A stretch of 64,000 nucleotides of DNA from Raja brachyura (taxonomy: Eukaryota), in NCBI GenBank assembly GCA_963514005.1, contig OY740795.1:806001-870000 (forward strand), written 5' to 3'. The position numbers and the translations under genes were made by a program. Of the stretch, positions 1-64,000 are shown piece by piece. The notes beneath the pieces are model-generated. The model saw only the letters and a program-made list of their open reading frames with translations, was not told where the DNA came from and made no database searches. Each line of letters begins with the position of its first letter. Position 1 is the stretch's first letter.

Positions 1-815
1 GGAGAGTGGGCAGTTGAATGGCAGATGACGTTTAATGCGGATAAATGTGAGGTTAACCACTTCGGTAGCAAAAACAGGAAGGCAGATTACTGTCTTAATG
101 GCGTCAATTTGGGAAAAGGGGAAGTATCACGTGATCTATGAAAGTAGGCATGCAGGTACAGCAGGCAGTGAAGAAAGCGAATGGCATGCTGGCCTTCATA
201 ACAAGTGCAATCCAATATCGGAGCAAAGAGGTCCTTCTGCAGTTGTGCAGAGCCCGACTGAGACCACACCTGGAGTATTGTGTGCAGTGTTGGTCCCCTA
301 ATTTGAGGAAGAACATTCTTGCTATTGAGCGCGTGCAGCGTAGGTTTACATGGTTAATTCCTGGGATGGCGGGACTGTGAATGCTGAAAGAATGGAGCTG
401 CTGGACCTGTACACTCTGGAGTTTAGAAGGATGAGAGGGCATCGGTTTGAAAGACATAAGATTGTCAAAGTCTTGGACACGCTAGAGGCAGGAAACATGT
501 TGACGATATTGGGGGAGACCTGTACCAGGGGCCACATTTTAAGAATAAAGCGTAAGCCATTTAGAACGGAGAAGAGGAAACACTTTTTCTCACAGAGAGT
601 GGCGAGACTGTGGATTTCTCTGCCTCAGAGGGCGGTGGAGGCGGGTTCTCTGGATGCTCACAGAGAGCTAGATCGGGCTCTTTAAATAGTGGAGTCAGGG
701 GATATGGCGAGAAGGCGGGAACGTGGCAATGATTGTGGATATTCAGCCATGATCACAATGAATGGCGGTGCTGGCTCGAAGGCCCGAATGGCCTAATCCT
801 GCAGCTATTCTCTAG
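1..815 (+). mobile_element. CR1-type LINE, degenerate 3' portion of ORF2 and 3' UTR
   Basis: Frameshifted ORF pieces (138-380 RPHLEYCVQCWSPNLRK; 350-685 LEFRRMRG...FFSQRV) typical of the CR1 RT C-terminus. Confidence 0.85.
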
Positions 816-1194
816 TGTCACTTGCCTGCCCTTGGTCCATATCCCTTCAAATCTCTCCTATCCATGTACCTGTCTAACCGTTTATTAAACGATGGGATAG
901 TCCCAGCCTCGTCTACCTCGTGTGGCAGCTTGTTCTATACACCCACTACCCTTTTTGTGAAAATGTTTCCCCACGGATTGCTATTGAATATTTTTCCCTT
1001 CTCCTTGAACCTTGTCATATGGTGGTCGATTCGCTGGGTAAAAGACACTGTGCATCTACCTGGTCTATTGCTCTCATGATTTTGTATTTCTGGCACACCT
1101 CACCTATAGCTTTATTTTCGATAGATGTTTTCCGCATAGAGAAGGTATTTTAAGCACGGTATCTGTATGGAACTTTGCACACCCTAGATCATCC

Positions 1195-1560
1195 TGATAC
1201 CAGACTGATTCCTGGGATGTCAGGACTTCCATATGAAGAAAGACAGGATAGAAAGGGTCACATTTTAAGGATAAGGGGGAAATCATTTTAGGACCGAGAT
1301 TAGAAAAAACATTTTTTACACAGAGAGTGGTGAATCTCTGGAATTCTCTGCCACAGAAGGTAGTTGAGGCCAGTTAATTGGCTATATTTAAGAGGGAGTT
1401 AGATGTGGCCCTTGTGGCTAAATTTATCAGGGGGTATGAAGAGAAGGCAGGTAAGGGACACTGAGTTGGATGATCAGCCATGATCATATTGAATGGCGGT
1501 GCAGGCTCGAAGGACCGAATGGCCTACTCCTCCACCTATTTTCTATGTTTCTATGTTTCT
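1195..1560 (+). mobile_element. 5'-truncated CR1 3' fragment inserted in the 3' flank of GPCR copy 1
   Basis: (TTTCTATG)n tail. Flanked by ATCC at 1191-1194 and 1561-1564. The paralogous site near 20365 (tagatcatccgctgct) is uninterrupted. Confidence 0.85.
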
Positions 1561-1970
1561 ATCCGCTGCTAAAACAGCAGATTATCTTTAAAACGAATAC
1601 CTCGTTATTGTGCCATGATACGTCTTTTCAATGATAAAAGGAAATCATAAATATAACCCGTTGCACCTATTCAACAAAAAATCTTCACTCGTTTTGAAAG
1701 CAATATGTCCCAGGCGTGTGTATACATATTCGTGAAAACACAGAAGTTGAATGATTTAACGGGGTACATGATGATATGTACAAGACGTGCGACTCAATTG
1801 AGCCCATGAACCTACTAAGCAGGTGGGCGTGCCCGAAAGGGGGAATGGCCGAATGCCCGAAAGAGCATAAAATGTCTGCACATTAAATGCTGTCTTTTCG
1901 CATAAACCCTACAGCAAAGCAACGCATGAAACCCAGCTGGTCACTAGTTTGTGTTATATTATTTTAACTT

Positions 1971-4685
1971 ACACATTACCGATTTTAATATCTTTCTAGT
2001 GCAAATGACCGGAAAAAGTCTGTCCAGGCATTGCGCATGAACACTTTCAAACTTCGATACGCAATAAAATGTACAACACTTGTGGCGCAGGGCAGGATGA
2101 TGCAGCTCGAGATTGCCAGAAATAAAACCACCGACCGTCTGCGATTTACCATCTCCGGGTCTTTCTTTTTCTCCCCACCGCTGAGATCACGGAAATTTCT
2201 GTGGATTCGACTGGCCACGAAAACACGTCTTGCGGTGAGGGCGTTAAACAACAAAATCAGGCAGAATGGTATCGCCATGGAGGAAAACTGTTCGGTGCAA
2301 TAGAACACCATCCATTCGTGACGCATGTAAAAATGGACACGTTTCCGGCAGCCATGTGGTCCACCCCATCCGCGATAAGGAAAGTAGGCGAAGGGCATGG
2401 GTAGGGTTTGGAGGCTGACCAATGTGATCACTGTCAGGATAACAATCGATGCGGTTCACTCGCTACAATATTTAGTTTTCATGCCCTGAATAGAAATCGC
2501 AACAAAGCGATCAAACGTGAAAGCGACTGTGAATAATGCAGAACAATTCACCGTGACGGATGCCAGGAAAATCGTTATTTTGCACACAGGGGTGTAGTGC
2601 AAGGAAGCATGCCACCAATACAGATCAGCAATGCGGTGAAATATCACCTCACAGAGAATCACAGAGAGGTCGGCGGTCGCCATGGCTACCATGTATGGAG
2701 TGATGCACTTGGAAAGGCCGCATTTGCAACGGGACAAGATCAAAATCGCCATCAGATTCACTGGGAAAGAATGAAAACAGAAATTAATTAATTGTCTGGT
2801 GTACGGGCTGGTGGGAGGGAGCGAACGGAGTAATTTAACCCTGTGTCGCCAGTAGTAGATACAATTTATTTAACGAATTAATATTTGGGACAATCATCCG
2901 TCATTCGTTTGCCAGAAAGACGTTCAATCAGTAAATTTTAAATACGTGATTACCAAAATTAGTGGGATTGCCTTATGAAGACGGAAAGAGAAGGACATGA
3001 AGATGGAAATAGTAGAACACAAGGCAATCCAATTTTGGTCAACAGGAATGTAATCTGGAAATTATTAAAATCCTGTTTACCACAATTAGCGGGGTTGCCG
3101 TTTGTACTAATATAGAACATTTTCAACAAGACAGTCAGTGTATCAAAATGAAATTAAGATATAATTTTTATAACGGTAAATTCAAATGCACAGTATCGTT
3201 TTTATTGCTGAGACGTGAGCAACTTTTGCGTCGGGCACTGAGTCAATCGTGGTCTGGATTAACGCGACCTGTTTTCCAATGGGCCGTCGAGAATGCATTT
3301 CTGAACATGAAACCAAGTAAATGGATTCAGTGAAGCACTGCAAATATAATTACCAACACCCTTCACAAACACGGCTAACAACATTTTGGCAGGTAGTTTC
3401 TGCCGAACAGCGGGCGGAATTCCGTACCGTACCTGACAAGAACAAGTGCTGGAGTATCTCAGTGGCGCAAGCAATATCTCTGGACGACACATATAGGCGA
3501 TGTATCATCTCGAGCCCCTTCTTCAGAATCCGATTGGAAGAATGATATCAAACCGATACGTCAACTTCGTCGGTCCTCCAGAGATGCGGCAAGTCTGACT
3601 GAGTAACCAGTTCTTTGTTTTCACTGGAGCAGGTTGTTGTGGAGCAGGTTGATCGTGCGACCTTCAAATCTGTCTCAACGAAATTATTCCCCTGAGAAGA
3701 ACAGATAAAGCTCACCGTTTGACCTGTTTTTACAACATGTTAAATGGTTAGCTAGACATAGATCACAAGACCTCCACTAACCCAAAACCAATTAGGAGCA
3801 GACGAGTGCATTCGATCCAATTTGTGGTCCCAGCCACAAAGACAGGTGTGTACAGCAATTCGTTCTTCCCACGCACTATTAAAGGATGGAATGATCTCCT
3901 CCAAACCAAGGTTTCCCAGTCAGATGCAAATCAATTTAAAGTGGCACTTTCTTCCCAATAACCCTCTCTGGCTTACCCCTTCCTTCACCATCTCCAGATT
4001 AAATTCCAGTTGGAATATGTTGGAGGACCAAGTAACCAAGAACCAAGAACAAAGAATTTAAGAGCGATACAGAAAATGCAGTGCCGAATTACTGGACAGG
4101 GTGCATTTCTCGTTCTGCCGAATGCAGAACGCACAGTGGATCAGAAATTGCCACTCACAGCGAGGAACAAATTGCCCTTCACTTCGCAAAAGTACATGTG
4201 CGGGAATTGATTTTAGTAAAACGCGGTGAAGGCTGCATTTCTCCAGCTTCACTGAACGGCATCCATCAAATATACCAAAGCTCTTCGTCGCTCCTAAGAT
4301 GTATATTTCTTGTTTCGTTTTAGTTAAGGGATACAGCGCGCACACTAACACCAGCTCACGCACACAAGGCACAATGTATTTTATTTTATGGTGTGAGGAG
4401 AAAACCGAAGATGTCAGGGAAAACCCAAAAGGTAACGGGGAGAACGTACACACTCCGTACAGACAAGCGCAGTAAGATAACTACTCTGGTGCTGCGCCAC
4501 CGTGCCGCCCTAACTCCTGCTGGGCCATTCGCTATGTTCTCTTAACCTTTAATACTCTGCGCTGTTCAAACAGTGTTTGTTAGTTCCATGAGATGTGCTG
4601 ACAATTACCTACCAGATAAACCGATTGCTGCCAGAATCGGATAATACACAAGTCCTATTTTTTCCTCGATCGGAATACCGTGCAT
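1971..4685 (-). pseudogene. GPR139/GPR142-like class A GPCR pseudogene (copy 1)
   Basis: Exon 1 at 4685-4613 (MHGIPIEEKIGLVYYPILAAIGLS, donor GTAGGT). Exon 2 starts at 2760 after ttcccAG (VNLMAILIL...MATADL...TVAFTFDRFVAI). In-frame TGA at 2458-2456 (paralogs have R). About 118 bp covering TM7 are missing relative to the 908-bp exon 2 of the paralogs, which shifts the frame. Confidence 0.9.
3705..4056 (+). mobile_element. Non-LTR retrotransposon 3' end with (AACCAAG)n tail, in the GPCR1 intron
   Basis: Translates to ...SNSFFPRTIKGWNDL. A similar second copy lies at ~4985-5268. It is absent from the paralogous introns. Confidence 0.7.
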
Positions 4686-4984
4686 TTTAATGCGAAAGTC
4701 CAGGCGATCACGGCAGGTGGAGCCGCCCTGCGGTTGTCAGCGAACCAAACCAATATCTGCCCTATCTATAAAGAAATAAAGGACAAAGCAGGCAAGGGGT
4801 TAACATCCCTGAGGGCTTTAGTTACACATTTTTGAACAAACATCTACTGTTTTCCATGTAATATTCAAAATCACAATCATGGTGGCGACATTTCCAACAG
4901 TAGACAGTGAACCATGGATTTTGCAAATCCCAAACTATTGCCGGCGAAAGTTGAACCTGTTCTACTCGCGTTTCCAAACCTACA

Positions 4985-5268
4985 CAAGACCTACACAAAC
5001 CCCAAACCAATTAGGAGCAGATTAGGGCATTCGGTCCAATTTGTGGTCCCAGCCACAGACAGATGTGTGTAGCAATTGTTCTTCCCACGCACTATTAAAG
5101 CATGGAATAATCTCCACCAAACTACGGTTGCCCAGCCAGATGCAACTAAATTTTAATTGGCACTTTCTTCCCAATAACCCTCTCTGGCTTAATCCCTCCC
5201 TTCACCCTCCAGTATAAATTCCAGTTGGAATATTTTGGAGGACCAAGTAACCAAGAACCAAGAACCAA
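4985..5268 (+). mobile_element. Second copy of the same retrotransposon 3' end, upstream of GPCR1 exon 1
   Basis: Shares aacccaaaccaattaggagcag...ttggaggaccaagtaaccaagaaccaagaac with 3780-4050. Confidence 0.7.
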
Positions 5269-5699
5269 ACAGCGATAACAGGGAGAGAGCGGGACGCAGG
5301 GCAGGCACCTCAGCATATCTACTGGTCAGACAGGGCACACAGAGTCGAATATCTCCGAAAAGTGGCGTTTTGGGGGAAAGAGCAACAAAAGAGAGAAAAA
5401 TAGGAGCCGGATCCGCGTCCAAATAAGTAGTTGATTATTTGAGTAAATCTGAATCCACAATATGAGAGAAGGGCCTTTTGGCAGACATGCTGAGCGATGT
5501 GATTGTTTAGTCAGGGGAGAATTAATCTCCACAGGCCAGATCTCTGGGTAAGGTGCCCGCCATTTAAAACGAGTTGACATTAATATATGCGATAATCTGT
5601 CCCAATGGCAAGTAGACACCCTGTCATTAAATATTCAAGCACGAGACGGATACGTTTTGAGATGGGAATCATTGCATTGAAGGGGAATACGATCTAATC

Positions 5700-7210
5700 T
5701 GATATCAATAAAATCTAGAACAGTTTTGAGCCGTCGAGCACATGAGTGGCTGATGCTGTACAATGTGGATATATGTGAGGTTATCCACTTCGATGGCAAG
5801 AACGAGAAAGCGGATTATTATCTGAATGGTGTCAGATTCTGAAAAAGGGAGGTGCAACGAGACCTGGATGCAGACTGAAAGTATGCATGCAGGTGCAGAT
5901 GTCAGCGAAGAGAACTAATGGCATGTTGTCCTTCATAGCGAGAAGATTTAAGTTGACGAGCAAAGAGGTCCAACTGCAGTTGCACAAGGCCCTGGTGAAA
6001 CCACAACTGGAACATTGTGTGCAGTTTTGGTCTCCTAATTCTTGTTAGAGAGGAAGTGAAGTGCAGGTTTACCAGATTAATTTCCGGGATGCCGGAAAAG
6101 ACACATCATGAAGCAATGGGGTGGCTGGGCTTGTAATCTCTGGAATTTAGGATGAGAGGGTAGCATATGCAAACATAACATTCTTAGCGCATTGGACAAT
6201 ACGCAATAGACAATAGGTGCAGGGGGAGGCCAGACTGCCCTTCATGCCAGCACACCCATTCAATGTAATCATGGCTGATCATTCACAATCAGTACCCCGT
6301 TCCTGCTTTCTCCCCATATTCCCTGACTCCGCTATCTTCAAGAACCCTATCTAGCTCTCTCTTGAAAGTATCCAGATAACCGGCCCCCACCGCACTCTGA
6401 GCTAGACAATTACACAGACCCACAACTCACGGTGTAAAAAAGTATTTCCTCTTCTCAGTTCAAAACGGCTTACCCCTTATTCTTAAACGGTGCCCCTCGT
6501 TCTGGACTCCCCCAACATCGGGAACATGTTTCCTGCCTCTTGCTTGTCCAAACACTTAATAATATTTTATGTTTCAATAAGATCCTCTCTCACCCAACTA
6601 AATTCCAGAGTATACAAGCCCAGCCGCTCCATTCTCTCAGCACGTGACAGTCACACCATCGCGGGAATTAAGCTTGTGAACCTACGCTGCACTCCCCGAA
6701 AAACAAAACAATTGGAGCGGCTAGATGCAGGACATTTCTTGCGAATATTGAGGGAGTCCAGAAACCGAGGGTCGCAGTTTACGAATAAGGGGTAGGCTAG
6801 TTAGAAACAATGAAACAAAAAAATCAATGCAGGAGTAGGCCATTCGGCCCTTCGACCCAGAACCGCCATTCAATATGATTATGGATGATCATCTAAAATT
6901 AGTACCCCGTTCCTGTTTACTCCCCGTATCCCTTGATTCCTTTAGCCCCAAGAGCTAAATCTACCTTTTCCTTGAAGCATCCAGTGAATTGACCTTCACT
7001 GTCTTCTGTGGCGGAGAATTCCACAGATTCACAACTCTCTGGGTGAGGAAGTTTTTTCTCACGAGGTAGATAGTTTTGCAGGACTGCTCTCGAGTTGTGC
7101 TAGGATGGTTCAGTTGCCTGATAACTACAGGGAATAAACTGTCCCTAAATCTGGATGTGTGAGTTTTGCACACTTCTATATCTTCTGCCAGATTGGAGAG
7201 GGGACTGTGC
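5700..7210. mobile_element. Mosaic of nested CR1 fragments on both strands plus a short Rex1-like piece
   Basis: CR1 RT-derived sequence (tgtgaggttatccactt, cagttttggtctcctaat) interrupted by reversed CR1 3' UTRs. Boundaries approximate. Confidence 0.7.
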
Positions 7211-7530
7211 CTTCACCCTATCTACTACCCCCATATGTTCAGTTGACTGAATGGTTCAAATGGTCTACTGAACGTCAGAGAAACGTCAGAACCACATCAG
7301 ATGCTTCACATCAGATGCCAGGCCACCAAACAAAGCAGCAGATTTAACGATCCTCTTCTCAAACTCCCCATCACCTCGAACATCGATTTTCAGAAATTCC
7401 CAGAACACCGCCCGCAAAGAAACGAACAGGCCAGCCGAGGTTCCGGCTCATTCTCCGAGACAGGGGCAGGATCTGTCAGGGGACCTGGACTCCAGCATCT
7501 TGTCACGTAAACCATTAATTTCCCGGAGAA

Positions 7531-7902
7531 CGCGCGATTGGAATCCTCCTGTTTTTTGTAGTGTCACTCTGCTTACGCCGTGAGTACCGGTCCCCTACTC
7601 CCGCACAGTTCGGGTTGAACATAAAACAACCCGAGTCCACTCCGACCTGAATTTCAAACACTGTCCGCGATTTATCCTTCTTCCGTGGTTCGCGCGAATT
7701 CCCACTCACCTCTCCCTGTGTTTCATCCACAGACACCTTCAGTCAGTCAGTGACCCAGAGCCCGAGTACGGTGACTGCAAAAGAGTGCCAACCTGTCACC
7801 ATCACCTGCCTTTTCCAAGAAGGTTCCTGGGGTTACTACGAATTTAAGGTTGGACATTTCTTCAAGCATGCACAACCCGTTGGCGGAACAGATTACAATT
7901 GA
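7531..7902 (+). pseudogene. NAR-TCR-type V segment pseudogene (leader exon plus 5' half of the V exon)
   Basis: Hydrophobic leader exon ~7531-7579 (AIGILLFFVVSLCLR, phase-1 donor GTGAGT at 7580), 153-bp intron, acceptor AG at 7731-7732. V exon reads HTFS-QSVTQSPSTVTAKECQPVTITCLFQEGSWGYYEFKVGHFFKHAQP, with an extra FR1 Cys (7786-7788) before the canonical Cys (7807-7809). No in-frame ATG (TAA at 7516). Stop at 7900-7902. No FR3 or RSS found. Confidence 0.75.
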
Positions 7903-8199
7903 ACACCCTGGAATCGTTACATTTGATTCTAATGGGCATTGACTGTTGACCTTAACAGCTATGCCCCCATGCAAAGCAAAGACAAATACCATGAGGCATA
8001 GAAGCAGAGTTAGGCCATTTGCCCGTCGTGGAAAATGAAATCCACTGTTGGAAGTGAAAACGTAAAGTGCGTGGGTGAAGACTGTGATATGTAGCAAGGG
8101 TCAATTCAGAGAAAAGGGGGAAAGTATCCGAGTTTGCTGCGTGAGGACGAAATGCCGATGTCAATGCGGCTCAAATATCAGAGTGATCAGAGTGATCAG

Positions 8200-9280
8200 A
8201 ACTTATCCTTCTCAAGTCCAGCGCTTGGCGAACACTTATTATGCGCGACCGAATGATCCCCCGAATAATTCGCGTAAACGTCCGTTTGGTAATCTCCAAA
8301 GCCTCCATATCATTCCTCAGACCCGGGACCCAAAACTGCTCGCAATATTCCAAATGTGATCAAATCAGTGCCTAAAAAAATCTACCATTTACATTAGATC
8401 CCTTTTTTCATATTCTAGTTACCTCGAAATCAATGCTAAAATTTAATTTGTCTCCCTCAACGACGATTCACTCTGCAAATTCACATTTTGGAATTCCCGC
8501 ACCAACATTCCCAAGTCCCTTTGCACCTCAATTTCTGAATCCTCTCCTGATTTAGAAAATAGTCGACATCGTTATTCCTTCCACCAAAGTGCAGTACCGT
8601 ATAGTCTGCTGTGTGGTATTCCATCTGCCACTTATTTGCCCCCTCTTCCAACCTGTTCAAGTAACTCTGCAGACTCCATGCTTACTCAACAATACCTGCC
8701 CCTTCACCTATTTTTTGGCATCGGCCGCGATATCTACCTCAAAGCCATCAATTCCATCATCCAGATCGTAAACATACAACGGAAAACGTAATGCACCCAA
8801 CATTGACACATTAGTCAAAGGCAGCAAGCGGAAAATATAACGTTTGTCCTGAAACGGACAGACTATCCTCTATCCACACGGATACCTTATCTCTAACACC
8901 AATACTCCAAACTTAATTGACCGCTTCGCGTCCTGCCCCGTTTAATGTTCATCAGAAAATTTAAGTAAACAGCATTTCTGACATTCCTTTGTCCATGCTG
9001 ATTGTTACGTTCACAAATAATTTCAACAGGTTTGTCAGGCGAGAGCCCCTTGCTGACTTCCCCGATTTTATCATGTGCTTTAAAGTAACCGGAACCTAAT
9101 TTTTACTAATGGTCTCCAAAATCGTATCAACTATTGAAGTCATGCTAACCGCCTTATCATTACATCGGGCTTATAAATTTTCCCATACAATTTATGCGAT
9201 TGATCCACGCCCCCCTCGAGTCAATGCCTGGGAAACAATCTCTTTCTTATTTCCAGGAACCAGAGGGAGGTTGGCAGGAG
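8200..9280 (-). mobile_element. Old degenerate CR1 fragment
   Basis: Minus ORF 8171-8353 MEYCEQFWVPGLRND resembles the CR1 motif HLEYCVQFWSP. Boundaries approximate. Confidence 0.6.
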
Positions 9281-9458
9281 AGTAGATGGGCTGCGAGTGA
9301 AGCTGGACCCGCTGTTAACATTCCACAAACTGAAATGAAACGACAGCTGCCAGAACTGTTGAAACGGTTCTCGGGAGGGGAAAATATGAACCGCAAGCAG
9401 GAAAAAGCTGGCGACCATGATTGAAAACTAAAACTGTTCTTTAATAAATGAAAGTAAA

Positions 9459-10951
9459 CAATGAAATTAGAAACTGGAACAGTCCCCGAGGATTGGCGTA
9501 CTGCGCATGTTGTTCCATTGTTTAAAAAGGGTTCTAAAAGTAAACCTAGCAATTATAGACCGGTTAGTTTGACTTCAGTGGTGGGCAAATTAATGGAAAA
9601 GATACTTAGAGATAATATATATAAGTATCTGGATAAAGAGGGTCTAATTAGGAACAGTCAACATGGATTTATGCCTGGAAGGTCATGTTTGACTAATCTT
9701 CTTGAATTTTTTGAAGAGGTTACTAGGGAAATTGACGAGGGTAAAGCAGTGGATGTTGTCTATATGGACTTCAGTAAGGCCTTTGACAAGGTTCCTCATG
9801 GAAGGTTGGTTAAGAAGGTTCAACTGTTGGGTATAAATGCAGGAATAGCAAGATGGATTCAACAGTGGCTGAATGGGAGAAGCCAGAGGGTAATGGTGGA
9901 TGGCTGTTTGTCGGGTTGGAGGCAGATGACTAGTGGGGTGCCTCAGGGATCTGTGTTGGGTCCTTTGTTGTTTGTCATGTACATCAATGAACTGGATGAA
10001 GGGGTGGTAAATTGGATTAGTAAGTATGCAGATGATACCAAGATAGGGGCTGTTGTGGATAATGAAGAGGATTTCCAAAGTCTACAGAGTGATTTAGGCC
10101 AGTTGGAAAAATGGGCTGAAAGATGGCAGATGGAGTTTAATGCTGATAAATGTGAGGTGCTACACCTTGGCAGGACAAATCAAAATAGGACGTACGTGGT
10201 AAACGGTAGGGAATTGAAGAATACAGTTGAACAGAGGGATCTGGGAATAACCGTGCATAGTTCCTTGAAGGTAGAATCTCATATAGATAGGGTGGTAAAG
10301 AAAGCTTTTGGTATGCTAGCCTTTATAAATCAGAGCATTGAGTATAGAAGCTGGGATGTAATGTTAAAATTGTACAAGACGTTGGTGAGACCAAATCTGA
10401 GTATGGTGTACAATTTTGGTCGCCCAATTATAGGAAGGATGTCAACAAAATAGAGAGGGTACAGAGGAGATTTACTAGAATGTTGCCTGGGTTTCAACAG
10501 CTAAGTTACAGAGATAGGTTGAATAAGTTAGGTCTTTATTCTCTGGAGCGCAGAAGGTTAAGGGGTGACTTGATAGAGGTCTTTAAAATGATGAGAGGGA
10601 TAGACAGAGTTAATGTGGACAAGTTTTTCCCTTTGAGAATAGGGAAGATTCAAACAAGAGGACATGACTTTAGAATTAAGGGACAGAGGTTTAGGGGTAA
10701 CATGAGGGGGAACTTCTTTACTCAGAGAGTGGTAGCGGTGTGGAATGAGCTTCCAGTGGAAGTGGTGGCGGCAGGTTCGTTGGTGTCATTTAAAAATAAA
10801 TTGGATAGGCATATGGATGAGAAGGGTATGGAGGGTTATGGTATGAGTGCAGGCAGGTGGGACTAAGGGAAAAAAGTTGTTCGGCACGGACTTGAAGGGC
10901 CGAGATGGCCTGTTTCCGTGCTGTAATTGTTATATGTTATATGGTTATATG
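9459..10951 (+). mobile_element. Young 5'-truncated CR1-type LINE (RT domain), tail (ATGGTTAT)n
   Basis: ORF 9461-10453 has NYRPVSLTS, YMDFSKAFD, GVPQGSVLGP and YADD. One frameshift near 10397, then ORF 10480-10866. GTAAA is duplicated at 9454-9458 and 10952-10956, and an empty site is visible near 12910. Confidence 0.95.
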
Positions 10952-11574
10952 GTAAAACGTAGAAGGAAACCCAGTGAAAATAAAAACAACTCTTAATACA
11001 TAAAGGGCAGCGCATTTTTCCCGTGTTGGGTAAATTGCACTTAACAGATGACCTTTCAGTTGTTAAACACAGAATGCTGTGGAGGCCAAGCTAGAGGGGA
11101 AAATAAGGCCGCGAAACATAGATTTTTGATTAGTCGAGGCGTCAGAGGTTTTTGTTATTGCGGAGCATGCAGGAGAATAGGGTTCGCAAGGTGAAATAAT
11201 TCAGCCAACATTGAATGGCGGAGCAGGCTTGATGGGTCGAATGGCCTAATTATACTCCTATCACATTACCTTATTACCTTATGCCTTAAATGCCAACACA
11301 TCACTGTTGAACCTTAATTATATCCAGGAAGGGATACACTTCAGTCAAGCTGTGGGGAGAATGACCAGTTCTATTGTTATAACGAGAAGAACGAATTACA
11401 AAATGTTAGAGAACCGAGTAAGGTAATTTGGCTCATTCACCGGATCACTGCTCTCTGAATCTGCTCCACTATTATTCCATGCTTGCTTTGACTGTTCCCA
11501 CAGCGTGGGATGTTTCCAATTTCCCTTTCATAATCAGAGTTTGACCTCGCGGATATTCGTCAGTGATTTTCACC

Positions 11575-11930
11575 ACGGTGGCGCAGCGGTCGAGCTGCTG
11601 CCCAACCGAGCTGTTGGCACCTGAGACCCGATACCTGAGTTCGATATCGACTCCGGGTGACGGCTCTCTGGAGTTTCTATGTTATCCCCATAATGTGCGT
11701 GGGTTTTCTCCGAGATCTAGGGTTTCTTCCCACACTCCAAATACGGACAGTTTTGAAGGGTATTTGGATTCTATAAATGTAAATTATCCATCGTGTGTGT
11801 GGGATAGTGTTAATGTGTGGGATTGCAGGGCGGCGCCGACGGTGGGCCGAACGGGTCCGTTTCCGCGCTGTGTCCCTAAACTCAACTAAACTAAACTGAA
11901 CTAATGTAAACTAAACTGAACGAAATTAAA
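11575..11930 (+). mobile_element. tRNA-derived SINE with (CTAAA)n tail
   Basis: 5' ggtggcgcagcgg (box A-like), gagttcgat (box B-like) and ctaaactaaact tail. Paralogous copy at ~13537-13885. Confidence 0.7.
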
Positions 11931-12072
11931 ACTCAACACGTCGCAGGAACAGTTTCCATGCATTTTGCTAAAATGTGATGAAGTGCCGGAGACGGTAACC
12001 AGCTTCTCCGCATGTCACAGTCTCCAACATTCAATGTTAAAACAATAACAATTCCCCTGTTATTTTCTGCAG

Positions 12073-12378
12073 ACTCAATTTCCGCGGGTTCCCAGAGTCC
12101 GCCTCAACAATACTCTCTTTCTGGTGACGCTGTCACTCTTAACTGCGTATATTCCGGAATCTGCTCGTACACAGTACACTGGTACCGACAGTTCCCAGGG
12201 CAGGCTCTGGAATTCCTGCTCCAAAGACACACTTCAGGAATACAAGAAAAGGAAGAGGCTGCCGAAGGCCGTATTACAGGTTCTCTTGATCCTGGCCAGA
12301 AAATCAGCCAGTTAACGCTATCTGAAGTACTGCCGAGCGACGAGGCTGTGTATTACTGTGGGATGAGTCCGCGCATCG
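12073..12378 (+). CDS. TCR delta-type V segment, leaderless, with extra CDR1 Cys (NAR-TCR 'supporting' Vdelta type); open frame
   Basis: Phase-1 acceptor ttctgcAG at 12071-12072. Reads DSISAGSQSPPQ...VTLNCVYSGICSYTVHWYRQFPG...SDEAVYYCGMS. Canonical Cys at 12144, extra Cys at 12162, WYRQ and YYC present. No hydrophobic leader exon seen in the upstream ~1 kb. Confidence 0.88.
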
Positions 12379-12417
12379 CACAGTGACACAGCGCAGTGAC
12401 ATAGCTGTACCAAAACC
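12379..12417 (+). promoter_or_regulatory. 23-bp spacer recombination signal sequence
   Basis: CACAGTG + 23 nt (acacagcgcagtgacatagctgt) + ACCAAAACC. Confidence 0.95.
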
Positions 12418-12580
12418 TCAGTGCGGCGGAACACAGGCACACAGCACTGCAGAACATCTGTGGCGCTATCCGAGAACTTCAGATTTGTATGGATTGATTA
12501 CACGTTACGAGGGAAGGAAGATAAATATAAAGCTTACAAAGATAAATTGCGTTCAAACTTACAGACGCACAATTAGTCTG

Positions 12581-12619
<39 letters not shown>

Positions 12620-12819
12620 NNNNNNNNNNNNNNNNNNNNNNNNNNNNNNNNNNNNNNNNNNNNNNNNNNNNNNNNNNNNNNNNNNNNNNNNNNNNNNNNN
12701 NNNNNNNNNNNNNNNNNNNNNNNNNNNNNNNNNNNNNNNNNNNNNNNNNNNNNNNNNNNNNNNNNNNNNNNNNNNNNNNNNNNNNNNNNNNNNNNNNNNN
12801 NNNNNNNNNNNNNNNNNNN
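12620..12819. other. Assembly gap (200 N) following a (GA)n microsatellite
   Basis: Run of N. Confidence 1.
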
Positions 12820-14049
12820 ACGGTTCTCTGGAGGGGAAAATATGAACCGCAAGCAGCAAAAAGCGGGCGACCATGATTGAAAACTAAAACCGTTCCTTAA
12901 TAAATGAAAGTAAAACGTAAAAGGACATGACCCAGTGAAAATAAAAACAACTCTTAATACATAAAGGGCAGCGCATTTTGCCCGTGTTGGGTAAATTACA
13001 CTTAACAGATGGCCTTTCAGTTGTTAAACACAGAATGCTGTGGAGGCAAAGCTAGAGAGTAAAAATAAGGCCGCGAAACAATGATTTTTGATTAGTCGAG
13101 GCGTCAGACGTTTTTGTTATTGCGGAGCATGCAGGAGAATAGGGTTCGCAAGGTGAAATAATTCAGCCAACATTGAATGGCGGAGCAGGCTTGATGGTCG
13201 AATGGCCTAATTATAATCCTATCACATGACCTTATTACCTTATGCCTTAAATGTCACCCCATCACTGGTGAAGCTTAATTATATCCAGGAAGGGACACAC
13301 TTCAGTCAAGCTGTGGGGAGAATGACTAGTTCTATTGTTATAACGAGATAAACCAATCACAAAATGTTAGAGAACCGAGTAAGGTAATTTGGCTCATTCA
13401 CCGGATCCATACTCTCTGAATCTGCTCCACTATTATTCCGTGCTCGTTTTGACTGTTCCGACAGCGTGGGATGTTTCCAATTTCCCTTTCATAATCAGAG
13501 TTTAATCTCGCGAATATTCGTCAGTGATTTTCACCACGGTGATGCAACGGTAGAGCTGCTGCCCTACAGCGCTGATAGCACCAGCGACCCGAGTTCGATC
13601 CCGATTCCGGGAGAGGTCTCTCCGGAGTTTGTATGTTCTCCCCCTAATCTGCGTGGGTTTTCTCCGAGATCTGGTGTTTCTTCCCACACTCCAAATACGG
13701 ACAGTTTTGAAGGATAATTGGCGTTCTATTAATGTAAATTATCCACCGTGTGTGTGGGATAGTGTTAATGTGCGGGGATTGCAGGGCGTCGCGAACGGTG
13801 ATCCGAACGGGCCAGTTTCCGCGCTGTGTCCCTCAACTAAACTAAACTAAACTGAACTGAACTAAAGTAAACTAAACTAAATTGAAACTCAACTCGTCGC
13901 AGGGACAATTAAGAGATTCATAAATAACGTTTCCATACATTTTGCAAACACGTGATGAGCTACCGGGGACGGGAACCACTTTCTGCGCATGCCACAGTCA
14001 CCAACAGTCAATGTTAAAACAATAACAATTCCCCTGTTATTTTCTGCAG

Positions 14050-14356
14050 ATTTCATTTCCGCGGGTTCCCAGAGTCCACCTCAACAATCCTCTCTTTCTG
14101 GTGACACTGTCACTCTTAACTGCGTATATTCCGGATTGTGCTCATACACAGTACACTGGTACCGACAGTTCCCAGGGCAGGCTCTGGAATTCCTGCTCCA
14201 AAGACACACTTCTGGAAAGCAAGATAACGAAGAGGCTGCCGAAGGCCGTATTACTGGTTCTCTCGATGCTGGCCAGAAAAATCAGTCAGTTAACGCTATC
14301 TGAAGTACTGCCGAGCGACGAGGCTGTGTATTACTGTGGGATTAGTTCGCGCATCG
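14050..14356 (+). pseudogene. Second supporting-type Vdelta segment with a +1 frameshift in FR3
   Basis: Paralog of 12073-12378 (CVYSGLCSYTVHWYRQ). It has 5 A at 14277-14281 where the intact copy has 4. The downstream frame gives ISQLTLSEVLPSDEAVYYCGIS. Confidence 0.8.
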
Positions 14357-14395
14357 CACAGTGACACAGCGCAGTGAGATAGCTGTACCAAAAGC
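14357..14395 (+). promoter_or_regulatory. 23-bp spacer recombination signal sequence
   Basis: CACAGTG + 23 nt + ACCAAAAGC. Confidence 0.92.
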
Positions 14396-14607
14396 TCAGC
14401 GTGGCGGAACAAAGCACTGCAGAACATCTGCGGCGCGAGGGAAGGAAAGAAAGAGAAAGATTACAAATATCAATTATGTTCAAACTTTCAGAAGCGCATT
14501 AGTCTGGGAAGAGAGAGAGAAAGAGAGAGAGTGATGGGGGACGGAGAGGGAGAATGTGAGGGAAAGGGAGAGGGAGAGGGAGAGGGAGAGAGAGAATGGG
14601 GGTGAGG

Positions 14608-14921
14608 NNNNNNNNNNNNNNNNNNNNNNNNNNNNNNNNNNNNNNNNNNNNNNNNNNNNNNNNNNNNNNNNNNNNNNNNNNNNNNNNNNNNNNNNNNNNN
14701 NNNNNNNNNNNNNNNNNNNNNNNNNNNNNNNNNNNNNNNNNNNNNNNNNNNNNNNNNNNNNNNNNNNNNNNNNNNNNNNNNNNNNNNNNNNNNNNNNNNN
14801 NNNNNNNNNNNNNNNNNNNNNNNNNNNNNNNNNNNNNNNNNNNNNNNNNNNNNNNNNNNNNNNNNNNNNNNNNNNNNNNNNNNNNNNNNNNNNNNNNNNN
14901 NNNNNNNNNNNNNNNNNNNNN
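14608..14921. other. Assembly gap (314 N) following a GA-rich repeat
   Basis: Run of N. Confidence 1.
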
Positions 14922-16224
14922 CATGTTTTATCCAATTACGCAAAATCAGAGCAATTATAAAAGATTCATGCAACTAATGTTCACCTTTATTTAGCTGTAA
15001 AGAAACTTCCAAATATGTATCCCGAGAGATCAGCAAGTTTTAAAAATCCCACATAGTAAGGCTCCACATTAGAGAATCATAAATATTTTTATGGGACATG
15101 CAATATACTTTCAATGGGGACAACAGCGGAGAAGATAATATTTTAGCAACTGAAATCCGGCCATTTGGACTAAGGAGGCTGATGCATTCAAATAAACACA
15201 GGAGTAGGAAGAGGGACAATGGTCTTCGTTGCGGTTATCCCTACTAAATGGAGAGGAATATGGTTCACAATTTTCACCATCAAACATAGAAACATAGACA
15301 CAAAGAAAATATGTGCAGGAGTACGCCATTCGGCCCTTCGAGCCTCCACCACTATTCAATATGATCATGGCTGATCATCCAACTCAGTATCCCGTACCTG
15401 CCTTATCTCCATACCCCCTGATCCCTGTAGCCACAAGGGCCACATCTAACTCCCTCTTAAATATAGCCAATGAACTGGCCTCAACTACATTCCGTGGCAG
15501 AGAATTGCACAGATTCACCACTCTTTGTGTGAGAACACATGATAATTCCGCCAAGATTTACATTTTACGGAATCCGCGATTAAACATGTACGTTGTGGGC
15601 CGAGGGGCTTTATTCCAATGTTACGTGACCCAAGTCACAGAACTACATGATATGTTCACATATTGTTTAAAAATATTACACAAATCACCCCTGAAACTCG
15701 TCAAGAACAGGGCTTGCTCATTTTTTTATTAAATTAGAGAAAAACCGGAAAATCTTCGCGTATTTTTAGTCGAACCAAAGTACGTTTAACATTGAGTTGG
15801 ACGCCAGTTGGCCAATCGCGCGCTTTGTTTCAGGCTAGCCAGGCAGGGAACACACAACATGGCTGCGAGGACTTCCACAGGTGCCCGTTTTACTGGAGAT
15901 TCCGATGAAGGTTCTTTCTAGTTCTTTGGAATACATGTCGTGGAAACTTGCAGCAGGGTGATTGAATTTAGTGAGAAAATCATTAAGAAGTCTGAAGAAT
16001 GTGCAGCTAAGTGGATAGAAATGGAAGAAAGACTTGAAAGCAAAGTCGCTGCTGAGATGCTGCAACACAAAGTTGAAACCAGTCAAACTTTAGGAATCAA
16101 CGAACTGCAAGGTAAGATCTAAAGTCTGAATTTATGAAAATTAATCTGTATGGAGTTTAAATAATTGCACCCTTTATAATGTGAAAAAATGAGAAAATGT
16201 GAAAAAATTAGATTTGGAGGATGT

Positions 16225-16425
16225 ACATTCACTCATTCACTCACTCATTCACTCATTCATTCAGTCACTCATTCACACTCATTCAATTACTCATTCACTC
16301 ACTCACTCATTCATTCAATCATTCACACTCATTCACTCACTCACTCACTCACTCACTCATTCATTCACATATTCATTCGCTCATTCACTAATTATGAGTA
16401 ACTAATTAATTAATTAATTCATTCA
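16225..16425. repeat. (TCAT/TCAC)n microsatellite
   Basis: cattcactcattcactcactcattc... directly visible. Confidence 0.95.
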
Positions 16426-17261
16426 TGAAGTTGAGGGCCCAAACTACGCATAACAAGGTAAAGGACACATTTTCACTAATGGCAGCTTGCTGTAGTCTAA
16501 TAAATCTTTAACATATAACCTCGTAGCTGCCTGCGATAACTTACCGAGTACAAGTGGTCCGATCGTGGGGCCTATGTACTTAACATAGTGAAACCGCGGT
16601 CTCAATTAAGAAGCTGCCAATTCGCGAACGAGAAGCCGCGGAGTGTGTTTGGATCATGTCTGCGGGGGCGGAGGGGGGTGGGGGGTGGGTGAGGGCTTTT
16701 TTGGGGGGGGGGGGCTGTACATAGTGCCGTCCGTAGCGTTCGTTTCCAGGCCCCGACCATGGGAGAAAAACGGAAGAATATTCATTGCACTTGATAGGCT
16801 TCCATTGGAGTGAGAAATGGTCAGAAATGGCTGATGTTTATGTAGAAATAAATTGGTGCATGTGAACTTGAACTTGAACTAATTTATCTATGGTTGTAAC
16901 AGTGTTATTCTCATTAACATTAAGAAGAGGTTGACATTTTATGAATTGAAGTCCATGCAGACTTAATGACTGTGAGATGTGGGTTTTTTGTAGCCTCTGC
17001 CTGACCCTCCACTTGAACTTGAACTAACTTATCAATGGACCTATGAAACTTATCAAAATACTTGGAATCTGATGAAGAATATTCAGATGAAGATCAGATG
17101 TAATGTAAACAAATAAATTGGGGTAATAAAATAATAGGTAAAGTTTTATTTTAGTGTCGTTCGTTTCACTGTTTATTTGGGTAAATTATTTAAACAATGT
17201 GTGAATTACTTATGAGAATGTCGTGCTGGTGATTTACAGTGCGATAGTCCTGTGACAGTGC

Positions 17262-17452
17262 GACATCCACACAAACATCCACACACATATCCACCCGCAG
17301 GCAGACGTACATGTACACATGCATCCACACACATACATCCACACACAAACATCCACACATACATCCACACACATACATCCACACATACAGCCACGTTTAC
17401 ATACACACATCCACAAACACATTTGACAGCTATACACAGACACACACACAAA
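17262..17452. repeat. CA-rich simple repeat (cacacatacatc)n
   Basis: Directly visible. Confidence 0.9.
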
Positions 17453-18194
17453 CTACAGATACTCAACTAATGCAACACTTTTAGGGTTATTTTAGGTTAA
17501 AGGTAATAGCCCTCATTTGCAAAGGCACCATCGGGGGAGGGGGGGGGGGATCTCTAACATAAATATAGGCTCATTATAGCTTAAAATGAATACTCATCGA
17601 GTAAACATCAGAGCATTCGATTCTTGGTCAGGGTGTGACATTTACATCAGAAATAAGACAGGTCTCTTACAGGTCTGTCACCCATCCTGGCCCTGCCCCA
17701 GTCCCACTATGGCAGCTACCCCCACTCTCCCCACTATGGTAGTCAGTGGGGTTCAGTTAAAGTGGGAACCAGAGGATCTGTCCTGACCGTTTAATTAGGT
17801 AGGTTCATGAGCCCTTAAAACCTGGTCCTCTGCTGCAGTCACATTACATTTCATATTAAAGCGACTGGAAGATGCCTTACAGGACTGTCCCCCAGCCTGG
17901 CACTGCCCCAGTCCCACTCTGCCCGTGCTCCACTCTGCACACTGGCAGTCAGTGGGGTCCAGTAAAGGGAGGACCCCACAGGAGCTGCCCTCACCCATTA
18001 TTTAGGCTGGTTCAGGAGCAGGACCTCTGCGACAGTGTCATTAAAAAAATCTCTCAATTATATTCACCATATTATTTTTATATAATACAATTATACTTAA
18101 TTATATATGATTGCAATCATATTTACAAGTCATATATATTATATATATGTATAATAATATATAGTTTACCTGATCCTGAATGTCGAAAAAACAA

Positions 18195-18925
18195 AGGAGG
18201 TTATCGTCGACTTCAGGAAAACCCGGCACAGTTCCACACCACTTCACATCAATGACAGCGATGTGGAGGTGGTCAGTAGCACAAAGTTCCTGGGGGTGCA
18301 GATCACTAACAGTCTGACCTGGTCGAATAACATCTCATCAACAGTTAAGAGAGCGCAGCATCGGTTGCACTTTCTGCGCCGGATGAGAAGAGCTCATCTC
18401 CCCCATCCCATCCTCACTACTTTCTACAGGGGCACCATAGAGAGTATTCTGACCAGCTGTATCTCTGTCTGGTTTGGGGACTGTAGAGCCTCCGACTGGA
18501 AGTCTGTGCAGAGAGTGGTGAGGACAGCGGAAAAAATCATCGGGACCTCTCTCCCCTCAATCGGGGATATTGCGACCGAACGTTGCGTGTCTAAGGCCAG
18601 CAGTATTATAAAAGACCCCACACATCTCCATCACGGTCTGTTCACTCTGCTGCCCTCGGGAAAAAGATATCGCAGCATAAGGAGCAGAACATCAAGGTTC
18701 TGCAACAGCTTCTTCCCACGAGCCATCAGACTCCTGAATGCCATGTAATGGGCTGCCATCGTTGTCTATTTATCTTTTTATCCTTTTCATCCATGCCTAT
18801 CCTTCTGTTAATTTATTGTGTTGCACAGGGAGCCAAATGGAACGTAATTTCGTTTGGAACTGCATATATCAATGTATTTCTAAATGACAATAAAGTGTGT
18901 TTGACGTTTGACTTTTTGACTTGAT
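18195..18925 (+). mobile_element. Rex1/Babar-like LINE 3' end
   Basis: ORF 18263-18748 KFLGVQITNSLTWS...AQHRLHFLRR...TIESILT...NSFFPRAIRLLN, followed by gacaataaag and a (TTTGAC)n tail. Confidence 0.85.
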
Positions 18926-20699
18926 TTTTAAAAGGACTGCAACACGGAAATAGGCTGCCCATGGTGTAATATGTGCATTGGCCACTAGATGACGCTTACT
19001 TTCCCGCTCTCATTTTCCAATTTGTTTAATTAATTAATGTGCAACTTTTGGCAGTGACATCCTTCTCGATTATATTTCATCTAAATCTGTGGAAATGTTC
19101 ATGTAGTTCTGTGACGTTGGTCACAAAACAGATTTCTAGACACATTTTTGATGCTCGGCCCACAGCCCAATGTCACTGTCAGGGGATGCTGCATGATAAT
19201 ATTGGAAGAGTTGACGTATGGACACCTGGAGGAGTGTATTAACACGTAATTTATTAGCCATTGGTGAACGACAGAGTGCTCGAGCAATGATTTATTTTAG
19301 AACAAGATATCTTCATTTTAATTCATAATTGACAGAATATTTTATTTTCTTCACAGATTGTGAGGGAAGACGAAAAATAGGTAGATACAAAGTTGACCCT
19401 CCACCAGCCCCAACGTTGTAGTATCAGGGAAACAGTATGCGGCTTACTGCCTCTTAGGTGCAAATGAACAGCAGGCAGTAACTCTGCAGGAAAATGATAG
19501 ATAACGTTTCTGGTCAGGATCATTCTTCCGTCTGAAAGTAGGGCGAGGCCACTGGATGCAAGAGTAGGCCAGAACAAGGCAGGGAAGGCAACAAATGTCT
19601 AAGAAAGAAATTAGCCCATAATCACCCATTATTGACTGGGGAACAAGTGATAACAAACAACTACAAAAATGCGAGCAGTACAACTAGTATGATGACTTAG
19701 CTGGGGAGAGGGTGAGAGAAAGGGAGACATGCAACATACGATATGCTGTCCCTCCATTTTTCGCGTGGCCTCGCTCTAACAGTTGAGGAGGACAACGACA
19801 GAAAGGTTTACATGGGTATGGGAACAGGTGATAAAATGTTTGCCCACCGGAAGAACGTAAAGGCAAATGCGGAAAATAATTTGTTACCGTTCATAGGACC
19901 ATAGAATCACAGAGTCATAGAGTGATACAGTGTGGTATCTGGGCCTTCGGCCCAACTAGCCTCACCGGCCAACTATATCCCAGCTACACCAGTCCCACTT
20001 GCCTGCACTTGGTCCATATCCCTCCAAATCTCTCCAATCTACGTACCTGTCTCATTGTTTCTTAAACGATGGGATAGTCCCAGCCTCGACTACCTCCTGT
20101 GGCAGCCTGTTCCATACGCCCACTACCCGTTATGTGAAAAAGTTTCCCCACGGATTCCCATTAAATATGTTTCCCTTCTCCATAAACCTATGTGCTCTGG
20201 TAGTCGATTCTCTGGGCAAAGGTTTCTGTGCATCTACCCGATATATTCCTCTCGTGATTTTTTATTTCTCACACTCCTCACCTGTAGCTTTACATTCGAT
20301 AGATGTTTTCCGCATACATAAGGTATTTTAATCACGGCATCTGTATGGAACTTTACACAATCTAGATCATCCGCTGCTAAAACAGCAGATTCTCTTTGAA
20401 CCGATGATGAAAGGAAATCATATATACAACACGTTGCACATATATTCACTCATTTTGCAAACAATATGTTCTCGGCATATGTGTACAAATTCTTGAAAAA
20501 CAGAAGTGGAATGATTGAACTGAGCACTTGGGAATACGCACACGTGGCGCGATTGAGCCCATGAACCCCCGAAGCACTTGCGCGTGCACGACAGGGCGAA
20601 TGGACATAGAATGTCCACACATTAAATGTTGTATTTTCATATAAACCCTACAGAATGAAGCCTAGCAGGTCGATCGTTTTTGTTATATTAATTTAACTA

Positions 20700-22732
20700 T
20701 CAGTTTGCCGATTTAAATATCTTTCCAGTGTAACGGATTGGAATGGTTAGCACGCGGAACAGCTCCTCTCTGAACTTTTTCTGTGTCACGATGTAAATGG
20801 CCGTGTTGGTGCAGGAGCTCAGCAGCTGAAGCATATATCCAACCCTTTCCAATTCTTCCAAAGGGTATCCCGAGGACTTGTACATAAACACTTTCAAACT
20901 TCGAACCGCTATAAAATGTACAACACTTGTGGCCCAGAGCAGGATGAAGCAGCTCGAGATTGCCAGAAGTAAAACGACCGACCGTCTGCGGTTCACCATC
21001 TCCTGGTCTTTCTTTTTCTCCCCACCGCTTTGGTCTCGGAGGTTCCTGCGGACCCGACTGGCGATGAAAATACGCCTGACAGTAAGCGCGTTAAACAACA
21101 AAATCAGGCAGAATGGAATCGCCGGGGTGAACAACTGTTCGATCCAAGAGTACACCATCCATTCGGGACGCATATAAAACTCTAAAGGTTTGAGGCAGCC
21201 GTGCACCCCACCCGTTCCGGGATAGGAAATGTATGCGAAGGGCAAGGGAAGGTTTTTAAGGCAGACGAACGGGCTCACTGTCAGGATAACAATCGACGCG
21301 CTTCTCTCGGTGCAATATTTTACTTTCATGTTCTGAGTGGAAATCGCAACAAAGCGATCAAATGTGAAAGCGACTGTGAACCATACAGAAGAATCCACCG
21401 CCACGGGAGCAAAATAGAATATAATTTTGCACACAGGAGTGTAGGGCAAGGAAGCAGGCCACAAATAAATATCAGCAATCCGACGAAGTATCACGTCAAT
21501 GAGAAGCACAGAGAGGTCCGCGGTCGCCATGGCTACCATGTAACGAGTGGTGCACTTGGAGAGGCCACACTTGCCACGGGACAGGATCATAATCGCCATC
21601 AGATTGACTGGGAAGGAATAAAAACATAAGATGATTAATTGTGTGCGGTATGCGTCGGTAGGTGAGGGTTATTTAAACGTGCGAATATATGGGACGATCA
21701 AACAACGTTTGCTATAAAGATGTTCAATCGTCAGCAAATTATTAAATAACTGGTTACCAAAATGAGTGAGATTTCCGTTTCTATTTATCTTCACATATTT
21801 CTGCCAACCGTTTAATATTGAAGCTTTGTTATCCCGGCATCATCTCTGCAGCTACAGTCTATATTATATGTACTTGAAAAACCTATCTTAAAATTGCCTC
21901 CCGACCGCAGGGGGAGCATGTACGGTTGTTCACAGTGATGTTTTTTGTTGAACAAGTTGTTCATACGATCTTCAAATCTGTCTCTGCGAAATTATCCCTG
22001 TGAAATTTTAAGAGCTTTACAGATAATGCTGTGGCAAATTACTGGACGGTGTGTGTTTTTGTTTTCTACGGAGTGCACTACGCTCGGCGGAACAGGTAGT
22101 CTCACACACTGCGATGACGCCGTGTCGCTTGCCCCACCAACAGAGCAGGTGCGGGGCATCGTTTGCAGCCAAAATCCGTGCAGGTTAAATTTGTATCAGA
22201 GTCTGTGAGCCGCCATCCGTCAACGAAGCCAACGCGTTCCCTCTCTCCGAAGATGCAAATTGGTTTATTTTAGTGTAGTTTAAATGTACAGCATCGAAGC
22301 GAGTCCTCCGGTCCATCGGGTCCGCGCACACCAGCGACCCACCCAGCCCAACAATATTCGACACACATTAGCGACTTAAAACAAATATATACTAAATCAA
22401 TTAACCTACAATCCTGTCTGTCTTGGAGAGTTTGAGGTAACCGAAAATCTCGGAGAAAACCCACGTTGGTCACGAGAAGAACCTACAAATTATGTAAAGA
22501 CAAGCAACCGTAGTGGGGAGCAAGCCCTGCACCATCTATCGCTGCGCCATCGTGCAGCACTTAACCCTGCCGGGTTATTCAGTATGTTCTCTTAATCTTT
22601 ACTCCTATGCACTTTTCAAACAGTCTTTGTTAATTCAATGTGATGTACCGAAAATTACCTACCGGGTACTCCAATTGCTGCAAGAATCGGGTAATACACA
22701 GATTCTGTATACACGATCTCACTATAATACAT
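20700..22732 (-). CDS. GPR139/GPR142-like class A GPCR, intact, 325 aa (copy 2)
   Basis: Exon 1 at 22732-22663 (MYYSEIVYTESVYYPILAAIGVP, donor GTAGGT). Exon 2 at 21607-20700 after ttcccAG. Phase-1 junction gives GVPVNL. Seven hydrophobic segments, MATADL, TVAFTFDRFVAI, LQLLSSCTNTAIY..TQKKFR. Confidence 0.92.
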
Positions 22733-23769
22733 TTTTGATGCGACGGTCTAGGCGATCACTCCTGGTGCTGCCACTCAGCGATTGTCAGCGGAACAAACCA
22801 ATCTCTGGCACATTTATAAAGTAAATAAAGGAGAAAATAGGCAATTAGATTCCATCCCTGTGGACATTACTTACAGACTTTGGAACAAACATGTACTTGT
22901 TTTCAAAGTAATATTCAGATATCACAATCATGCGGGCGACCGCTCCATACATTTCCAACAGCAGGCAGTGAAGCATGAATTTAAATAAAAAATCCAAACT
23001 AACGCTAGCGCAGTGAAGTTGCTCGCGAGTGTTCCGAGCAGCGATTTATTTCCTTGAACCTTACGTCCGATGACGGGAGAAGGAAAGCTGTCAATTCTGG
23101 CTTGTACCTGTGCAACTTGAGTATCCAGACGGCGATAGCAGAGCCAGAGCGCAACGCAGTATCGGCACCTGAGCATATCCACTGGGCACTTTGAGGCAGT
23201 TTTCTCAGAAAAGTAACTAATGGACGAAAGAGCAGCAAAATAGAGAAGAACCGTCGATTTTATCAAGCATCAATAAAACACGAACATGTAAATTAATTAT
23301 CATGGCAGCGTCGTCTGTCGGCTCCGTCCCGGGGTTAGCAGCCAGGAGTCGGAAAGGATGATACGGACACGGGGGGGGGGGAGGGGGGGGGTCATGAGGT
23401 CATAAGGGTTCGGTGTAAAATAAGGCCATTCTGCCCATTATATCTTATCCGCCTTTCAATCATGACTTATCTATACCCTCTCCAACACCACTCTCTCACA
23501 TTCTGCTCTTAACCACTGACACCTGTTCTAATCAATAATCTATCTATCTCTGCGTGGAAAATATCAACAGAGTTATCCCCCACAGCCTTTGTGACAAAGT
23601 GTTCCACAGATTCAACATAGAGGACTATAAAGGCGTGTTGACCAAATGGGTCTATGAAGACATGAGAGAGGAGCTCATGCTAATCTGAAAAGGACCCGTT
23701 CACACCTGCTCTTTGATTCCTGTCTGCCAAACAATGTTCTATCCATGTCAACACGCTAACCCCACTACC

Positions 23770-25660
23770 AATATTGTCCGCTGTTTGCTTCCAATATTGT
23801 CTATTGTCTATTGAGCTAGCCAAGGTAAACTGGAAAGGGATCCTAACAGGAATGTCGATGAAAAAGCAATGGCTGGAATTTCTGGGCACTATCTGGAAGA
23901 TGCAGGATCATTTAATTCCAAAAAGGAAGAAAGATTCTAGGTGAGTAGGAGGCAAGCGTGGGTGGCAAGAGATGTTAGGGATAGAATAAAACTACAATAA
24001 AAGATGTGTAACACAGCAAAGAGTAGCCGGAAGCCAGAGGATTGGGAAACTTTCATAACACAACAGAAGGAAACAAAACGGGCAATACGGCCCGAAAAGA
24101 TGAAGTACGAGGTGAAGCTGGACAGGAATAGAAGCAAAGACAGTGAAAGCTTATTTAGTTATGTCAAGGGAAAAATAGTAGCCAAGTCAATTGCTAGTCG
24201 CTTGAAGGCAGACACGGGTGAAATTATTATGCGTAACAAGAAATGAAAGAAGAGTTCAACAGGTACTTCGGATCTGACTTCACTAATGGAGCGAGAGAGA
24301 AAACGGGGTATTACAGAGCGGTTAGCCTGACGTCGGTGATAGAAAAGATGCTAGAGTCAAGTATTAAAGAGGTAATAATGGGGCATTTTGATAACAGAAA
24401 AAGGATTAGTCCAAGTCAACATGGATTTATGAAAGAGAAATCATGCTTGTGTCTGTTTTGAGGATGTGACAAGTATAATGGATGAAGAAGAGCCAGTGGA
24501 TGTAGTGTATCAAGACCTTCTTGGAAGCCTTTGATAAGGTCCCGCAATTAGAGCATATGGTATTGGGGGTAGGGTATTGACATGGATAGAAAATTGGTTG
24601 GCAGATAGGTAGCAAAGAGTAGGAATGAGCGGGTCATTTTCAGAATAGCGGGCAGTGGCTAGTGGAGTGCCGAAAGGCTCGGTGTTGTGGCCGCAACTGT
24701 TTACCATATATATCCATGCTTTGGAAGAGGGAATTATGAGCAACCGGCAAGTTGGCAGTGTGAACTGGGAGGAGGATGTTAGGAGGTTGCAGCGTGACCT
24801 GGGCAGATGCGTGGCAGATGCAGTACAATATAGATAACATAGAAACATAGAAACATAGATATTAGGTGCATGAGCAGGCCGTTCGGCCCTTCGAGCCAGC
24901 ACTGCCATCCATTTTGATCATGGCTGATCGTCCGCAATCAATAACCCGTGCCTACCTTCTCCCCATATCCCTTGACTCCACTAGCCCCAAGAGCTCTATC
25001 CAACATTTTCTTAAGTCCATCCAGTGATTTGGCATCCACTGCCCTCTGTGGCAGGGAATTCCATAACTTCCATAACCCATAACTTCTGGGTTAAAAAGTG
25101 TTTTCTCACCTCAGTCTTAAATGACCTCCCCTTTATACTAATACTGTGGCTCCTGGTTCTGGACTCACCCAACATTGGGAAAGGTTTTCCTGCATCTAGC
25201 TTGTCCAGTCCTTTTGTAATTTTATATGTTTCTATAAGATCCCCCTAAACTCCTTCTAAACTCCAGTGAGTTCAAGCCTAGTATTTTCAATCTTTCCTCA
25301 TTTGACAGTCCCGCCATCCCAGAGATCAATCTCGTGAACCTACGCTGCACTGCCTCAATCACAAGGATGTCCTTCCTTGCCATTTAAGACTGAGGTGAGA
25401 AAAAACCTTTTCACTCTCAGAGTTGTGAATTTGAGGATTTCTTGCCACAGAGGGCAGTGGGGGCGAAAGCACTGGATGGATTTAAGAGAGAGTTAAATAG
25501 AGCTCTCGGGGGTAGTGGAATCATGGGATGTGGGGAGAAGGCAGGCACGGGTTATTGATTAGGGACGATCAGCCATGATCACAATGAATGGCGGTGCTGG
25601 CTCGAAGGACCGAATGGCCTCCTCCTGCACCTATTTTCTCTGTTCTATATTTCTATGTTT
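23770..25660 (+). mobile_element. Degenerate CR1 LINE shared with the GPCR3 block, with a nested reversed CR1 3' fragment (~24835-25380)
   Basis: Homologous to 50490-52680. RT motifs YRAVSLTSV and GVPKGSVLWP. Confidence 0.8.
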
Positions 25661-25910
25661 CTATTCGCCACGCTCTGACTAAAGTCATTTCTCATCGGCT
25701 CCATCCGAAAATAACGTCCGTTAATTCTGTAGCAAATACCTCTACTCCGAGACTTTCCCACTCGGAGCAACATCCTCACCACATCCACCTATCCAAGCCT
25801 TTCACTATTGTGTATGTTTCAATGAAGTCCCATCCTCATTGTTCTATACTCCAGTGAGCACAGGCGCAGTGCCGACAAACGCACATCGTAGGTTAAACTA
25901 CTAATTCATG

Positions 25911-27678
25911 ATTAGCATAGTGGATAAGGGAAAACCAGTGGATGTGTTATATCTAGACTTTCAGAAGGCTTTCGAAAAGGTCCCACATTAGAGATTAGTA
26001 TACAAACTTAGAGTACACGGTATTGGGGGTTCAGTATTGATGTGGATAGAGAACTAGCTGGAAGTCAGGAAGCAAACGGGTCCTTTTCTGAATGGCAGGC
26101 ACTGACTAGTGCAAAGTTCAGTGCTGGGACCCCAGCTGTTTACAATATATATTAGTAATTTGGACGAGGGAATTGAATGCAACATCTCCACGTTTGCGAT
26201 GACACTAAGCTGGGGGGTATTTTTAGGTGTGAGGAGGATGCTAGGAGGGTGCAAGGTGACTTGGATAGGCTGGGTGAGTGGGCAAATGCATAGCAGATGC
26301 AGTGTAATGGGGATAAATGTGAGGCTATCCAGTTTGGTGGCAAAAACAGGAGGGTAGACTATTATCTGAATGGTGGCAAATTAGGAAAAGGGGATATGCA
26401 AAGAGATCTGGTGTACAATTTTGGTCGCCCAATTATAGGAAGGATGTCAACAAAATAGAGAGGGTACAGAGGAGATTTACTAGAATGTTGCCTGGGTTTC
26501 AACAGCTAAATTACAGAGATAGGTTGAATAAGTTAGGTCTTTATTCTCTGGAGCGCAGAAGGTTAAGGGGGGACTTGATAGAGGTCTTTAAAATGATGAG
26601 AGGGATAGACAGAGTTAATGTTGACAAGCTTTTCCCTTTGAGAATAGGGAAGATTCAAACAAGAGGACATGACTTTAGAATTAAGGGACAGAGGTTTAGG
26701 GGTAACATGAGGGGGAACTTCTTTACTCAGAGAGTGGTAGCGGTGTGGAATGAGCTTCCAGTGGAAGTGGTGGCGGCAGGTTCGTTGGTATCATTTAAAA
26801 ATAAATTGGATAGGCATATGGATGAGAAGGGTACGGAGGGTTATGGTATGAGTGCAGGCAGGTGGGACTAAGGGAGAAAAGTTGTTCGGCACGGACTTGA
26901 AGGGCCGAGATGGCCTGTTTCCGTGCTGTAATTGTTATATGGTTATATGGTTATATGGTTATCTGGGTGTCATGGTGCAACAATCACTGAAAGTAGGCAT
27001 GCAGGTGCAGCAGGCATTGAAGAAAGCAAATGGTATGTTAGCATTCACAGCGAAAGGATTTTGAGTATAGGAGCAGGGATGTTTTACTGCAGATGTACAG
27101 GATTTAGGTGAGACCACACCTGGAGTATTGCGTACAGTTTTGGTCTCCAAATTTGAGAAAATACAATCGTGCCATAGATGGGGTACAGAGAAGGTTCACC
27201 AGACTGTTTCCTGGGATTTCAGGCCTTTCATATGAGGAAAGACTGGATGGACTTGGCTTGTACTCGCTAGAATTTAGAAGGCTTAGGGGGGATATTATAC
27301 AAACTTACAAAATTCTTAAGGGGTTGGATAGGCTAGATGCAGGAAGATTGTTCCCGATGCTGGGGGGGGGGGGGTGCAGAACAATGGCTCACAGTCTAAG
27401 GATAAGGGGAATTCCTTTAGGACCGAGATGAGGAAAACATTTTTCAAAAGAGAGTGGTGACTCTCTGGAATTCTCTGCCACAGAAGGTAGTTGAGGCCAG
27501 TTCAATGGCTATATTTAAGAGGGAGTTAGATGTGGCCCTTGTGGCTAAAGGGATAAGGGGGTATGGAGAGAAGGCAGGTACAGGATACTGAGTTGGATGA
27601 TCAGCCATGATCATATGCCGGTGCAGGTTCGAAGGGCCGAATGGCCTACTCCTGCACCTATTTTCTATGTTTCTATGA
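25911..27678 (+). mobile_element. CR1 LINE insertion specific to the GPCR2 block, containing a nested young CR1 3' end (26412-26960)
   Basis: Empty site near 52925 (ctactaattcttggtaaacttcc). ATGAT flanks both ends. The nested piece is nearly identical to 10407-10951 and is flanked by ATCTGG. Confidence 0.85.
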
Positions 27679-27819
27679 TAAACTTCCTCTGGACCCTATC
27701 CACACCCAACACATCCATCCTCAGATATAGTGGACAAAATTGCTCACAATATTCAAAATGCGGCTTTCTCGGTGCCTTAATAGAGACTCAGCATGACAAC
27801 CCTGGTTTGGATACAAACC

Positions 27820-28585
27820 CATATATCCATATAACCATATAACCATATAACAATTAACAGCACGGAAACAGGCCTTCTCGGTCCTTCCAGTCCGTCCCGA
27901 CCATTCATTTTCCCCTAGTCCCATCTAACTGCACTCAGACCGTACCCCTCCATTCCCTTCCCGTCCATATACCTATCCACTTTTCTTCTAAATGTTAAAA
28001 TCGATCCTGCCTCCACCACTTCTGCAGGAAGATCATTCCACACAGCCACCACTCTTTGAGTAAAGAAGTTCCCCCTCAAGTTATCCCTAAACCTCTGTCC
28101 CTTAATTCTCATGTCAAGCCCTCTTGTTTGAATCTTCATTACCCTCAATGGGAAAAGCTTATCCACGTCAACTCGGTCTATCCCTTTCATCATTTTAAAG
28201 ACCTCAATCAAGTCCCCCCTTGACCTTCTGCGCTCCAAAGAATAAAGACCTAACTTGTTCAACCTTTCTCTGTAACTTAGTTGCTGGATGCCAGGCAACA
28301 TTCTACTAAATCTCCTCTGTACTCTCTCTATTTTGTTGACATCTTTCCTATAATTAGGCGACCAAAATTGTACACCATACTCCAGAATTGGTCTTACGAA
28401 TGCCTTGTACATTTTAACATTACTTCCCTACTGCTATATTCAATGTTCTGATTTATAAAGGCCAGCACACCAAAAGCTTTGGTTACCACCCTATCTACAT
28501 GCGATTCTACCTTCAGGGAACTATGCGCAGTTATTCCGAGATCCCTCTGTTCCACAGCATTCCTCAGTTCCCGACCATTTACCCT
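27820..28585 (-). mobile_element. CR1 3' fragment of the (ATGGTTAT)n-tail family
   Basis: ORF 27915-28412 closely matches 10480-10866. Absent at the paralogous site near 53068. Confidence 0.85.
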
Positions 28586-29471
28586 CTTGAAAAAGATGCA
28601 GGCATTGAATTTGCTTTATTCGATTTGCCGATTAACTTTTTGGGAATCCAGTATCAGCACTCCCAAATTCATTTTCATCTCCGATTTCTGAATTATCTAC
28701 CTATTTAAAAAAAAATCTACGCCTTTATTCCTACTAACAAAATGCCGGACTCCACACCTTGCTACACTATTTTCAATCTTCCACCTTTCTGCCACTCATC
28801 CAACATGTCCAAGTCCTTCTGCAGAGTTTCTGCCCTCTCTGCAGCACCTGACCCGCCACCAATATTTGTATCATTTGCAAACTTGGCCACACAGCCTTCA
28901 ATCCCCTCATGCAAAACATGAATATGCAATTTTTGAGTAACGTTACCAGAACCGAACCATGCGGAACTCCATTAGTCACAGGCAGCCAACCAGATAAAAA
29001 GCCCCGTTTAATGGTACGTTTTGTCTTCTGTCATCCAGCCAACCTGATCTCCATGCTAGTTAGTATCTGCCCTTTGATACCGTGGGCTTTCTTCGTCCTT
29101 AGTCGCCGCACGTGTTGTCCATTATCAAAGTATTTCCATAAATCGGAGTAAACAGACCACCCTTGGCTTGAGTATTTACCTCTTCAAAGGATCAAAGAAC
29201 AATTGTAATGCAAGACTGCCCTTCACAAAGCCCTGCAGTCTTCGACCTATTTTATCGTGAACTTCGAAGTACTACACAACCTCAACCTTAATCGTGGACT
29301 CTAAAATTTTACCAACCAATGAAAGCTGACAAACCAGCCTATAGTCCCCACTATTCTGCCTTGCTCGCTTCTTGTGCAATGGGGTAATATTACCAATTTT
29401 CTAATGATCTGGGACCACTCCTGCCTCTAGTGATTCTTAAAATATCACTGTGAATGCCTGCAAAGTCTCTG

Positions 29472-30383
29472 AAACATAGCAACATAGAAATTAGGTGCAG
29501 GAGTATGCCATTCGGCCCTTCGAGCCTGCACCGCCATTCAATATGATCATGGCTGATCATCCAGCTTAGTATCCCGTACCTGCCTTCTCTCCATACCCTC
29601 TAATCCAGTTAGCCACAAAGGCCACAACCAACTCCCTCTTAAATATAGCAAGTGAACTGGCCTCAACTACCCTCTGTGGCTGAGAATTTCAGAGACCCAC
29701 CACTCTCCGTGTGAAAAAAAGTCCTTCTCAACTCGGTCCTAAAGGATTTCCCCCTTATTCTTATGTTGTGACCCCTTGTCCTAGACGTCCCCAACATCGG
29801 GGACAATCTTCCTGCAACTAGCCTGTCCAACCCCTTAAGAATTGTGTAAGTTTCTATATGGTCCCTTCTCAATCTCCTAAATTCAAGTGAGTATAAATCG
29901 AGTCTATCCAGTCTTTCTTCGTAGGACAGTCCTGACATCCCAGGAATCAATCTGGCAATTCCTCTGCACTTCCTCTCTGGCAATAATGTCCTTCCTCAGA
30001 TTTGGAGACCAGAACTGTACGAAATACTCCAGGTGTTGTCTCAACAAGGCCCTATACAACTGAAGTAGAACCCCCCTGCTCCTACACTCAAATCCTTTTG
30101 CTATGAAAGCTAACATACCATTCGCTTTCTTCACTGCCTGTTGCACCTTCATGCCTACTTTCAATGACTGGTGTACCATGACACCCAGGTCGCGCTGCAT
30201 CTCCCCTTTTCCTAATCGGCCACCATTTAGATAATAGTCTGCTTTCCTGTTTTTGCCTCACATTTATCCACATTATACTGCATCCAGCAAACATTTGCCC
30301 ACTCACCCAGCCTATCCAAGTCACCTTGTAGTCTCCTATCATCCTCCTCATAGCTAACACAGCCCCCCAGCTTAGTGTCATCT
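29472..30383 (-). mobile_element. CR1 3' fragment specific to the GPCR2 block
   Basis: ORFs 29663-30381 carry CR1 motifs. The paralogous site near 53930 (aaactctggagccacctc) is uninterrupted. Confidence 0.8.
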
Positions 30384-30661
30384 GAGCTCTCCTCTTTCAG
30401 AACACTCGGGTGCAGTCCATCAGGTCCAGGTGGCTTAAGCACCTTCAGCCCGTTCATCATCCCAAGCACCTTCTACAGAGTAATATACACTACACTAACT
30501 ACCACGCCCTGACTCTCTTGAATTCAGGCACGTTCCTGGTGTCTCCCATTATGAAAGACACCAGGACCGACAACAGACGCTTTGTCGGTAAAACGCCTTT
30601 GATTAGAAGATGCTCCCCCGTGTGACAGGTTATACACGGCTTCTTATTATCAGTTTATCCC

Positions 30662-30951
30662 CGCTGTAATTCGAAATCTTACTCCAGCGCAGAACACCAG
30701 GTATCCATTTTCCGGAAGAATTAGCAACAAGAAGCGCTATTCGGCCCACGTTCTGACGGATGAGCTGGAAGCAGCGGTCTCCCCACCTCTTCATCGGCTG
30801 CCCCATCTCGCCGTTCATGGCGTGGTCAGAGAGACGATATGATCTGTGTGGACTTTCAACAATCTGGTGTAGGTGCAGGTTAAAGTGTCCTCCATCCTTC
30901 CTGCCCGGTGAGAGCGGATTCCCGGTGTCGCGAAATCGGCTTTGCTCAGAC
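30662..30951 (-). pseudogene. Probable highly decayed, inverted TCR alpha/delta V remnant
   Basis: With frameshifts, the minus strand reads GLSKADF..RESALTGQEG..TLTCTYT. An FCA lies 62 codons later, then a heptamer-like TACAGCG. The acceptor appears mutated, there are stops, and no clear WYRQ. Confidence 0.35.
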
Positions 30952-33069
30952 CCGGAGCACGCGTGGCAAAAGTGTAGTTCTCATTTTAAAAATAAACATA
31001 GACGTGGTGATTGCGAGGATACACCTCCACGTCAAAGTACAATGAACGTTCCCAGCAAATAACGGGATTGTGTCTGTTCGAGGCTTATATAAACGTCCGT
31101 ACGCTTTACCTTGTCATCTTTCCCCAATTACGTTACATGGCCTAATTCAAGTTTTGTCTATAAACGCCTGTCATTTGCCGACACCACACCGCCTGCGATG
31201 AAGCAACAGATTCTCATGATATTCCACATTAAGAGCATTCTGACGAACTCACCAGTGGGTTACTTAGCGAAGAAGTGGACATGTGTTCCATGACACAGGA
31301 CATAAATACCACAGGAGGAAATGTCCCCTTATTGACCTCTCGGGCAAAAACCTTATAGTGTGGATGATCCATGCTGCAAGCTGTCTTATAGGGAACGGAA
31401 CTTCTCTCACTTGATATCCCCGAATGGTTGAAATCCTGCAGATTGCATTCAAAATAATCATCTACATTTGCATGTTCCTCCATGTTTCAGGAATCCAGGC
31501 TGCTTCCTCCAATATATTTGTGGAAAATTAAGTCAATTTGGAAACGTTGTCATTCTAACGGACGAAGGCACTTTTCGCTTCTTCAGACAGATGGTGGCGC
31601 TGGGAGATAGTAGAGGCAGGATAAATCGTCAAACATAATAAGTGCACAAAGGCGAGGAAGGTTCTTGTTAAAGAAGGAACTGCAGATGCTGGAAAATCGA
31701 CGGTACACAAAATGCTGGAGAAACTCTGCGTGTGCAGCAGCATCTAAAGAGCGAAGGAGATAGGCAACGTTTCGGGCCGAAGTGCTTCTTCAGACTGTTG
31801 GGGGGTGGGGGCATGCGGGGGGAAGACATTTAAAAGGAGGAGGAGAAGCCCGAGGGCTGAGGGAGAGGTTGGAAGGGTAGGAGACAGCAAGGGTTAACAG
31901 AATTGTGAGATCGATGTTCGTGCCAAGGAACGAGGTAAGAGGTATAGGGGCAGGTGAGCGAGGGAGGAGAAAATGTGATGCGTCCCTGTCACTTGACCGG
32001 CCATATAGTCTTGCCTTGTTGGAAGTGAGGGCGCGCGAACCTGCCATAGGTGCCGAAAGGCCTTCCCTCCTTCTGTTTCAGTTGGTCAATTTTACCCTTT
32101 GTGATATCACAAAATGCTGTAACATTGCTACAAATACTCCAGCATTTTGTGTTCATTTCTGATCTGCTGTGTTCATCCGATTTTTACAAATAGAACAATC
32201 CCACTATCACCAAGATGTGTTCCCGAACCCACCTACCTGATCAGCTACATGCTTCTCCCACCGCATTACCACAATGATGATGCCATACTCTCATAGCGCG
32301 AGAGACCCGGGTTCGTACCTGACATCGGGAGCTGTCTGTGAAGAGTTTGCACTTTCTCCCTGTGATCGTGTCGGTGCCTCCACGTGCTCTGGTATATTCC
32401 CACATGCCAAAGATCTGCTGGTTTGTACGTTATTCGGCCTCCGTAATTAGCATCCGGTGTGTAGAATGGGGACTCTCGGATCAGTTGGAGGTCGTTGGAT
32501 GATTTGCCCACAAATAAATTTGAAAACACGCCCTTCGACGCATTTTGCCCACACCGGCCCACATGTCCGAGCTGCACTACTCCCACCTGCCCGCGATTGA
32601 CCCATGTCTCTCCAAACATGTCCTATCCATCTCCGTATCTAACTGTTTATTAAACGTCGGTATAGTCCCTGCCTCAAATACATTTTCTGGCTGCTTGTTG
32701 CGTACACCCACTTACTTTGGTAATGAAAAGTTAGCCCTCAAATTCCCATTAAATATACTCCGCTTCACTTAAAACCTCTGTCCTCTGGTCCTCCATTCAA
32801 CTAGTTATTTTTTATCTGAAATTATTTGAGAAATAATGTTAACAGATATTCTAAGATATTTAACAATCCCCACCATGCAGGAGATAACAAATATGTGTAA
32901 ATATTTCACAGAAGACTCTGTCTCGGCCCTCGCATTGCTCCAATGGAAATTGTCAGTGCATTCCGGATGCGGATCACCTTCTTGCATGGCTCTATATGCC
33001 AACCGCAAATTAACGTAAATGACACCAGATTAAGGCGGCAACAATGTTGGTGATGGGGTTGGAGTTTAA

Positions 33070-33280
33070 CACCACACACACGCATACACAGACACACAGA
33101 CATAAACATACACACACGCACACTCACAGACACACGCACGCGAACGCACACACACACAGACACACACACAGAAGCACACGCACGCACACACACGCAACCA
33201 CAGGCACCCACACGCACGCACGCACACACACACGCACACACGCATGCACGCACGCACACACTAGACACACACACGCACAC
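33070..33280. repeat. (CA/CG)n microsatellite
   Basis: Directly visible. Confidence 0.95.
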
Positions 33281-34034
33281 CCTGTCTTTCAAATTCGCAT
33301 ATGTGGCTAACCCTAATTATTCTCCCCACATTCACATGATATTCAAGTTTTCCAGGCTTCAAGGTCAGTTTATTGTCACATGTACCAGTTAAAGAACAGT
33401 GGAATTGAGTTATCGTGCAGCCATACTGAGTGCGAAGCCACTAGACACACAACCACATACAAGTTAACATGTACACCCACCACAATTCATTCCATATTGC
33501 GCACTGTGATGGAAGGCAGTAAAGTTCAATCTGCTTCCTCTTCTCCCGCGGTCGGCGCAGTCAAACCAACCGAAGTCGGGGCAATGGAAGCCCCCGCAGA
33601 CGACGATCGAAGCCCCCGTCTGGGTGATCGAACTCCCGCGTTGGGGCGATTGAAACTTTCCCCGCGGCATCGAGCCATCGAGTCGGTTCTTCTTACCAGA
33701 GACCGCAGGCTTCATGATGTTAAAGTTCACAGGCGAATTTGGAACACACTAAGTGTCCGAACACACTAAGGACAATTTTCATTGAAACCAAGCAGTTACC
33801 CTGGAAAACGGTAAGTATTTGGAGTGTGTGAGGAAGCCGAAGATCTCGGAGAAAACCCCTGCAGGTCACGGGGAGAGTGTACAACTCCATACAGACATGC
33901 ACCCGTAGGTAGCATCGAACACGAGGCCCGGGGATCTAGCGCTGTAAGGCATCAACTCCAATGCTGCGCCATCGTGCCGCCCTGGAACGTTTGAGGAAGC
34001 ATGAGCACATGGGCGAACAACTTAACCAAGGATT

Positions 34035-34465
34035 CAACAGCATTGTGCCAGAGCTACTACACTCCAAACTTTTCGAGTTGGCTGAGCCTGAACCCCTCTG
34101 ACAGTATATCACCAACTTCCTGACAGACAGGAAGCAGCATGTGAGGCTGGCAAAGCACAGCCCGGACCCGCAAACGCTCAGTATAGGAGCACCGCAAGGC
34201 TGCGCACTCTCTCGTCAACTCATTCCACACCAACGACTGCACCTCCACAGACTCCTCTGTCAAGCTTCTCAGGTTTGCGAACGACACAACTCTAATTGGA
34301 CTGATCGAGGATGGGGAGGAATCTGCCTACATACAGGAAGTGTCATAGCTGGCGTCCTGGTGCAGGAGCAACAACCAAGAACTCAATGCTCTTAAGTGAC
34401 TGGAATTGATTGTAGATTTCAGCAGAGCTCCCATTCCCCTCACCCACCTCACCATCCTCAACAGT
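34035..34465 (+). mobile_element. Rex1/Babar-like RT fragment
   Basis: TLSIGAPQGCALS, KLLRFANDTTLIGLI, WCRSNNQELN-like sequence. Confidence 0.75.
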
Positions 34466-35009
34466 CACATAGAAATATAGAAAATAGGTGCAAAAGGAGA
34501 CCATTCGGCCTTTCGAGGCAGCACCGCCATTCAATATGATCATGGCTGCTGGTCCACTATCAATAACCCGTGCCTGCCTTCTCCCCATATCCCTTGAATC
34601 CACTAGGCTCCACTAAAAACCGGAAGTGGGGGCGCTGTCTGGCAGTTGCGGCTCGCCTGCAGTCCGTCTGTCTTTTCTTTTTTTTTGTTATCCTTTGTCT
34701 GTTTTAGTTTAGTTTAGTTTATTAGGCTGTGTAAGTTTGGGGGGGGGTGGGAAAAAACATGGTTTTAGTCTCTTCCTTCGGGGGGATGCGAACTTTTCTT
34801 GTCGTGTCCCCCGTCTCCGTCTCCGCTGAGGCCGAATGGCGGAGCTGACTGCCTCGGGGCTGTGGGGGTGTTCCGGCAGCGGCAGCGGCAATGGCGCGAC
34901 TTGGTAGCAGCAGCGTCCCGACTTGGAGCTGTGGCGGCGCACCGGCAGCAGCAGCGGCCCGACTTAGAGCTGTGGCCTGACTTTGGAGCTGTGGTGGTGT
35001 TCTGGCGTT

Positions 35010-35125
35010 CCGGCGGCGGTGGCGGCGGTGGCAGCGGTGGCGGCGGTGGCGGCGGTGGCGGCGGTGGCGGTGGTGGCGGCGGTGGCGGCGGTGGCGGCGG
35101 TGGCGGCGGTGGCGGCGGTGGCGGC
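35010..35125. repeat. (GGCGGCGGT)n GC-rich tandem expansion inside an interspersed repeat (~34612-35583)
   Basis: Directly visible; it generates the poly-G, poly-P and poly-AAV ORFs. Confidence 0.9.
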
Positions 35126-35584
35126 GCGGCTTCCGAGGCCCTGCCTCCGAGGCCCGGCCTCCGTCCCAGCGGACGACATCGTCGGGAGCTCACAGGTCTC
35201 AGGTTGGTGACCTGTTTACTTGAGCTCCCGCAACAACAGCTTCGTCCGTTAAGGGCTTCGACCACCCCGGGCCGCGGAGTTTGGACCGGCCCGTTCGCGG
35301 AGCTGGATTCAGCCGCGGGACTGACTTACTTACCATCACCCGGCGGGGTCACAACATCGGAGGCCTGGATCGCATCAGCGCAGAGGGAGAACAAGGAGGG
35401 AAGGGACAAACACTAAGACTTTTGCCTTCCATCACACTGAGGAGGTGCCAGGTGAACTCACTGTGTGGATGTTAAATTTGTATTTATTCTGTGTTTTTGT
35501 TATTTGTATTATATGTATGACCACAGGCACGAAATTTTGTTCAGACCGAAAGGTCTGAATGACAAAAAAGGTCGCATTTCATTT

Positions 35585-36599
35585 AATTAGCCCCGAGAGC
35601 TCTATCCAACTCTCCCTTAAATCCATCCTGTGATTTGGCCTTCACTGCCCTCTGCAGCAGGGAATTCCATAAATTCACAACTCTCTGGGTAAAAATGTTT
35701 GTTCTCAGCTCAGTCTTGAATGACCTCCCCTTTATTCTATGACTGTGGCCCCTGGTTCTGGACTCATCCAACACTGGGAACATTTTTCCTGCATCGAGCT
35801 TGTCAAGTCCTTTTATAAATGTATATGTTTCTATTATCGCCCCCCTCATCCTTCTAAACTCCAGTGAATGCAAGCCCACTCTTTTAAATCTTTCCTCATA
35901 CGACAGTCCCGCCATCCCGGGGATCAATCTCGTGAACCTACGCTGCACTGCCTCAATCACAAGGATGTCCTTCCACAAATTAATAGATCAAAACTGTACA
36001 CAATACTCCAGATGTAGTCTCACCAGAGCCCCATGCAACTGCAGTAGTAACTCTATACTCCTGTTCGGAAATCCTCTTGTTATGAAGGCCAACATTCCAT
36101 TAGCTTTCTTCACTGCCTGCTGTACCTGCACGCCAACTTTCAGTGATAGGTGTACCAGGACACCCAGGTCTCGCTGTACCTCCCCCTTACCTAACCTAAC
36201 CCCATTGAGATAATAATCTGCCCCCTTGTTTTGCCGCCAAAGTGGATAACCTCACATTTATCTATATTATACTGCATCTGCCACGCATCTGCCCACTTTG
36301 TCAACCTGTCCAGGTCCCCCTGCAATCTCCTCACATCATCTTCACAGCTCACATTGCCACCCAGCTTTGTGTCATCCGCAAATTTGCTAGTTTTGCTCCT
36401 AATTCCCTCCTCCAAATCATTTATATATATGGTAAACAATTGCGATCCCAACACCGAGCCTTGCCGCACTCCACTCGCCACTGCCTGCCATTCTGAAAAT
36501 GACCCGCTCACTCCTACTCTTTGCTTCCGGTTTGCCAACCAATTTCTTTCCATGTCAACACCCTACCCCCAATACCATGTGCTCTAATGTTAGTCGCCA
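35585..36599 (-). mobile_element. CR1 LINE, 3' part of the element interrupted by the DIRS insertion (its 5' part continues at 41305-41735)
   Basis: ORFs 35583-35978 and 36191-36553 (GVRQGSVLG, FADDTKLGG). ORF 41273-41617 supplies the preceding RT motifs on the same strand. Confidence 0.88.
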
Positions 36600-36935
36600 T
36601 TTTACCTCGGAGTCACGTGAGTGACTACGTGAAGAACCCCGTACAGCCGTTCGTGCGTCATTGCGTCAGACGTTTTTCGTGCAGACGACTGTGGAGCAGC
36701 GCAGCTCCAACATGATAAGTCTAAACAAGTTGCAGGTAAGTGCTATTTTTCTTACCTGTTCTAGGTCTCTGCAGGAACGTCCGGGGGTTTTGCAGTGGAT
36801 GTTCGCGATAGCCGACGAGGGAACCAGCCTAGGGCTTTGGGGGAAAACCCTGGTCCGACCGCGGAAGCGGAGAGCTGGCGAAAGTCGGGCTCGCGATCGG
36901 AGTCACTGATAACGCGGTCAGTGACTCCACACGTT

Positions 36936-37430
36936 GGGTTCCCGGGTAGGGGAACCCGAGAATAGTGCGGTTTTAGACCGCAGTAGTCCGCAGGGGGTGG
37001 GGCTTAACGGACCTGAACGGTCAGCCTGGGTTCCCGGGGAGGGGAAACTCAAGTATAAGCGGTTCTAAACCGCAGTAGTCCCGCGGACATTGGATTAAAA
37101 CTAACCTAAATGGTTAAGCTGGGTTCCCGGTGCAGGGGAAACCCAAATATATGCGGTTTTACATCGCAGTAGTCCCCAGCGCATGGGGTTAAAACAAACC
37201 TAAATGTTTAGGCTGGGTTCCCGGTGCAGGGGAAACCCAGGTATATGTGTGGTTCCCAGACCACAGTAGTCCCCAGGTAATGGGGTTAATTCACATAAAT
37301 CATTAGCCTGCGTGCCAGGAGGGTACCGCGGATATATATTTATATATATATATTATATTTATATGGATTCCTGGGGAGGGGAAATTCACCTATGGGGTTC
37401 CCAAACTACAATAATCCCCAGGATATGGGG
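36936..37430. repeat. ~93-bp tandem repeat, ~5 diverged units, each with inverted-repeat stems
   Basis: gggttcccgg recurs at 36936, 37028, 37121 and 37215, with a degenerate unit near 37310. Confidence 0.8.
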
Positions 37431-37495
37431 ACAACTGACAAAATAGTCAGTACAATTGGGAAAGTTGGGAGATTTCACCTCTGGGAATTAATTTA

Positions 37496-38015
37496 GAGAG
37501 CAGCACTTTTGGGTAGGGCTGCTTCATGGGAATGTCAAGTTATGGCAGTGCCAGCCTATGGGAAAGACTGTGCCAGCAGTACCTTTGTTTAGGACTGCTC
37601 ATGGGGATGCCAAGCTATGGCAGGCTAGCCTGCTGGAGAGGCTGTGCCAGCAGCACCTTTGCTCAGGACTGCTCATGGGGATGCGAAGCTATGGCAGGCT
37701 AGCCTATTGGAGAGGCTGTGCCAGCAGCACCTTTGCTCAGGGCTGCTCATGGGGATACCAAACTATGGCAGGCTAGCCTATTGCAGAGGCGGTGCCAGCA
37801 GTACCTTTGCTCAGGACTACTCTAAGGGAATGCCAAGTTATGGTAGGCTAGCCTATTGGAGAGGTTATGCCAGCAGCATCTTTGCTCAGGGCTGCTTGAT
37901 GAGAATGCCAAATCTATGGCAAATACTGGCCTATGGGAAAGTCCGTGCCAGCAGCTACTTTGTTCAGGGCTGCTTCATGGGCACCAGGGGTACCTTGTTA
38001 GGGCTGCTTTATGGG
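37496..38015. repeat. ~74-bp tandem repeat, ~7 units
   Basis: gtgccagcag recurs at 37570, 37644, 37718, 37792, ~37867 and 37945. Confidence 0.88.
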
Positions 38016-41000
38016 AATATCAGTTTAGTAGGGTATTCCCATTCACAGTGATCATGGGGGATGAGGAGGCATTGCTAGGACAAGGCAATATAACAGAATG
38101 ATGACAACAAGTATTCAAAGAAAACTATACACAGTTTTGAAAGTGCCGGTTATATTTTTGCGAGAATCCGCTGTTTGGTCTCAAACTATATTTGAGAAAT
38201 TGGGCTCCTCTATCCAATTAGATTAAGTCCTATCAAATAGATTTGTAGGATGTTGGGATTTACTTTTAGGTATTCAATTGGCCACGATGCCGGCCTGGGC
38301 AACAGATTGCAGTCAATAAGACTTTGGTAACAGTTGTTGGTATAAAACATTTCTAGTCGTTGGACTAATTGTTAAGTGCATAGATGCAATTCAGGTGTGT
38401 AAGTAGTGTAACAATTATTTTGTTAAATGGTTAATTAGTAAGTGCCATCTAGGGCATTGTTAACACCAGCTGAAAATAATAATGTCACGATGATGGACAA
38501 ACAGTGTTCATTACTGCTCTAGCAGTTGTTAGGTAAATTTTTATTCTATTGTAAATTGGTGCTAATGGCCTAAATGGGAAATGGTGTCAGCAGGGCTTTG
38601 TAGCATGCCTGCTTTATGGCTCCCTCATGGAAGAGGTGAGCATGTGGGATTGGTATAGTTTAACGCCGAGTCTGAGGGTATAGCCATAGAGCATGCACAA
38701 GATATCGGGGCATGTGCCAGAGGTCTATGCCTGGCAAGAAAGTTACCATCCCAAACACAATATGCAGTGAACACCGCTCTCAGGGGGACATTACAGTTGG
38801 CTGCCGAATCTTCTATTCAGGTAAGACTTTTCCATAGGTGTAACCTGGAGGGCAAAGCACAAGCTATTGGAAAAAGCAAGGTTTAATAGTTTTGGCGACA
38901 ATGCATCCCATGTCTTTATTGGCAGTAGCGGTTCACTGAAGATGCTGGCAGCATGAAAGCTGGCCAGACGTTCCACGCACTGGACTTGTGCTACTCTACA
39001 ATTAAGGGACCACTTGCAGTTTGGTAAGGTGTATACTTAGTTATACAATACAAATGATTGAGACATTATCAGCTACTTTGAACGGTAAATGTAAAATGTA
39101 CAATATTAGTTTTCAAGCATGTTAGAATTGGACAGGTTCAGTATAAGGACCAAGATTGTCTTGCTAGACTGGCTCGGAAATTGGGCCACAGTTGCTATTT
39201 ATGGTAGTTACCAGGTAGCCCAAATATCATCTCGAGTTTGGAGATGGAACAGATTTGCATGACTTGCCAAAAAGTTCTGTTATTAGTATCAACTATTTAT
39301 AGACTCTACGGGCGTTGTATGGACTATGGAGTGATTGGACAAACAAGCATATTGTCATGCTCATGTTCAGGTTGATGCATTGTGATGATGGCATGTGTTA
39401 GTCACGAGGGTGCAATCTGTTAAAGAATCACTGGAATGGTTATATAATTTTGTTGCCACAGGAGAATCATCAAGTGTGGGTAATGGCAACACAGAATTGG
39501 TGTTGAATCGCACTGTATTATGAAATTCTGGTTCAATGGAACACCTAATATGAATATATGTATATGTGTATATATATGTATGTTGGTTTCATGTTTATTT
39601 CACTGGTTGCAAAATAGTTGGCATAGCAGTGGCGAAAGATACATTCTCGCCAAAAGGAGCAGGTGGGTCTTTTATGGCTACCTCCATTTTGTCTCATCAA
39701 TCGAGGCTTCAAATAAAGTCATTAAGAGGCTTTAAGTTTATATTGTGTGATTATGCAAATTGATTCCCGATTTGTTGCGAATAATTATATAACCTTATTG
39801 GTTATTTTAAACTTGAATTTGCTTGTTCAGCCTGAGTCTTCGGAAATCATATGTTGCATGATAAACTCAAATTTATGCTCTGCAGGACTAACAAACTGCC
39901 CTAAGGTTTGGGTTGTTACATCTATCCTTCTATGTTTTGAAAGTGTTTGCATAGCACCAAACGGCTGATTTTTTTTCCAGGAGATGAAAGAGTGTGTTAT
40001 GCTTATGTTCCATGGAAAATGGTATTGATTGCTAATGTTTCGAGTTCATGCTAAATGATTGTCTGTTAACTATGGAGTAATACGGCCATTAATTGGCTCG
40101 ATGAGCTTCCTCATCGAATTTGCTGTAACAAACAAGACTCGCTCTGTCGGGTCCACACCGGTTATCAAGGGGTAGGATATCTTCAACATAGGTCCCAGGA
40201 CCAGTATAATGCCATATGCGATGTTGATATTTGTGAACACTATTTCACCAGGAGGCAGCAACTATATCCTTAAATTTGGCTGGAGTTTATTAGGTAGCTA
40301 TCCTTCTGGCACTGGTTTAGTGCAGCAGGTTCAGTCGCTAAATAATTGTGATGGTACAAGCTGATAATGTCTGTAAATTATAATATATAATATTATGTTA
40401 TAAATACTTGAGCAGACCAGAAGGGGGTCAGGTCTCAAAATAGTCACAGGCATACCAGGGGACCTTTGATAAGGTGAGCACACATGTATACAACAATATG
40501 TCAAGGTCATCAAGAGCCTTGGAGTTCTGGACTAGCAATGTTGTTAGTCACAAAGAATTTGGGAGAACGTATTGTTCATGGCATTCCAGATGAGGAAAAC
40601 GGAGTTGTGTTATGTACTGATGGATTCTGTTTCCAGATCTCATTCCACCAAGGCTGCTTCAACATCAGCAGCAAGGGTATTTATGTTCCGCTGGGTCGCA
40701 TTGTTGCGGCTGGAGCATGGTCCATCGAATGAATCTCCAAACGTCTGTAGTGACCCATTGGTGAACCAGGAGTATTTGTTTACCCTATTTATGTTCTGGT
40801 TATCAGTTCCATCTGGGTGAGAGATGGACATATTATAGTTTCATTTAAACAGCATCAGCATGTTTTACATCTATGTTATGATTGTATGCATTATGAATGT
40901 TTTCCCTTCATCTGTCAATGAAGCAGCTTTGGTTGTGTATACACGTTTCACACGGCATGAAATCATAGAGCTTTGAAGTCTTCACGTAGTCACTCACGTG

Positions 41001-41744
41001 ACTCCGAAGTAAAATAGTAATATTAAACGAGAACTTACCAGTTTGAAGTTTGATCTTTATTTTATGAGGAATCGAGTTGAGGGACTACGTGCCCTCCGCT
41101 CCCAGCCCTAATACATTTCATCTGGTAGTTCTAGTCTTTATCTTACCATTATACTTCAGTTATTATTTGCTGTGATTTCACACCGTTGCTTTGAAGATTG
41201 ACGCACGGACGGCTGTACGGGGTTCTTCTCGTAGTCCCTCAACTCGACTCCTCATAAAATAAAGATCAAACTTCAAACTGGTAAGTTCTCGTTTAATCTT
41301 ACTATTTTACTTGTGACATCCTCAAAAAATTCCAGAAGATTAGTCAAGCACGAGCTCCCTTTTATAAATACGTGTTGACTTGGACTAATCCTTTTACTGC
41401 TGTCCAAGTGCTCCATTATTACCTCTTTAATAATTGACTCCAGCATCTTTCCCACAACCGAAGTCAGGCTAAATGGTCTGTAATACCCCGTTTTCTCTCT
41501 CGCTCCTTTCTTGAAAAGTGGGATAACATTAGCTATCCTCCAATCCACAGGAACTGATCCTGAATCTATTGAGCATTGGAAAATGATCACCAATGCGTCC
41601 ACTATTTCTAGAGCCACCTCCCTGAGGACCCTGGGATGCAGACCATCAGGCCCAGGGGATTTATCATCCTCAGTCCCTTTAGTCTACCCAATGCTATTTC
41701 TCGCCTAATGAAAAATTATTTCAGTTCCTCTACCCGAAACACTA

Positions 41745-44150
41745 AGGGGAATAAAACGCTAGTGGGAGTTGTGTACAGGCCGCCTAACAGTAGTAGTGAA
41801 TTGGGGATGGTATCAAACAGGAAATTAGAATTGCGTGCGATAAAGGCAAAACAGTTATAATGGGTGACTTCAATCTACATATAGATTGGGTGAATCAAAT
41901 TGGCAGGGGAGCTGAGGAAGAGGATTTTTTGGAAAGTATGCGGGATAGTTCTCTAAATCAACATGTAGAGGAACCAACGAGAGAGCAGGCTATTTTAGAC
42001 TGGGTATTGAGTAATGAGGAAGGGTTATTTAGCAGTCTTAATGTGCGTGCCCCTTTATGCAAGAGTGACCATAATATGGTCGAGTTCTACATTAGGATGG
42101 AGAGTGACATTGTTAATTCAAAACAATGGTTCTGAACTTAAAGAAAGGTAACTTTGAGGGTATGAGACGTGAATTGGCCAAGATTGACTGGCAATCAATT
42201 CTAAAAGGGGTGACGGTGGATACGCAACATTTAAAGACTGCATGGATGAACTACAAAAATTGTTCATCCCAGTTTGGCAAAAGAATAAATCAGGGAAGGT
42301 AGTGCATCCGTGGATAACAAGGGAAATCAGGGATAGTATCAAAGCAAAGGATGATGCGTACAAAGTAGCCAGAAAAAGCAGCATTCCAGAGGACTGGGAG
42401 AAATTCAGAGACCCGCAGAGGAGGACAAAGGGCTTGATTAGGAAAGGAAAAATAGATTAAGAAAGAAAACTGGAAGGGAACATTAAAACTGACTGCAAAC
42501 GTTTTTATAGATATGTGAAGAGAAAGAGATTAGTTAAAACAAATGTAGGTCCCTTGTAGTCAGAAACAGGTGAGTTGATCATGGGGAACAAGGATATGGC
42601 GGACCAATTGAATAACTACTTTGGTTCCGTCTTCACTAAGGAACACATAAATAATCTGCCGGAAATAGCAGGGGAACGCGGGTCAAAGGAGGACTTGAGT
42701 GAAATCCAGGTTAGTCGGGAAGTGGTGTTGGGTAAATTGAATGGATTAAAGTCCCATAAATCCCCAGGGCCAGAGAGGCTGCATCCCAGAATACTTAAGG
42801 AAGTAGCTCCGGAAATAGTGGATGCATTAGTGATAATATTTCAAATCTCTTTAGAATCTGGATTAGTTCCTGAGGATTGGCGGGTAGCAAACGTAACCCC
42901 TCTTTTTAAGAAGGGGGGAGAGAGAAAACGGGGAATTACAGACCAGTTAGTCTAACATCGGTAGTGGGGAAACTGCTAGAGTCAGTTATTCAAGATGGGA
43001 TAGCAGCACATTTGGAAAGTGGTGAAATCATTGGACAAAGTCAGCATGGATTCACGAAAGGTAAATCATGTCTGACGAATCTTGTGGAATTTTTCGAGGC
43101 TGTAACTAGTAGCGTGGATAATGAGGAACCAGTGGCTGTGTTATATCTGGATGTTGTCCCTCATAAGAGATTAATATATAAACTTAAAGCATACGGCATT
43201 GGGGGTTCAGTATTGATGTGGATAGAGAACTGGCTAGCAAACAGGAAGCAAAGAATAGGAGTAAACGGGTCGTTTTCACAATGGCAGGCAGTGACTAGTG
43301 GGGTACCGCAGGGCTCAGTGCTGGGAGCCCAGCTATTTACAATATATATTAATGATCTGGATGAGGGAATTGAAGGCATTATCTCCAGGTTTCCGGATGA
43401 CACTATGCTGGGGGGCAGTGTTAGCTGTGAGGAGGATGCTAGGAGACTGCAAGGTGACTTGGATAGGCTGGGTGAGTGGGCAAATGTTTGGCAGGTGCAG
43501 TATAATGTGGATAAATGTGAGGTTATCCACTTTGGTGGCAAAAATAGGAAAGCAGACTATTATCTAAATGGTGGCCGATTAGGAAAAGGGGAGATGCAGA
43601 GCGACCTGGGTGTCATGGTACACCAGTCATTGAAAATTATTGCCATAGAGGGAGTGCAGAGAAGATTCACCAGACTGATTCCTGGGATGTCAGGACTGTC
43701 TTATGAACAAAGACTGCATAGACTCTGTTTCTACTCTCTAGAATTTAGGTGATTGAGAGGGGATCTTATAGAAACTTACACAATTCTTAAGGGGTTGGGC
43801 AGGCTAGATTCAGCAAGATTGTTCCCGATGTTGGGAAGGTCCAGGACAAGGGGTCACAGCTTAAGGATAAGGGGGGAATTCTTTAGGACCGAGATGAGAA
43901 GGACTTTTTTCACACAGAGAGTGGTGGGTCTCTGGAACTCTCTGCCACAGAGGGTAGTTGAGGCCACTTCATTGGCTATATTTAAGAGGCAGTTAGATGT
44001 GGCCCTTGTGGCTAAGGGGATCAGAGGGTATGGAGAGAAGGCAAGTACGTGATACTGAGTTGGATGATCAGCCATGATCATATTGAATGGCAGTGCAGGC
44101 TCGAAGGGCCGAATGGGCTACTCCTGCACCTAATTTCTATGTTTCTATGT
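41745..44150 (+). mobile_element. Long CR1 LINE ORF2 (endonuclease C-terminus plus RT), degenerate
   Basis: GVVYRPPN, MGDFN, SDHN (APE endonuclease); QHGFTKGKSCLTNL, GVPQGSVLG; (TTTCTATG)n tail. Contains stops and frameshifts. Confidence 0.92.
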
Positions 44151-44472
44151 TTACCCCTTTAGATCCTCTGTCCTCCAGTACATCTGACAGATTGTTTGTA
44201 TTCTCCTTAGTGAAGACAGATCCGAAGTACCTATTCAACTCTTCTGCCATTTCCTTGTTGCCCATGATTATTTCACCCGTGTCTGCCATCAAGTGACCCC
44301 AATTTGACTTTGCTACTCTTTTTCCCATAAGATATCTAAGTAAACTTGTATTGTCCTTCTTTATATTCCTGGCCAGCTTCCCCTCGTACTTCATCTTTAC
44401 CGGCCGTATTGCCCGTTTTGTTCCCTTCTGTTGTCCTATGAAGGTTTCCGAATCCTCCCGCTTCTGGCTACT

Positions 44473-45175
44473 GTGGAGACATTTGTGGAGTAGTTTATGT
44501 TAATGGGAACCATCGTCTCCAATGACAATGAACGGGGTGGGGGGGGGGGGGGCTACCGTCGACTCCTCGGTCAAAAAGGCACAACACAGGATGTACATCC
44601 TACGGCAGCTGAGGAAGCACAATCTGCCACAAGCAATGATGGTCCAATTCTGCATTGCCATCGTAGAGTCTGTTCTCACCTTCTCCATCATGGTCTGGTT
44701 TGGCTCAGCCACCAAGCACGTCACCTGGAGGGTGCAGCGAACCATCCAATCAGCAGATACGTTTATTGGCTGCAACCTTCCCTCCATTGATGAACTGTAC
44801 ACTTCAGGGGCCAGGAAGCGAGCGGGCAAGATCATCTCTAACCCCTCTCACCCTGGTCACAAACTCTTTGAATCACACCCCTCTGGAAGGCGACTCCGGA
44901 TTGTCAAAGCTTCCACAGCCAGACATTAAAACAGTTTTTATCCACGAGCAGTTGCTCTACTCACCAGTCAAAAGTCTGTTGCCTCCCTTTGATCTGGTAT
45001 TTTGTTGGGTCACATACTTGATCAATGGAGTTTTATTATTAATGTTTTATTATTATACATGTTTAGTGTTTTCTGAGCCATTCGTAACTGTCACTGTATG
45101 TCATGTTGTTACTTGTGGGCGGAGCACCAAGGCAAATTCCTTGTATGTGACTACTTGGCCAATAAACCTACCTAC
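44473..45175 (+). mobile_element. Rex1/Babar-like LINE 3' end
   Basis: ORF 44522-44929 KKAQHRMYILRQLRK...IVESVLTFSIMVWFG...HPGHKLF. Confidence 0.82.
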
Positions 45176-47194
45176 TGTTACTGTTACTTGCTGTTCATTT
45201 ACACGCTGAATGGCCACATCGCGCTATATCACACGGGTATTGCGTAGACGTTGTTTCACATTCGCTGATTTGATAATTGTTGTAATTGCACTTTGCGTAA
45301 AACATCAACGCTATCTGCTTGAGACTATAGTTGAGGGCAAAAGTAAATGAATGCGGGCATCTCCCTCTCTTTCTGCTGTTTTATTGCTCAAGCTGAACAT
45401 AGAACGAAAACAACGCCGTGAATTCCAGACATTGTAAAACCTTCCCCTTCGACAATCACCATTACCAATGAGCACAAGCAGATTGGTCGGAAATCGTATT
45501 TCAATAAAATGCAGCCCTCAAAATAGAACAAACCATCAAATGGATCCTTCGAAGATAGACGAATATGCTCGAGAAATTCAGCGGGTCAGGCGGCATCTAT
45601 GGAGCGAAGGGGTTCCCGCCCGCCCCCAGCCCCACATCAGTCTGAAGAAGGGTCACGACCCGAACCGTCACCCTTCGCTCCACAGATATTGCCTGACCGG
45701 GTGAGATTCTACCGCCTTTTTGTCTAGCTTCGATTTTTTCAGCATCTGCAGTTCTTTCTTAATTAAATGGAACCCATGCCGTTTATAAATTACAGCGGGA
45801 ATTTTAGGTACAAATTATTTTGCCAACTTGTTCTTCGTTCCGATTTACAATTCCCTAATGGTTAATTGGATGTTCGTTGAAACCAACACAGCCACATTTC
45901 ATTGGGTTTATGGAAGGAGCAGCCAAAATAGCTGGTTTGGAAAGGAACCGGAGATACTGGTTTATACTGAAGATTGACGCAAACTGCTGGAGTGACTCGG
46001 CGGGTAAGGTAGCATCCCTAGAGAAAAGGGACATATCATGTTTCTGGTCGGGACCGTTCTTCCACCTGAAAGTAGAGCCGAAGGCAATGGACGTCTGTAA
46101 AGGCCTCAACAATGCAGGGCCCGCTATAGGTCGCCAAGAAGAATTGAGGCCATAATCACCCATTGTTGTCTGGGAAGAGGTGATACCGAACGAATACAAA
46201 CATGCGAGAAATTCAACTAGTATGATGACTACGTTGGGGGAGAGAGGGAGAAAAATGTAGGGAATCCTGGGGTCATTTGGAATCAGAGCATTCAATGATC
46301 AAACCACCGAATTGTAAGATGCACAAGCGAAATGTATGGTGCTGTTCCTCCATTTTGTGCGTGGCCTCATTCTAACCGTTGAGGAGGAACAGGGCAGAAA
46401 GGTTTATATGGGAATGGCAAATTGAGTTAAAATGTGTGCAGCCGGGACATCGCGTTACCCAAGGCGGTATTTGAGTTGCTACCTTTGGCTGGAGCGTGTT
46501 TGCTTTACGGCATACCTCATCTGTGCTTTTACTTTCGAGAGACACTTTCCGCACTCAGAAGGTATTTTCAATACGCTGTCTGTTTGGAACTTCACCCAAT
46601 CTAAATCATCCGCTGCAAAAACAGCAGGTTCTCTTGAAACCAAAGGCCCCGTCAATGCGCAATCAGACGTTTTTTCCCCAATCATGAAAGGGAATAACAA
46701 ATACAACGTGCTCGTATTTAACTGATAACTCGTCGTTCTCCACTCGTTTTGAAAATAATATGTTCGAGGCATATGAAAACATATTCGTAAAAAAAACAGT
46801 TGATAGATTCAACTGAGCACGTGGGCATGCGTAGATCAGGTCGGAGTCAATTGAGCCCATGAACGTATTAAGGAACTGGGCGTAAAATGTCCACAACTTA
46901 AATGTTAGGTAGACAAAAAATGCTTGAGAAACTCAAGCGGGCATCTATGGAGCGAAGGAATAGGTTGCTGGAAAAACTCAGCGGGTGAGGCATCGTCTGT
47001 GGGGCAAAGGGATTCCTATTCTTTCGCTCCATCGATGCTGCCTCACCCTCTGAGTCTCTCCAGCATTTTGTCTACCTTCGATTTTTCCAGCAGCTGCAGT
47101 TCTTCTGAAGCTAATGTTTCAACTAAATATTTGTTTGTTCACACAAATACGATAACGAAACGACGCACGCGTTGATGTGATATTATTTTTAATA

Positions 47195-49470
47195 TCACTT
47201 TACCGATTTAAATATATTTCCAGTGCAACGGATCGGATAAGTTAGCACACGGAACAACTCATCTCTGAACTTGCTCTGAGTCACAGTGTAAATGGCCGTG
47301 TTGGTGCAGGAGCTCAGCAGCTGAAGCATAGATCCAACCTTTTCCAATCCTACCATAGGGTTTGCCCAGGACCTACGTATAAACAAACCCAGACTTCGAA
47401 CAGCAATAAAATGTGCGACACTTGTGGCCCAGAGCAGGATGAAACAGCTCGAAATTGCCAGAAGTAAAACGACCGACCGTCTGCGGTTCACCATCTCTTG
47501 GTCTTTCTTTTTCTCCCCACCGCTGAGGTCTCGGAGGTCCCTTCGGACTCGACTGGCCACGAAAATGCGCCTGATGGTGAGCGCGATAAACAACAAAATC
47601 ACGCAGAATGGAATTACCGGGGTTAACAACTGATCGGTCCAAGAGAACACCATCCATTCGCGACGCATATAAAAATATACGTCTTTGACACAGCCCAGAT
47701 TCAGTTCAATTGGGAGGTAAGAAACGTATGCGAAGGGCAAAGGTAGATTCTGAAGGAAGATGCATGGGGTCATTGTCGTGATAACAATCGACGCGCTTCT
47801 CTCGGTGCAATATTTGGCTTTCATATTCTGAGTAGAAATCGCAACAAAGCGATCAAAGGTGAAAGCGACTGTGAACCATACAGAACAATCCACCGCCACG
47901 GGAGCCAGGAAGAGTATTATTTTGCACACAGGTGTGTAGGGCAAGGAAGCGCGCCACCAATGAATATCAGCAATCCGATTTAATATAACGTCAATGAGAA
48001 GCACAGAGAGGTCTGCGATTGCCATGGCTACCATGTAACGAATGATGCACTTGGAGAGGCCGCACTTGCCACGGAACAAGATCACAATCGCCATCAGATT
48101 CACTGGGAAGGAATGAAAACATAAACTGATTAATTGTGTGTGGTATGGGTTGGTGGGTGAGGGCAATTTAAACGTGCGCATATTTGTGACGAAATGTTCC
48201 CTATTTCCTTCGCTCCATAGATGCTGCCTCACCCGTTCAGTTCCGCCAGCATGTGTGTCTACATTTGAGAACATGATGTCAAGCAATGGCATTCCGTGCA
48301 GCACTGCAATTATAATTACATACATCCTTCAACGATAAACAAGGGTAACAATTTAACGAGTAGTATTTTCTGCTGAATAGCGGGCGGGCCTCCGTGTTTT
48401 ACCTGACAATACAATTCCTGAAGTATCTCAGTGGCTCAAGTAGCAACTCTGGATAACATGGGTAGGCGACGTTTCAGTTCGGGCCCTTTCTTCAGTCTCC
48501 GATTGGAGGAAGGATCCCGACATGATACGTCGCCTACGTCGGTCTTCCGGAGATGCTACAAGACCCGCTGAGTTACCCAGTGCTTTGTTATCCCGGCATG
48601 ATCGCTGCAGCTACAGTCTCTGTTATCTGTACTTAAAATCTATCTTAAATTTGCCTCCCAACAGAGGGGGAGCATGTCTGGTTGTTCACACTGACGTTTT
48701 TGGTTGAGTAAGTTGTTCATACGATCTTCAAATCTGTCTCTGCGAAACTATCCCTGTGAAATGTTAAGAGCTTTACAGAAAATGCAGTACCAAATTACTG
48801 GACGGGTGTATTTTTCTTTCCACCGACTGCACTACGCTCTGCGGAACAGGTAGTCTCACACACAGCGAGGACCCCGTGTCGCTTGCCCTGCCAACAGAGC
48901 ATGTGCGGGGCATCGGTTGTAGCCAAAATTCGTGGAGGCTAAATTTGTACCAGAGTCTATGAGCGGCCATCCGTCAATCAAGCCAACGCGTGTCCTCTCT
49001 CCGAAGATGTAAATTGCTTTATTTTAGTGTAGTTTAGATGTACAGCACCGAAGCGAGTCCTCCGGTCCATCGAGTCCGAGCAGACCAGCGACCCACGCAG
49101 ACCAACAATATTCGGCACACACTAGCGACTTAAAACAAGTATATACCAAATCAATTATCCTACATACCTGTCTGTCTTGGAGATTTGGAGGAAACCGAAG
49201 ATCTCGGAGAAAAGCCACGCTGGTCACGAGAAGACCCTACAATTTCTGTAGTGGGGAGCGAGCCCTGCACCATCTACCGCTCCGCCATCGTGCTGCACTT
49301 AACCCTGCCGTGTTATTCAGTATGTTCTCTTAATCTTTCCTCCTCTGCGCGTTTCAAACATTCTGTGTTTGTTCAACGTGATGTGCCGACAATTACCTAC
49401 CGGGTACACCAATTGCTGCAAGAATCGGGTAATACGCAGATTCTGCATCCAAGATAGCAATATTATCCAT
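47195..49470 (-). CDS. GPR139/GPR142-like class A GPCR, intact, 325 aa (copy 3)
   Basis: Exon 1 at 49470-49401 (MDNIAILDAESAYYPILAAIGVP, donor GTAGGT). Exon 2 at 48102-47195 after ttcccAG. Same motifs and exon lengths (70 + 908 bp) as copy 2. Confidence 0.92.
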
Positions 49471-50248
49471 TTTGATGCGACGGTCGAGGCGATGACTCCT
49501 GGTGCTGCCACTCAGCGATTGTCAGCGAAACAAACCAATCTCTGGCACATTTATAAAGTAAATAAAGGAGAAAATAGGCAATTAGATAACATCCCTGAGG
49601 ACATTACTCACAGACTTTGGAACAAACAGGTACTGTTTTCAATGTACTATTCAGAAATCACAATCATGCGGACGATCGCTCCATACATTTCCAACAGCAG
49701 GCAGAGAAGCATGAATTTAAATTAAAAATCAAAACTAACGCTAGCGCAGTGAAGTTGCTCGCGAATGTTCGGAGCACCGAATTATTTGCTTGAACATTAC
49801 ACCCGATGACGTGACAAGGAAAGCTGTCATTTCTGGCTTGTACCTGTGCAACTTGAGTTTCCAGACGGCGACAGCAGAGCGTAACGCAGTATGGGCACCT
49901 GAGCATATCCACTGGGCACCTAGCGTCAGTTTTCTCAGAAACGTGGCTAATGAGGCGAAAGAGCAAAAGAAGAGAGAAGAACCGTAAAGTTTATCAAGCA
50001 TTAATAAAACACGAACATGTAAATTAATTATCGTGGCAGCGTGGATTGTCGGCTCCGTCCCGGGGTTAGAAGCCAGAAGTCGGAAAGATTGATACGGACA
50101 CGAGGGGTCATGAGGTCACAAGGGTTCGGAGTAAAATAAGGCCATTCTGTCCATTATGTCTCATCCGCCATTCAATCATGAATTATATATACCCACTCCT
50201 CCACCACTCTCTTACTTTCTGCTCATAACCACTGACACCTGTACTAAT

Positions 50249-50284
<36 letters not shown>

Positions 50285-50489
50285 GTGGAAAATATCCACA
50301 GATTTAGCGCCCACAAAGTATTCCACAGATTGAACACATAGGACTATGGAGGAGTCAGTTGAACAAATGGGCTATGAAGACATGAGAGAGGTGCTCATGC
50401 TATTCTGAAAATGACCCGTTCACATCTGCTCTTTGCTTCCTGTCTGCCAACCAATTTTCTACCCATGTCAACATGCTAAACCCCAATAC

Positions 50490-52680
50490 CAATATTGTCC
50501 GCTATTTGCTTCCAATATTGTCTATTGTCTATTGAGCTGGCCAAGGTAAACTGGAAAGCGATCCTAGCAGGAATGGCGGTGGAACAACAATGGCTGGAAT
50601 TTCTGGGCATGATCCGGAAGACGCAAGATCATTTAATTCCAAAAAGGAAGACAGATTCTACGGGGAGTAGGAGGCAACCGTGGGTGACAAGATAAGTTAG
50701 GGATAGTATAAAACTAAAAGAAAAGATGTATAACACAGCAAATAGTAGCCGGAAGCCAGAGGATTGGGAAACTTCCACTGGACAACAGAAGGAAACAAAA
50801 CGGGCAATATGGGCCGAAAAGATGAAGTACGAGGGAATGCTGGACAGGAATAGAATGAAGGACAGTAAAAGATTATTTACATATGTTAAGGGGAAAAGAG
50901 TAGCAAAGTCAAATGTGGGTCCCTTGAAGGCAGACACGGGTGAAATTATTATGCAAGGAAATGGAAGAAGAGTTGAATAGGTACATCGGATCTGTCTTCA
51001 GTAAGGAAGACATAAACCATCTCCCAGATGTACTGGAGGGCAGAGGCTCTAAGGGGGTAGAGGAACTGAAAGACATTTCCATTGGGCGATAAATAGTTTT
51101 GGGTAGGCTCATGGGCCTAAAGGATGATAAATCCCCTGGGCTTGATAGTCTGCATCCCAGGGTCCTCGGTGAGGCGGCTCTCGAAACAGTGCAGGCATTG
51201 GTGATTATTTTCCAACGTTCAATAGATTCATGATCAGTTCCTGTGGATTGGAGGATAGCTAATGTTATCCCACTTTTCAAGAAACGAGGAGAGAGAAAAC
51301 GGGGAATTACAGACTAGTTAGCCAGACTTCGGTGGTGGGAAAGATGCTGGAGTCAAGTATTAAAGAGGTAATAATGGATCATTGGTATAGCAGTAAAATG
51401 ATTAGTCCAAGTCAACATGGATTATGAAAGTGAAATCATGCTTGACTATTTTTTGAGGATATGACAAATACAATGGATGAAGGGGGGCCAGTGGATGTAT
51501 TGTATCTGGACTTTGAGACATCCTTTGGTTAGGTCCCGCACGGCAGACTGGGGAGCAAATTTAGGGCACACGGTATTGAGGTTGCGGTGTTGATATGGAC
51601 AGAAAATTGGTTGGCAGACAGAAAGCAAAGAGTAGGAGTGAACGGGTCCTTTTCAGAATGGCAGGCCGTGGCGAGTGGAATGCCCGGTGTTGGGGCCTCA
51701 ACTGTTTACCATATATATTAATGATTTTGCGGAGGGGGTTATGAGCAACACGGGTAGGTTTGCGGATGAAACAAAGCTAGGTGGCAGTTTGAATTATGAA
51801 GAGGATGTTAAGAGGTTGCAGGGTGACCTGGACAGGTTGAGTGAGTCGGCAGATGCGTGGCAGATTCAGTATAATATCGATAAATGTGAAGTTATCCACT
51901 TTGACGGCAAAAACAAGGGGGCAGATTATTATCTCAATGGGGCTGGTTAGGTTAGGTAAGGAGGAGGTGCAGCGAGACCTGGGTGTCCTTGTACATCAAT
52001 CTGAAAGTTGGCGTGCAGGTACAGTAGGCAGTGAAGAAAGCTAACGGAATGTTGTCCTTCATAACAAGAGGATTTCAGTATAGGAATAAAGAGGTTCTTC
52101 TGCAGAGGTATATGTCTCTGGTGAGACCACATCTGGAGTACTGTGTACAATTTTGGTCCTAATTTGAGGAAGGACATCCTAGTGATTCAGGCAGTGTAGC
52201 GTAGGTCCACGAGATCGATCCCTGGGGTGGTGGGACTGGCATATGAAGAGAGATTGAACAGACCGGGCTTGTATTCACTGGAGATTAGAAGGACGAGGAA
52301 GGACTTTATAAAAACATATACAGTATAATTATAAAAGGACTGAACAAGCTGGATGCAGGAAAAAAATTCCCATTGTTGGGCGAGTCCAGAATCAGGCGTG
52401 CACCATTTTAGAATAAAGGGGTTATTGAGACTGAGGTGAGAGTTGCGAATTTGTGGATTCTCTGCCACAAAGGGCAGTGGAGGCCAAGTCACTCGACGGA
52501 TTTAAAATAGAGTTAAATAGAGCTCTTGGGGCTAGTGGAATCAAGGGATAAGGGGAGAAGGCAGACACTGGTTATTGATTGGGGACGATCAGCCATGATC
52601 ACAATGAATGGTGGTGCTGGCTCGAAGGGCCGAACGGCCTCCTCCTGCACCTATTTACTATGTTTCTATATTTCTATGTT
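50490..52680 (+). mobile_element. Degenerate CR1 LINE shared with the GPCR2 block
   Basis: Homologous to 23770-25660. VLGPQLFTIYIND and FADETKLGG. Confidence 0.85.
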
Positions 52681-54084
52681 TCTGTTCGCGACCCTCTGAC
52701 TAAATACCTCATCGTCTCCATCCGAAAAGAACGTCCTTTTATTCTTAAGCAATTACCTCTATTCCAAGACTTAACCACTCGCAGCAACATCCTCTCCACA
52801 CCCACTCTATCCAAGCCTTTCACTATTCTGTATGTTTCAATGTGGTCCCCTCCTCATTGTTCAAATCTCCAGTGTACACAGGCCCAGTGCCGAAAAATGC
52901 TCATCCTAGGTTAACCTACTAATTCTTGGTAAACTTCCTCTGGACCCTCTCCGGATCCAGCACATCCATGCTCAGATATTGTGGCCATAATTGCTGACAA
53001 TATTCCAAATGCGGCCTTCTCGGCGCCTTATACAGACTCAGCATTACAACCCTGTTTTGGATACGAAGCATCTTGAAATAGATGCAGGCATTGAATTTGC
53101 TTTAATTAGTACCGACTCGACTTGCAGATTAACCTTTTGGGAATCCTGCATCAGCACTCCTAAGTCTATTTTCATCTCCGATTTCTGGATTATCTACCTA
53201 TTGAAAACAAATATTCAACGCGTTTTTGCTCCAAACAAAATGCAAGACTCCACACTTTGCTACACTATATTCCATCTTCCACCATCTGCCACTCACCCAA
53301 CCTGGCCAAGTCCTTCTGCAGAGTCCCTGCCCTCTTTGCAGCACCTGACCCTCCTCCTATATTCGTGCCATTCGCAAACTTGGCCACACATCCTTCAATG
53401 CCCTCATACAAAACATTAATATACAACATATCACTAGTCACTGGCAGCCAACCGGATAAAGCCCCCTTTAGTGCCACGTTTTGTCTTCCATCCAGCCAAC
53501 CTGCTCTCCATGCTAGTTAGTATCTGCCCTTTCATTCCGTGGGTTTTCTTCTTCCTTAGCAGCCTCACGTGTTGCCCATTATCAAAGTATTTCTAGAAAT
53601 CTGACTAAACAACATTTACTGACCACCGTTGCCTTGAGTATTTACCTTTTAAAAGGATCACAGAAACATTGTAAAGCAAGACCTCCCCTTCAAAATGCCA
53701 TGCTGACTTCGACCAATTTTATTGTGAACTTCTAAGTACTCCACAACCTTATCCTTTATCGCTAAAACCTTACCAATCACCGAAGTCAGACAAACCAGCG
53801 TCTGGTTCCCACTATTCTGCCTTGATCGCTTCTTGTGCATCGGGGTAATATTGCCAATTTTCCAATCATCTGGGACCACTCCAGCCTCCACTGATTCTTG
53901 AAATATCACTTTGCATGCCTGCAAAACTCTGGAGCCACCTCTTTCAGAACGCTCGGGTGTGGTCCATCTGGCCAGGATGCGCATGCACCTTCAGCCCGTT
54001 CAGCGTCCCAAGCACCTTCTCCAGAGTTGGGGTCAGATGGCCGCGCATCGCGGTCAGTGACAGTGGGACGCTCCCGCGGGTGGA

Positions 54085-54335
54085 GACGGAGGAGAGAGCG
54101 AAGGGGGAGGAAAGGGGAGCGAGAGAATGGAGAGATAGTGCGAGAGAGAGAAGGGAGAGAGAGCGAAGGGAGGGAGAGAGAAGGGAGAGAGAGGGGAGAG
54201 GGGGGAAGAGAGAGGAGGAGAGAGAGAAGAGTGGAGAGAGAGAAGAGGGGAAAGAGGGGAGGAGAGAGAATGGAGAGAAAGAAGTGAGAGAGAGAGGGGG
54301 GAGAGAGAAGAATGGAAAGAGAATGGGAGACGGGA
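54085..54335. repeat. GA-rich low-complexity repeat
   Basis: Directly visible. Confidence 0.9.
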
Positions 54336-56329
54336 GCGAGGGGTTCATTTTCCCACACAAGTCATAGGTGACTGGGCATTCTGAACCCAAGTACCAAGTT
54401 GAAAGCGGCCGAAGGTGCGCATCCCTCGGGACAGCCCCCGCTCTCTCACGCGGTGTGGTAGCATCTGTGAAACCAATCGACATTGGACCATTCGGTGGAG
54501 ACTATTCATCCCGTTAGTTAATTAGTCAGGCTAGTTTATTGTTACGTGTACCGAGCTACAGTGAACAGATCATATTGCGTGCTATCCAGTCGGATGAAAG
54601 ACATTACATGGTTAAAATCGAAACATTTACAGTGTATAGATGCATGATAAGGGAATAAAGTTTAGTGCAACAAAAGCCAGCGCCGGCCGATCAAGGAAAG
54701 CCAGAGGGTCACTAAAGAAGTACACAGTAGTTCAGCACTACCCTCTGGTTGTTGTAGCCCTCTGATTAATTTGCCTGATCACAGCTGGGGCGAAACTGTC
54801 CCTGAATCTGGAGGTGTGCGTTTTCACAATTCTATGCCTTTTTCCTGATGGGAGTGGGAGAAGATGGAGTAGACAGGGCGCAACTCGTCCTTGATTATGC
54901 TGCGAGCCCTGCCGAGGCAGCGTGAGGTTTAAGTACACGGAGGCAATAGAAAGGAGATTGGTAGAGGTGAGCTGGCCAGCATAACGGCGTGAGAGGTAGA
55001 TTTCGGACAAGAACGCATGCGATCGGGGTATAATTTTAAATCTGGGTTCCTTGGCATATACTACCGAGGCCTATCAGGGAAGGAATTGTCGAGATAGCGC
55101 CAGGGATTGGGAGTGATATGTGGAAAGCTCAAAGGACTACGGATGATGGAACCTAAGAAGAAAGGAAGGTGATTGCTTCAAACTGTTGAGGCAGGGATGT
55201 TGTCAAATAGGAACAGTGGTGGGAGGAAAGGAGTGAAAGGTTTGTTTAGTTTAGTTTAGAGATGTAGCATGGAAGGTGCACACTCGGCCCACTGAATCTA
55301 CAGCGCCCATTCACACTACCTTTTTAGCCCACTCTCTCATCCACTCTCTGCACACTGGCATCAAATTGCAGAGGCCGAATAACGTACATATCGGCACATC
55401 GTTGGTGTGCGGGAATACAACGGAGGACCTGGAAGCACACACACGATCATAGGGTGAAAGTGCAATCTTCACAGACAGCTACCGATGTCAGGTACGAACC
55501 CGGGTCTCTGGCGCTATACCATCATCACTGTGGTAATGCGGTGGGAGAAGCATGCAGCTGATGAGGTAGATGGCTTCGGGAACGAATCTGGCTGATAGTG
55601 GGATTGTTCTATTTATAAAAATCGGATGAACACAGTAGATCGGAAATGGACACAAAATGTTGGAGTATCTGACCGGGGCCGGCACATTCTCTGGAGAGAA
55701 GGAATAAGTAACGTTTTGACCAGACCAGAGTGAGGAGTGGTCTGGACCCGAAACATTACCCATTCCCTCTCTCCAGAATGCTGCCTGGCATTTTGTGTCT
55801 ATCTTCGGTGTAAACCAGCATTTGCAGTTCGTGCATTATTTGGATCGTATTTGGATCATTCATCAGGGACCAGGGGTGAAGCTATATCATTTATGCTCCG
55901 ACTATGGGTGTCCAGGCCTGTGGACTCGGAAACATCATGCGGATCTTCGTCGCACTGTTCTTCGTCGTTCAAAATACAAAAGTATAATTCTATTGTATTG
56001 TATTGAATGGCGGAGTCGATTTGATGGGCCGAATCGCCTAATACCGTTATCACTTATGTTCTTCTGATTTTATGAGTGCATGCAGTGGAAATAATAATGT
56101 TATGTTCAAACACTAGATTTTCATGGACGCCCCATCAAATAGAAAAATATGAAGTATTGCTTCTCAAGATCGTCAGGTGCATTTAATGTAGGAAGGAGCC
56201 CAAACAAGAGCGATTAGTGAACAACACAGGCGACAGTGGTCCGGTTTGCGCAGAATCGTTCAGTGATGGCCGCAGACACTGACTGCGTTGTATCCCAAGT
56301 CCTCCAGGCAGCGCCAGGAATATTTTGCG

Positions 56330-57455
56330 CAATTCTAGTCTCCTAATTTGAGGAAAGCCATTATTGCTATTGAGGGAGTGCAGTGTAGGCTCACTGGGTT
56401 AAATCCCGAGATGGCGGGACTGACGTATGATGATCTAACTCCCTCTTAAATATAGCCAATGAACTGGCCTCAACTACCCTCTGTGGCAGAGAGTTCCAGA
56501 GACCCACCACGCTCTGTGTGAAAAAAGTCCTTCTCATCTCGGTCCTAAAGGATTTCCCCCTTATCCTTAAGCTGTGACCCCTTGTCCTGGACATCCCCAA
56601 CATCGGGAACAATCTTCCTGCATCTAGCCTCTCCAATCCCTTAAGAATTTTGTAAGTTTCTATAAGATCCCCTCTCAATCTCCTAAATTCTAGAGTATAA
56701 ACAGAGTCTATGCAGTCTTTGTTCATAAGACAGTCCTGACATCCCAGGAATCAGTCTTGTGAACCTTCTCGGCACTCCCTCTATGGCAATAATGTCCTTC
56801 CTCAGATTTCGAGACCAGAACTGTACGCAATACTCCAGGTGTGGTCTCACCAAGACCCTATACAACTGAAGTAGAACCTCCCTGCTCAAATCCTTTTGCC
56901 ATGAAAGCTAACATACCGTCCGCTTAGATCTAATAGAAACATAAAATTATAGACAACAGACAACAGACATCAGGTACAGGAGTGGGCCATTCGACCCTTC
57001 GAGCCAGCACCGCCATTCAATGTGATCATGGCTGATTATCCCCAATTTGTACCCCGTTCATGCCTTCTCCCCATTTCCCTGACTCCGCTGTCTCCATATC
57101 CAGAGAAGAGCCTTCATCGTCCTCTGAGGCAGATAATTCCACAGACGCACAACTCTCTGTGAGAAAAAAAGTGTTTCCTCGTCTCCGTTCTAAATAGCGT
57201 GTCCCTTATTCTTAAACTGTGGCCCCAGGTTCTGGATTCTCCCAACATCGGGACATGTTTCCAGACTCCAGTGTGTCCAAACCCTTAATCATCGTATATG
57301 TTTCAATAGGATCCTCTCTCATCATTCTGAATTACAGCGTATAGAAGCCTGGCCGCTCCACTCTCTCAGCATATGACACGATCATGTTGAATGGCGGTGC
57401 TAGCTCGAATGACCGAACGGCCTAGTCCTGCACCTGTTTTAGTATGTTTCTATGT
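56330..57455. mobile_element. Nested CR1 3' fragments on both strands
   Basis: ORFs 56391-56889 (LVRPHLEYCVQFW, LEFRRLRGDLIETYK). Confidence 0.8.
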
Positions 57456-57629
57456 TTCTACCTTTACCTGTATACACATGTTGCCGCTGTGGCGCAGCAG
57501 GGCGATGATACGGTGCGCCACTCCGGACATCAGCAGTTCTTGACGTTCTTGAGACACATCTTCACTGCCATTAACCAAAGGCCAGACGAGGGCGCCAGAT
57601 TCATGCAGAGTTGGAAAAGTACGTGGTGA

Positions 57630-58640
57630 TAAAGTCAAAGTCAAAAGTCAAAAGAATTTATTGTCATGTGTCCCTGACAGGACAATGAAATTATTTATTT
57701 GTTTAGCACAACAGAACATAGTAGGCATTGACGACAAAACAGATCAGTGTGTCCAGTTACTATTATATACGTAAATACACACGTGAATAAATCAATTGAT
57801 AAATTGCAAATCACAGAATAAGGGGTATTAATGTTCAGAGTTTTGACAGAGCCAAGTTTAATAGCCAACTGGCTGTGGGAAGCAGCTATTCCTGAACCGG
57901 GTCGTTCAAGTTCTCAGGCTCCTGTTGCTTCTGCCTGAAGATAGCAGGGAGATAGGTGTATGGCCAGGGTGGTGTGGGTCCTTGATGATGCTGCCAGCCT
58001 TTTTGAGGCAGCGACTGCGATAGATCCCCTCGATGGAAGGGAGGTCAGAGGGCGCTCAAGTTTCCGAACCAAGGGCGCTCCAGGGCGCTCAAGTTTCCGA
58101 ACCAAGCCACGATGCAACCGGTCAGCATCCTCTCTGCTGTGCATCTGTAGACGTCAGAGAGAGTAATCCTTGACAGACCTACTCTCCATAATCTCCTCAG
58201 GAACTAGAGGCGCTGATGAGCTTTCTTAGATGTGGCACTTGTGGCTAAAGGGATCAGGGGGTATGGAGAGAAGGCAGGTACGGGATACTGACTTGGATGA
58301 TCAGCCATGATCACATTGAATGGCGGTGCAGGCTCGAAGGGCCGAATGGCCTACTCCTGCACCTATTTTCTATGTTTCTATGTTAATAATTGCATCTGTG
58401 TTCTCGGACCAGGAAAGATCTTCAGGGATGTGCACGCCGAGGAATTTGAAGCTCTTGAACTTTTCAACCATCGACCGTTAATATAAACAGGGTTGTGGGT
58501 CCCCATCCTTCTCCTTCCAAAGGCCAGAATCAGTTCCCGCGTGTTGCTGGAGTTGAGGGCGAGGTTATTCTGCTGGCACCACGTGGACCGGCTATTTCCC
58601 ATGACTGCCGTGTGTCGTCGTGCTGGGGTATCCTTGTTCA
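57630..58640 (-). mobile_element. Rex1/Babar-like fragment with an inserted CR1 tail (~58227-58383)
   Basis: WCQQNNLALN..TRELI on the minus strand and a reversed tttgac tail. The CR1 3' UTR with TTTCTATG tail sits inside it. Confidence 0.7.
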
Positions 58641-61371
58641 ATCCGTTGGCTGGAAAAACACAAGAAAATACTTTGACACTCTTGCCCCCCCCCCCCTCCT
58701 TTTTACGACAGCCTTCCAATCGGGTTCAGTTATAAGATAGTCGTCTGTTTAGGACGGAGAATATTTGATGAAGGTAACTTGCATCGGCCAGCAGTTCGAA
58801 GTAGAATTTGGTCGCAGTCAGAGTTTGAAATTATAAACTTACAATTTGAACCCTGGGAACGTATTGCTTTGTTGCTATTTCATTGTTTACGCATTTCCTT
58901 ACAAGTAGTTTAGTACGCCATCTGGCGGCGCCGTGCACAATTGCTTGCGTTGGGTATTTGTGCCGTGTTTCTTCATCAACGTGGAGTCCATTGCACAAAT
59001 ATACATGGCGGAGTCGGTAATCTCCGACGCGCGGATCATTTACTTATTGCAACATACGAGGAATTTCATTTCCCAAGGGATTCATACAAATAATATAGAA
59101 AGCAACAGAAGACACAAAATACATTTTAACATAAACATCCATCACAGTGACTCCTCCAGATTCCTCACTGTAATGTGGGTAAAACCAAAAGTTAAATCTC
59201 TTCCCTTCTTTGTCCTCCAGCGGTCGGGGGCCTCAAACCTTCCGTTGATAGGAAGATCTTACTCACGTAGCTGGCGGTGGGCCTTCCTCGTCGGGCTGAT
59301 CGGCTCCTGCATCGGTGGGGAATCTCAGTTACCCCGCGCCGGCGACCTGACCTCGGGTCTAGGTTTCTCGAACGTCGTGAGGCTTCCGGTGCATCCCGAC
59401 TCGGTCTCTCCAGAGACTGCGAGCCCTTGATGTTAAAGTCTGCAGGCCGTGGTCGGAGCGTAGATCTAAGGCAATTCCTCTAACTCTAGCGAGTACAGAC
59501 TCGGGCCGTTAAGCGCTGATTATATGCTCACCCATTCCTCCCCTCCCTCTCCAGGGCCAGCACAGCCTTGATCAGATGTGTTGCCCAAAACTTCTCACAA
59601 TATCTCTCTCGCATTACATATCCCACGTTACATAGCACAACCGCTTTAATATTACGTATAGGAAAGAACTGGAAATGCTGGTTTAAATCGAAGGTCGGCA
59701 TAATATGCTGGAATAATTCGGCGGGCCAGGCAGCGCCCCTGGGGAGAAGGAATGGTGACGTTTCGGGTCGAGACCCTTCTTCGTACTCTAGACTCTTCAG
59801 GTATGAATTATGTTTTTCGGATCCGTTTCCCCAAAACGTGGGTAATCGGAGCATTCTGGGACTTACGGCACGTCAGGCTGGTTCCGCATTTCTATTTGAT
59901 CACGGCCGATTGCCCCAATTCAATCCCCTATCCCCCTTCTTCCACTTATCACTGGATCCCCCCGAGCCCCAGGAACAGGATATATCACTGTTTCAACATA
60001 CTAAATGGTACGCTCTTCAGTTTGTATCCATATCCGCAGCAATTCATCATCTACATTGGCCTTGACTATCAGCATAATACTATAAAATTATTGTTGGGAA
60101 ACTGAGAAAACTGCAGCTGCTGGATTACACAAGAAATGCACAGAATGCTGGAGTAACTCAACGGGTCAGGCAGAATATCTGGATAACATGGATGTGGTTT
60201 CAGTTCGGGGCCGTTCTTCTGACTGATTGTGGTGAGGGGGGAGAGGAGAACAGTCGAAAGAGAGGAGGGTTAGGGTAAACCCTGGCCATATTTAAGGGGA
60301 CACAGACGAGAGGGGAGGTTGATAGGCAACTAGTTGGATAAAGCCCAGAGATAGACAATATATAATAGACAATAGGTGCAGGAGCAGACTATTTGGCCCT
60401 TCGAGCCAGCACCGCCATTCAACGTGATCATGGCTGATTATCCCCAATCAGTACCCCGTTCCTGCCTTCTCCCTTTATCCCCTGATTCCGCTATTTTTAA
60501 TATCCCTATCTACCTCTCTCTTGATATCATCCAGAGAACCTGCCGCCACCGCCCTCTGAGGCAGATAATTCCACAGATAAAAAGACAGAAACCCTGACAC
60601 ACAAAGGAGTAAACAGCCGGGAATTGTGAAGCTCCTTCCAGTGTTCTACGGCCAGTCCCAACCCCACCAGCACTACAATCAGTCAGAAGAATGGTCCTTA
60701 CCCGAAACTTCACCCATCCATGTTCTCCAGAGATGCGACCTGGTTCAATGTGTTGGGGGGCGGGGGGGGGGGGGATAACGTACGTCTATTTATGAGAGGC
60801 TTCAAGAAAAGTCCTAGTACAAATGCGCCAGTTGATGAGGGAAAAGTCGTACACAGTACATGTCCAGCAGGGCGTGTTATAAAGTGCCGCTTAGTTGGCT
60901 GCTCTGGAACCGTAGCACGAAGTCCAGGTGGATCTTGCTAAATGGGTAGAAAATCAGCTTCAAGGGAGAAAGCAGAGTAGGATGGCGGAAGATATTTTTT
61001 TCGGATTGGATGCCTGCGACTAGTTGTGTGCCTCAAGGATCAGTTCTGGGCCCATTGCTGTTTGTCATTTATATCGAAGATTTGGACGAGAATGTAGCAG
61101 GCATGAATAGAACGTTTGAGGATGACGCCACGGTAGGTGGAGTCGTAGAGAGCGATGATGATTATCAAAAGCCACATGAGGATCTTAATCAGTTCAACAA
61201 GCGGGCCGAGCAATGGTTGTTGAATTTTAATTAGGATAAGTGAGAGGTTTGGGTTTTTGGGAAGTCAAACAGGGCAGGGCCTTTACGGCGAATAGCAGTG
61301 CCGTGGGGAGCACTGCAGGGCCACGGACTCCAACTTCCCGTCACGCCAACTATCTGCTCCCTGAAAGAAAG

Positions 61372-62921
61372 ATGGAAATGCTGCTTTCTTTCATATTTTG
61401 TGCATGTTTATTCCGTAGGTACCTTTAAAGCAAAAGTGAGGTGAACGTCTGTGATTTGTCTGTAATATTCACAACGTTCGTGAAATTTTCAAAGAGTCCG
61501 GGAGTAGTGTTCACAATCGGCCTGGCGACTGGGGCTCGTAAAATCCATGGACTCCCCGAGTACCGTCTGTTTTGAGTTGCGTGTACTTGCTGAGCACTTC
61601 AATATGAAAAATGAGTTAGGGCAGGATATTTGCCATGTGCGTCATTGTGTTTTTATTCGTAGCAGTTAATTCAATCTGATGTCTGCCACGGTCGTCTCCC
61701 TAGACCTTGCTGGGTTCAATCACGATCACAGCCAATGGGTGCTGTGAGCTAAAGGACCCATTGTGGAAAAATCTATTGTTGCAACGACACGATGCAGCGC
61801 TTAAAGTCCTTGGATTGGCCGCATTTGTTGCGTTGCCGCCAGTTCCCATCGCCTAATTGATGGAAAAGCGTGGAGGTTTTGGTTAGGATGCAGGCCAGGA
61901 TTACCAGAATACTCGTTGGAAGGAACTGAAGATGCTGGTTTTAACGGAAGATTGAGTATCTCTAGCTCTGTACCCAGAATACTACTTGGATTAAAGGGTG
62001 CTAACATTCAGGATAGTTGGGGCAGAGTTGGCTTGTTTCCCATGGATTGTCAGGGGCTTCGACCTGATTAAAGCATATGAACTTATGAGAGATATGGAAA
62101 GTGTAGGCATTCAGAACGGGTTTTTTCTATCACACGGTGGAATTATTAAAGATTAAATGCCCCACCATTAAGGTGAAGGGGGCAAAACGCAAACGATATG
62201 TACGGGTTAATTATGGAAAGAGCGATAAGTACATGGGACATGCTGCCGGGGATGGTGACAGAGGCGATATGACAGTGGCTTTTAAGAGGCTTTGAGATAA
62301 ACACACGGACATGCACGGAAAGGACAGATGTGAGTGATTTACAGGAGATACGATTAGTTGAGCTTTGCATCATGTTCGGCACAGACATTACTGCCTGAAC
62401 GGCTTGTACCGATTCTGTCCGTATTTCTGTTCTATGTTATCCTTCGCAGCTGATGTTTTCTGAAACAAGGAGCAATATTATGTAAAAGTGTGTTTTGTCC
62501 GCATGTCAAAACTTCCCATTTGTTCGGCGGTAACACTAAAAGGTTAAGCATGTTTCCCTTCCATCGTCTAACGGCCCCTATTTTTCTCTTGACACGGAAT
62601 CTAATTCACAGGACATGGCGCTGGGGATTCGGTGACTCAGAGCCAGCCTTTACTGAGACCGAGACAGGGTGACTTGGTGAAACTAACCTGTACCTACAAT
62701 ACTGCAGCATCCACCTATTATTTATATTGGTATCGACAAATTGCCGAGGAAAATCCTGAGTTTATTGTGCTGATACGATCTTGGGACCAACGGGAAACAC
62801 TGGGAGACATATTAGAGAAACGGTTCTCCACGGATCTCCAGAAAGCGACATCATTTGTCCATTTAAATATTTGGGGTCTCCAGCTGACAGACTCTGCAGT
62901 GTATTACTGCGCCCTGAGTTC
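61372..62921 (+). CDS. Conventional TCR alpha/delta V gene (leader plus V exon), apparently functional
   Basis: Leader exon 61372-61414 MEMLLSFIFCACLF with phase-1 donor GTAGGT; intron 61415-62611. V exon 62612-62921 reads RHGAG-DSVTQSQP...LTCTYNTAASTYYLYWYRQ...RFSTDLQK...LTDSAVYYCALS. Open frame. Confidence 0.9.
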
Positions 62922-62960
62922 CACAGTGATTGGAAGCAGTCTCTGCGCAGTGCAATAACC
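62922..62960 (+). promoter_or_regulatory. 23-bp spacer recombination signal sequence
   Basis: CACAGTG + 23 nt (attggaagcagtctctgcgcagt) + GCAATAACC. Confidence 0.93.
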
Positions 62961-63309
62961 GCCTGTGGTGAGCCTTTCTTGTCCTTTTCTGTGTTTCCCA
63001 GGGTTTAAAGAGCTCAGGTGTCGCAGCCGCGTGCAGAGCGCCAATAGGATCGCAGACACACACAGACAGGAAACCTCGGATATACTTGTCAGCCACCGCA
63101 TCCTGGTGAACCAGAGATACTAAGCAAGATTCAAACGACGCGATTTGTTTCAATTCCTTGATCCACACCAATAAAATGTAAAGTGAATAATTGCTAATTC
63201 AACTCCCGTCGCTGCGGAAACTTCTGGTCAGCGGCATAAAACAATAACCCCTCCCTCTTTCTTCGCTCTGTCTCCTGTCAGTTAACCGACCAATTATCCA
63301 TACAAATGG

Positions 63310-64000
63310 TACAAAGGTACAAAGGACATTTATTGTCACATACACCAATTGGTGTAGTGAAATCTGTCTTGCCATGCAGCACACAGATAAAGATAAGACA
63401 TAACATTAAAGAATTTAACATAAAACATTAAAAATAAACATCCCCCCACAATCGTTCCCATTATGAGGGAAGGCACAAAGTCCAGACCCCATCCCCAGTT
63501 CACCCATAGTCAGGTCTATTGAGGCCCCAACAGTCGCCGCTATGGGGGCCGATGTTCCAGGCCTTTCTTCGCCGGGTGATGGTGTTCCGGCGACGGGAGA
63601 ACCCTCTCAGCGGCTCAGGGTGCCTGTAACGGCCGATTCCATGCAGGAGACCGCGGCTTCCCACGCAAACAGGCCGCACTGGATGGAGCTCCACAACTGG
63701 TGATCTCGCCGAGAGATCCCAAGCTCCCGATTTAAATTTCAGCTCCGCCGCCCGCGGCTCCGCGATATTCACCTGCGGTCTTCAGCTCACCGGAGCTCCA
63801 GCCCGGCGACCCAGGCAAGGCATCGCCCGCTCTGCGATGGCGCTCCACCGCTGCGCCGCTGCCGAAGCCATGGTTCTGGGCGGTCCCCCGAGGAAATGCC
63901 GCTCCAGCCCGCTGGTAGGCCGCGAGGACGGGTCGACGGTGCAGCCCGGAGAAAGCTGCCTCTCCGACCAGGTAGGGTCCCTAGAAAGCAGTTTTCCCCT
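63310..64000 (-). mobile_element. Interspersed repeat (GC-rich body), related pieces at ~33350-33740 and ~59040-59480
   Basis: Shared tttattgtcacat / taacataaacatcc..caca motifs followed by GC-rich sequence. Family not identified. Confidence 0.5.

What the first reader, a model, noticed from the sequence alone, without database searches (positions are those of the whole stretch)
1971..62960. GPCR genes interleaved, antisense, among TCR alpha/delta V segments
Seen: the order is GPCR-psi(-), NAR-TCR V(+), two supporting V(+), GPCR(-), GPCR(-), TRAV/DV(+). Known: olfactory receptor genes adjoin the distal end of the mammalian TRA/TRD locus. Inference: a different GPCR family occupies an analogous niche here, apparently co-expanding with the V array. 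I cannot verify whether this linkage has been reported.
Basis: partly seen in the sequence, partly recalled or inferred. Interest (0 to 1): 0.75.

Follow-up and report, generated by a model that had tools for sequence, protein, structure and literature searches.

The report
Orphan receptor genes among skate TCR V genes
In this skate-like genome, genes of a large shark-and-ray family of orphan receptors lie between T-cell-receptor V gene segments on the opposite strand, much as smell-receptor genes lie among mammalian TRAV genes, and this looks like a long-lived by-product of gene duplication, not a working partnership.

Summary
In order, the window holds:
- a dead GPCR gene (-);
- a decayed NAR-TCR V (+);
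- two leaderless supporting V segments (+), one intact and one carrying an extra base;
- two intact GPCR genes (-);
- one TRAV/DV-like V (+).

All three RSS-bearing V segments have 23-spacer signals.

They belong to the cartilaginous-fish expansion that NCBI names "probable GPR139". They are only weakly similar to human GPR139.

Neither assembly gap affects the claim. Both gaps sit in a purine microsatellite that ends each V repeat unit, and each gap-free block holds both a GPCR and a V on its own.

New here: the closest GPCR relatives in thorny skate and smalltooth sawfish lie on the same chromosome-sized contigs as NAR-TCR gene models. Their RefSeq accession numbers are within 2 to 8 of each other. 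The neighbourhood therefore seems to be shared by skates and sawfish.

Co-expansion is not shown in this window, where the GPCR module and the V module duplicated separately. No RNA run was found, and nothing links the receptors to T cells.

The scan had already noted this layout on other DNA of this genome. Seven paper searches found no description of it.

The parts
1985..2760 (-). GPCR pseudogene, exon 2. It has an in-frame stop at 2456-2458 and a 118-nt deletion that removes TM7 and the NTAIY motif.
   Evidence: Pfam 7tm_1 scores 30.1 bits on the N-terminal piece. Identity to GPCR A and B DNA is 82% and 80%.
4613..4685 (-). GPCR pseudogene, exon 1 (ATG through the GTAGGT donor)
   Evidence: tblastn of relatives' N-termini and the sequence itself.
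7537..7579 (+). Leader exon of a decayed NAR-TCR V. It reads ATT in place of ATG and has a GTGAGT donor.
7733..7899 (+). NAR-TCR V exon remnant covering FR1, CDR1 and the start of FR2. It has the Cys in the a-b loop and lacks the Trp of WYRK. It is broken by stops after about 7884.
   Evidence: The hallmarks are from PMC1845163 passages. PDB hits are weak, to Vdelta1 and TRA only. There is no Pfam hit.
9459..10951 (+). LINE fragment (RT ORF 9461-10453) inserted into V repeat unit 1
   Evidence: RVT_1 scores 122.7 bits. The insertion is bounded by the homology breaks seen.
12073..12417 (+). V1, an intact leaderless supporting V. The splice acceptor is at 12070-12072 and there is a Cys in CDR1. 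The 23-RSS has its heptamer at 12379-12385 and its nonamer at 12409-12417.
   Evidence: It is 86-89% identical to the second V domain of the A. radiata two-V models.
12620..12819 (.). Assembly gap 1 (200 N), within a (GA)n tract at the end of V unit 1
14050..14395 (+). V2, a copy of V1 with one extra A in an A-run at about 14277-14281, which puts it out of frame as written. The 23-RSS heptamer is at 14357-14363.
14608..14921 (.). Assembly gap 2 (314 N), within the purine-rich tract at the end of V unit 2. Its right flank is unique sequence.
20700..21607 (-). GPCR A, exon 2 (from the TM1 end to the stop codon)
   Evidence: 7tm_1 scores 62 bits. The acceptor is shown.
22663..22732 (-). GPCR A, exon 1 (23 codons plus 1 nt, GTAGGT donor). 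The intron is 21608-22662.
47195..48102 (-). GPCR B, exon 2
   Evidence: 7tm_1 scores 50.6 bits.
49401..49470 (-). GPCR B, exon 1. The intron is 48103-49400.
62503..62542 (+). Candidate leader exon of V3 (13 codons plus 1 nt, GTTAAG donor). This is weak evidence.
62612..62960 (+). V3, a TRAV/DV-like V exon. The 23-RSS has its heptamer at 62922-62928 and its nonamer at 62952-62960.
19488..24286 (-). Duplicated GPCR module, copy A. Copy B is 46022-51004 and the pseudogene copy is 802-4937. No copy contains a V.
   Evidence: Self-blastn.

Best explanation
This is part of the V region of a skate TCR alpha/delta locus, in the zone that carries NAR-TCR cassettes.

A module of about 4.8 kb has been copied several times among the V segments and lies on the strand opposite to them. 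The module carries a two-exon gene of the cartilaginous-fish 'probable GPR139' orphan receptor expansion. Two copies are intact and one is dead.

The most likely mechanism is ordinary birth-and-death evolution. Unequal or repeat-mediated recombination in a LINE-rich, duplication-prone V array also copies whatever unrelated gene sits inside it. The receptor genes would then be passengers, as olfactory-receptor genes are among mammalian TRAV genes.

Shown here: the gene structures, the order and orientation, the duplication modules, the family membership, and the presence of close relatives beside NAR-TCR models in two other batoids.

Inferred:
- The mechanism of duplication.
- Independent expression of the receptors.
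- Somatic loss of the receptors. Any T cell that joins a V lying 5' of them to downstream D/J by deletion would lose these genes from that chromosome.
For: Identity of the parts:
- Three 23-RSS sites, and no others, were found.
- The two-exon GPCR structure has GT..AG boundaries conserved in all three copies.

Family:
- 1928 proteins scored E<=0.001 among 3581 candidates. The 120 listed are nearly all cartilaginous fish, and most are named 'probable G-protein coupled receptor 139'. The best identity is 82%.
- Those hits lie on many different contigs, so the family is dispersed.
- In a tree of 63 rows, the window's A and B fall in a clade of six skate sequences with support 100. That clade sits inside a batoid clade of 11 with support 99.

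Coding state:
- A and B each have 70 + 908 nt of open coding sequence.
- Between A and B over 301 exon-2 codons, dN/dS is 0.49 and dS is 0.27.

Duplication:
- The GPCR modules are 85-86.5% identical and the V units are 86.7% identical. LINE or repeat fragments lie at the module edges.

Other species:
- A. radiata GPCRs P0002, P0003 and P0110 and NAR-TCR models P0135 and P0136 all sit on a contig of 59,888,763 bases.
- P. pectinata GPCR P0020 and NAR-TCR models P0138 and P0139 all sit on a contig of 57,793,762 bases.
- A. radiata accessions run GPCR XP_032890424, NAR-TCR ..444, GPCR ..447, NAR-TCR ..449.
- P. pectinata accessions run GPCR XP_051882913, NAR-TCR ..920 and ..921.
- In every control, blocks of accession numbers correspond to contigs.
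Against: - In this window no duplication unit holds both a V and a GPCR. Hitch-hiking on V duplication is therefore inferred from the neighbourhood, not seen.
- A dN/dS of 0.49 shows only moderate constraint.
- No RNA run holds the gene, and the laid contigs showed no exon 1 to exon 2 joint. Expression and splicing are therefore unproven.
- Reading closeness of accession numbers as physical closeness rests on my recollection of how RefSeq numbers its models. Only the contig-level part of that was checked here.
- R. longicauda GPCRs on the NAR-TCR contig are 336 and 757 accession numbers away from the NAR-TCR model, and they belong to another subfamily.
- The batoid clade also holds A. radiata P0024 and P0029, which are on a different contig.
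- D, J and C genes were not located.
Confidence: 0.72

Rival explanations
1. Functional coupling. The receptors sit in the V array because they use its chromatin, for example stochastic one-gene or one-allele choice as in olfactory receptors, or because they act in the T-cell lineage.
For: - The neighbourhood appears to be shared by skates and a sawfish.
- Intact copies persist with dN/dS below 1.
- The A and B lineages each have closer relatives in other skate genera than each other, so both have been kept for a long time.
Against: - No expression data exist.
- The family lies on many contigs.
- Part of the same batoid clade lies on another A. radiata contig.
- Genes between V and J are lost from the chromosome by deletional joining in many T cells. 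This is an inference from the RSS orientation, and it argues against a need for them in mature T cells.
Confidence: 0.1
2. A decaying graveyard. This stretch is an inactive fringe of orphon V segments and receptor genes, unlinked to any working D-J-C, so the interleaving has no consequence for rearrangement.
For: - Two of the four V elements on the + strand are dead as written.
- One of the three GPCRs is dead.
- V1 is leaderless, yet its own NAR V has lost its start codon and 3' half, and no NAR J is found. V1 is therefore probably stranded.
- There is no J motif or C-domain hit in the window.
- LINE content is heavy.
Against: - The V1 and V2 exons plus RSS are 96% identical while the unit as a whole is 86.7% identical. 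This suggests constraint or gene conversion on the V exon.
- V3 and V1 are open, and their RSS heptamers are perfect.
- Unchecked scan notes place further V arrays on both sides, from -742 kb to +3.5 Mb.
Confidence: 0.12
3. Assembly artefact. A scaffold misjoin at one of the two gaps brings unrelated GPCR and V sequence together.
For: There are two N runs inside the finding. The right flank of gap 2 is unique, so continuity there is untested.
Against: - Each gap-free block contains both a GPCR and a V by itself.
- The flanks of gap 1 continue a head-to-tail tandem repeat.
- The same neighbourhood is indicated in two other species' assemblies.
Confidence: 0.03

Closest known systems
Olfactory receptor genes interspersed among mammalian TRAV genes (human OR10G2 and OR4E2; mouse Olfr1507-1509)
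   Same: Unrelated class A GPCR genes lie between V segments of the TRA/TRD locus and are conserved in synteny across species (PMC4574546 passages; PMC8514952 passages).
   Different: - The family is different. Pfam gives 7tm_1 only, with no olfactory-receptor family among the hits.
- The genes here have two coding exons.
- In the window they sit beside NAR-TCR cassettes and a TRAV/DV-like V.
- The window alone holds three copies in 50 kb, and scan notes report many more. The quoted mammalian cases have two or three genes at the 5' edge.
Human GPR139 (solved structures 7vug and 9m42)
   Same: It is a class A receptor. It is the best PDB match for GPCR B (E 2.2e-8, 37 bits), and NCBI uses its name for the family.
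   Different: The similarity is weak. For exon 2 of GPCR A, the prolactin-releasing-peptide and ghrelin receptors score higher, and GPR139 is not among the four hits at E<=1e-5. The window genes have DRF and NTAIY where class A receptors usually have DRY and NPxxY. The usual motifs are recalled.
NAR-TCR doubly rearranging TCR delta cassette of cartilaginous fish
   Same: A leader, then a NAR-type V with a Cys in the a-b loop and no Trp in WYRK, followed a few kb downstream by a leaderless V delta with a Cys in CDR1 (PMC1845163 passages).
   Different: - The NAR V is dead. Its start codon reads ATT, and the exon is truncated after FR2.
- No NAR D or J was found.
- A LINE is inserted between the NAR V and the supporting V.
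- The supporting V is tandemly duplicated.

Membership tests
Class A (rhodopsin-type) GPCR | Match to Pfam 7tm_1 above the curated cutoff, over the whole 7TM core | tested here: met
   Exon 2 of A scores 62 bits and exon 2 of B scores 50.6 bits, against a cutoff of 30.5. Both cover profile positions 2-260 of 260.
Cartilaginous-fish 'probable GPR139' expansion | Close similarity to, and clade membership with, annotated members | tested here: met
   Identity to L. erinacea and A. radiata proteins is 76-82%. The clade of six has support 100. The exon 1 peptide and the splice position are shared.
GPR139 orthologue | Strong and specific similarity to vertebrate GPR139 | tested here: not met
   B scores 37 bits at E 2.2e-8. 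For exon 2 of A, GPR139 is absent at E<=1e-5 and other peptide receptors score higher.
Olfactory receptor (OR) family | Match to an olfactory-receptor Pfam family | tested here: not met
   7tm_1 is the only family reported at E<=0.01.
NAR-TCR V | Typical leader, Cys in the a-b loop, and no Trp in the WYRK motif (PMC1845163) | tested here: met
   The leader exon aligns with relatives' leaders but starts with ATT. One search shows ...AKECQPVTITC... and ...GHFFKH... The domain matches the first V domain of six two-V models at E 1e-20 to 1.6e-11. As a gene it is dead.
NAR-TCR V | Own D and J segments, followed by a splice donor | tested here: not met
   No J-type motif occurs anywhere in the window. 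No match to the J part of the models was found.
NAR-TCR supporting V delta | No leader exon, with a splice acceptor directly before the V | tested here: met
   A polypyrimidine tract and CAG lie at 12070-12072. No convincing leader lies within 1.2 kb upstream.
NAR-TCR supporting V delta | Conserved Cys in CDR1 | tested here: met
   V1 reads CVYSGICSY and V2 reads CVYSGLCSY. The same position is seen in six relatives.
TRAV/TRDV gene segment (V3) | V-set exon followed by a 23-spacer RSS | tested here: met
   V-set scores 49.3 bits. CACAGTG, a 23-base spacer and GCAATAACC are found. The best single-domain PDB matches are TCR alpha chains and Vdelta1.
TRAV/TRDV gene segment (V3) | Split leader, and linkage to J and C | tested here: inconclusive
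   There is only a weak candidate leader at 62503-62542. There is no J or C in the window.

The most novel reading that the evidence does not exclude
The GPCR and NAR-TCR neighbourhood may be ancient, dating at least to the common ancestor of skates and sawfish. On this reading the TCR alpha/delta V array has served as a long-term nursery for one branch of a lineage-specific, possibly chemosensory, receptor family. Elasmobranchs and mammals would then have independently ended up with different sensory-type GPCR families inside the same antigen-receptor locus. That convergence might reflect a shared chromatin regime of stochastic, one-gene-at-a-time choice, as opposed to chance.
Probability: 0.1. 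Interest if true: 0.7.

Novelty: new variant of a known kind. Interest (0 to 1): 0.42.

Why it matters
- Anyone who annotates elasmobranch TCR alpha/delta loci should expect two-exon orphan receptor genes between the V segments. ORF-based calls of those genes are wrong at the 5' end, because they give a truncated 299-aa or an over-long 376-aa product.
- If the skate-sawfish conservation holds on real maps, there is a second, independent case of a multigene GPCR family lodged in the TRA/TRD V array. The question of whether V arrays favour such passengers then becomes testable.
- There is also a simple somatic prediction. T cells that use upstream V segments should have deleted these receptor genes.
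- By itself the layout says nothing about what the receptors do.

Tried and rejected
- Exact consensus RSS search found 0 matches. A relaxed scan was needed.
- A J-motif regex over all six frames found nothing.
- I first noted the pseudogene as frameshifted near 2455 (note 1). One search showed an in-frame stop plus a 118-nt deletion instead.
- I first took the 376-aa ORF as GPCR B. Searches showed that its first 75 or so residues are intron read-through.
- The V3 word search gave 14 proteins among 18 candidates, none from skates, sawfish or Heptranchias. The same-contig test failed for V3. It worked only with V1 (6 proteins among 14 candidates).
- No NAR-TCR model of Heptranchias was found, so the shark cluster on the 29.8-Mb contig could not be tied to a TCR locus.
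- R. longicauda gave same-contig linkage only, at 336 and 757 accession numbers' distance.
- The look-up of sequencing runs listed 21 runs, none on record as RNA.
- Read laying on 19500-24300 with 4 runs gave contigs of about 100-800 letters, mixed with repeat and paralogue matches (most laid records were 90-95% alike). No listed joint fitted the predicted intron. Of the 10 listed differences inside exon 2, 3 fall on third codon positions. 227 further differences were not shown, so I draw no conclusion from this.
- Scan notes searched for 'constant' did not locate TRDC or TRAC.
- PMC7909615 and PMC1458790 are not held.
- Supplements of PMC12227049, which hold the locus maps, were closed. They might show non-receptor genes in the locus.

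Full report
**What is in the window**

The window has two N runs, at 12620-12819 and 14608-14921. It is rich in LINE fragments:
- RVT_1 matches 9461-10453 and 42964-43752.
- Among 150 of the 162 open segments of 85 aa or more, four hit RVT_1 and one hits an endonuclease-reverse-transcriptase family.
- That same sweep found only two other kinds of protein domain above noise: three V-set segments and one further 7tm_1 piece.
- There was no constant-domain exon and no other gene.

**The receptor genes**

Two long minus-strand ORFs, 20700-21599 and 47195-48325, hit Pfam 7tm_1. Neither ORF is the real gene.
- Relatives begin with a 23-residue peptide that is missing from both ORFs.
- tblastn finds that peptide about 1.05 kb (A) and 1.3 kb (B) upstream, at 22732-22664 and 49470-49402. 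A weaker copy lies at about 4685-4617.
- Each of these peptides is followed by G|GTAGGT.
- Each downstream block is preceded by a pyrimidine tract and CAG, and the split codon restores the Val of the family's PVNLMAI motif.
- GPCR A is therefore 22732-22663 plus 21607-20700, and GPCR B is 49470-49401 plus 48102-47195. Each has 978 nt of coding sequence by arithmetic.
- In copy A, the ATG that opens B's long ORF reads ATT and is followed by an in-frame TAA. This confirms that the stretch is intron.

The third copy (exon 2 at 1985-2760) has an in-frame stop at 2456-2458 and a 118-nt deletion that removes TM7.

**Family**

The word search with B returned 1928 proteins at E<=0.001 among 3581 candidates.
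- The 120 listed are nearly all sharks, rays, skates and a chimaera, and most are named 'probable G-protein coupled receptor 139'.
- The best matches are 82% identical, from L. erinacea and A. radiata.
- They lie on many different contigs.
- None is identical to the window, so the window's own proteins are not in that collection.
- Similarity to human GPR139 itself is weak: 37 bits for B. For exon 2 of A, other peptide receptors score higher.
- The name therefore marks a lineage-specific expansion and not an orthologue.

Between A and B, 234 of 301 exon-2 residues are identical, and dN/dS is 0.49 with dS 0.27. Constraint is moderate.

In a quick maximum-likelihood tree of 63 rows (61 of the 120 hits plus A and B):
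- A and B fall with P0001 to P0004 of two other skate genera in a clade with support 100.
- B groups with P0001 and P0003 (support 91), so the A/B split seems older than these genera.
- The next clade out (11 rows, support 99) holds sawfish and stingray proteins. It also holds two A. radiata proteins that lie on another contig.

**The V elements**

*V1 (12073-12378)*
- It is open and scores 52.1 bits on V-set.
- It is preceded directly by a splice acceptor, and no credible leader lies within 1.2 kb.
- It has a Cys in CDR1.
- It is followed by CACAGTG, a 23-base spacer and ACCAAAACC.

*V2*
- It is a copy of V1 with one extra A in an A-run, so it is out of frame as written. A homopolymer error cannot be excluded.
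- The V exon plus RSS is 96% identical between the two copies, while the repeat unit as a whole is 86.7% identical.

*The NAR V remnant*
- An earlier scan note on this window (s1-880951) pointed me to 7.5-8 kb.
- The leader exon at 7537-7579 reads IGILLFF... where A. radiata models read MGILLFF.... It starts with ATT and has a GTGAGT donor.
- After a 153-nt intron, the V exon at 7733 matches the first V domain of six two-V-domain gene models as far as about 7884. Stops follow.
- It has the Cys in the a-b loop and lacks the Trp of WYRK. Passages of PMC1845163 give these as NAR-TcRV hallmarks. The same passages give 'no leader, Cys in CDR1' for the associated V delta.
- By itself the remnant gives only weak PDB hits to Vdelta1 and TRA (E 1.3e-4) and no Pfam hit.
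- No NAR J exists in the window.
- A LINE lies between the remnant and V1.
- V1 is therefore intact but probably stranded.

*V3 (62612-62921)*
- It scores 49.3 bits on V-set.
- Its best single-domain PDB matches are TCR alpha chains and Vdelta1.
- It has a 23-RSS.
- Only a weak candidate leader was found.

A 20-residue FR3-like fragment lies on the minus strand at 58977-59036 (E 0.016 at best).

**Gaps**
- Both gaps follow the same purine microsatellite, which ends each V repeat unit.
- Sequence right of gap 1 matches the start of the unit at 94.7%. This is what a head-to-tail tandem would give.
- Right of gap 2 the sequence is unique, so that join is untested.
- Nothing I describe crosses a gap.
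- Each gap-free block carries both a receptor gene and a V, so a misjoin would not remove the linkage.

**Duplication**
- The receptor module (19488-24286, 46022-51004, 802-4937) and the V module are separate units in this window.
- Their divergences are similar: 85-86.5% and 86.7% identity.
- Co-expansion is therefore not demonstrated here.
- Other scan notes describe V-plus-GPCR units elsewhere in this genome. I did not test those.

**Other species**

- The V1 search found six two-V-domain models.
- The A. radiata models (P0135, P0136) are on a contig of 59,888,763 bases, as are GPCRs P0002, P0003 and P0110.
- The P. pectinata models (P0138, P0139) are on a contig of 57,793,762 bases, as is GPCR P0020.
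- The R. longicauda model is on a contig of 49,537,575 bases, as are P0068 and P0071.
- A. radiata accession numbers run GPCR ..390, GPCR ..424, NAR-TCR ..444, GPCR ..447, NAR-TCR ..449.
- Sawfish accession numbers run GPCR ..913, NAR-TCR ..920 and ..921.
- In all the rows, accession blocks correspond to contigs.
- That order within a contig follows position is my recollection of RefSeq practice and was not tested.
- For R. longicauda the distances are 336 and 757, and those proteins belong to another subfamily.

**Reads**
- 21 runs were listed and none is on record as RNA.
- Contigs of four runs cover the A module only in short pieces. They show no splice joint and are mixed with paralogues.
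- This neither supports nor contradicts expression.

**Literature**
- Passages of PMC4574546 state that OR genes are interspersed among human and mouse TRAV genes. PMC8514952 uses OR10G2 as the 5' border gene of the locus.
- Searches for GPR139 with shark, with cartilaginous fish, with T cell receptor, and for 'coupled receptor 139' with expansion gave nothing relevant. I saw listings only for these, plus one passage that turned out to be a reference-list entry.
- The 2025 map of the elasmobranch antigen-receptor complex does not mention GPCRs in its main text. Its supplements were closed.

**Verdict**

The layout is real and robust to the gaps. It appears to be shared with at least one other skate and a sawfish. 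It is best read as passenger genes in a duplication-prone V array. The scan had already noted and followed up the same layout on other DNA of this genome. What this report adds:
- the two-exon gene model;
- the exact lesions;
- the hallmark tests for the NAR-TCR parts;
- the gap analysis;
- the cross-species accession evidence.

Noticed in passing
window 12040-12440 and 14017-14420: The V exon plus RSS of the two tandem supporting V copies is 96% identical, while the whole repeat unit is 86.7% identical. This points to constraint or gene conversion on the V exon, even though its NAR partner is dead.
   Followed up: partly
window 58977-59036 (-): A short FR3-like fragment (...SEITDSAMYICAM...) lies on the strand opposite to all the other V elements. 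Its best E-value is 0.016 and it has no Pfam hit. It may be a V relic or chance.
   Followed up: partly
window 20700-21607 and 47195-48102 (-): Both intact receptors, and their skate relatives, read DRF and NTAIY at the places where class A receptors usually have DRY and NPxxY (sequences). The usual motifs are recalled, not tested.
   Followed up: no
window 34725-35416: A GC-rich low-complexity block reads as long poly-Pro or poly-Gly runs on the two strands. Tandem repeats lie at about 36.9-38.0 kb.
   Followed up: no
window 18263-18748 (+): An ORF matches Pfam ALKBH8_N at 65.6 bits, and a second segment matches it too. It probably belongs to a repeat-element ORF and not to a host gene.
   Followed up: no
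window 22732-22737: Contigs of three runs show one-base length differences in the A-run just before the start codon of GPCR A. The coding sequence itself is unaffected if the change lies in the run.
   Followed up: no
proteins P0005-P0010, P0014, P0025 and cluster members (Heptranchias perlo): Many near-identical receptors of the sister clade sit on one 29.8-Mb contig, within about 260 accession numbers of one another. This is a large recent local expansion in a shark. Whether it lies in that shark's TCR locus is unknown.
   Followed up: partly

What the first reader, a model, noticed from the sequence alone, without database searches (positions are those of the whole stretch)
20700..49470. 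Orphan GPR139-like receptor paralogs with hypervariable extracellular surfaces
Seen: copies 2 and 3 have identical exon lengths and match at 49/52 aa across ICL3-TM6. They match at only 4/12 in the N-terminus, 6/18 in ECL2 (ISYPGTGGVHGCLKPLEF vs VSYLPIELNLGCVKDVYF; pseudogene FPYRGWGGPHGCRKRVHF) and 7/20 in ECL3 and the top of TM7. The non-coding DNA just upstream (22781-22900 vs 49518-49637) is visibly more conserved than the ECL2 codons. Known: GPR139/GPR142 are single-copy amino-acid/peptide-sensing receptors in mammals. Inference: this is a birth-and-death repertoire with a constant signalling face and a diversifying ligand face, as expected of an uncharacterised chemosensory or immune-recognition receptor system. 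It is the best candidate here for an undescribed system.
Basis: partly seen in the sequence, partly recalled or inferred. Interest (0 to 1): 0.85.

Follow-up and report, generated by a model that had tools for sequence, protein, structure and literature searches.

The report
Skate orphan GPCR paralogs, GPR139-related
Two intact genes and one broken copy of an orphan receptor family that has expanded in sharks, skates and chimaeras sit in tandem here; they differ mainly on the outward, ligand-facing side, but the data show two old, conserved subtypes and do not show ongoing hypervariability.

Summary
Copies 2 and 3 are intact two-exon (70 + 908 nt, 325 aa) class-A GPCR genes on the minus strand. 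Copy 1 is a pseudogene.

- Extracellular parts have dN/dS about 1.0-1.2 (bootstrap CI 0.44-2.45), against 0.36 elsewhere. Their dN (0.43) is far above flanking non-coding divergence (about 0.11), but their local dS is raised too.
- Copy 3's ECL2 is nearly unchanged in its Leucoraja and Amblyraja counterparts (86% identity, against 85% overall).
- So copies 2 and 3 are two old subtypes whose diagnostic residues concentrate in ECL2 and ECL3. They are not a hypervariable surface.

Family context:
- At least 1,509 distinct sequences score E <= 1e-35, and every one checked is chondrichthyan.
- The nearest outside relatives are single genes in coelacanth, salamanders and teleosts.
- Human GPR139 is the closest solved receptor by profile only (70 bits), and four of its five agonist-contact residues are not conserved.
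- I found no paper describing this expansion.

No RNA run was available, so expression is untested. The cluster lies among TCR V segments. Other first-reader notes report the same interleaving elsewhere in this genome.

The parts
22663..22732 (-). Copy 2 (type A), coding exon 1. It encodes the N-terminus (12 aa) and the first half of TM1. 70 nt, phase-1 donor CCG|gtaggt.
   Evidence: The homologues' N-termini (e.g. P0001, P0003) align to it.
21608..22662 (-). Copy 2 intron (1,055 nt). It holds an ultra-high-copy repeat at 22378-22521.
20700..21607 (-). Copy 2 coding exon 2 (908 nt including TGA). It encodes the end of TM1 through TM7, helix 8 and the C-terminus.
   Evidence: ORF. Pfam 7tm_1 E = 1.3e-15. 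AF2 model pTM 0.78.
21168..21233 (-). Copy 2 ECL2 codons (residues 125-146 of the exon-2 product). Predicted beta-hairpin carrying the conserved Cys.
20859..20897 (-). Copy 2 ECL3 codons (residues 237-249).
22733..23032 (-). Conserved 300 bp upstream of the copy 2 ATG (5.7% divergence from copy 3). Candidate promoter or 5' UTR.
49401..49470 (-). Copy 3 (type B), coding exon 1, 70 nt.
47195..48102 (-). Copy 3 coding exon 2, 908 nt. An ORF also reads upstream through the acceptor to 48325, but homologues support the spliced model.
47663..47728 (-). Copy 3 ECL2 codons. Its core motif ELNLGCVKDVYFYMR is identical in L. erinacea P0003 and differs at one residue in A. radiata P0004.
47354..47392 (-). 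Copy 3 ECL3 codons.
1985..2798 (-). Copy 1, pseudogene remnant of exon 2. In-frame TGA at 2456-2458. A 3' deletion removed TM7. Its ECL2 is A-like.
   Evidence: Pfam 7tm_1 on the 5' piece.
4491..4937 (-). Copy 1 upstream and exon-1 homology (75% identical to 22541-23001).
19488..25910 (.). Duplicated segment carrying copy 2. It is colinear with 46022-52928 (copy 3) at an offset of about 26.5-27 kb.

Best explanation
The stretch holds a tandem cluster of an orphan class-A (rhodopsin-type) GPCR family, with two intact genes and one pseudogene. The family is distantly related to GPR139/GPR142, occurs as single or low-copy genes in coelacanth, salamanders and some teleosts, and has expanded in cartilaginous fishes.

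After the duplication, most subtype-diagnostic changes accumulated in the ECL2 hairpin and in ECL3. The N-terminus also diverged strongly. The TM core, ICL1-3 and TM6 stayed under purifying selection.

Inferred mechanism:
- Each protein is a 7TM receptor with a very short N-terminus.
- It has a canonical TM3-ECL2 disulfide and a beta-hairpin ECL2 of the kind seen in peptide receptors.
- Ligand specificity is set by the loops and the outer TM halves.
- All family members signal through a shared, highly conserved intracellular face.
- The two subtypes most likely recognise different ligands.

The large, lineage-specific, tandemly evolving repertoire makes an environment-sensing or chemosensory-like role the leading guess. 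That step is inference, not shown.
For: Gene models and intactness:
-.
- 7tm_1 is above Pfam's cut-off.
- The AF2 7TM model has pTM 0.78 and a two-strand ECL2. Foldseek's best matches are peptide and chemokine receptors.

Family size and range:
- 2,181 hits at E <= 1e-5 and 1,509 at E <= 1e-35. The best 120 are all chondrichthyan.
- 98 clusters at 50% identity score E <= 1e-30. All 10 sampled are chondrichthyan.
- The nearest outsiders are Latimeria (34% identity), salamanders (32%) and teleosts (28-30%).
- In the tree, the chondrichthyan clade has support 92/85 and is sister to the salamander genes at 100/99.

Subtypes:
- Copy 3 groups with P0003 and P0004 (94/97; 99/95 with P0003).
- ECL2 identity is 86% within type B, 56% within type A and 44% between A and B.
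- 7 of 11 strictly A/B-diagnostic residues lie in ECL2 plus ECL3, which make up 11.6% of the length (p = 6e-5).

Selection:
- Omega is 0.36 outside the extracellular parts and 0.06-0.17 in TM6 and ICL3.
- Family entropy is lowest on the intracellular side.
Against: - No expression data. No run on record as RNA holds the gene, and the laid runs were DNA contigs.
The subtype argument therefore rests on protein trees, and type A is unresolved (a polytomy).
- Loop omega is indistinguishable from 1, so neutral drift in some loops, ECL3 especially, cannot be excluded.
- Synonymous divergence (4-fold sites 0.19; dS 0.27) is about twice the non-coding divergence (0.10-0.12). This is unexplained and may mean the history is mosaic.
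- Other notes of this scan suggest many more copies nearby, so 1:1 orthology with the other skates' genes is not certain.
Confidence: 0.7

Rival explanations
1. Ongoing diversifying (positive) selection keeps the extracellular surfaces hypervariable, as in an immune-type or fast-evolving chemosensory repertoire.
For: - Loop dN is 0.43, against non-coding K of about 0.11 (p = 4e-9) and gene-wide pS of 0.22 (p = 0.01).
- The N-terminus has 8.5 non-synonymous changes against 0.5 synonymous.
- ECL3 omega is 1.6.
- Type-A ECL2 is only 56% identical among three skates, and ECL3 only 51% within type B.
Against: - Omega for the loops is 1.03 (CI 0.44-2.45). For all extracellular parts it is 1.24, not above neutrality (p = 0.44).
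- Local dS is raised in the same patches (0.42-0.56).
- On the copy-3 branch, loop omega is 0.64.
- Type-B ECL2 is as conserved as the rest of the protein across three genera.
Confidence: 0.15
2. The pattern is largely a mosaic history. Gene conversion or recent co-duplication homogenised the 5' flank, the intron and most of exon 2 between copies 2 and 3. The ECL2 and ECL3 patches kept, or imported, an older type-B sequence. The loops therefore look over-diverged without any excess of amino-acid change.
For: - Site patterns. Upstream DNA shows c2=c3|c1 87 times against 9 and 7 for the other two patterns. In ECL2 (13 against 7) and in the ECL3 region (10 against 5) c2=c1|c3 dominates.
- Both pS (0.27 against 0.10) and pN rise in the loops on the copy-3 branch.
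- Non-coding divergence is only half the synonymous divergence.
- Five residues are shared by both window copies and differ from all four counterparts in other skates.
Against: - The counts are small. Only 9 synonymous changes fall in the loops, and 7 ECL2 codons were ambiguous.
- Copy 1 is a pseudogene on a long branch, which alone inflates the c2=c3|c1 pattern.
- No donor sequence was identified.
- TM6 and ICL3 have ordinary dS (0.25-0.27), so their conservation reflects purifying selection, not conversion.
- This reading is compatible with the best explanation and does not exclude it.
Confidence: 0.3
3. The genes are passengers of the TCR V-array. They are copied by the unequal crossing-over that expands V and NAR-TCR cassettes. 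Their loops drift neutrally and many copies decay. The repertoire has no ligand-diversification function.
For: - V segments with 23-spacer RSS lie between and after the GPCR copies.
- One of the three copies is a pseudogene.
- Loop omega is about 1.
- Other first-reader notes report co-amplification with NAR-TCR units across more than 800 kb (untested here).
Against: - Omega is 0.36 outside the loops, and both intact copies keep all class-A hallmarks.
- Type-B ECL2 is conserved across genera.
- The family is expanded on many chromosomes and scaffolds in many species, not only next to TCR genes. The records show many different contigs.
Confidence: 0.15

Closest known systems
GPR139 / GPR142 (vertebrate orphan class-A receptors for aromatic amino acids and peptides)
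   Same: - GPR139 is the best solved-structure match of the family profile (E = 1.4e-18, 70 bits; next is CCR5 at 53 bits).
- Both have the TM1 motif YYxxLxxxGxPxNxL, and both lack Pro7.50 in the NPxxY position (NTAIY here, NFFLY in GPR139) (alignment).
- Both have a short N-terminus.
- NCBI names nearly all members 'probable GPR139'.
   Different: - Identity is only about 20%. With a single sequence, GPR139 (8.7e-5) ranks below the PrRP and ghrelin receptors.
- Four of five agonist-contact residues are not kept. F109 3x33 aligns to P/S, H187 5x43 to E/D, R244 6x51 to S, and N271 7x38 to Y/S/L/C/F. Only W6.48 is kept.
- The family has the TM3-ECL2 cysteine pair, where GPR139 aligns an Asp to the TM3 Cys.
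- It has hundreds to thousands of copies, whereas GPR139 is described as highly conserved across vertebrates (PMC12208981).
'GPR210A/B'-type orphans next to GPR139/142 in coelacanth, gar and a few fishes (Cartography of rhodopsin-like GPCRs, PMC6504862)
   Same: - That paper lists extra orphan subtypes beside GPR139/GPR142 in coelacanth, gar and fishes.
- The nearest non-chondrichthyan relatives found here are a coelacanth protein (P0220), salamander proteins and teleost proteins. Each scores only 53-70 bits against human GPR139.
   Different: - I could not check whether P0220 is one of the Ensembl entries named in that paper.
- Those genes are single or few per genome. The chondrichthyan branch has at least 98 clusters at 50% identity.
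Birth-and-death chemosensory GPCR repertoires (OR, TAAR, V1R/ORA) and expanded non-olfactory class-A families (FPR, MRGPR)
   Same: - Lineage-specific expansion.
- Tandem clusters with pseudogenes.
- A conserved intracellular face and variable outer TM halves and loops.
   Different: - Two coding exons with an intron in TM1, whereas OR and TAAR genes are generally described as having one coding exon (my own knowledge, not tested here).
- Peptide-receptor-like beta-hairpin ECL2.
- No expression data in any sensory tissue.
- No dN/dS above 1 was shown.

Membership tests
Class A (rhodopsin-like) GPCR, Pfam 7tm_1 | Match to PF00001 above the gathering score | tested here: met
   58 and 47.5 bits against a cut-off of 30.5 for copies 2 and 3. 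The 5' piece of copy 1 scores 31.4 bits.
Class A (rhodopsin-like) GPCR, Pfam 7tm_1 | Seven-helix fold and hallmark residues (D2.50, DRY-type motif, C3.25-ECL2 Cys, W6.48, N7.49..Y7.53) | tested here: met
   The AF2 model has pTM 0.78, with helices TM1(part)-TM7 plus H8. Hallmarks read: MATADL, FDRF, C59/C137, LLW, NTAIY. Pro6.50 and Pro7.50 are replaced by Thr.
GPR139/GPR142 group | GPR139 is the closest characterised receptor | tested here: met
   By family profile, GPR139 is first at 70 bits and CCR5 second at 53 bits. By single sequence it is not first.
GPR139/GPR142 group | Orthologue-level conservation (GPR139 is described as highly conserved across vertebrates) | tested here: not met
   About 20% identity to human GPR139. 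The coelacanth, newt and anchovy relatives of this family also score only 53-70 bits against it. No true GPR139 sequence could be placed in the tree, so the branching order with GPR139 and GPR142 is untested.
GPR139/GPR142 group | Agonist-pocket residues F109 3x33, H187 5x43, W241 6x48, R244 6x51, N271 7x38 (PMC5430874) | tested here: not met
   Mapped by hand from the HMMER alignment onto. The aligned residues are P/S, E/D, W, S and Y/S/L/C/F, so only W6.48 is kept. The residue list was checked.
GPR139/GPR142 group | Single or low copy number, expression in brain (habenula) | tested here: not met
   Copy number: 1,509 distinct sequences at E <= 1e-35 and three copies in this window. Expression could not be tested.
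GPR139/GPR142 group | Same intron position (two coding exons, split in TM1) | not tested
   The intron here is phase 1, after GVP in TM1. I had no GPR139 gene structure to compare it with.
Birth-and-death chemosensory-type GPCR repertoire | Large lineage-specific expansion in tandem clusters with pseudogenes | tested here: met
   The duplicated segment is defined.
Birth-and-death chemosensory-type GPCR repertoire | Variable ligand-facing positions and a conserved G-protein face | tested here: met
   Entropy is 2.36 bits in the ECLs, 1.58 in the outer TM halves, 0.80 in the inner TM halves and 0.43 in ICL1.
Birth-and-death chemosensory-type GPCR repertoire | Positive selection (dN/dS above 1) at ligand-facing sites | tested here: inconclusive
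   Pairwise omega is 1.03-1.24 with a CI spanning 1. Site models were not possible because there were only three codon sequences.
Birth-and-death chemosensory-type GPCR repertoire | Expression in sensory (olfactory, taste, skin) cells | not testable with these tools
   No run on record as RNA holds the gene. The laid runs were DNA contigs. The catshark sensory-organ paper does not mention the family, and its supplements are not held.

The most novel reading that the evidence does not exclude
The chondrichthyan expansion of this GPR139-related orphan clade has at least 1,500 distinct sequences in about 20 sequenced species. It may be an undescribed environment-sensing, chemosensory-type receptor repertoire. 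Such a repertoire would help explain how sharks, skates and chimaeras manage with very few canonical OR, TAAR and ORA genes. In skates one branch has been drawn into the TCR alpha/delta V array and is amplified together with it.
Probability: 0.25. Interest if true: 0.85.

Novelty: new member of a known kind. Interest (0 to 1): 0.55.

Why it matters
Published work reports very small canonical olfactory receptor repertoires in cartilaginous fishes. The catshark has 2 OR genes plus a few OR-like genes, and V2R is its main family (PMC11979771).

A class-A family with about a hundred 50%-identity clusters that is restricted to this lineage, has a constant signalling face and variable loops, and is absent from the literature I could search is an obvious candidate for a missing receptor repertoire. 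Existing shark and skate RNA-seq and in situ methods could test this directly.

For this locus, the useful result is a correction. The two genes are not a hypervariable pair. They are two old subtypes whose ECL2 and ECL3 carry the subtype signature. That gives a clean design for deorphanisation: swap the loops between subtypes A and B.

The position inside a TCR V array also offers a case of non-immune genes being amplified by the dynamics of an antigen-receptor locus.

Tried and rejected
The CDS of the A. radiata and L. erinacea counterparts could not be fetched, so codon site models and orthologue dN/dS were not run. PAML is not installed either.
- The look-up of sequencing runs listed no run on record as RNA.
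- Read laying on 20650-22780 returned only short DNA contigs from four runs. There were no splice joints and no usable cross-species consensus, because paralogous pieces at 90-95% identity are mixed in. Raised summed depth over exon 2 fits many related copies, but it is not a copy number.
- Single-sequence PDB search gave no clear nearest receptor: PrRP receptor 3.7e-7, ghrelin receptor 2e-5, GPR139 8.7e-5. Only the family profile singled out GPR139.
- Foldseek against the PDB could not discriminate. GPR139 ranked 13th among generic peptide receptors.
- The ESM Atlas gave only generic 'GPR139', 'FMRFamide receptor-like' and Srw-type clusters.
- Literature searches found nothing on this expansion or on GPCR genes inside shark TCR loci. 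The terms were GPR139 with shark, cartilaginous or expansion, 'GPR139-like', 'coupled receptor 139', and NAR-TCR with GPCR.
- I rejected gene conversion as the cause of the 49/52 ICL3-TM6 identity. dS there is ordinary (0.25-0.27) and omega is 0.06-0.17.
- The joined (spliced) protein was not sent to any search or folding tool. Exons were analysed separately by reference and only their counts were summed.
- The two N runs (12620-12819 and 14608-14921) were left untouched.


Full report
**What is there**

The window is repeat-rich vertebrate DNA. The best protein matches of its receptor ORFs are 'probable G-protein coupled receptor 139' entries of the skates Amblyraja radiata and Leucoraja erinacea, at about 80% identity. 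No listed hit is closer than about 82% identical. The source is therefore probably a skate or close relative whose proteins are not in the protein collection. I did not determine the species.

tblastn finds three copies of one receptor gene, all on the minus strand.
- Copy 2: exon 1 at 22732..22663 and exon 2 at 21607..20700.
- Copy 3: exon 1 at 49470..49401 and exon 2 at 48102..47195.
- Both have 70 + 908 nt, GT/AG splice sites and a phase-1 intron inside TM1. Each encodes 325 residues.
- The N-termini of annotated homologues align to exon 1, which supports the spliced model.
- Copy 1 (about 1985-2798, with upstream homology at 4491-4937) has an in-frame TGA and has lost TM7 through a deletion.
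- Copies 2 and 3 sit on colinear duplicated segments, 19488-25910 and 46022-52928, about 26.5-27 kb apart.

**The observation**

- N-terminus 4/12.
- ECL2 6/18.
- ECL3 and top of TM7 7/20.
- ICL3-TM6 49/52.

The 300 bp upstream of the ATG differ at 5.7% of sites. Well-aligned intron and upstream DNA differ at about 10-11%. Exon 2 differs at 14.4%, and the 100-nt window around ECL2 at 30%.

**Is the extracellular face under diversifying selection?**

I took the topology from an AlphaFold2 model of the copy-2 exon-2 product, folded with 60 homologues (pLDDT 78, pTM 0.78). ECL2 is a two-strand hairpin at residues 125-146, and ECL3 is residues 237-249.

Nei-Gojobori counts for copy 2 against copy 3:

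| Region | dN | dS | omega |
|---|---|---|---|
| ECL1-3 | 0.43 | 0.42 | 1.03 (bootstrap CI 0.44-2.45) |
| Outer TM halves | 0.114 | 0.273 | 0.42 |
| Inner TM halves | 0.065 | 0.219 | 0.30 |
| Everything outside the loops | 0.09 | 0.245 | 0.37 (CI 0.23-0.57) |
| N-terminus + ECL1-3 | 0.416 | 0.336 | 1.24 |

- The N-terminal 12 codons carry 8.5 non-synonymous and 0.5 synonymous changes.
- With the N-terminus added, omega of 1.24 is not above the neutral expectation (p = 0.44). It is clearly different from the rest of the gene (Fisher p = 0.005).
- Loop non-synonymous divergence greatly exceeds the non-coding divergence (p = 4e-9). It also exceeds the gene-wide synonymous proportion (p = 0.01).
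- However, local dS is raised in the same patches.

I then used the pseudogene as a third sequence.
- The excess in the loops lies on the copy-3 branch and affects both classes of change: pS 0.27 and pN 0.175, omega 0.64.
- Nucleotide site patterns switch from c2=c3|c1 in the flank, the intron and most of the exon to c2=c1|c3 in ECL2 and ECL3.

Omega is not above 1, but loop divergence is far above that of neutral-looking DNA. A mosaic history (gene conversion elsewhere, or an old type-B patch) explains part of the pattern. It cannot be separated from an old burst of adaptive change with three sequences.

**Comparison with other skates changes the picture**

- In protein trees, copy 3 groups with L. 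erinacea P0003 and A. radiata P0004 (94/97; 99/95 with P0003).
- Copy 2, the pseudogene, P0001 and P0002 form the unresolved remainder of a skate clade that has 100/100 support.
They are also the same for P0002 and P0003 (208 kb). This fits linkage of the two types in both species.
- Within type B, ECL2 is 86% identical, against 85% overall. Its core ELNLGCVKDVYFYMR is identical in copy 3 and P0003 and differs at one residue in P0004.
- Within type A, ECL2 is 56% identical. Between types it is 44%, and ECL3 is 32%.
- Of 11 residues that strictly separate A from B across species, 7 lie in ECL2 and ECL3 (p = 6e-5). Of 26 looser ones, 14 do (p = 2e-7).

Copies 2 and 3 are therefore two old receptor subtypes whose signature is in the loops. 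Type B's ECL2 has been under purifying selection since the three skates diverged. 'Hypervariable' does not describe it. ECL3 and type A's ECL2 are the more labile parts.

**What the family is**

- Both intact products match Pfam 7tm_1.
- With one sequence, no solved receptor stands out: PrRP receptor 3.7e-7, ghrelin receptor 2e-5, GPR139 8.7e-5.
- With a 61-sequence family profile, human GPR139 is clearly first (1.4e-18, 70 bits) and CCR5 is next (53 bits).

Features shared with GPR139:
- The TM1 motif around the intron.
- The lack of Pro7.50.

Differences from GPR139:
- Identity is about 20%.
- The family has a canonical TM3-ECL2 cysteine pair.
- Four of the five GPR139 agonist-contact residues are lost. 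These residues are F109, H187, W241, R244 and N271 (PMC5430874).
- Position 7x38 differs in nearly every close paralogue: Y, S, L, C or F.

Family size and range:
- 98 clusters at 50% identity score E <= 1e-30.
- 1,509 clusters at 90% identity score E <= 1e-35.
- All 120 best hits and all 10 sampled representatives are from sharks, rays, skates or chimaera.
- The nearest outsiders are single proteins of coelacanth, salamanders and teleosts. Each scores only 53-70 bits against human GPR139.
- In the tree, the chondrichthyan sequences form one clade (92/85), sister to the salamander genes (100/99).
- A 2019 survey lists extra orphan subtypes beside GPR139/142 in coelacanth, gar and fishes ('GPR210A/B'; PMC6504862). 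These are probably the same outgroup, but I could not check that.

Across the family, the intracellular face is very conserved (ICL1 0.43 bits, inner TM halves 0.80 bits). The loops are variable (2.36 bits).

**Mechanism, shown and inferred**

Shown:
- The genes are intact.
- Purifying selection acts on the core.
- The proteins have a 7TM fold with a hairpin ECL2.
- The loop sequences are subtype-specific.
- The family is large and lineage-restricted.

Inferred:
- Ligand recognition is by the loops and the outer helices.
- All members share a common transducer.
- Subtypes A and B have different ligands.
- The repertoire has an environment-sensing role.

**Expression**

No run on record as RNA holds the gene. 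The four runs laid were DNA contigs without splice joints. Summed depth over exon 2 was 5-25 times that of the neighbouring intron. This fits many related copies, but it is not a copy number.

**Context**

Germline V segments with 23-spacer RSS lie between and after the receptor genes on the opposite strand, at 12012, 13989 and 62632. Other first-reader notes of this scan report the same interleaving, and co-amplification with NAR-TCR cassettes, over more than 800 kb of this chromosome. I confirmed only the interleaving inside this window. Amplification as a passenger of the V array is therefore a live rival for the birth of copies, although not for their conservation.

**Literature and limits**

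- I found no paper on this expansion or on GPCR genes within shark or skate TCR loci. The library lacks most subscription journals.
- The spliced protein was not joined for any search. Exons were handled by reference and only their counts were summed.
- The N runs were not touched.

**Verdict**

- This is a new member of a known kind: an expanded class-A receptor repertoire.
- It has moderate interest that would rise sharply if sensory or immune expression were shown.

Noticed in passing
window 12012-12417, 13989-14395, 62632-62960 (+ strand): Germline immunoglobulin-superfamily V segments (Pfam V-set, E = 1.5e-13, 2.2e-7 and 2.3e-13). Each is followed by a heptamer, a 23-bp spacer and a nonamer-like RSS. 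The first two are about 90% identical duplicates. The third is a different V family (31% identity). They lie between and after the minus-strand GPCR genes, so the cluster sits inside a TCR alpha/delta-type V array.
   Followed up: partly
window 22378-22521 (intron of copy 2): Ultra-high-copy element. Summed contig depth is about 8-9 x 10^4 in X1 and X7, against about 23 for the neighbouring single-copy intron in X1. It was seen in all four DNA runs laid, which include runs of at least three coded organisms. Probably a SINE-like repeat.
   Followed up: no
window 26409-26959 and 10404-10953: Two retroelement fragments that are 98.5% identical. They encode the C-terminal part of a LINE ORF2-like protein with the motif RLRGDLIEVFKMMRGIDRV. 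This points to a recently active element. Many older copies fill the 23-46 kb spacer between copies 2 and 3.
   Followed up: no
window 36935-37276, 37499-37981, 35012-35126, 33069-33280: Minisatellites of 94 bp x 3.6 and 74 bp x 6.4, a (GGCGGCGGT)n array, and an AC-rich microsatellite. They create long spurious ORFs in several frames.
   Followed up: partly
window 12620-12819 and 14608-14921: Two runs of N (200 and 314 bases), flanked by GA/CT-type simple repeats, just 3' of the two duplicated V segments.
   Followed up: no
window 20700-24000 against 47195-50722: Synonymous divergence between copies 2 and 3 (4-fold sites 21/113 = 0.19; dS 0.27) is about twice the divergence of the adjoining intron and upstream DNA (0.10-0.12). 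Excluding CpG sites narrows the gap but does not close it (0.126 against 0.095). Unexplained. It may reflect conversion of the 5' part or constraint on the non-coding DNA.
   Followed up: partly
window 47195-48325 (- strand): In copy 3 an ORF reads through the splice acceptor to an upstream ATG, giving 376 aa. The extra 75 residues have no counterpart in homologues, so the ORF is probably fortuitous.
   Followed up: partly
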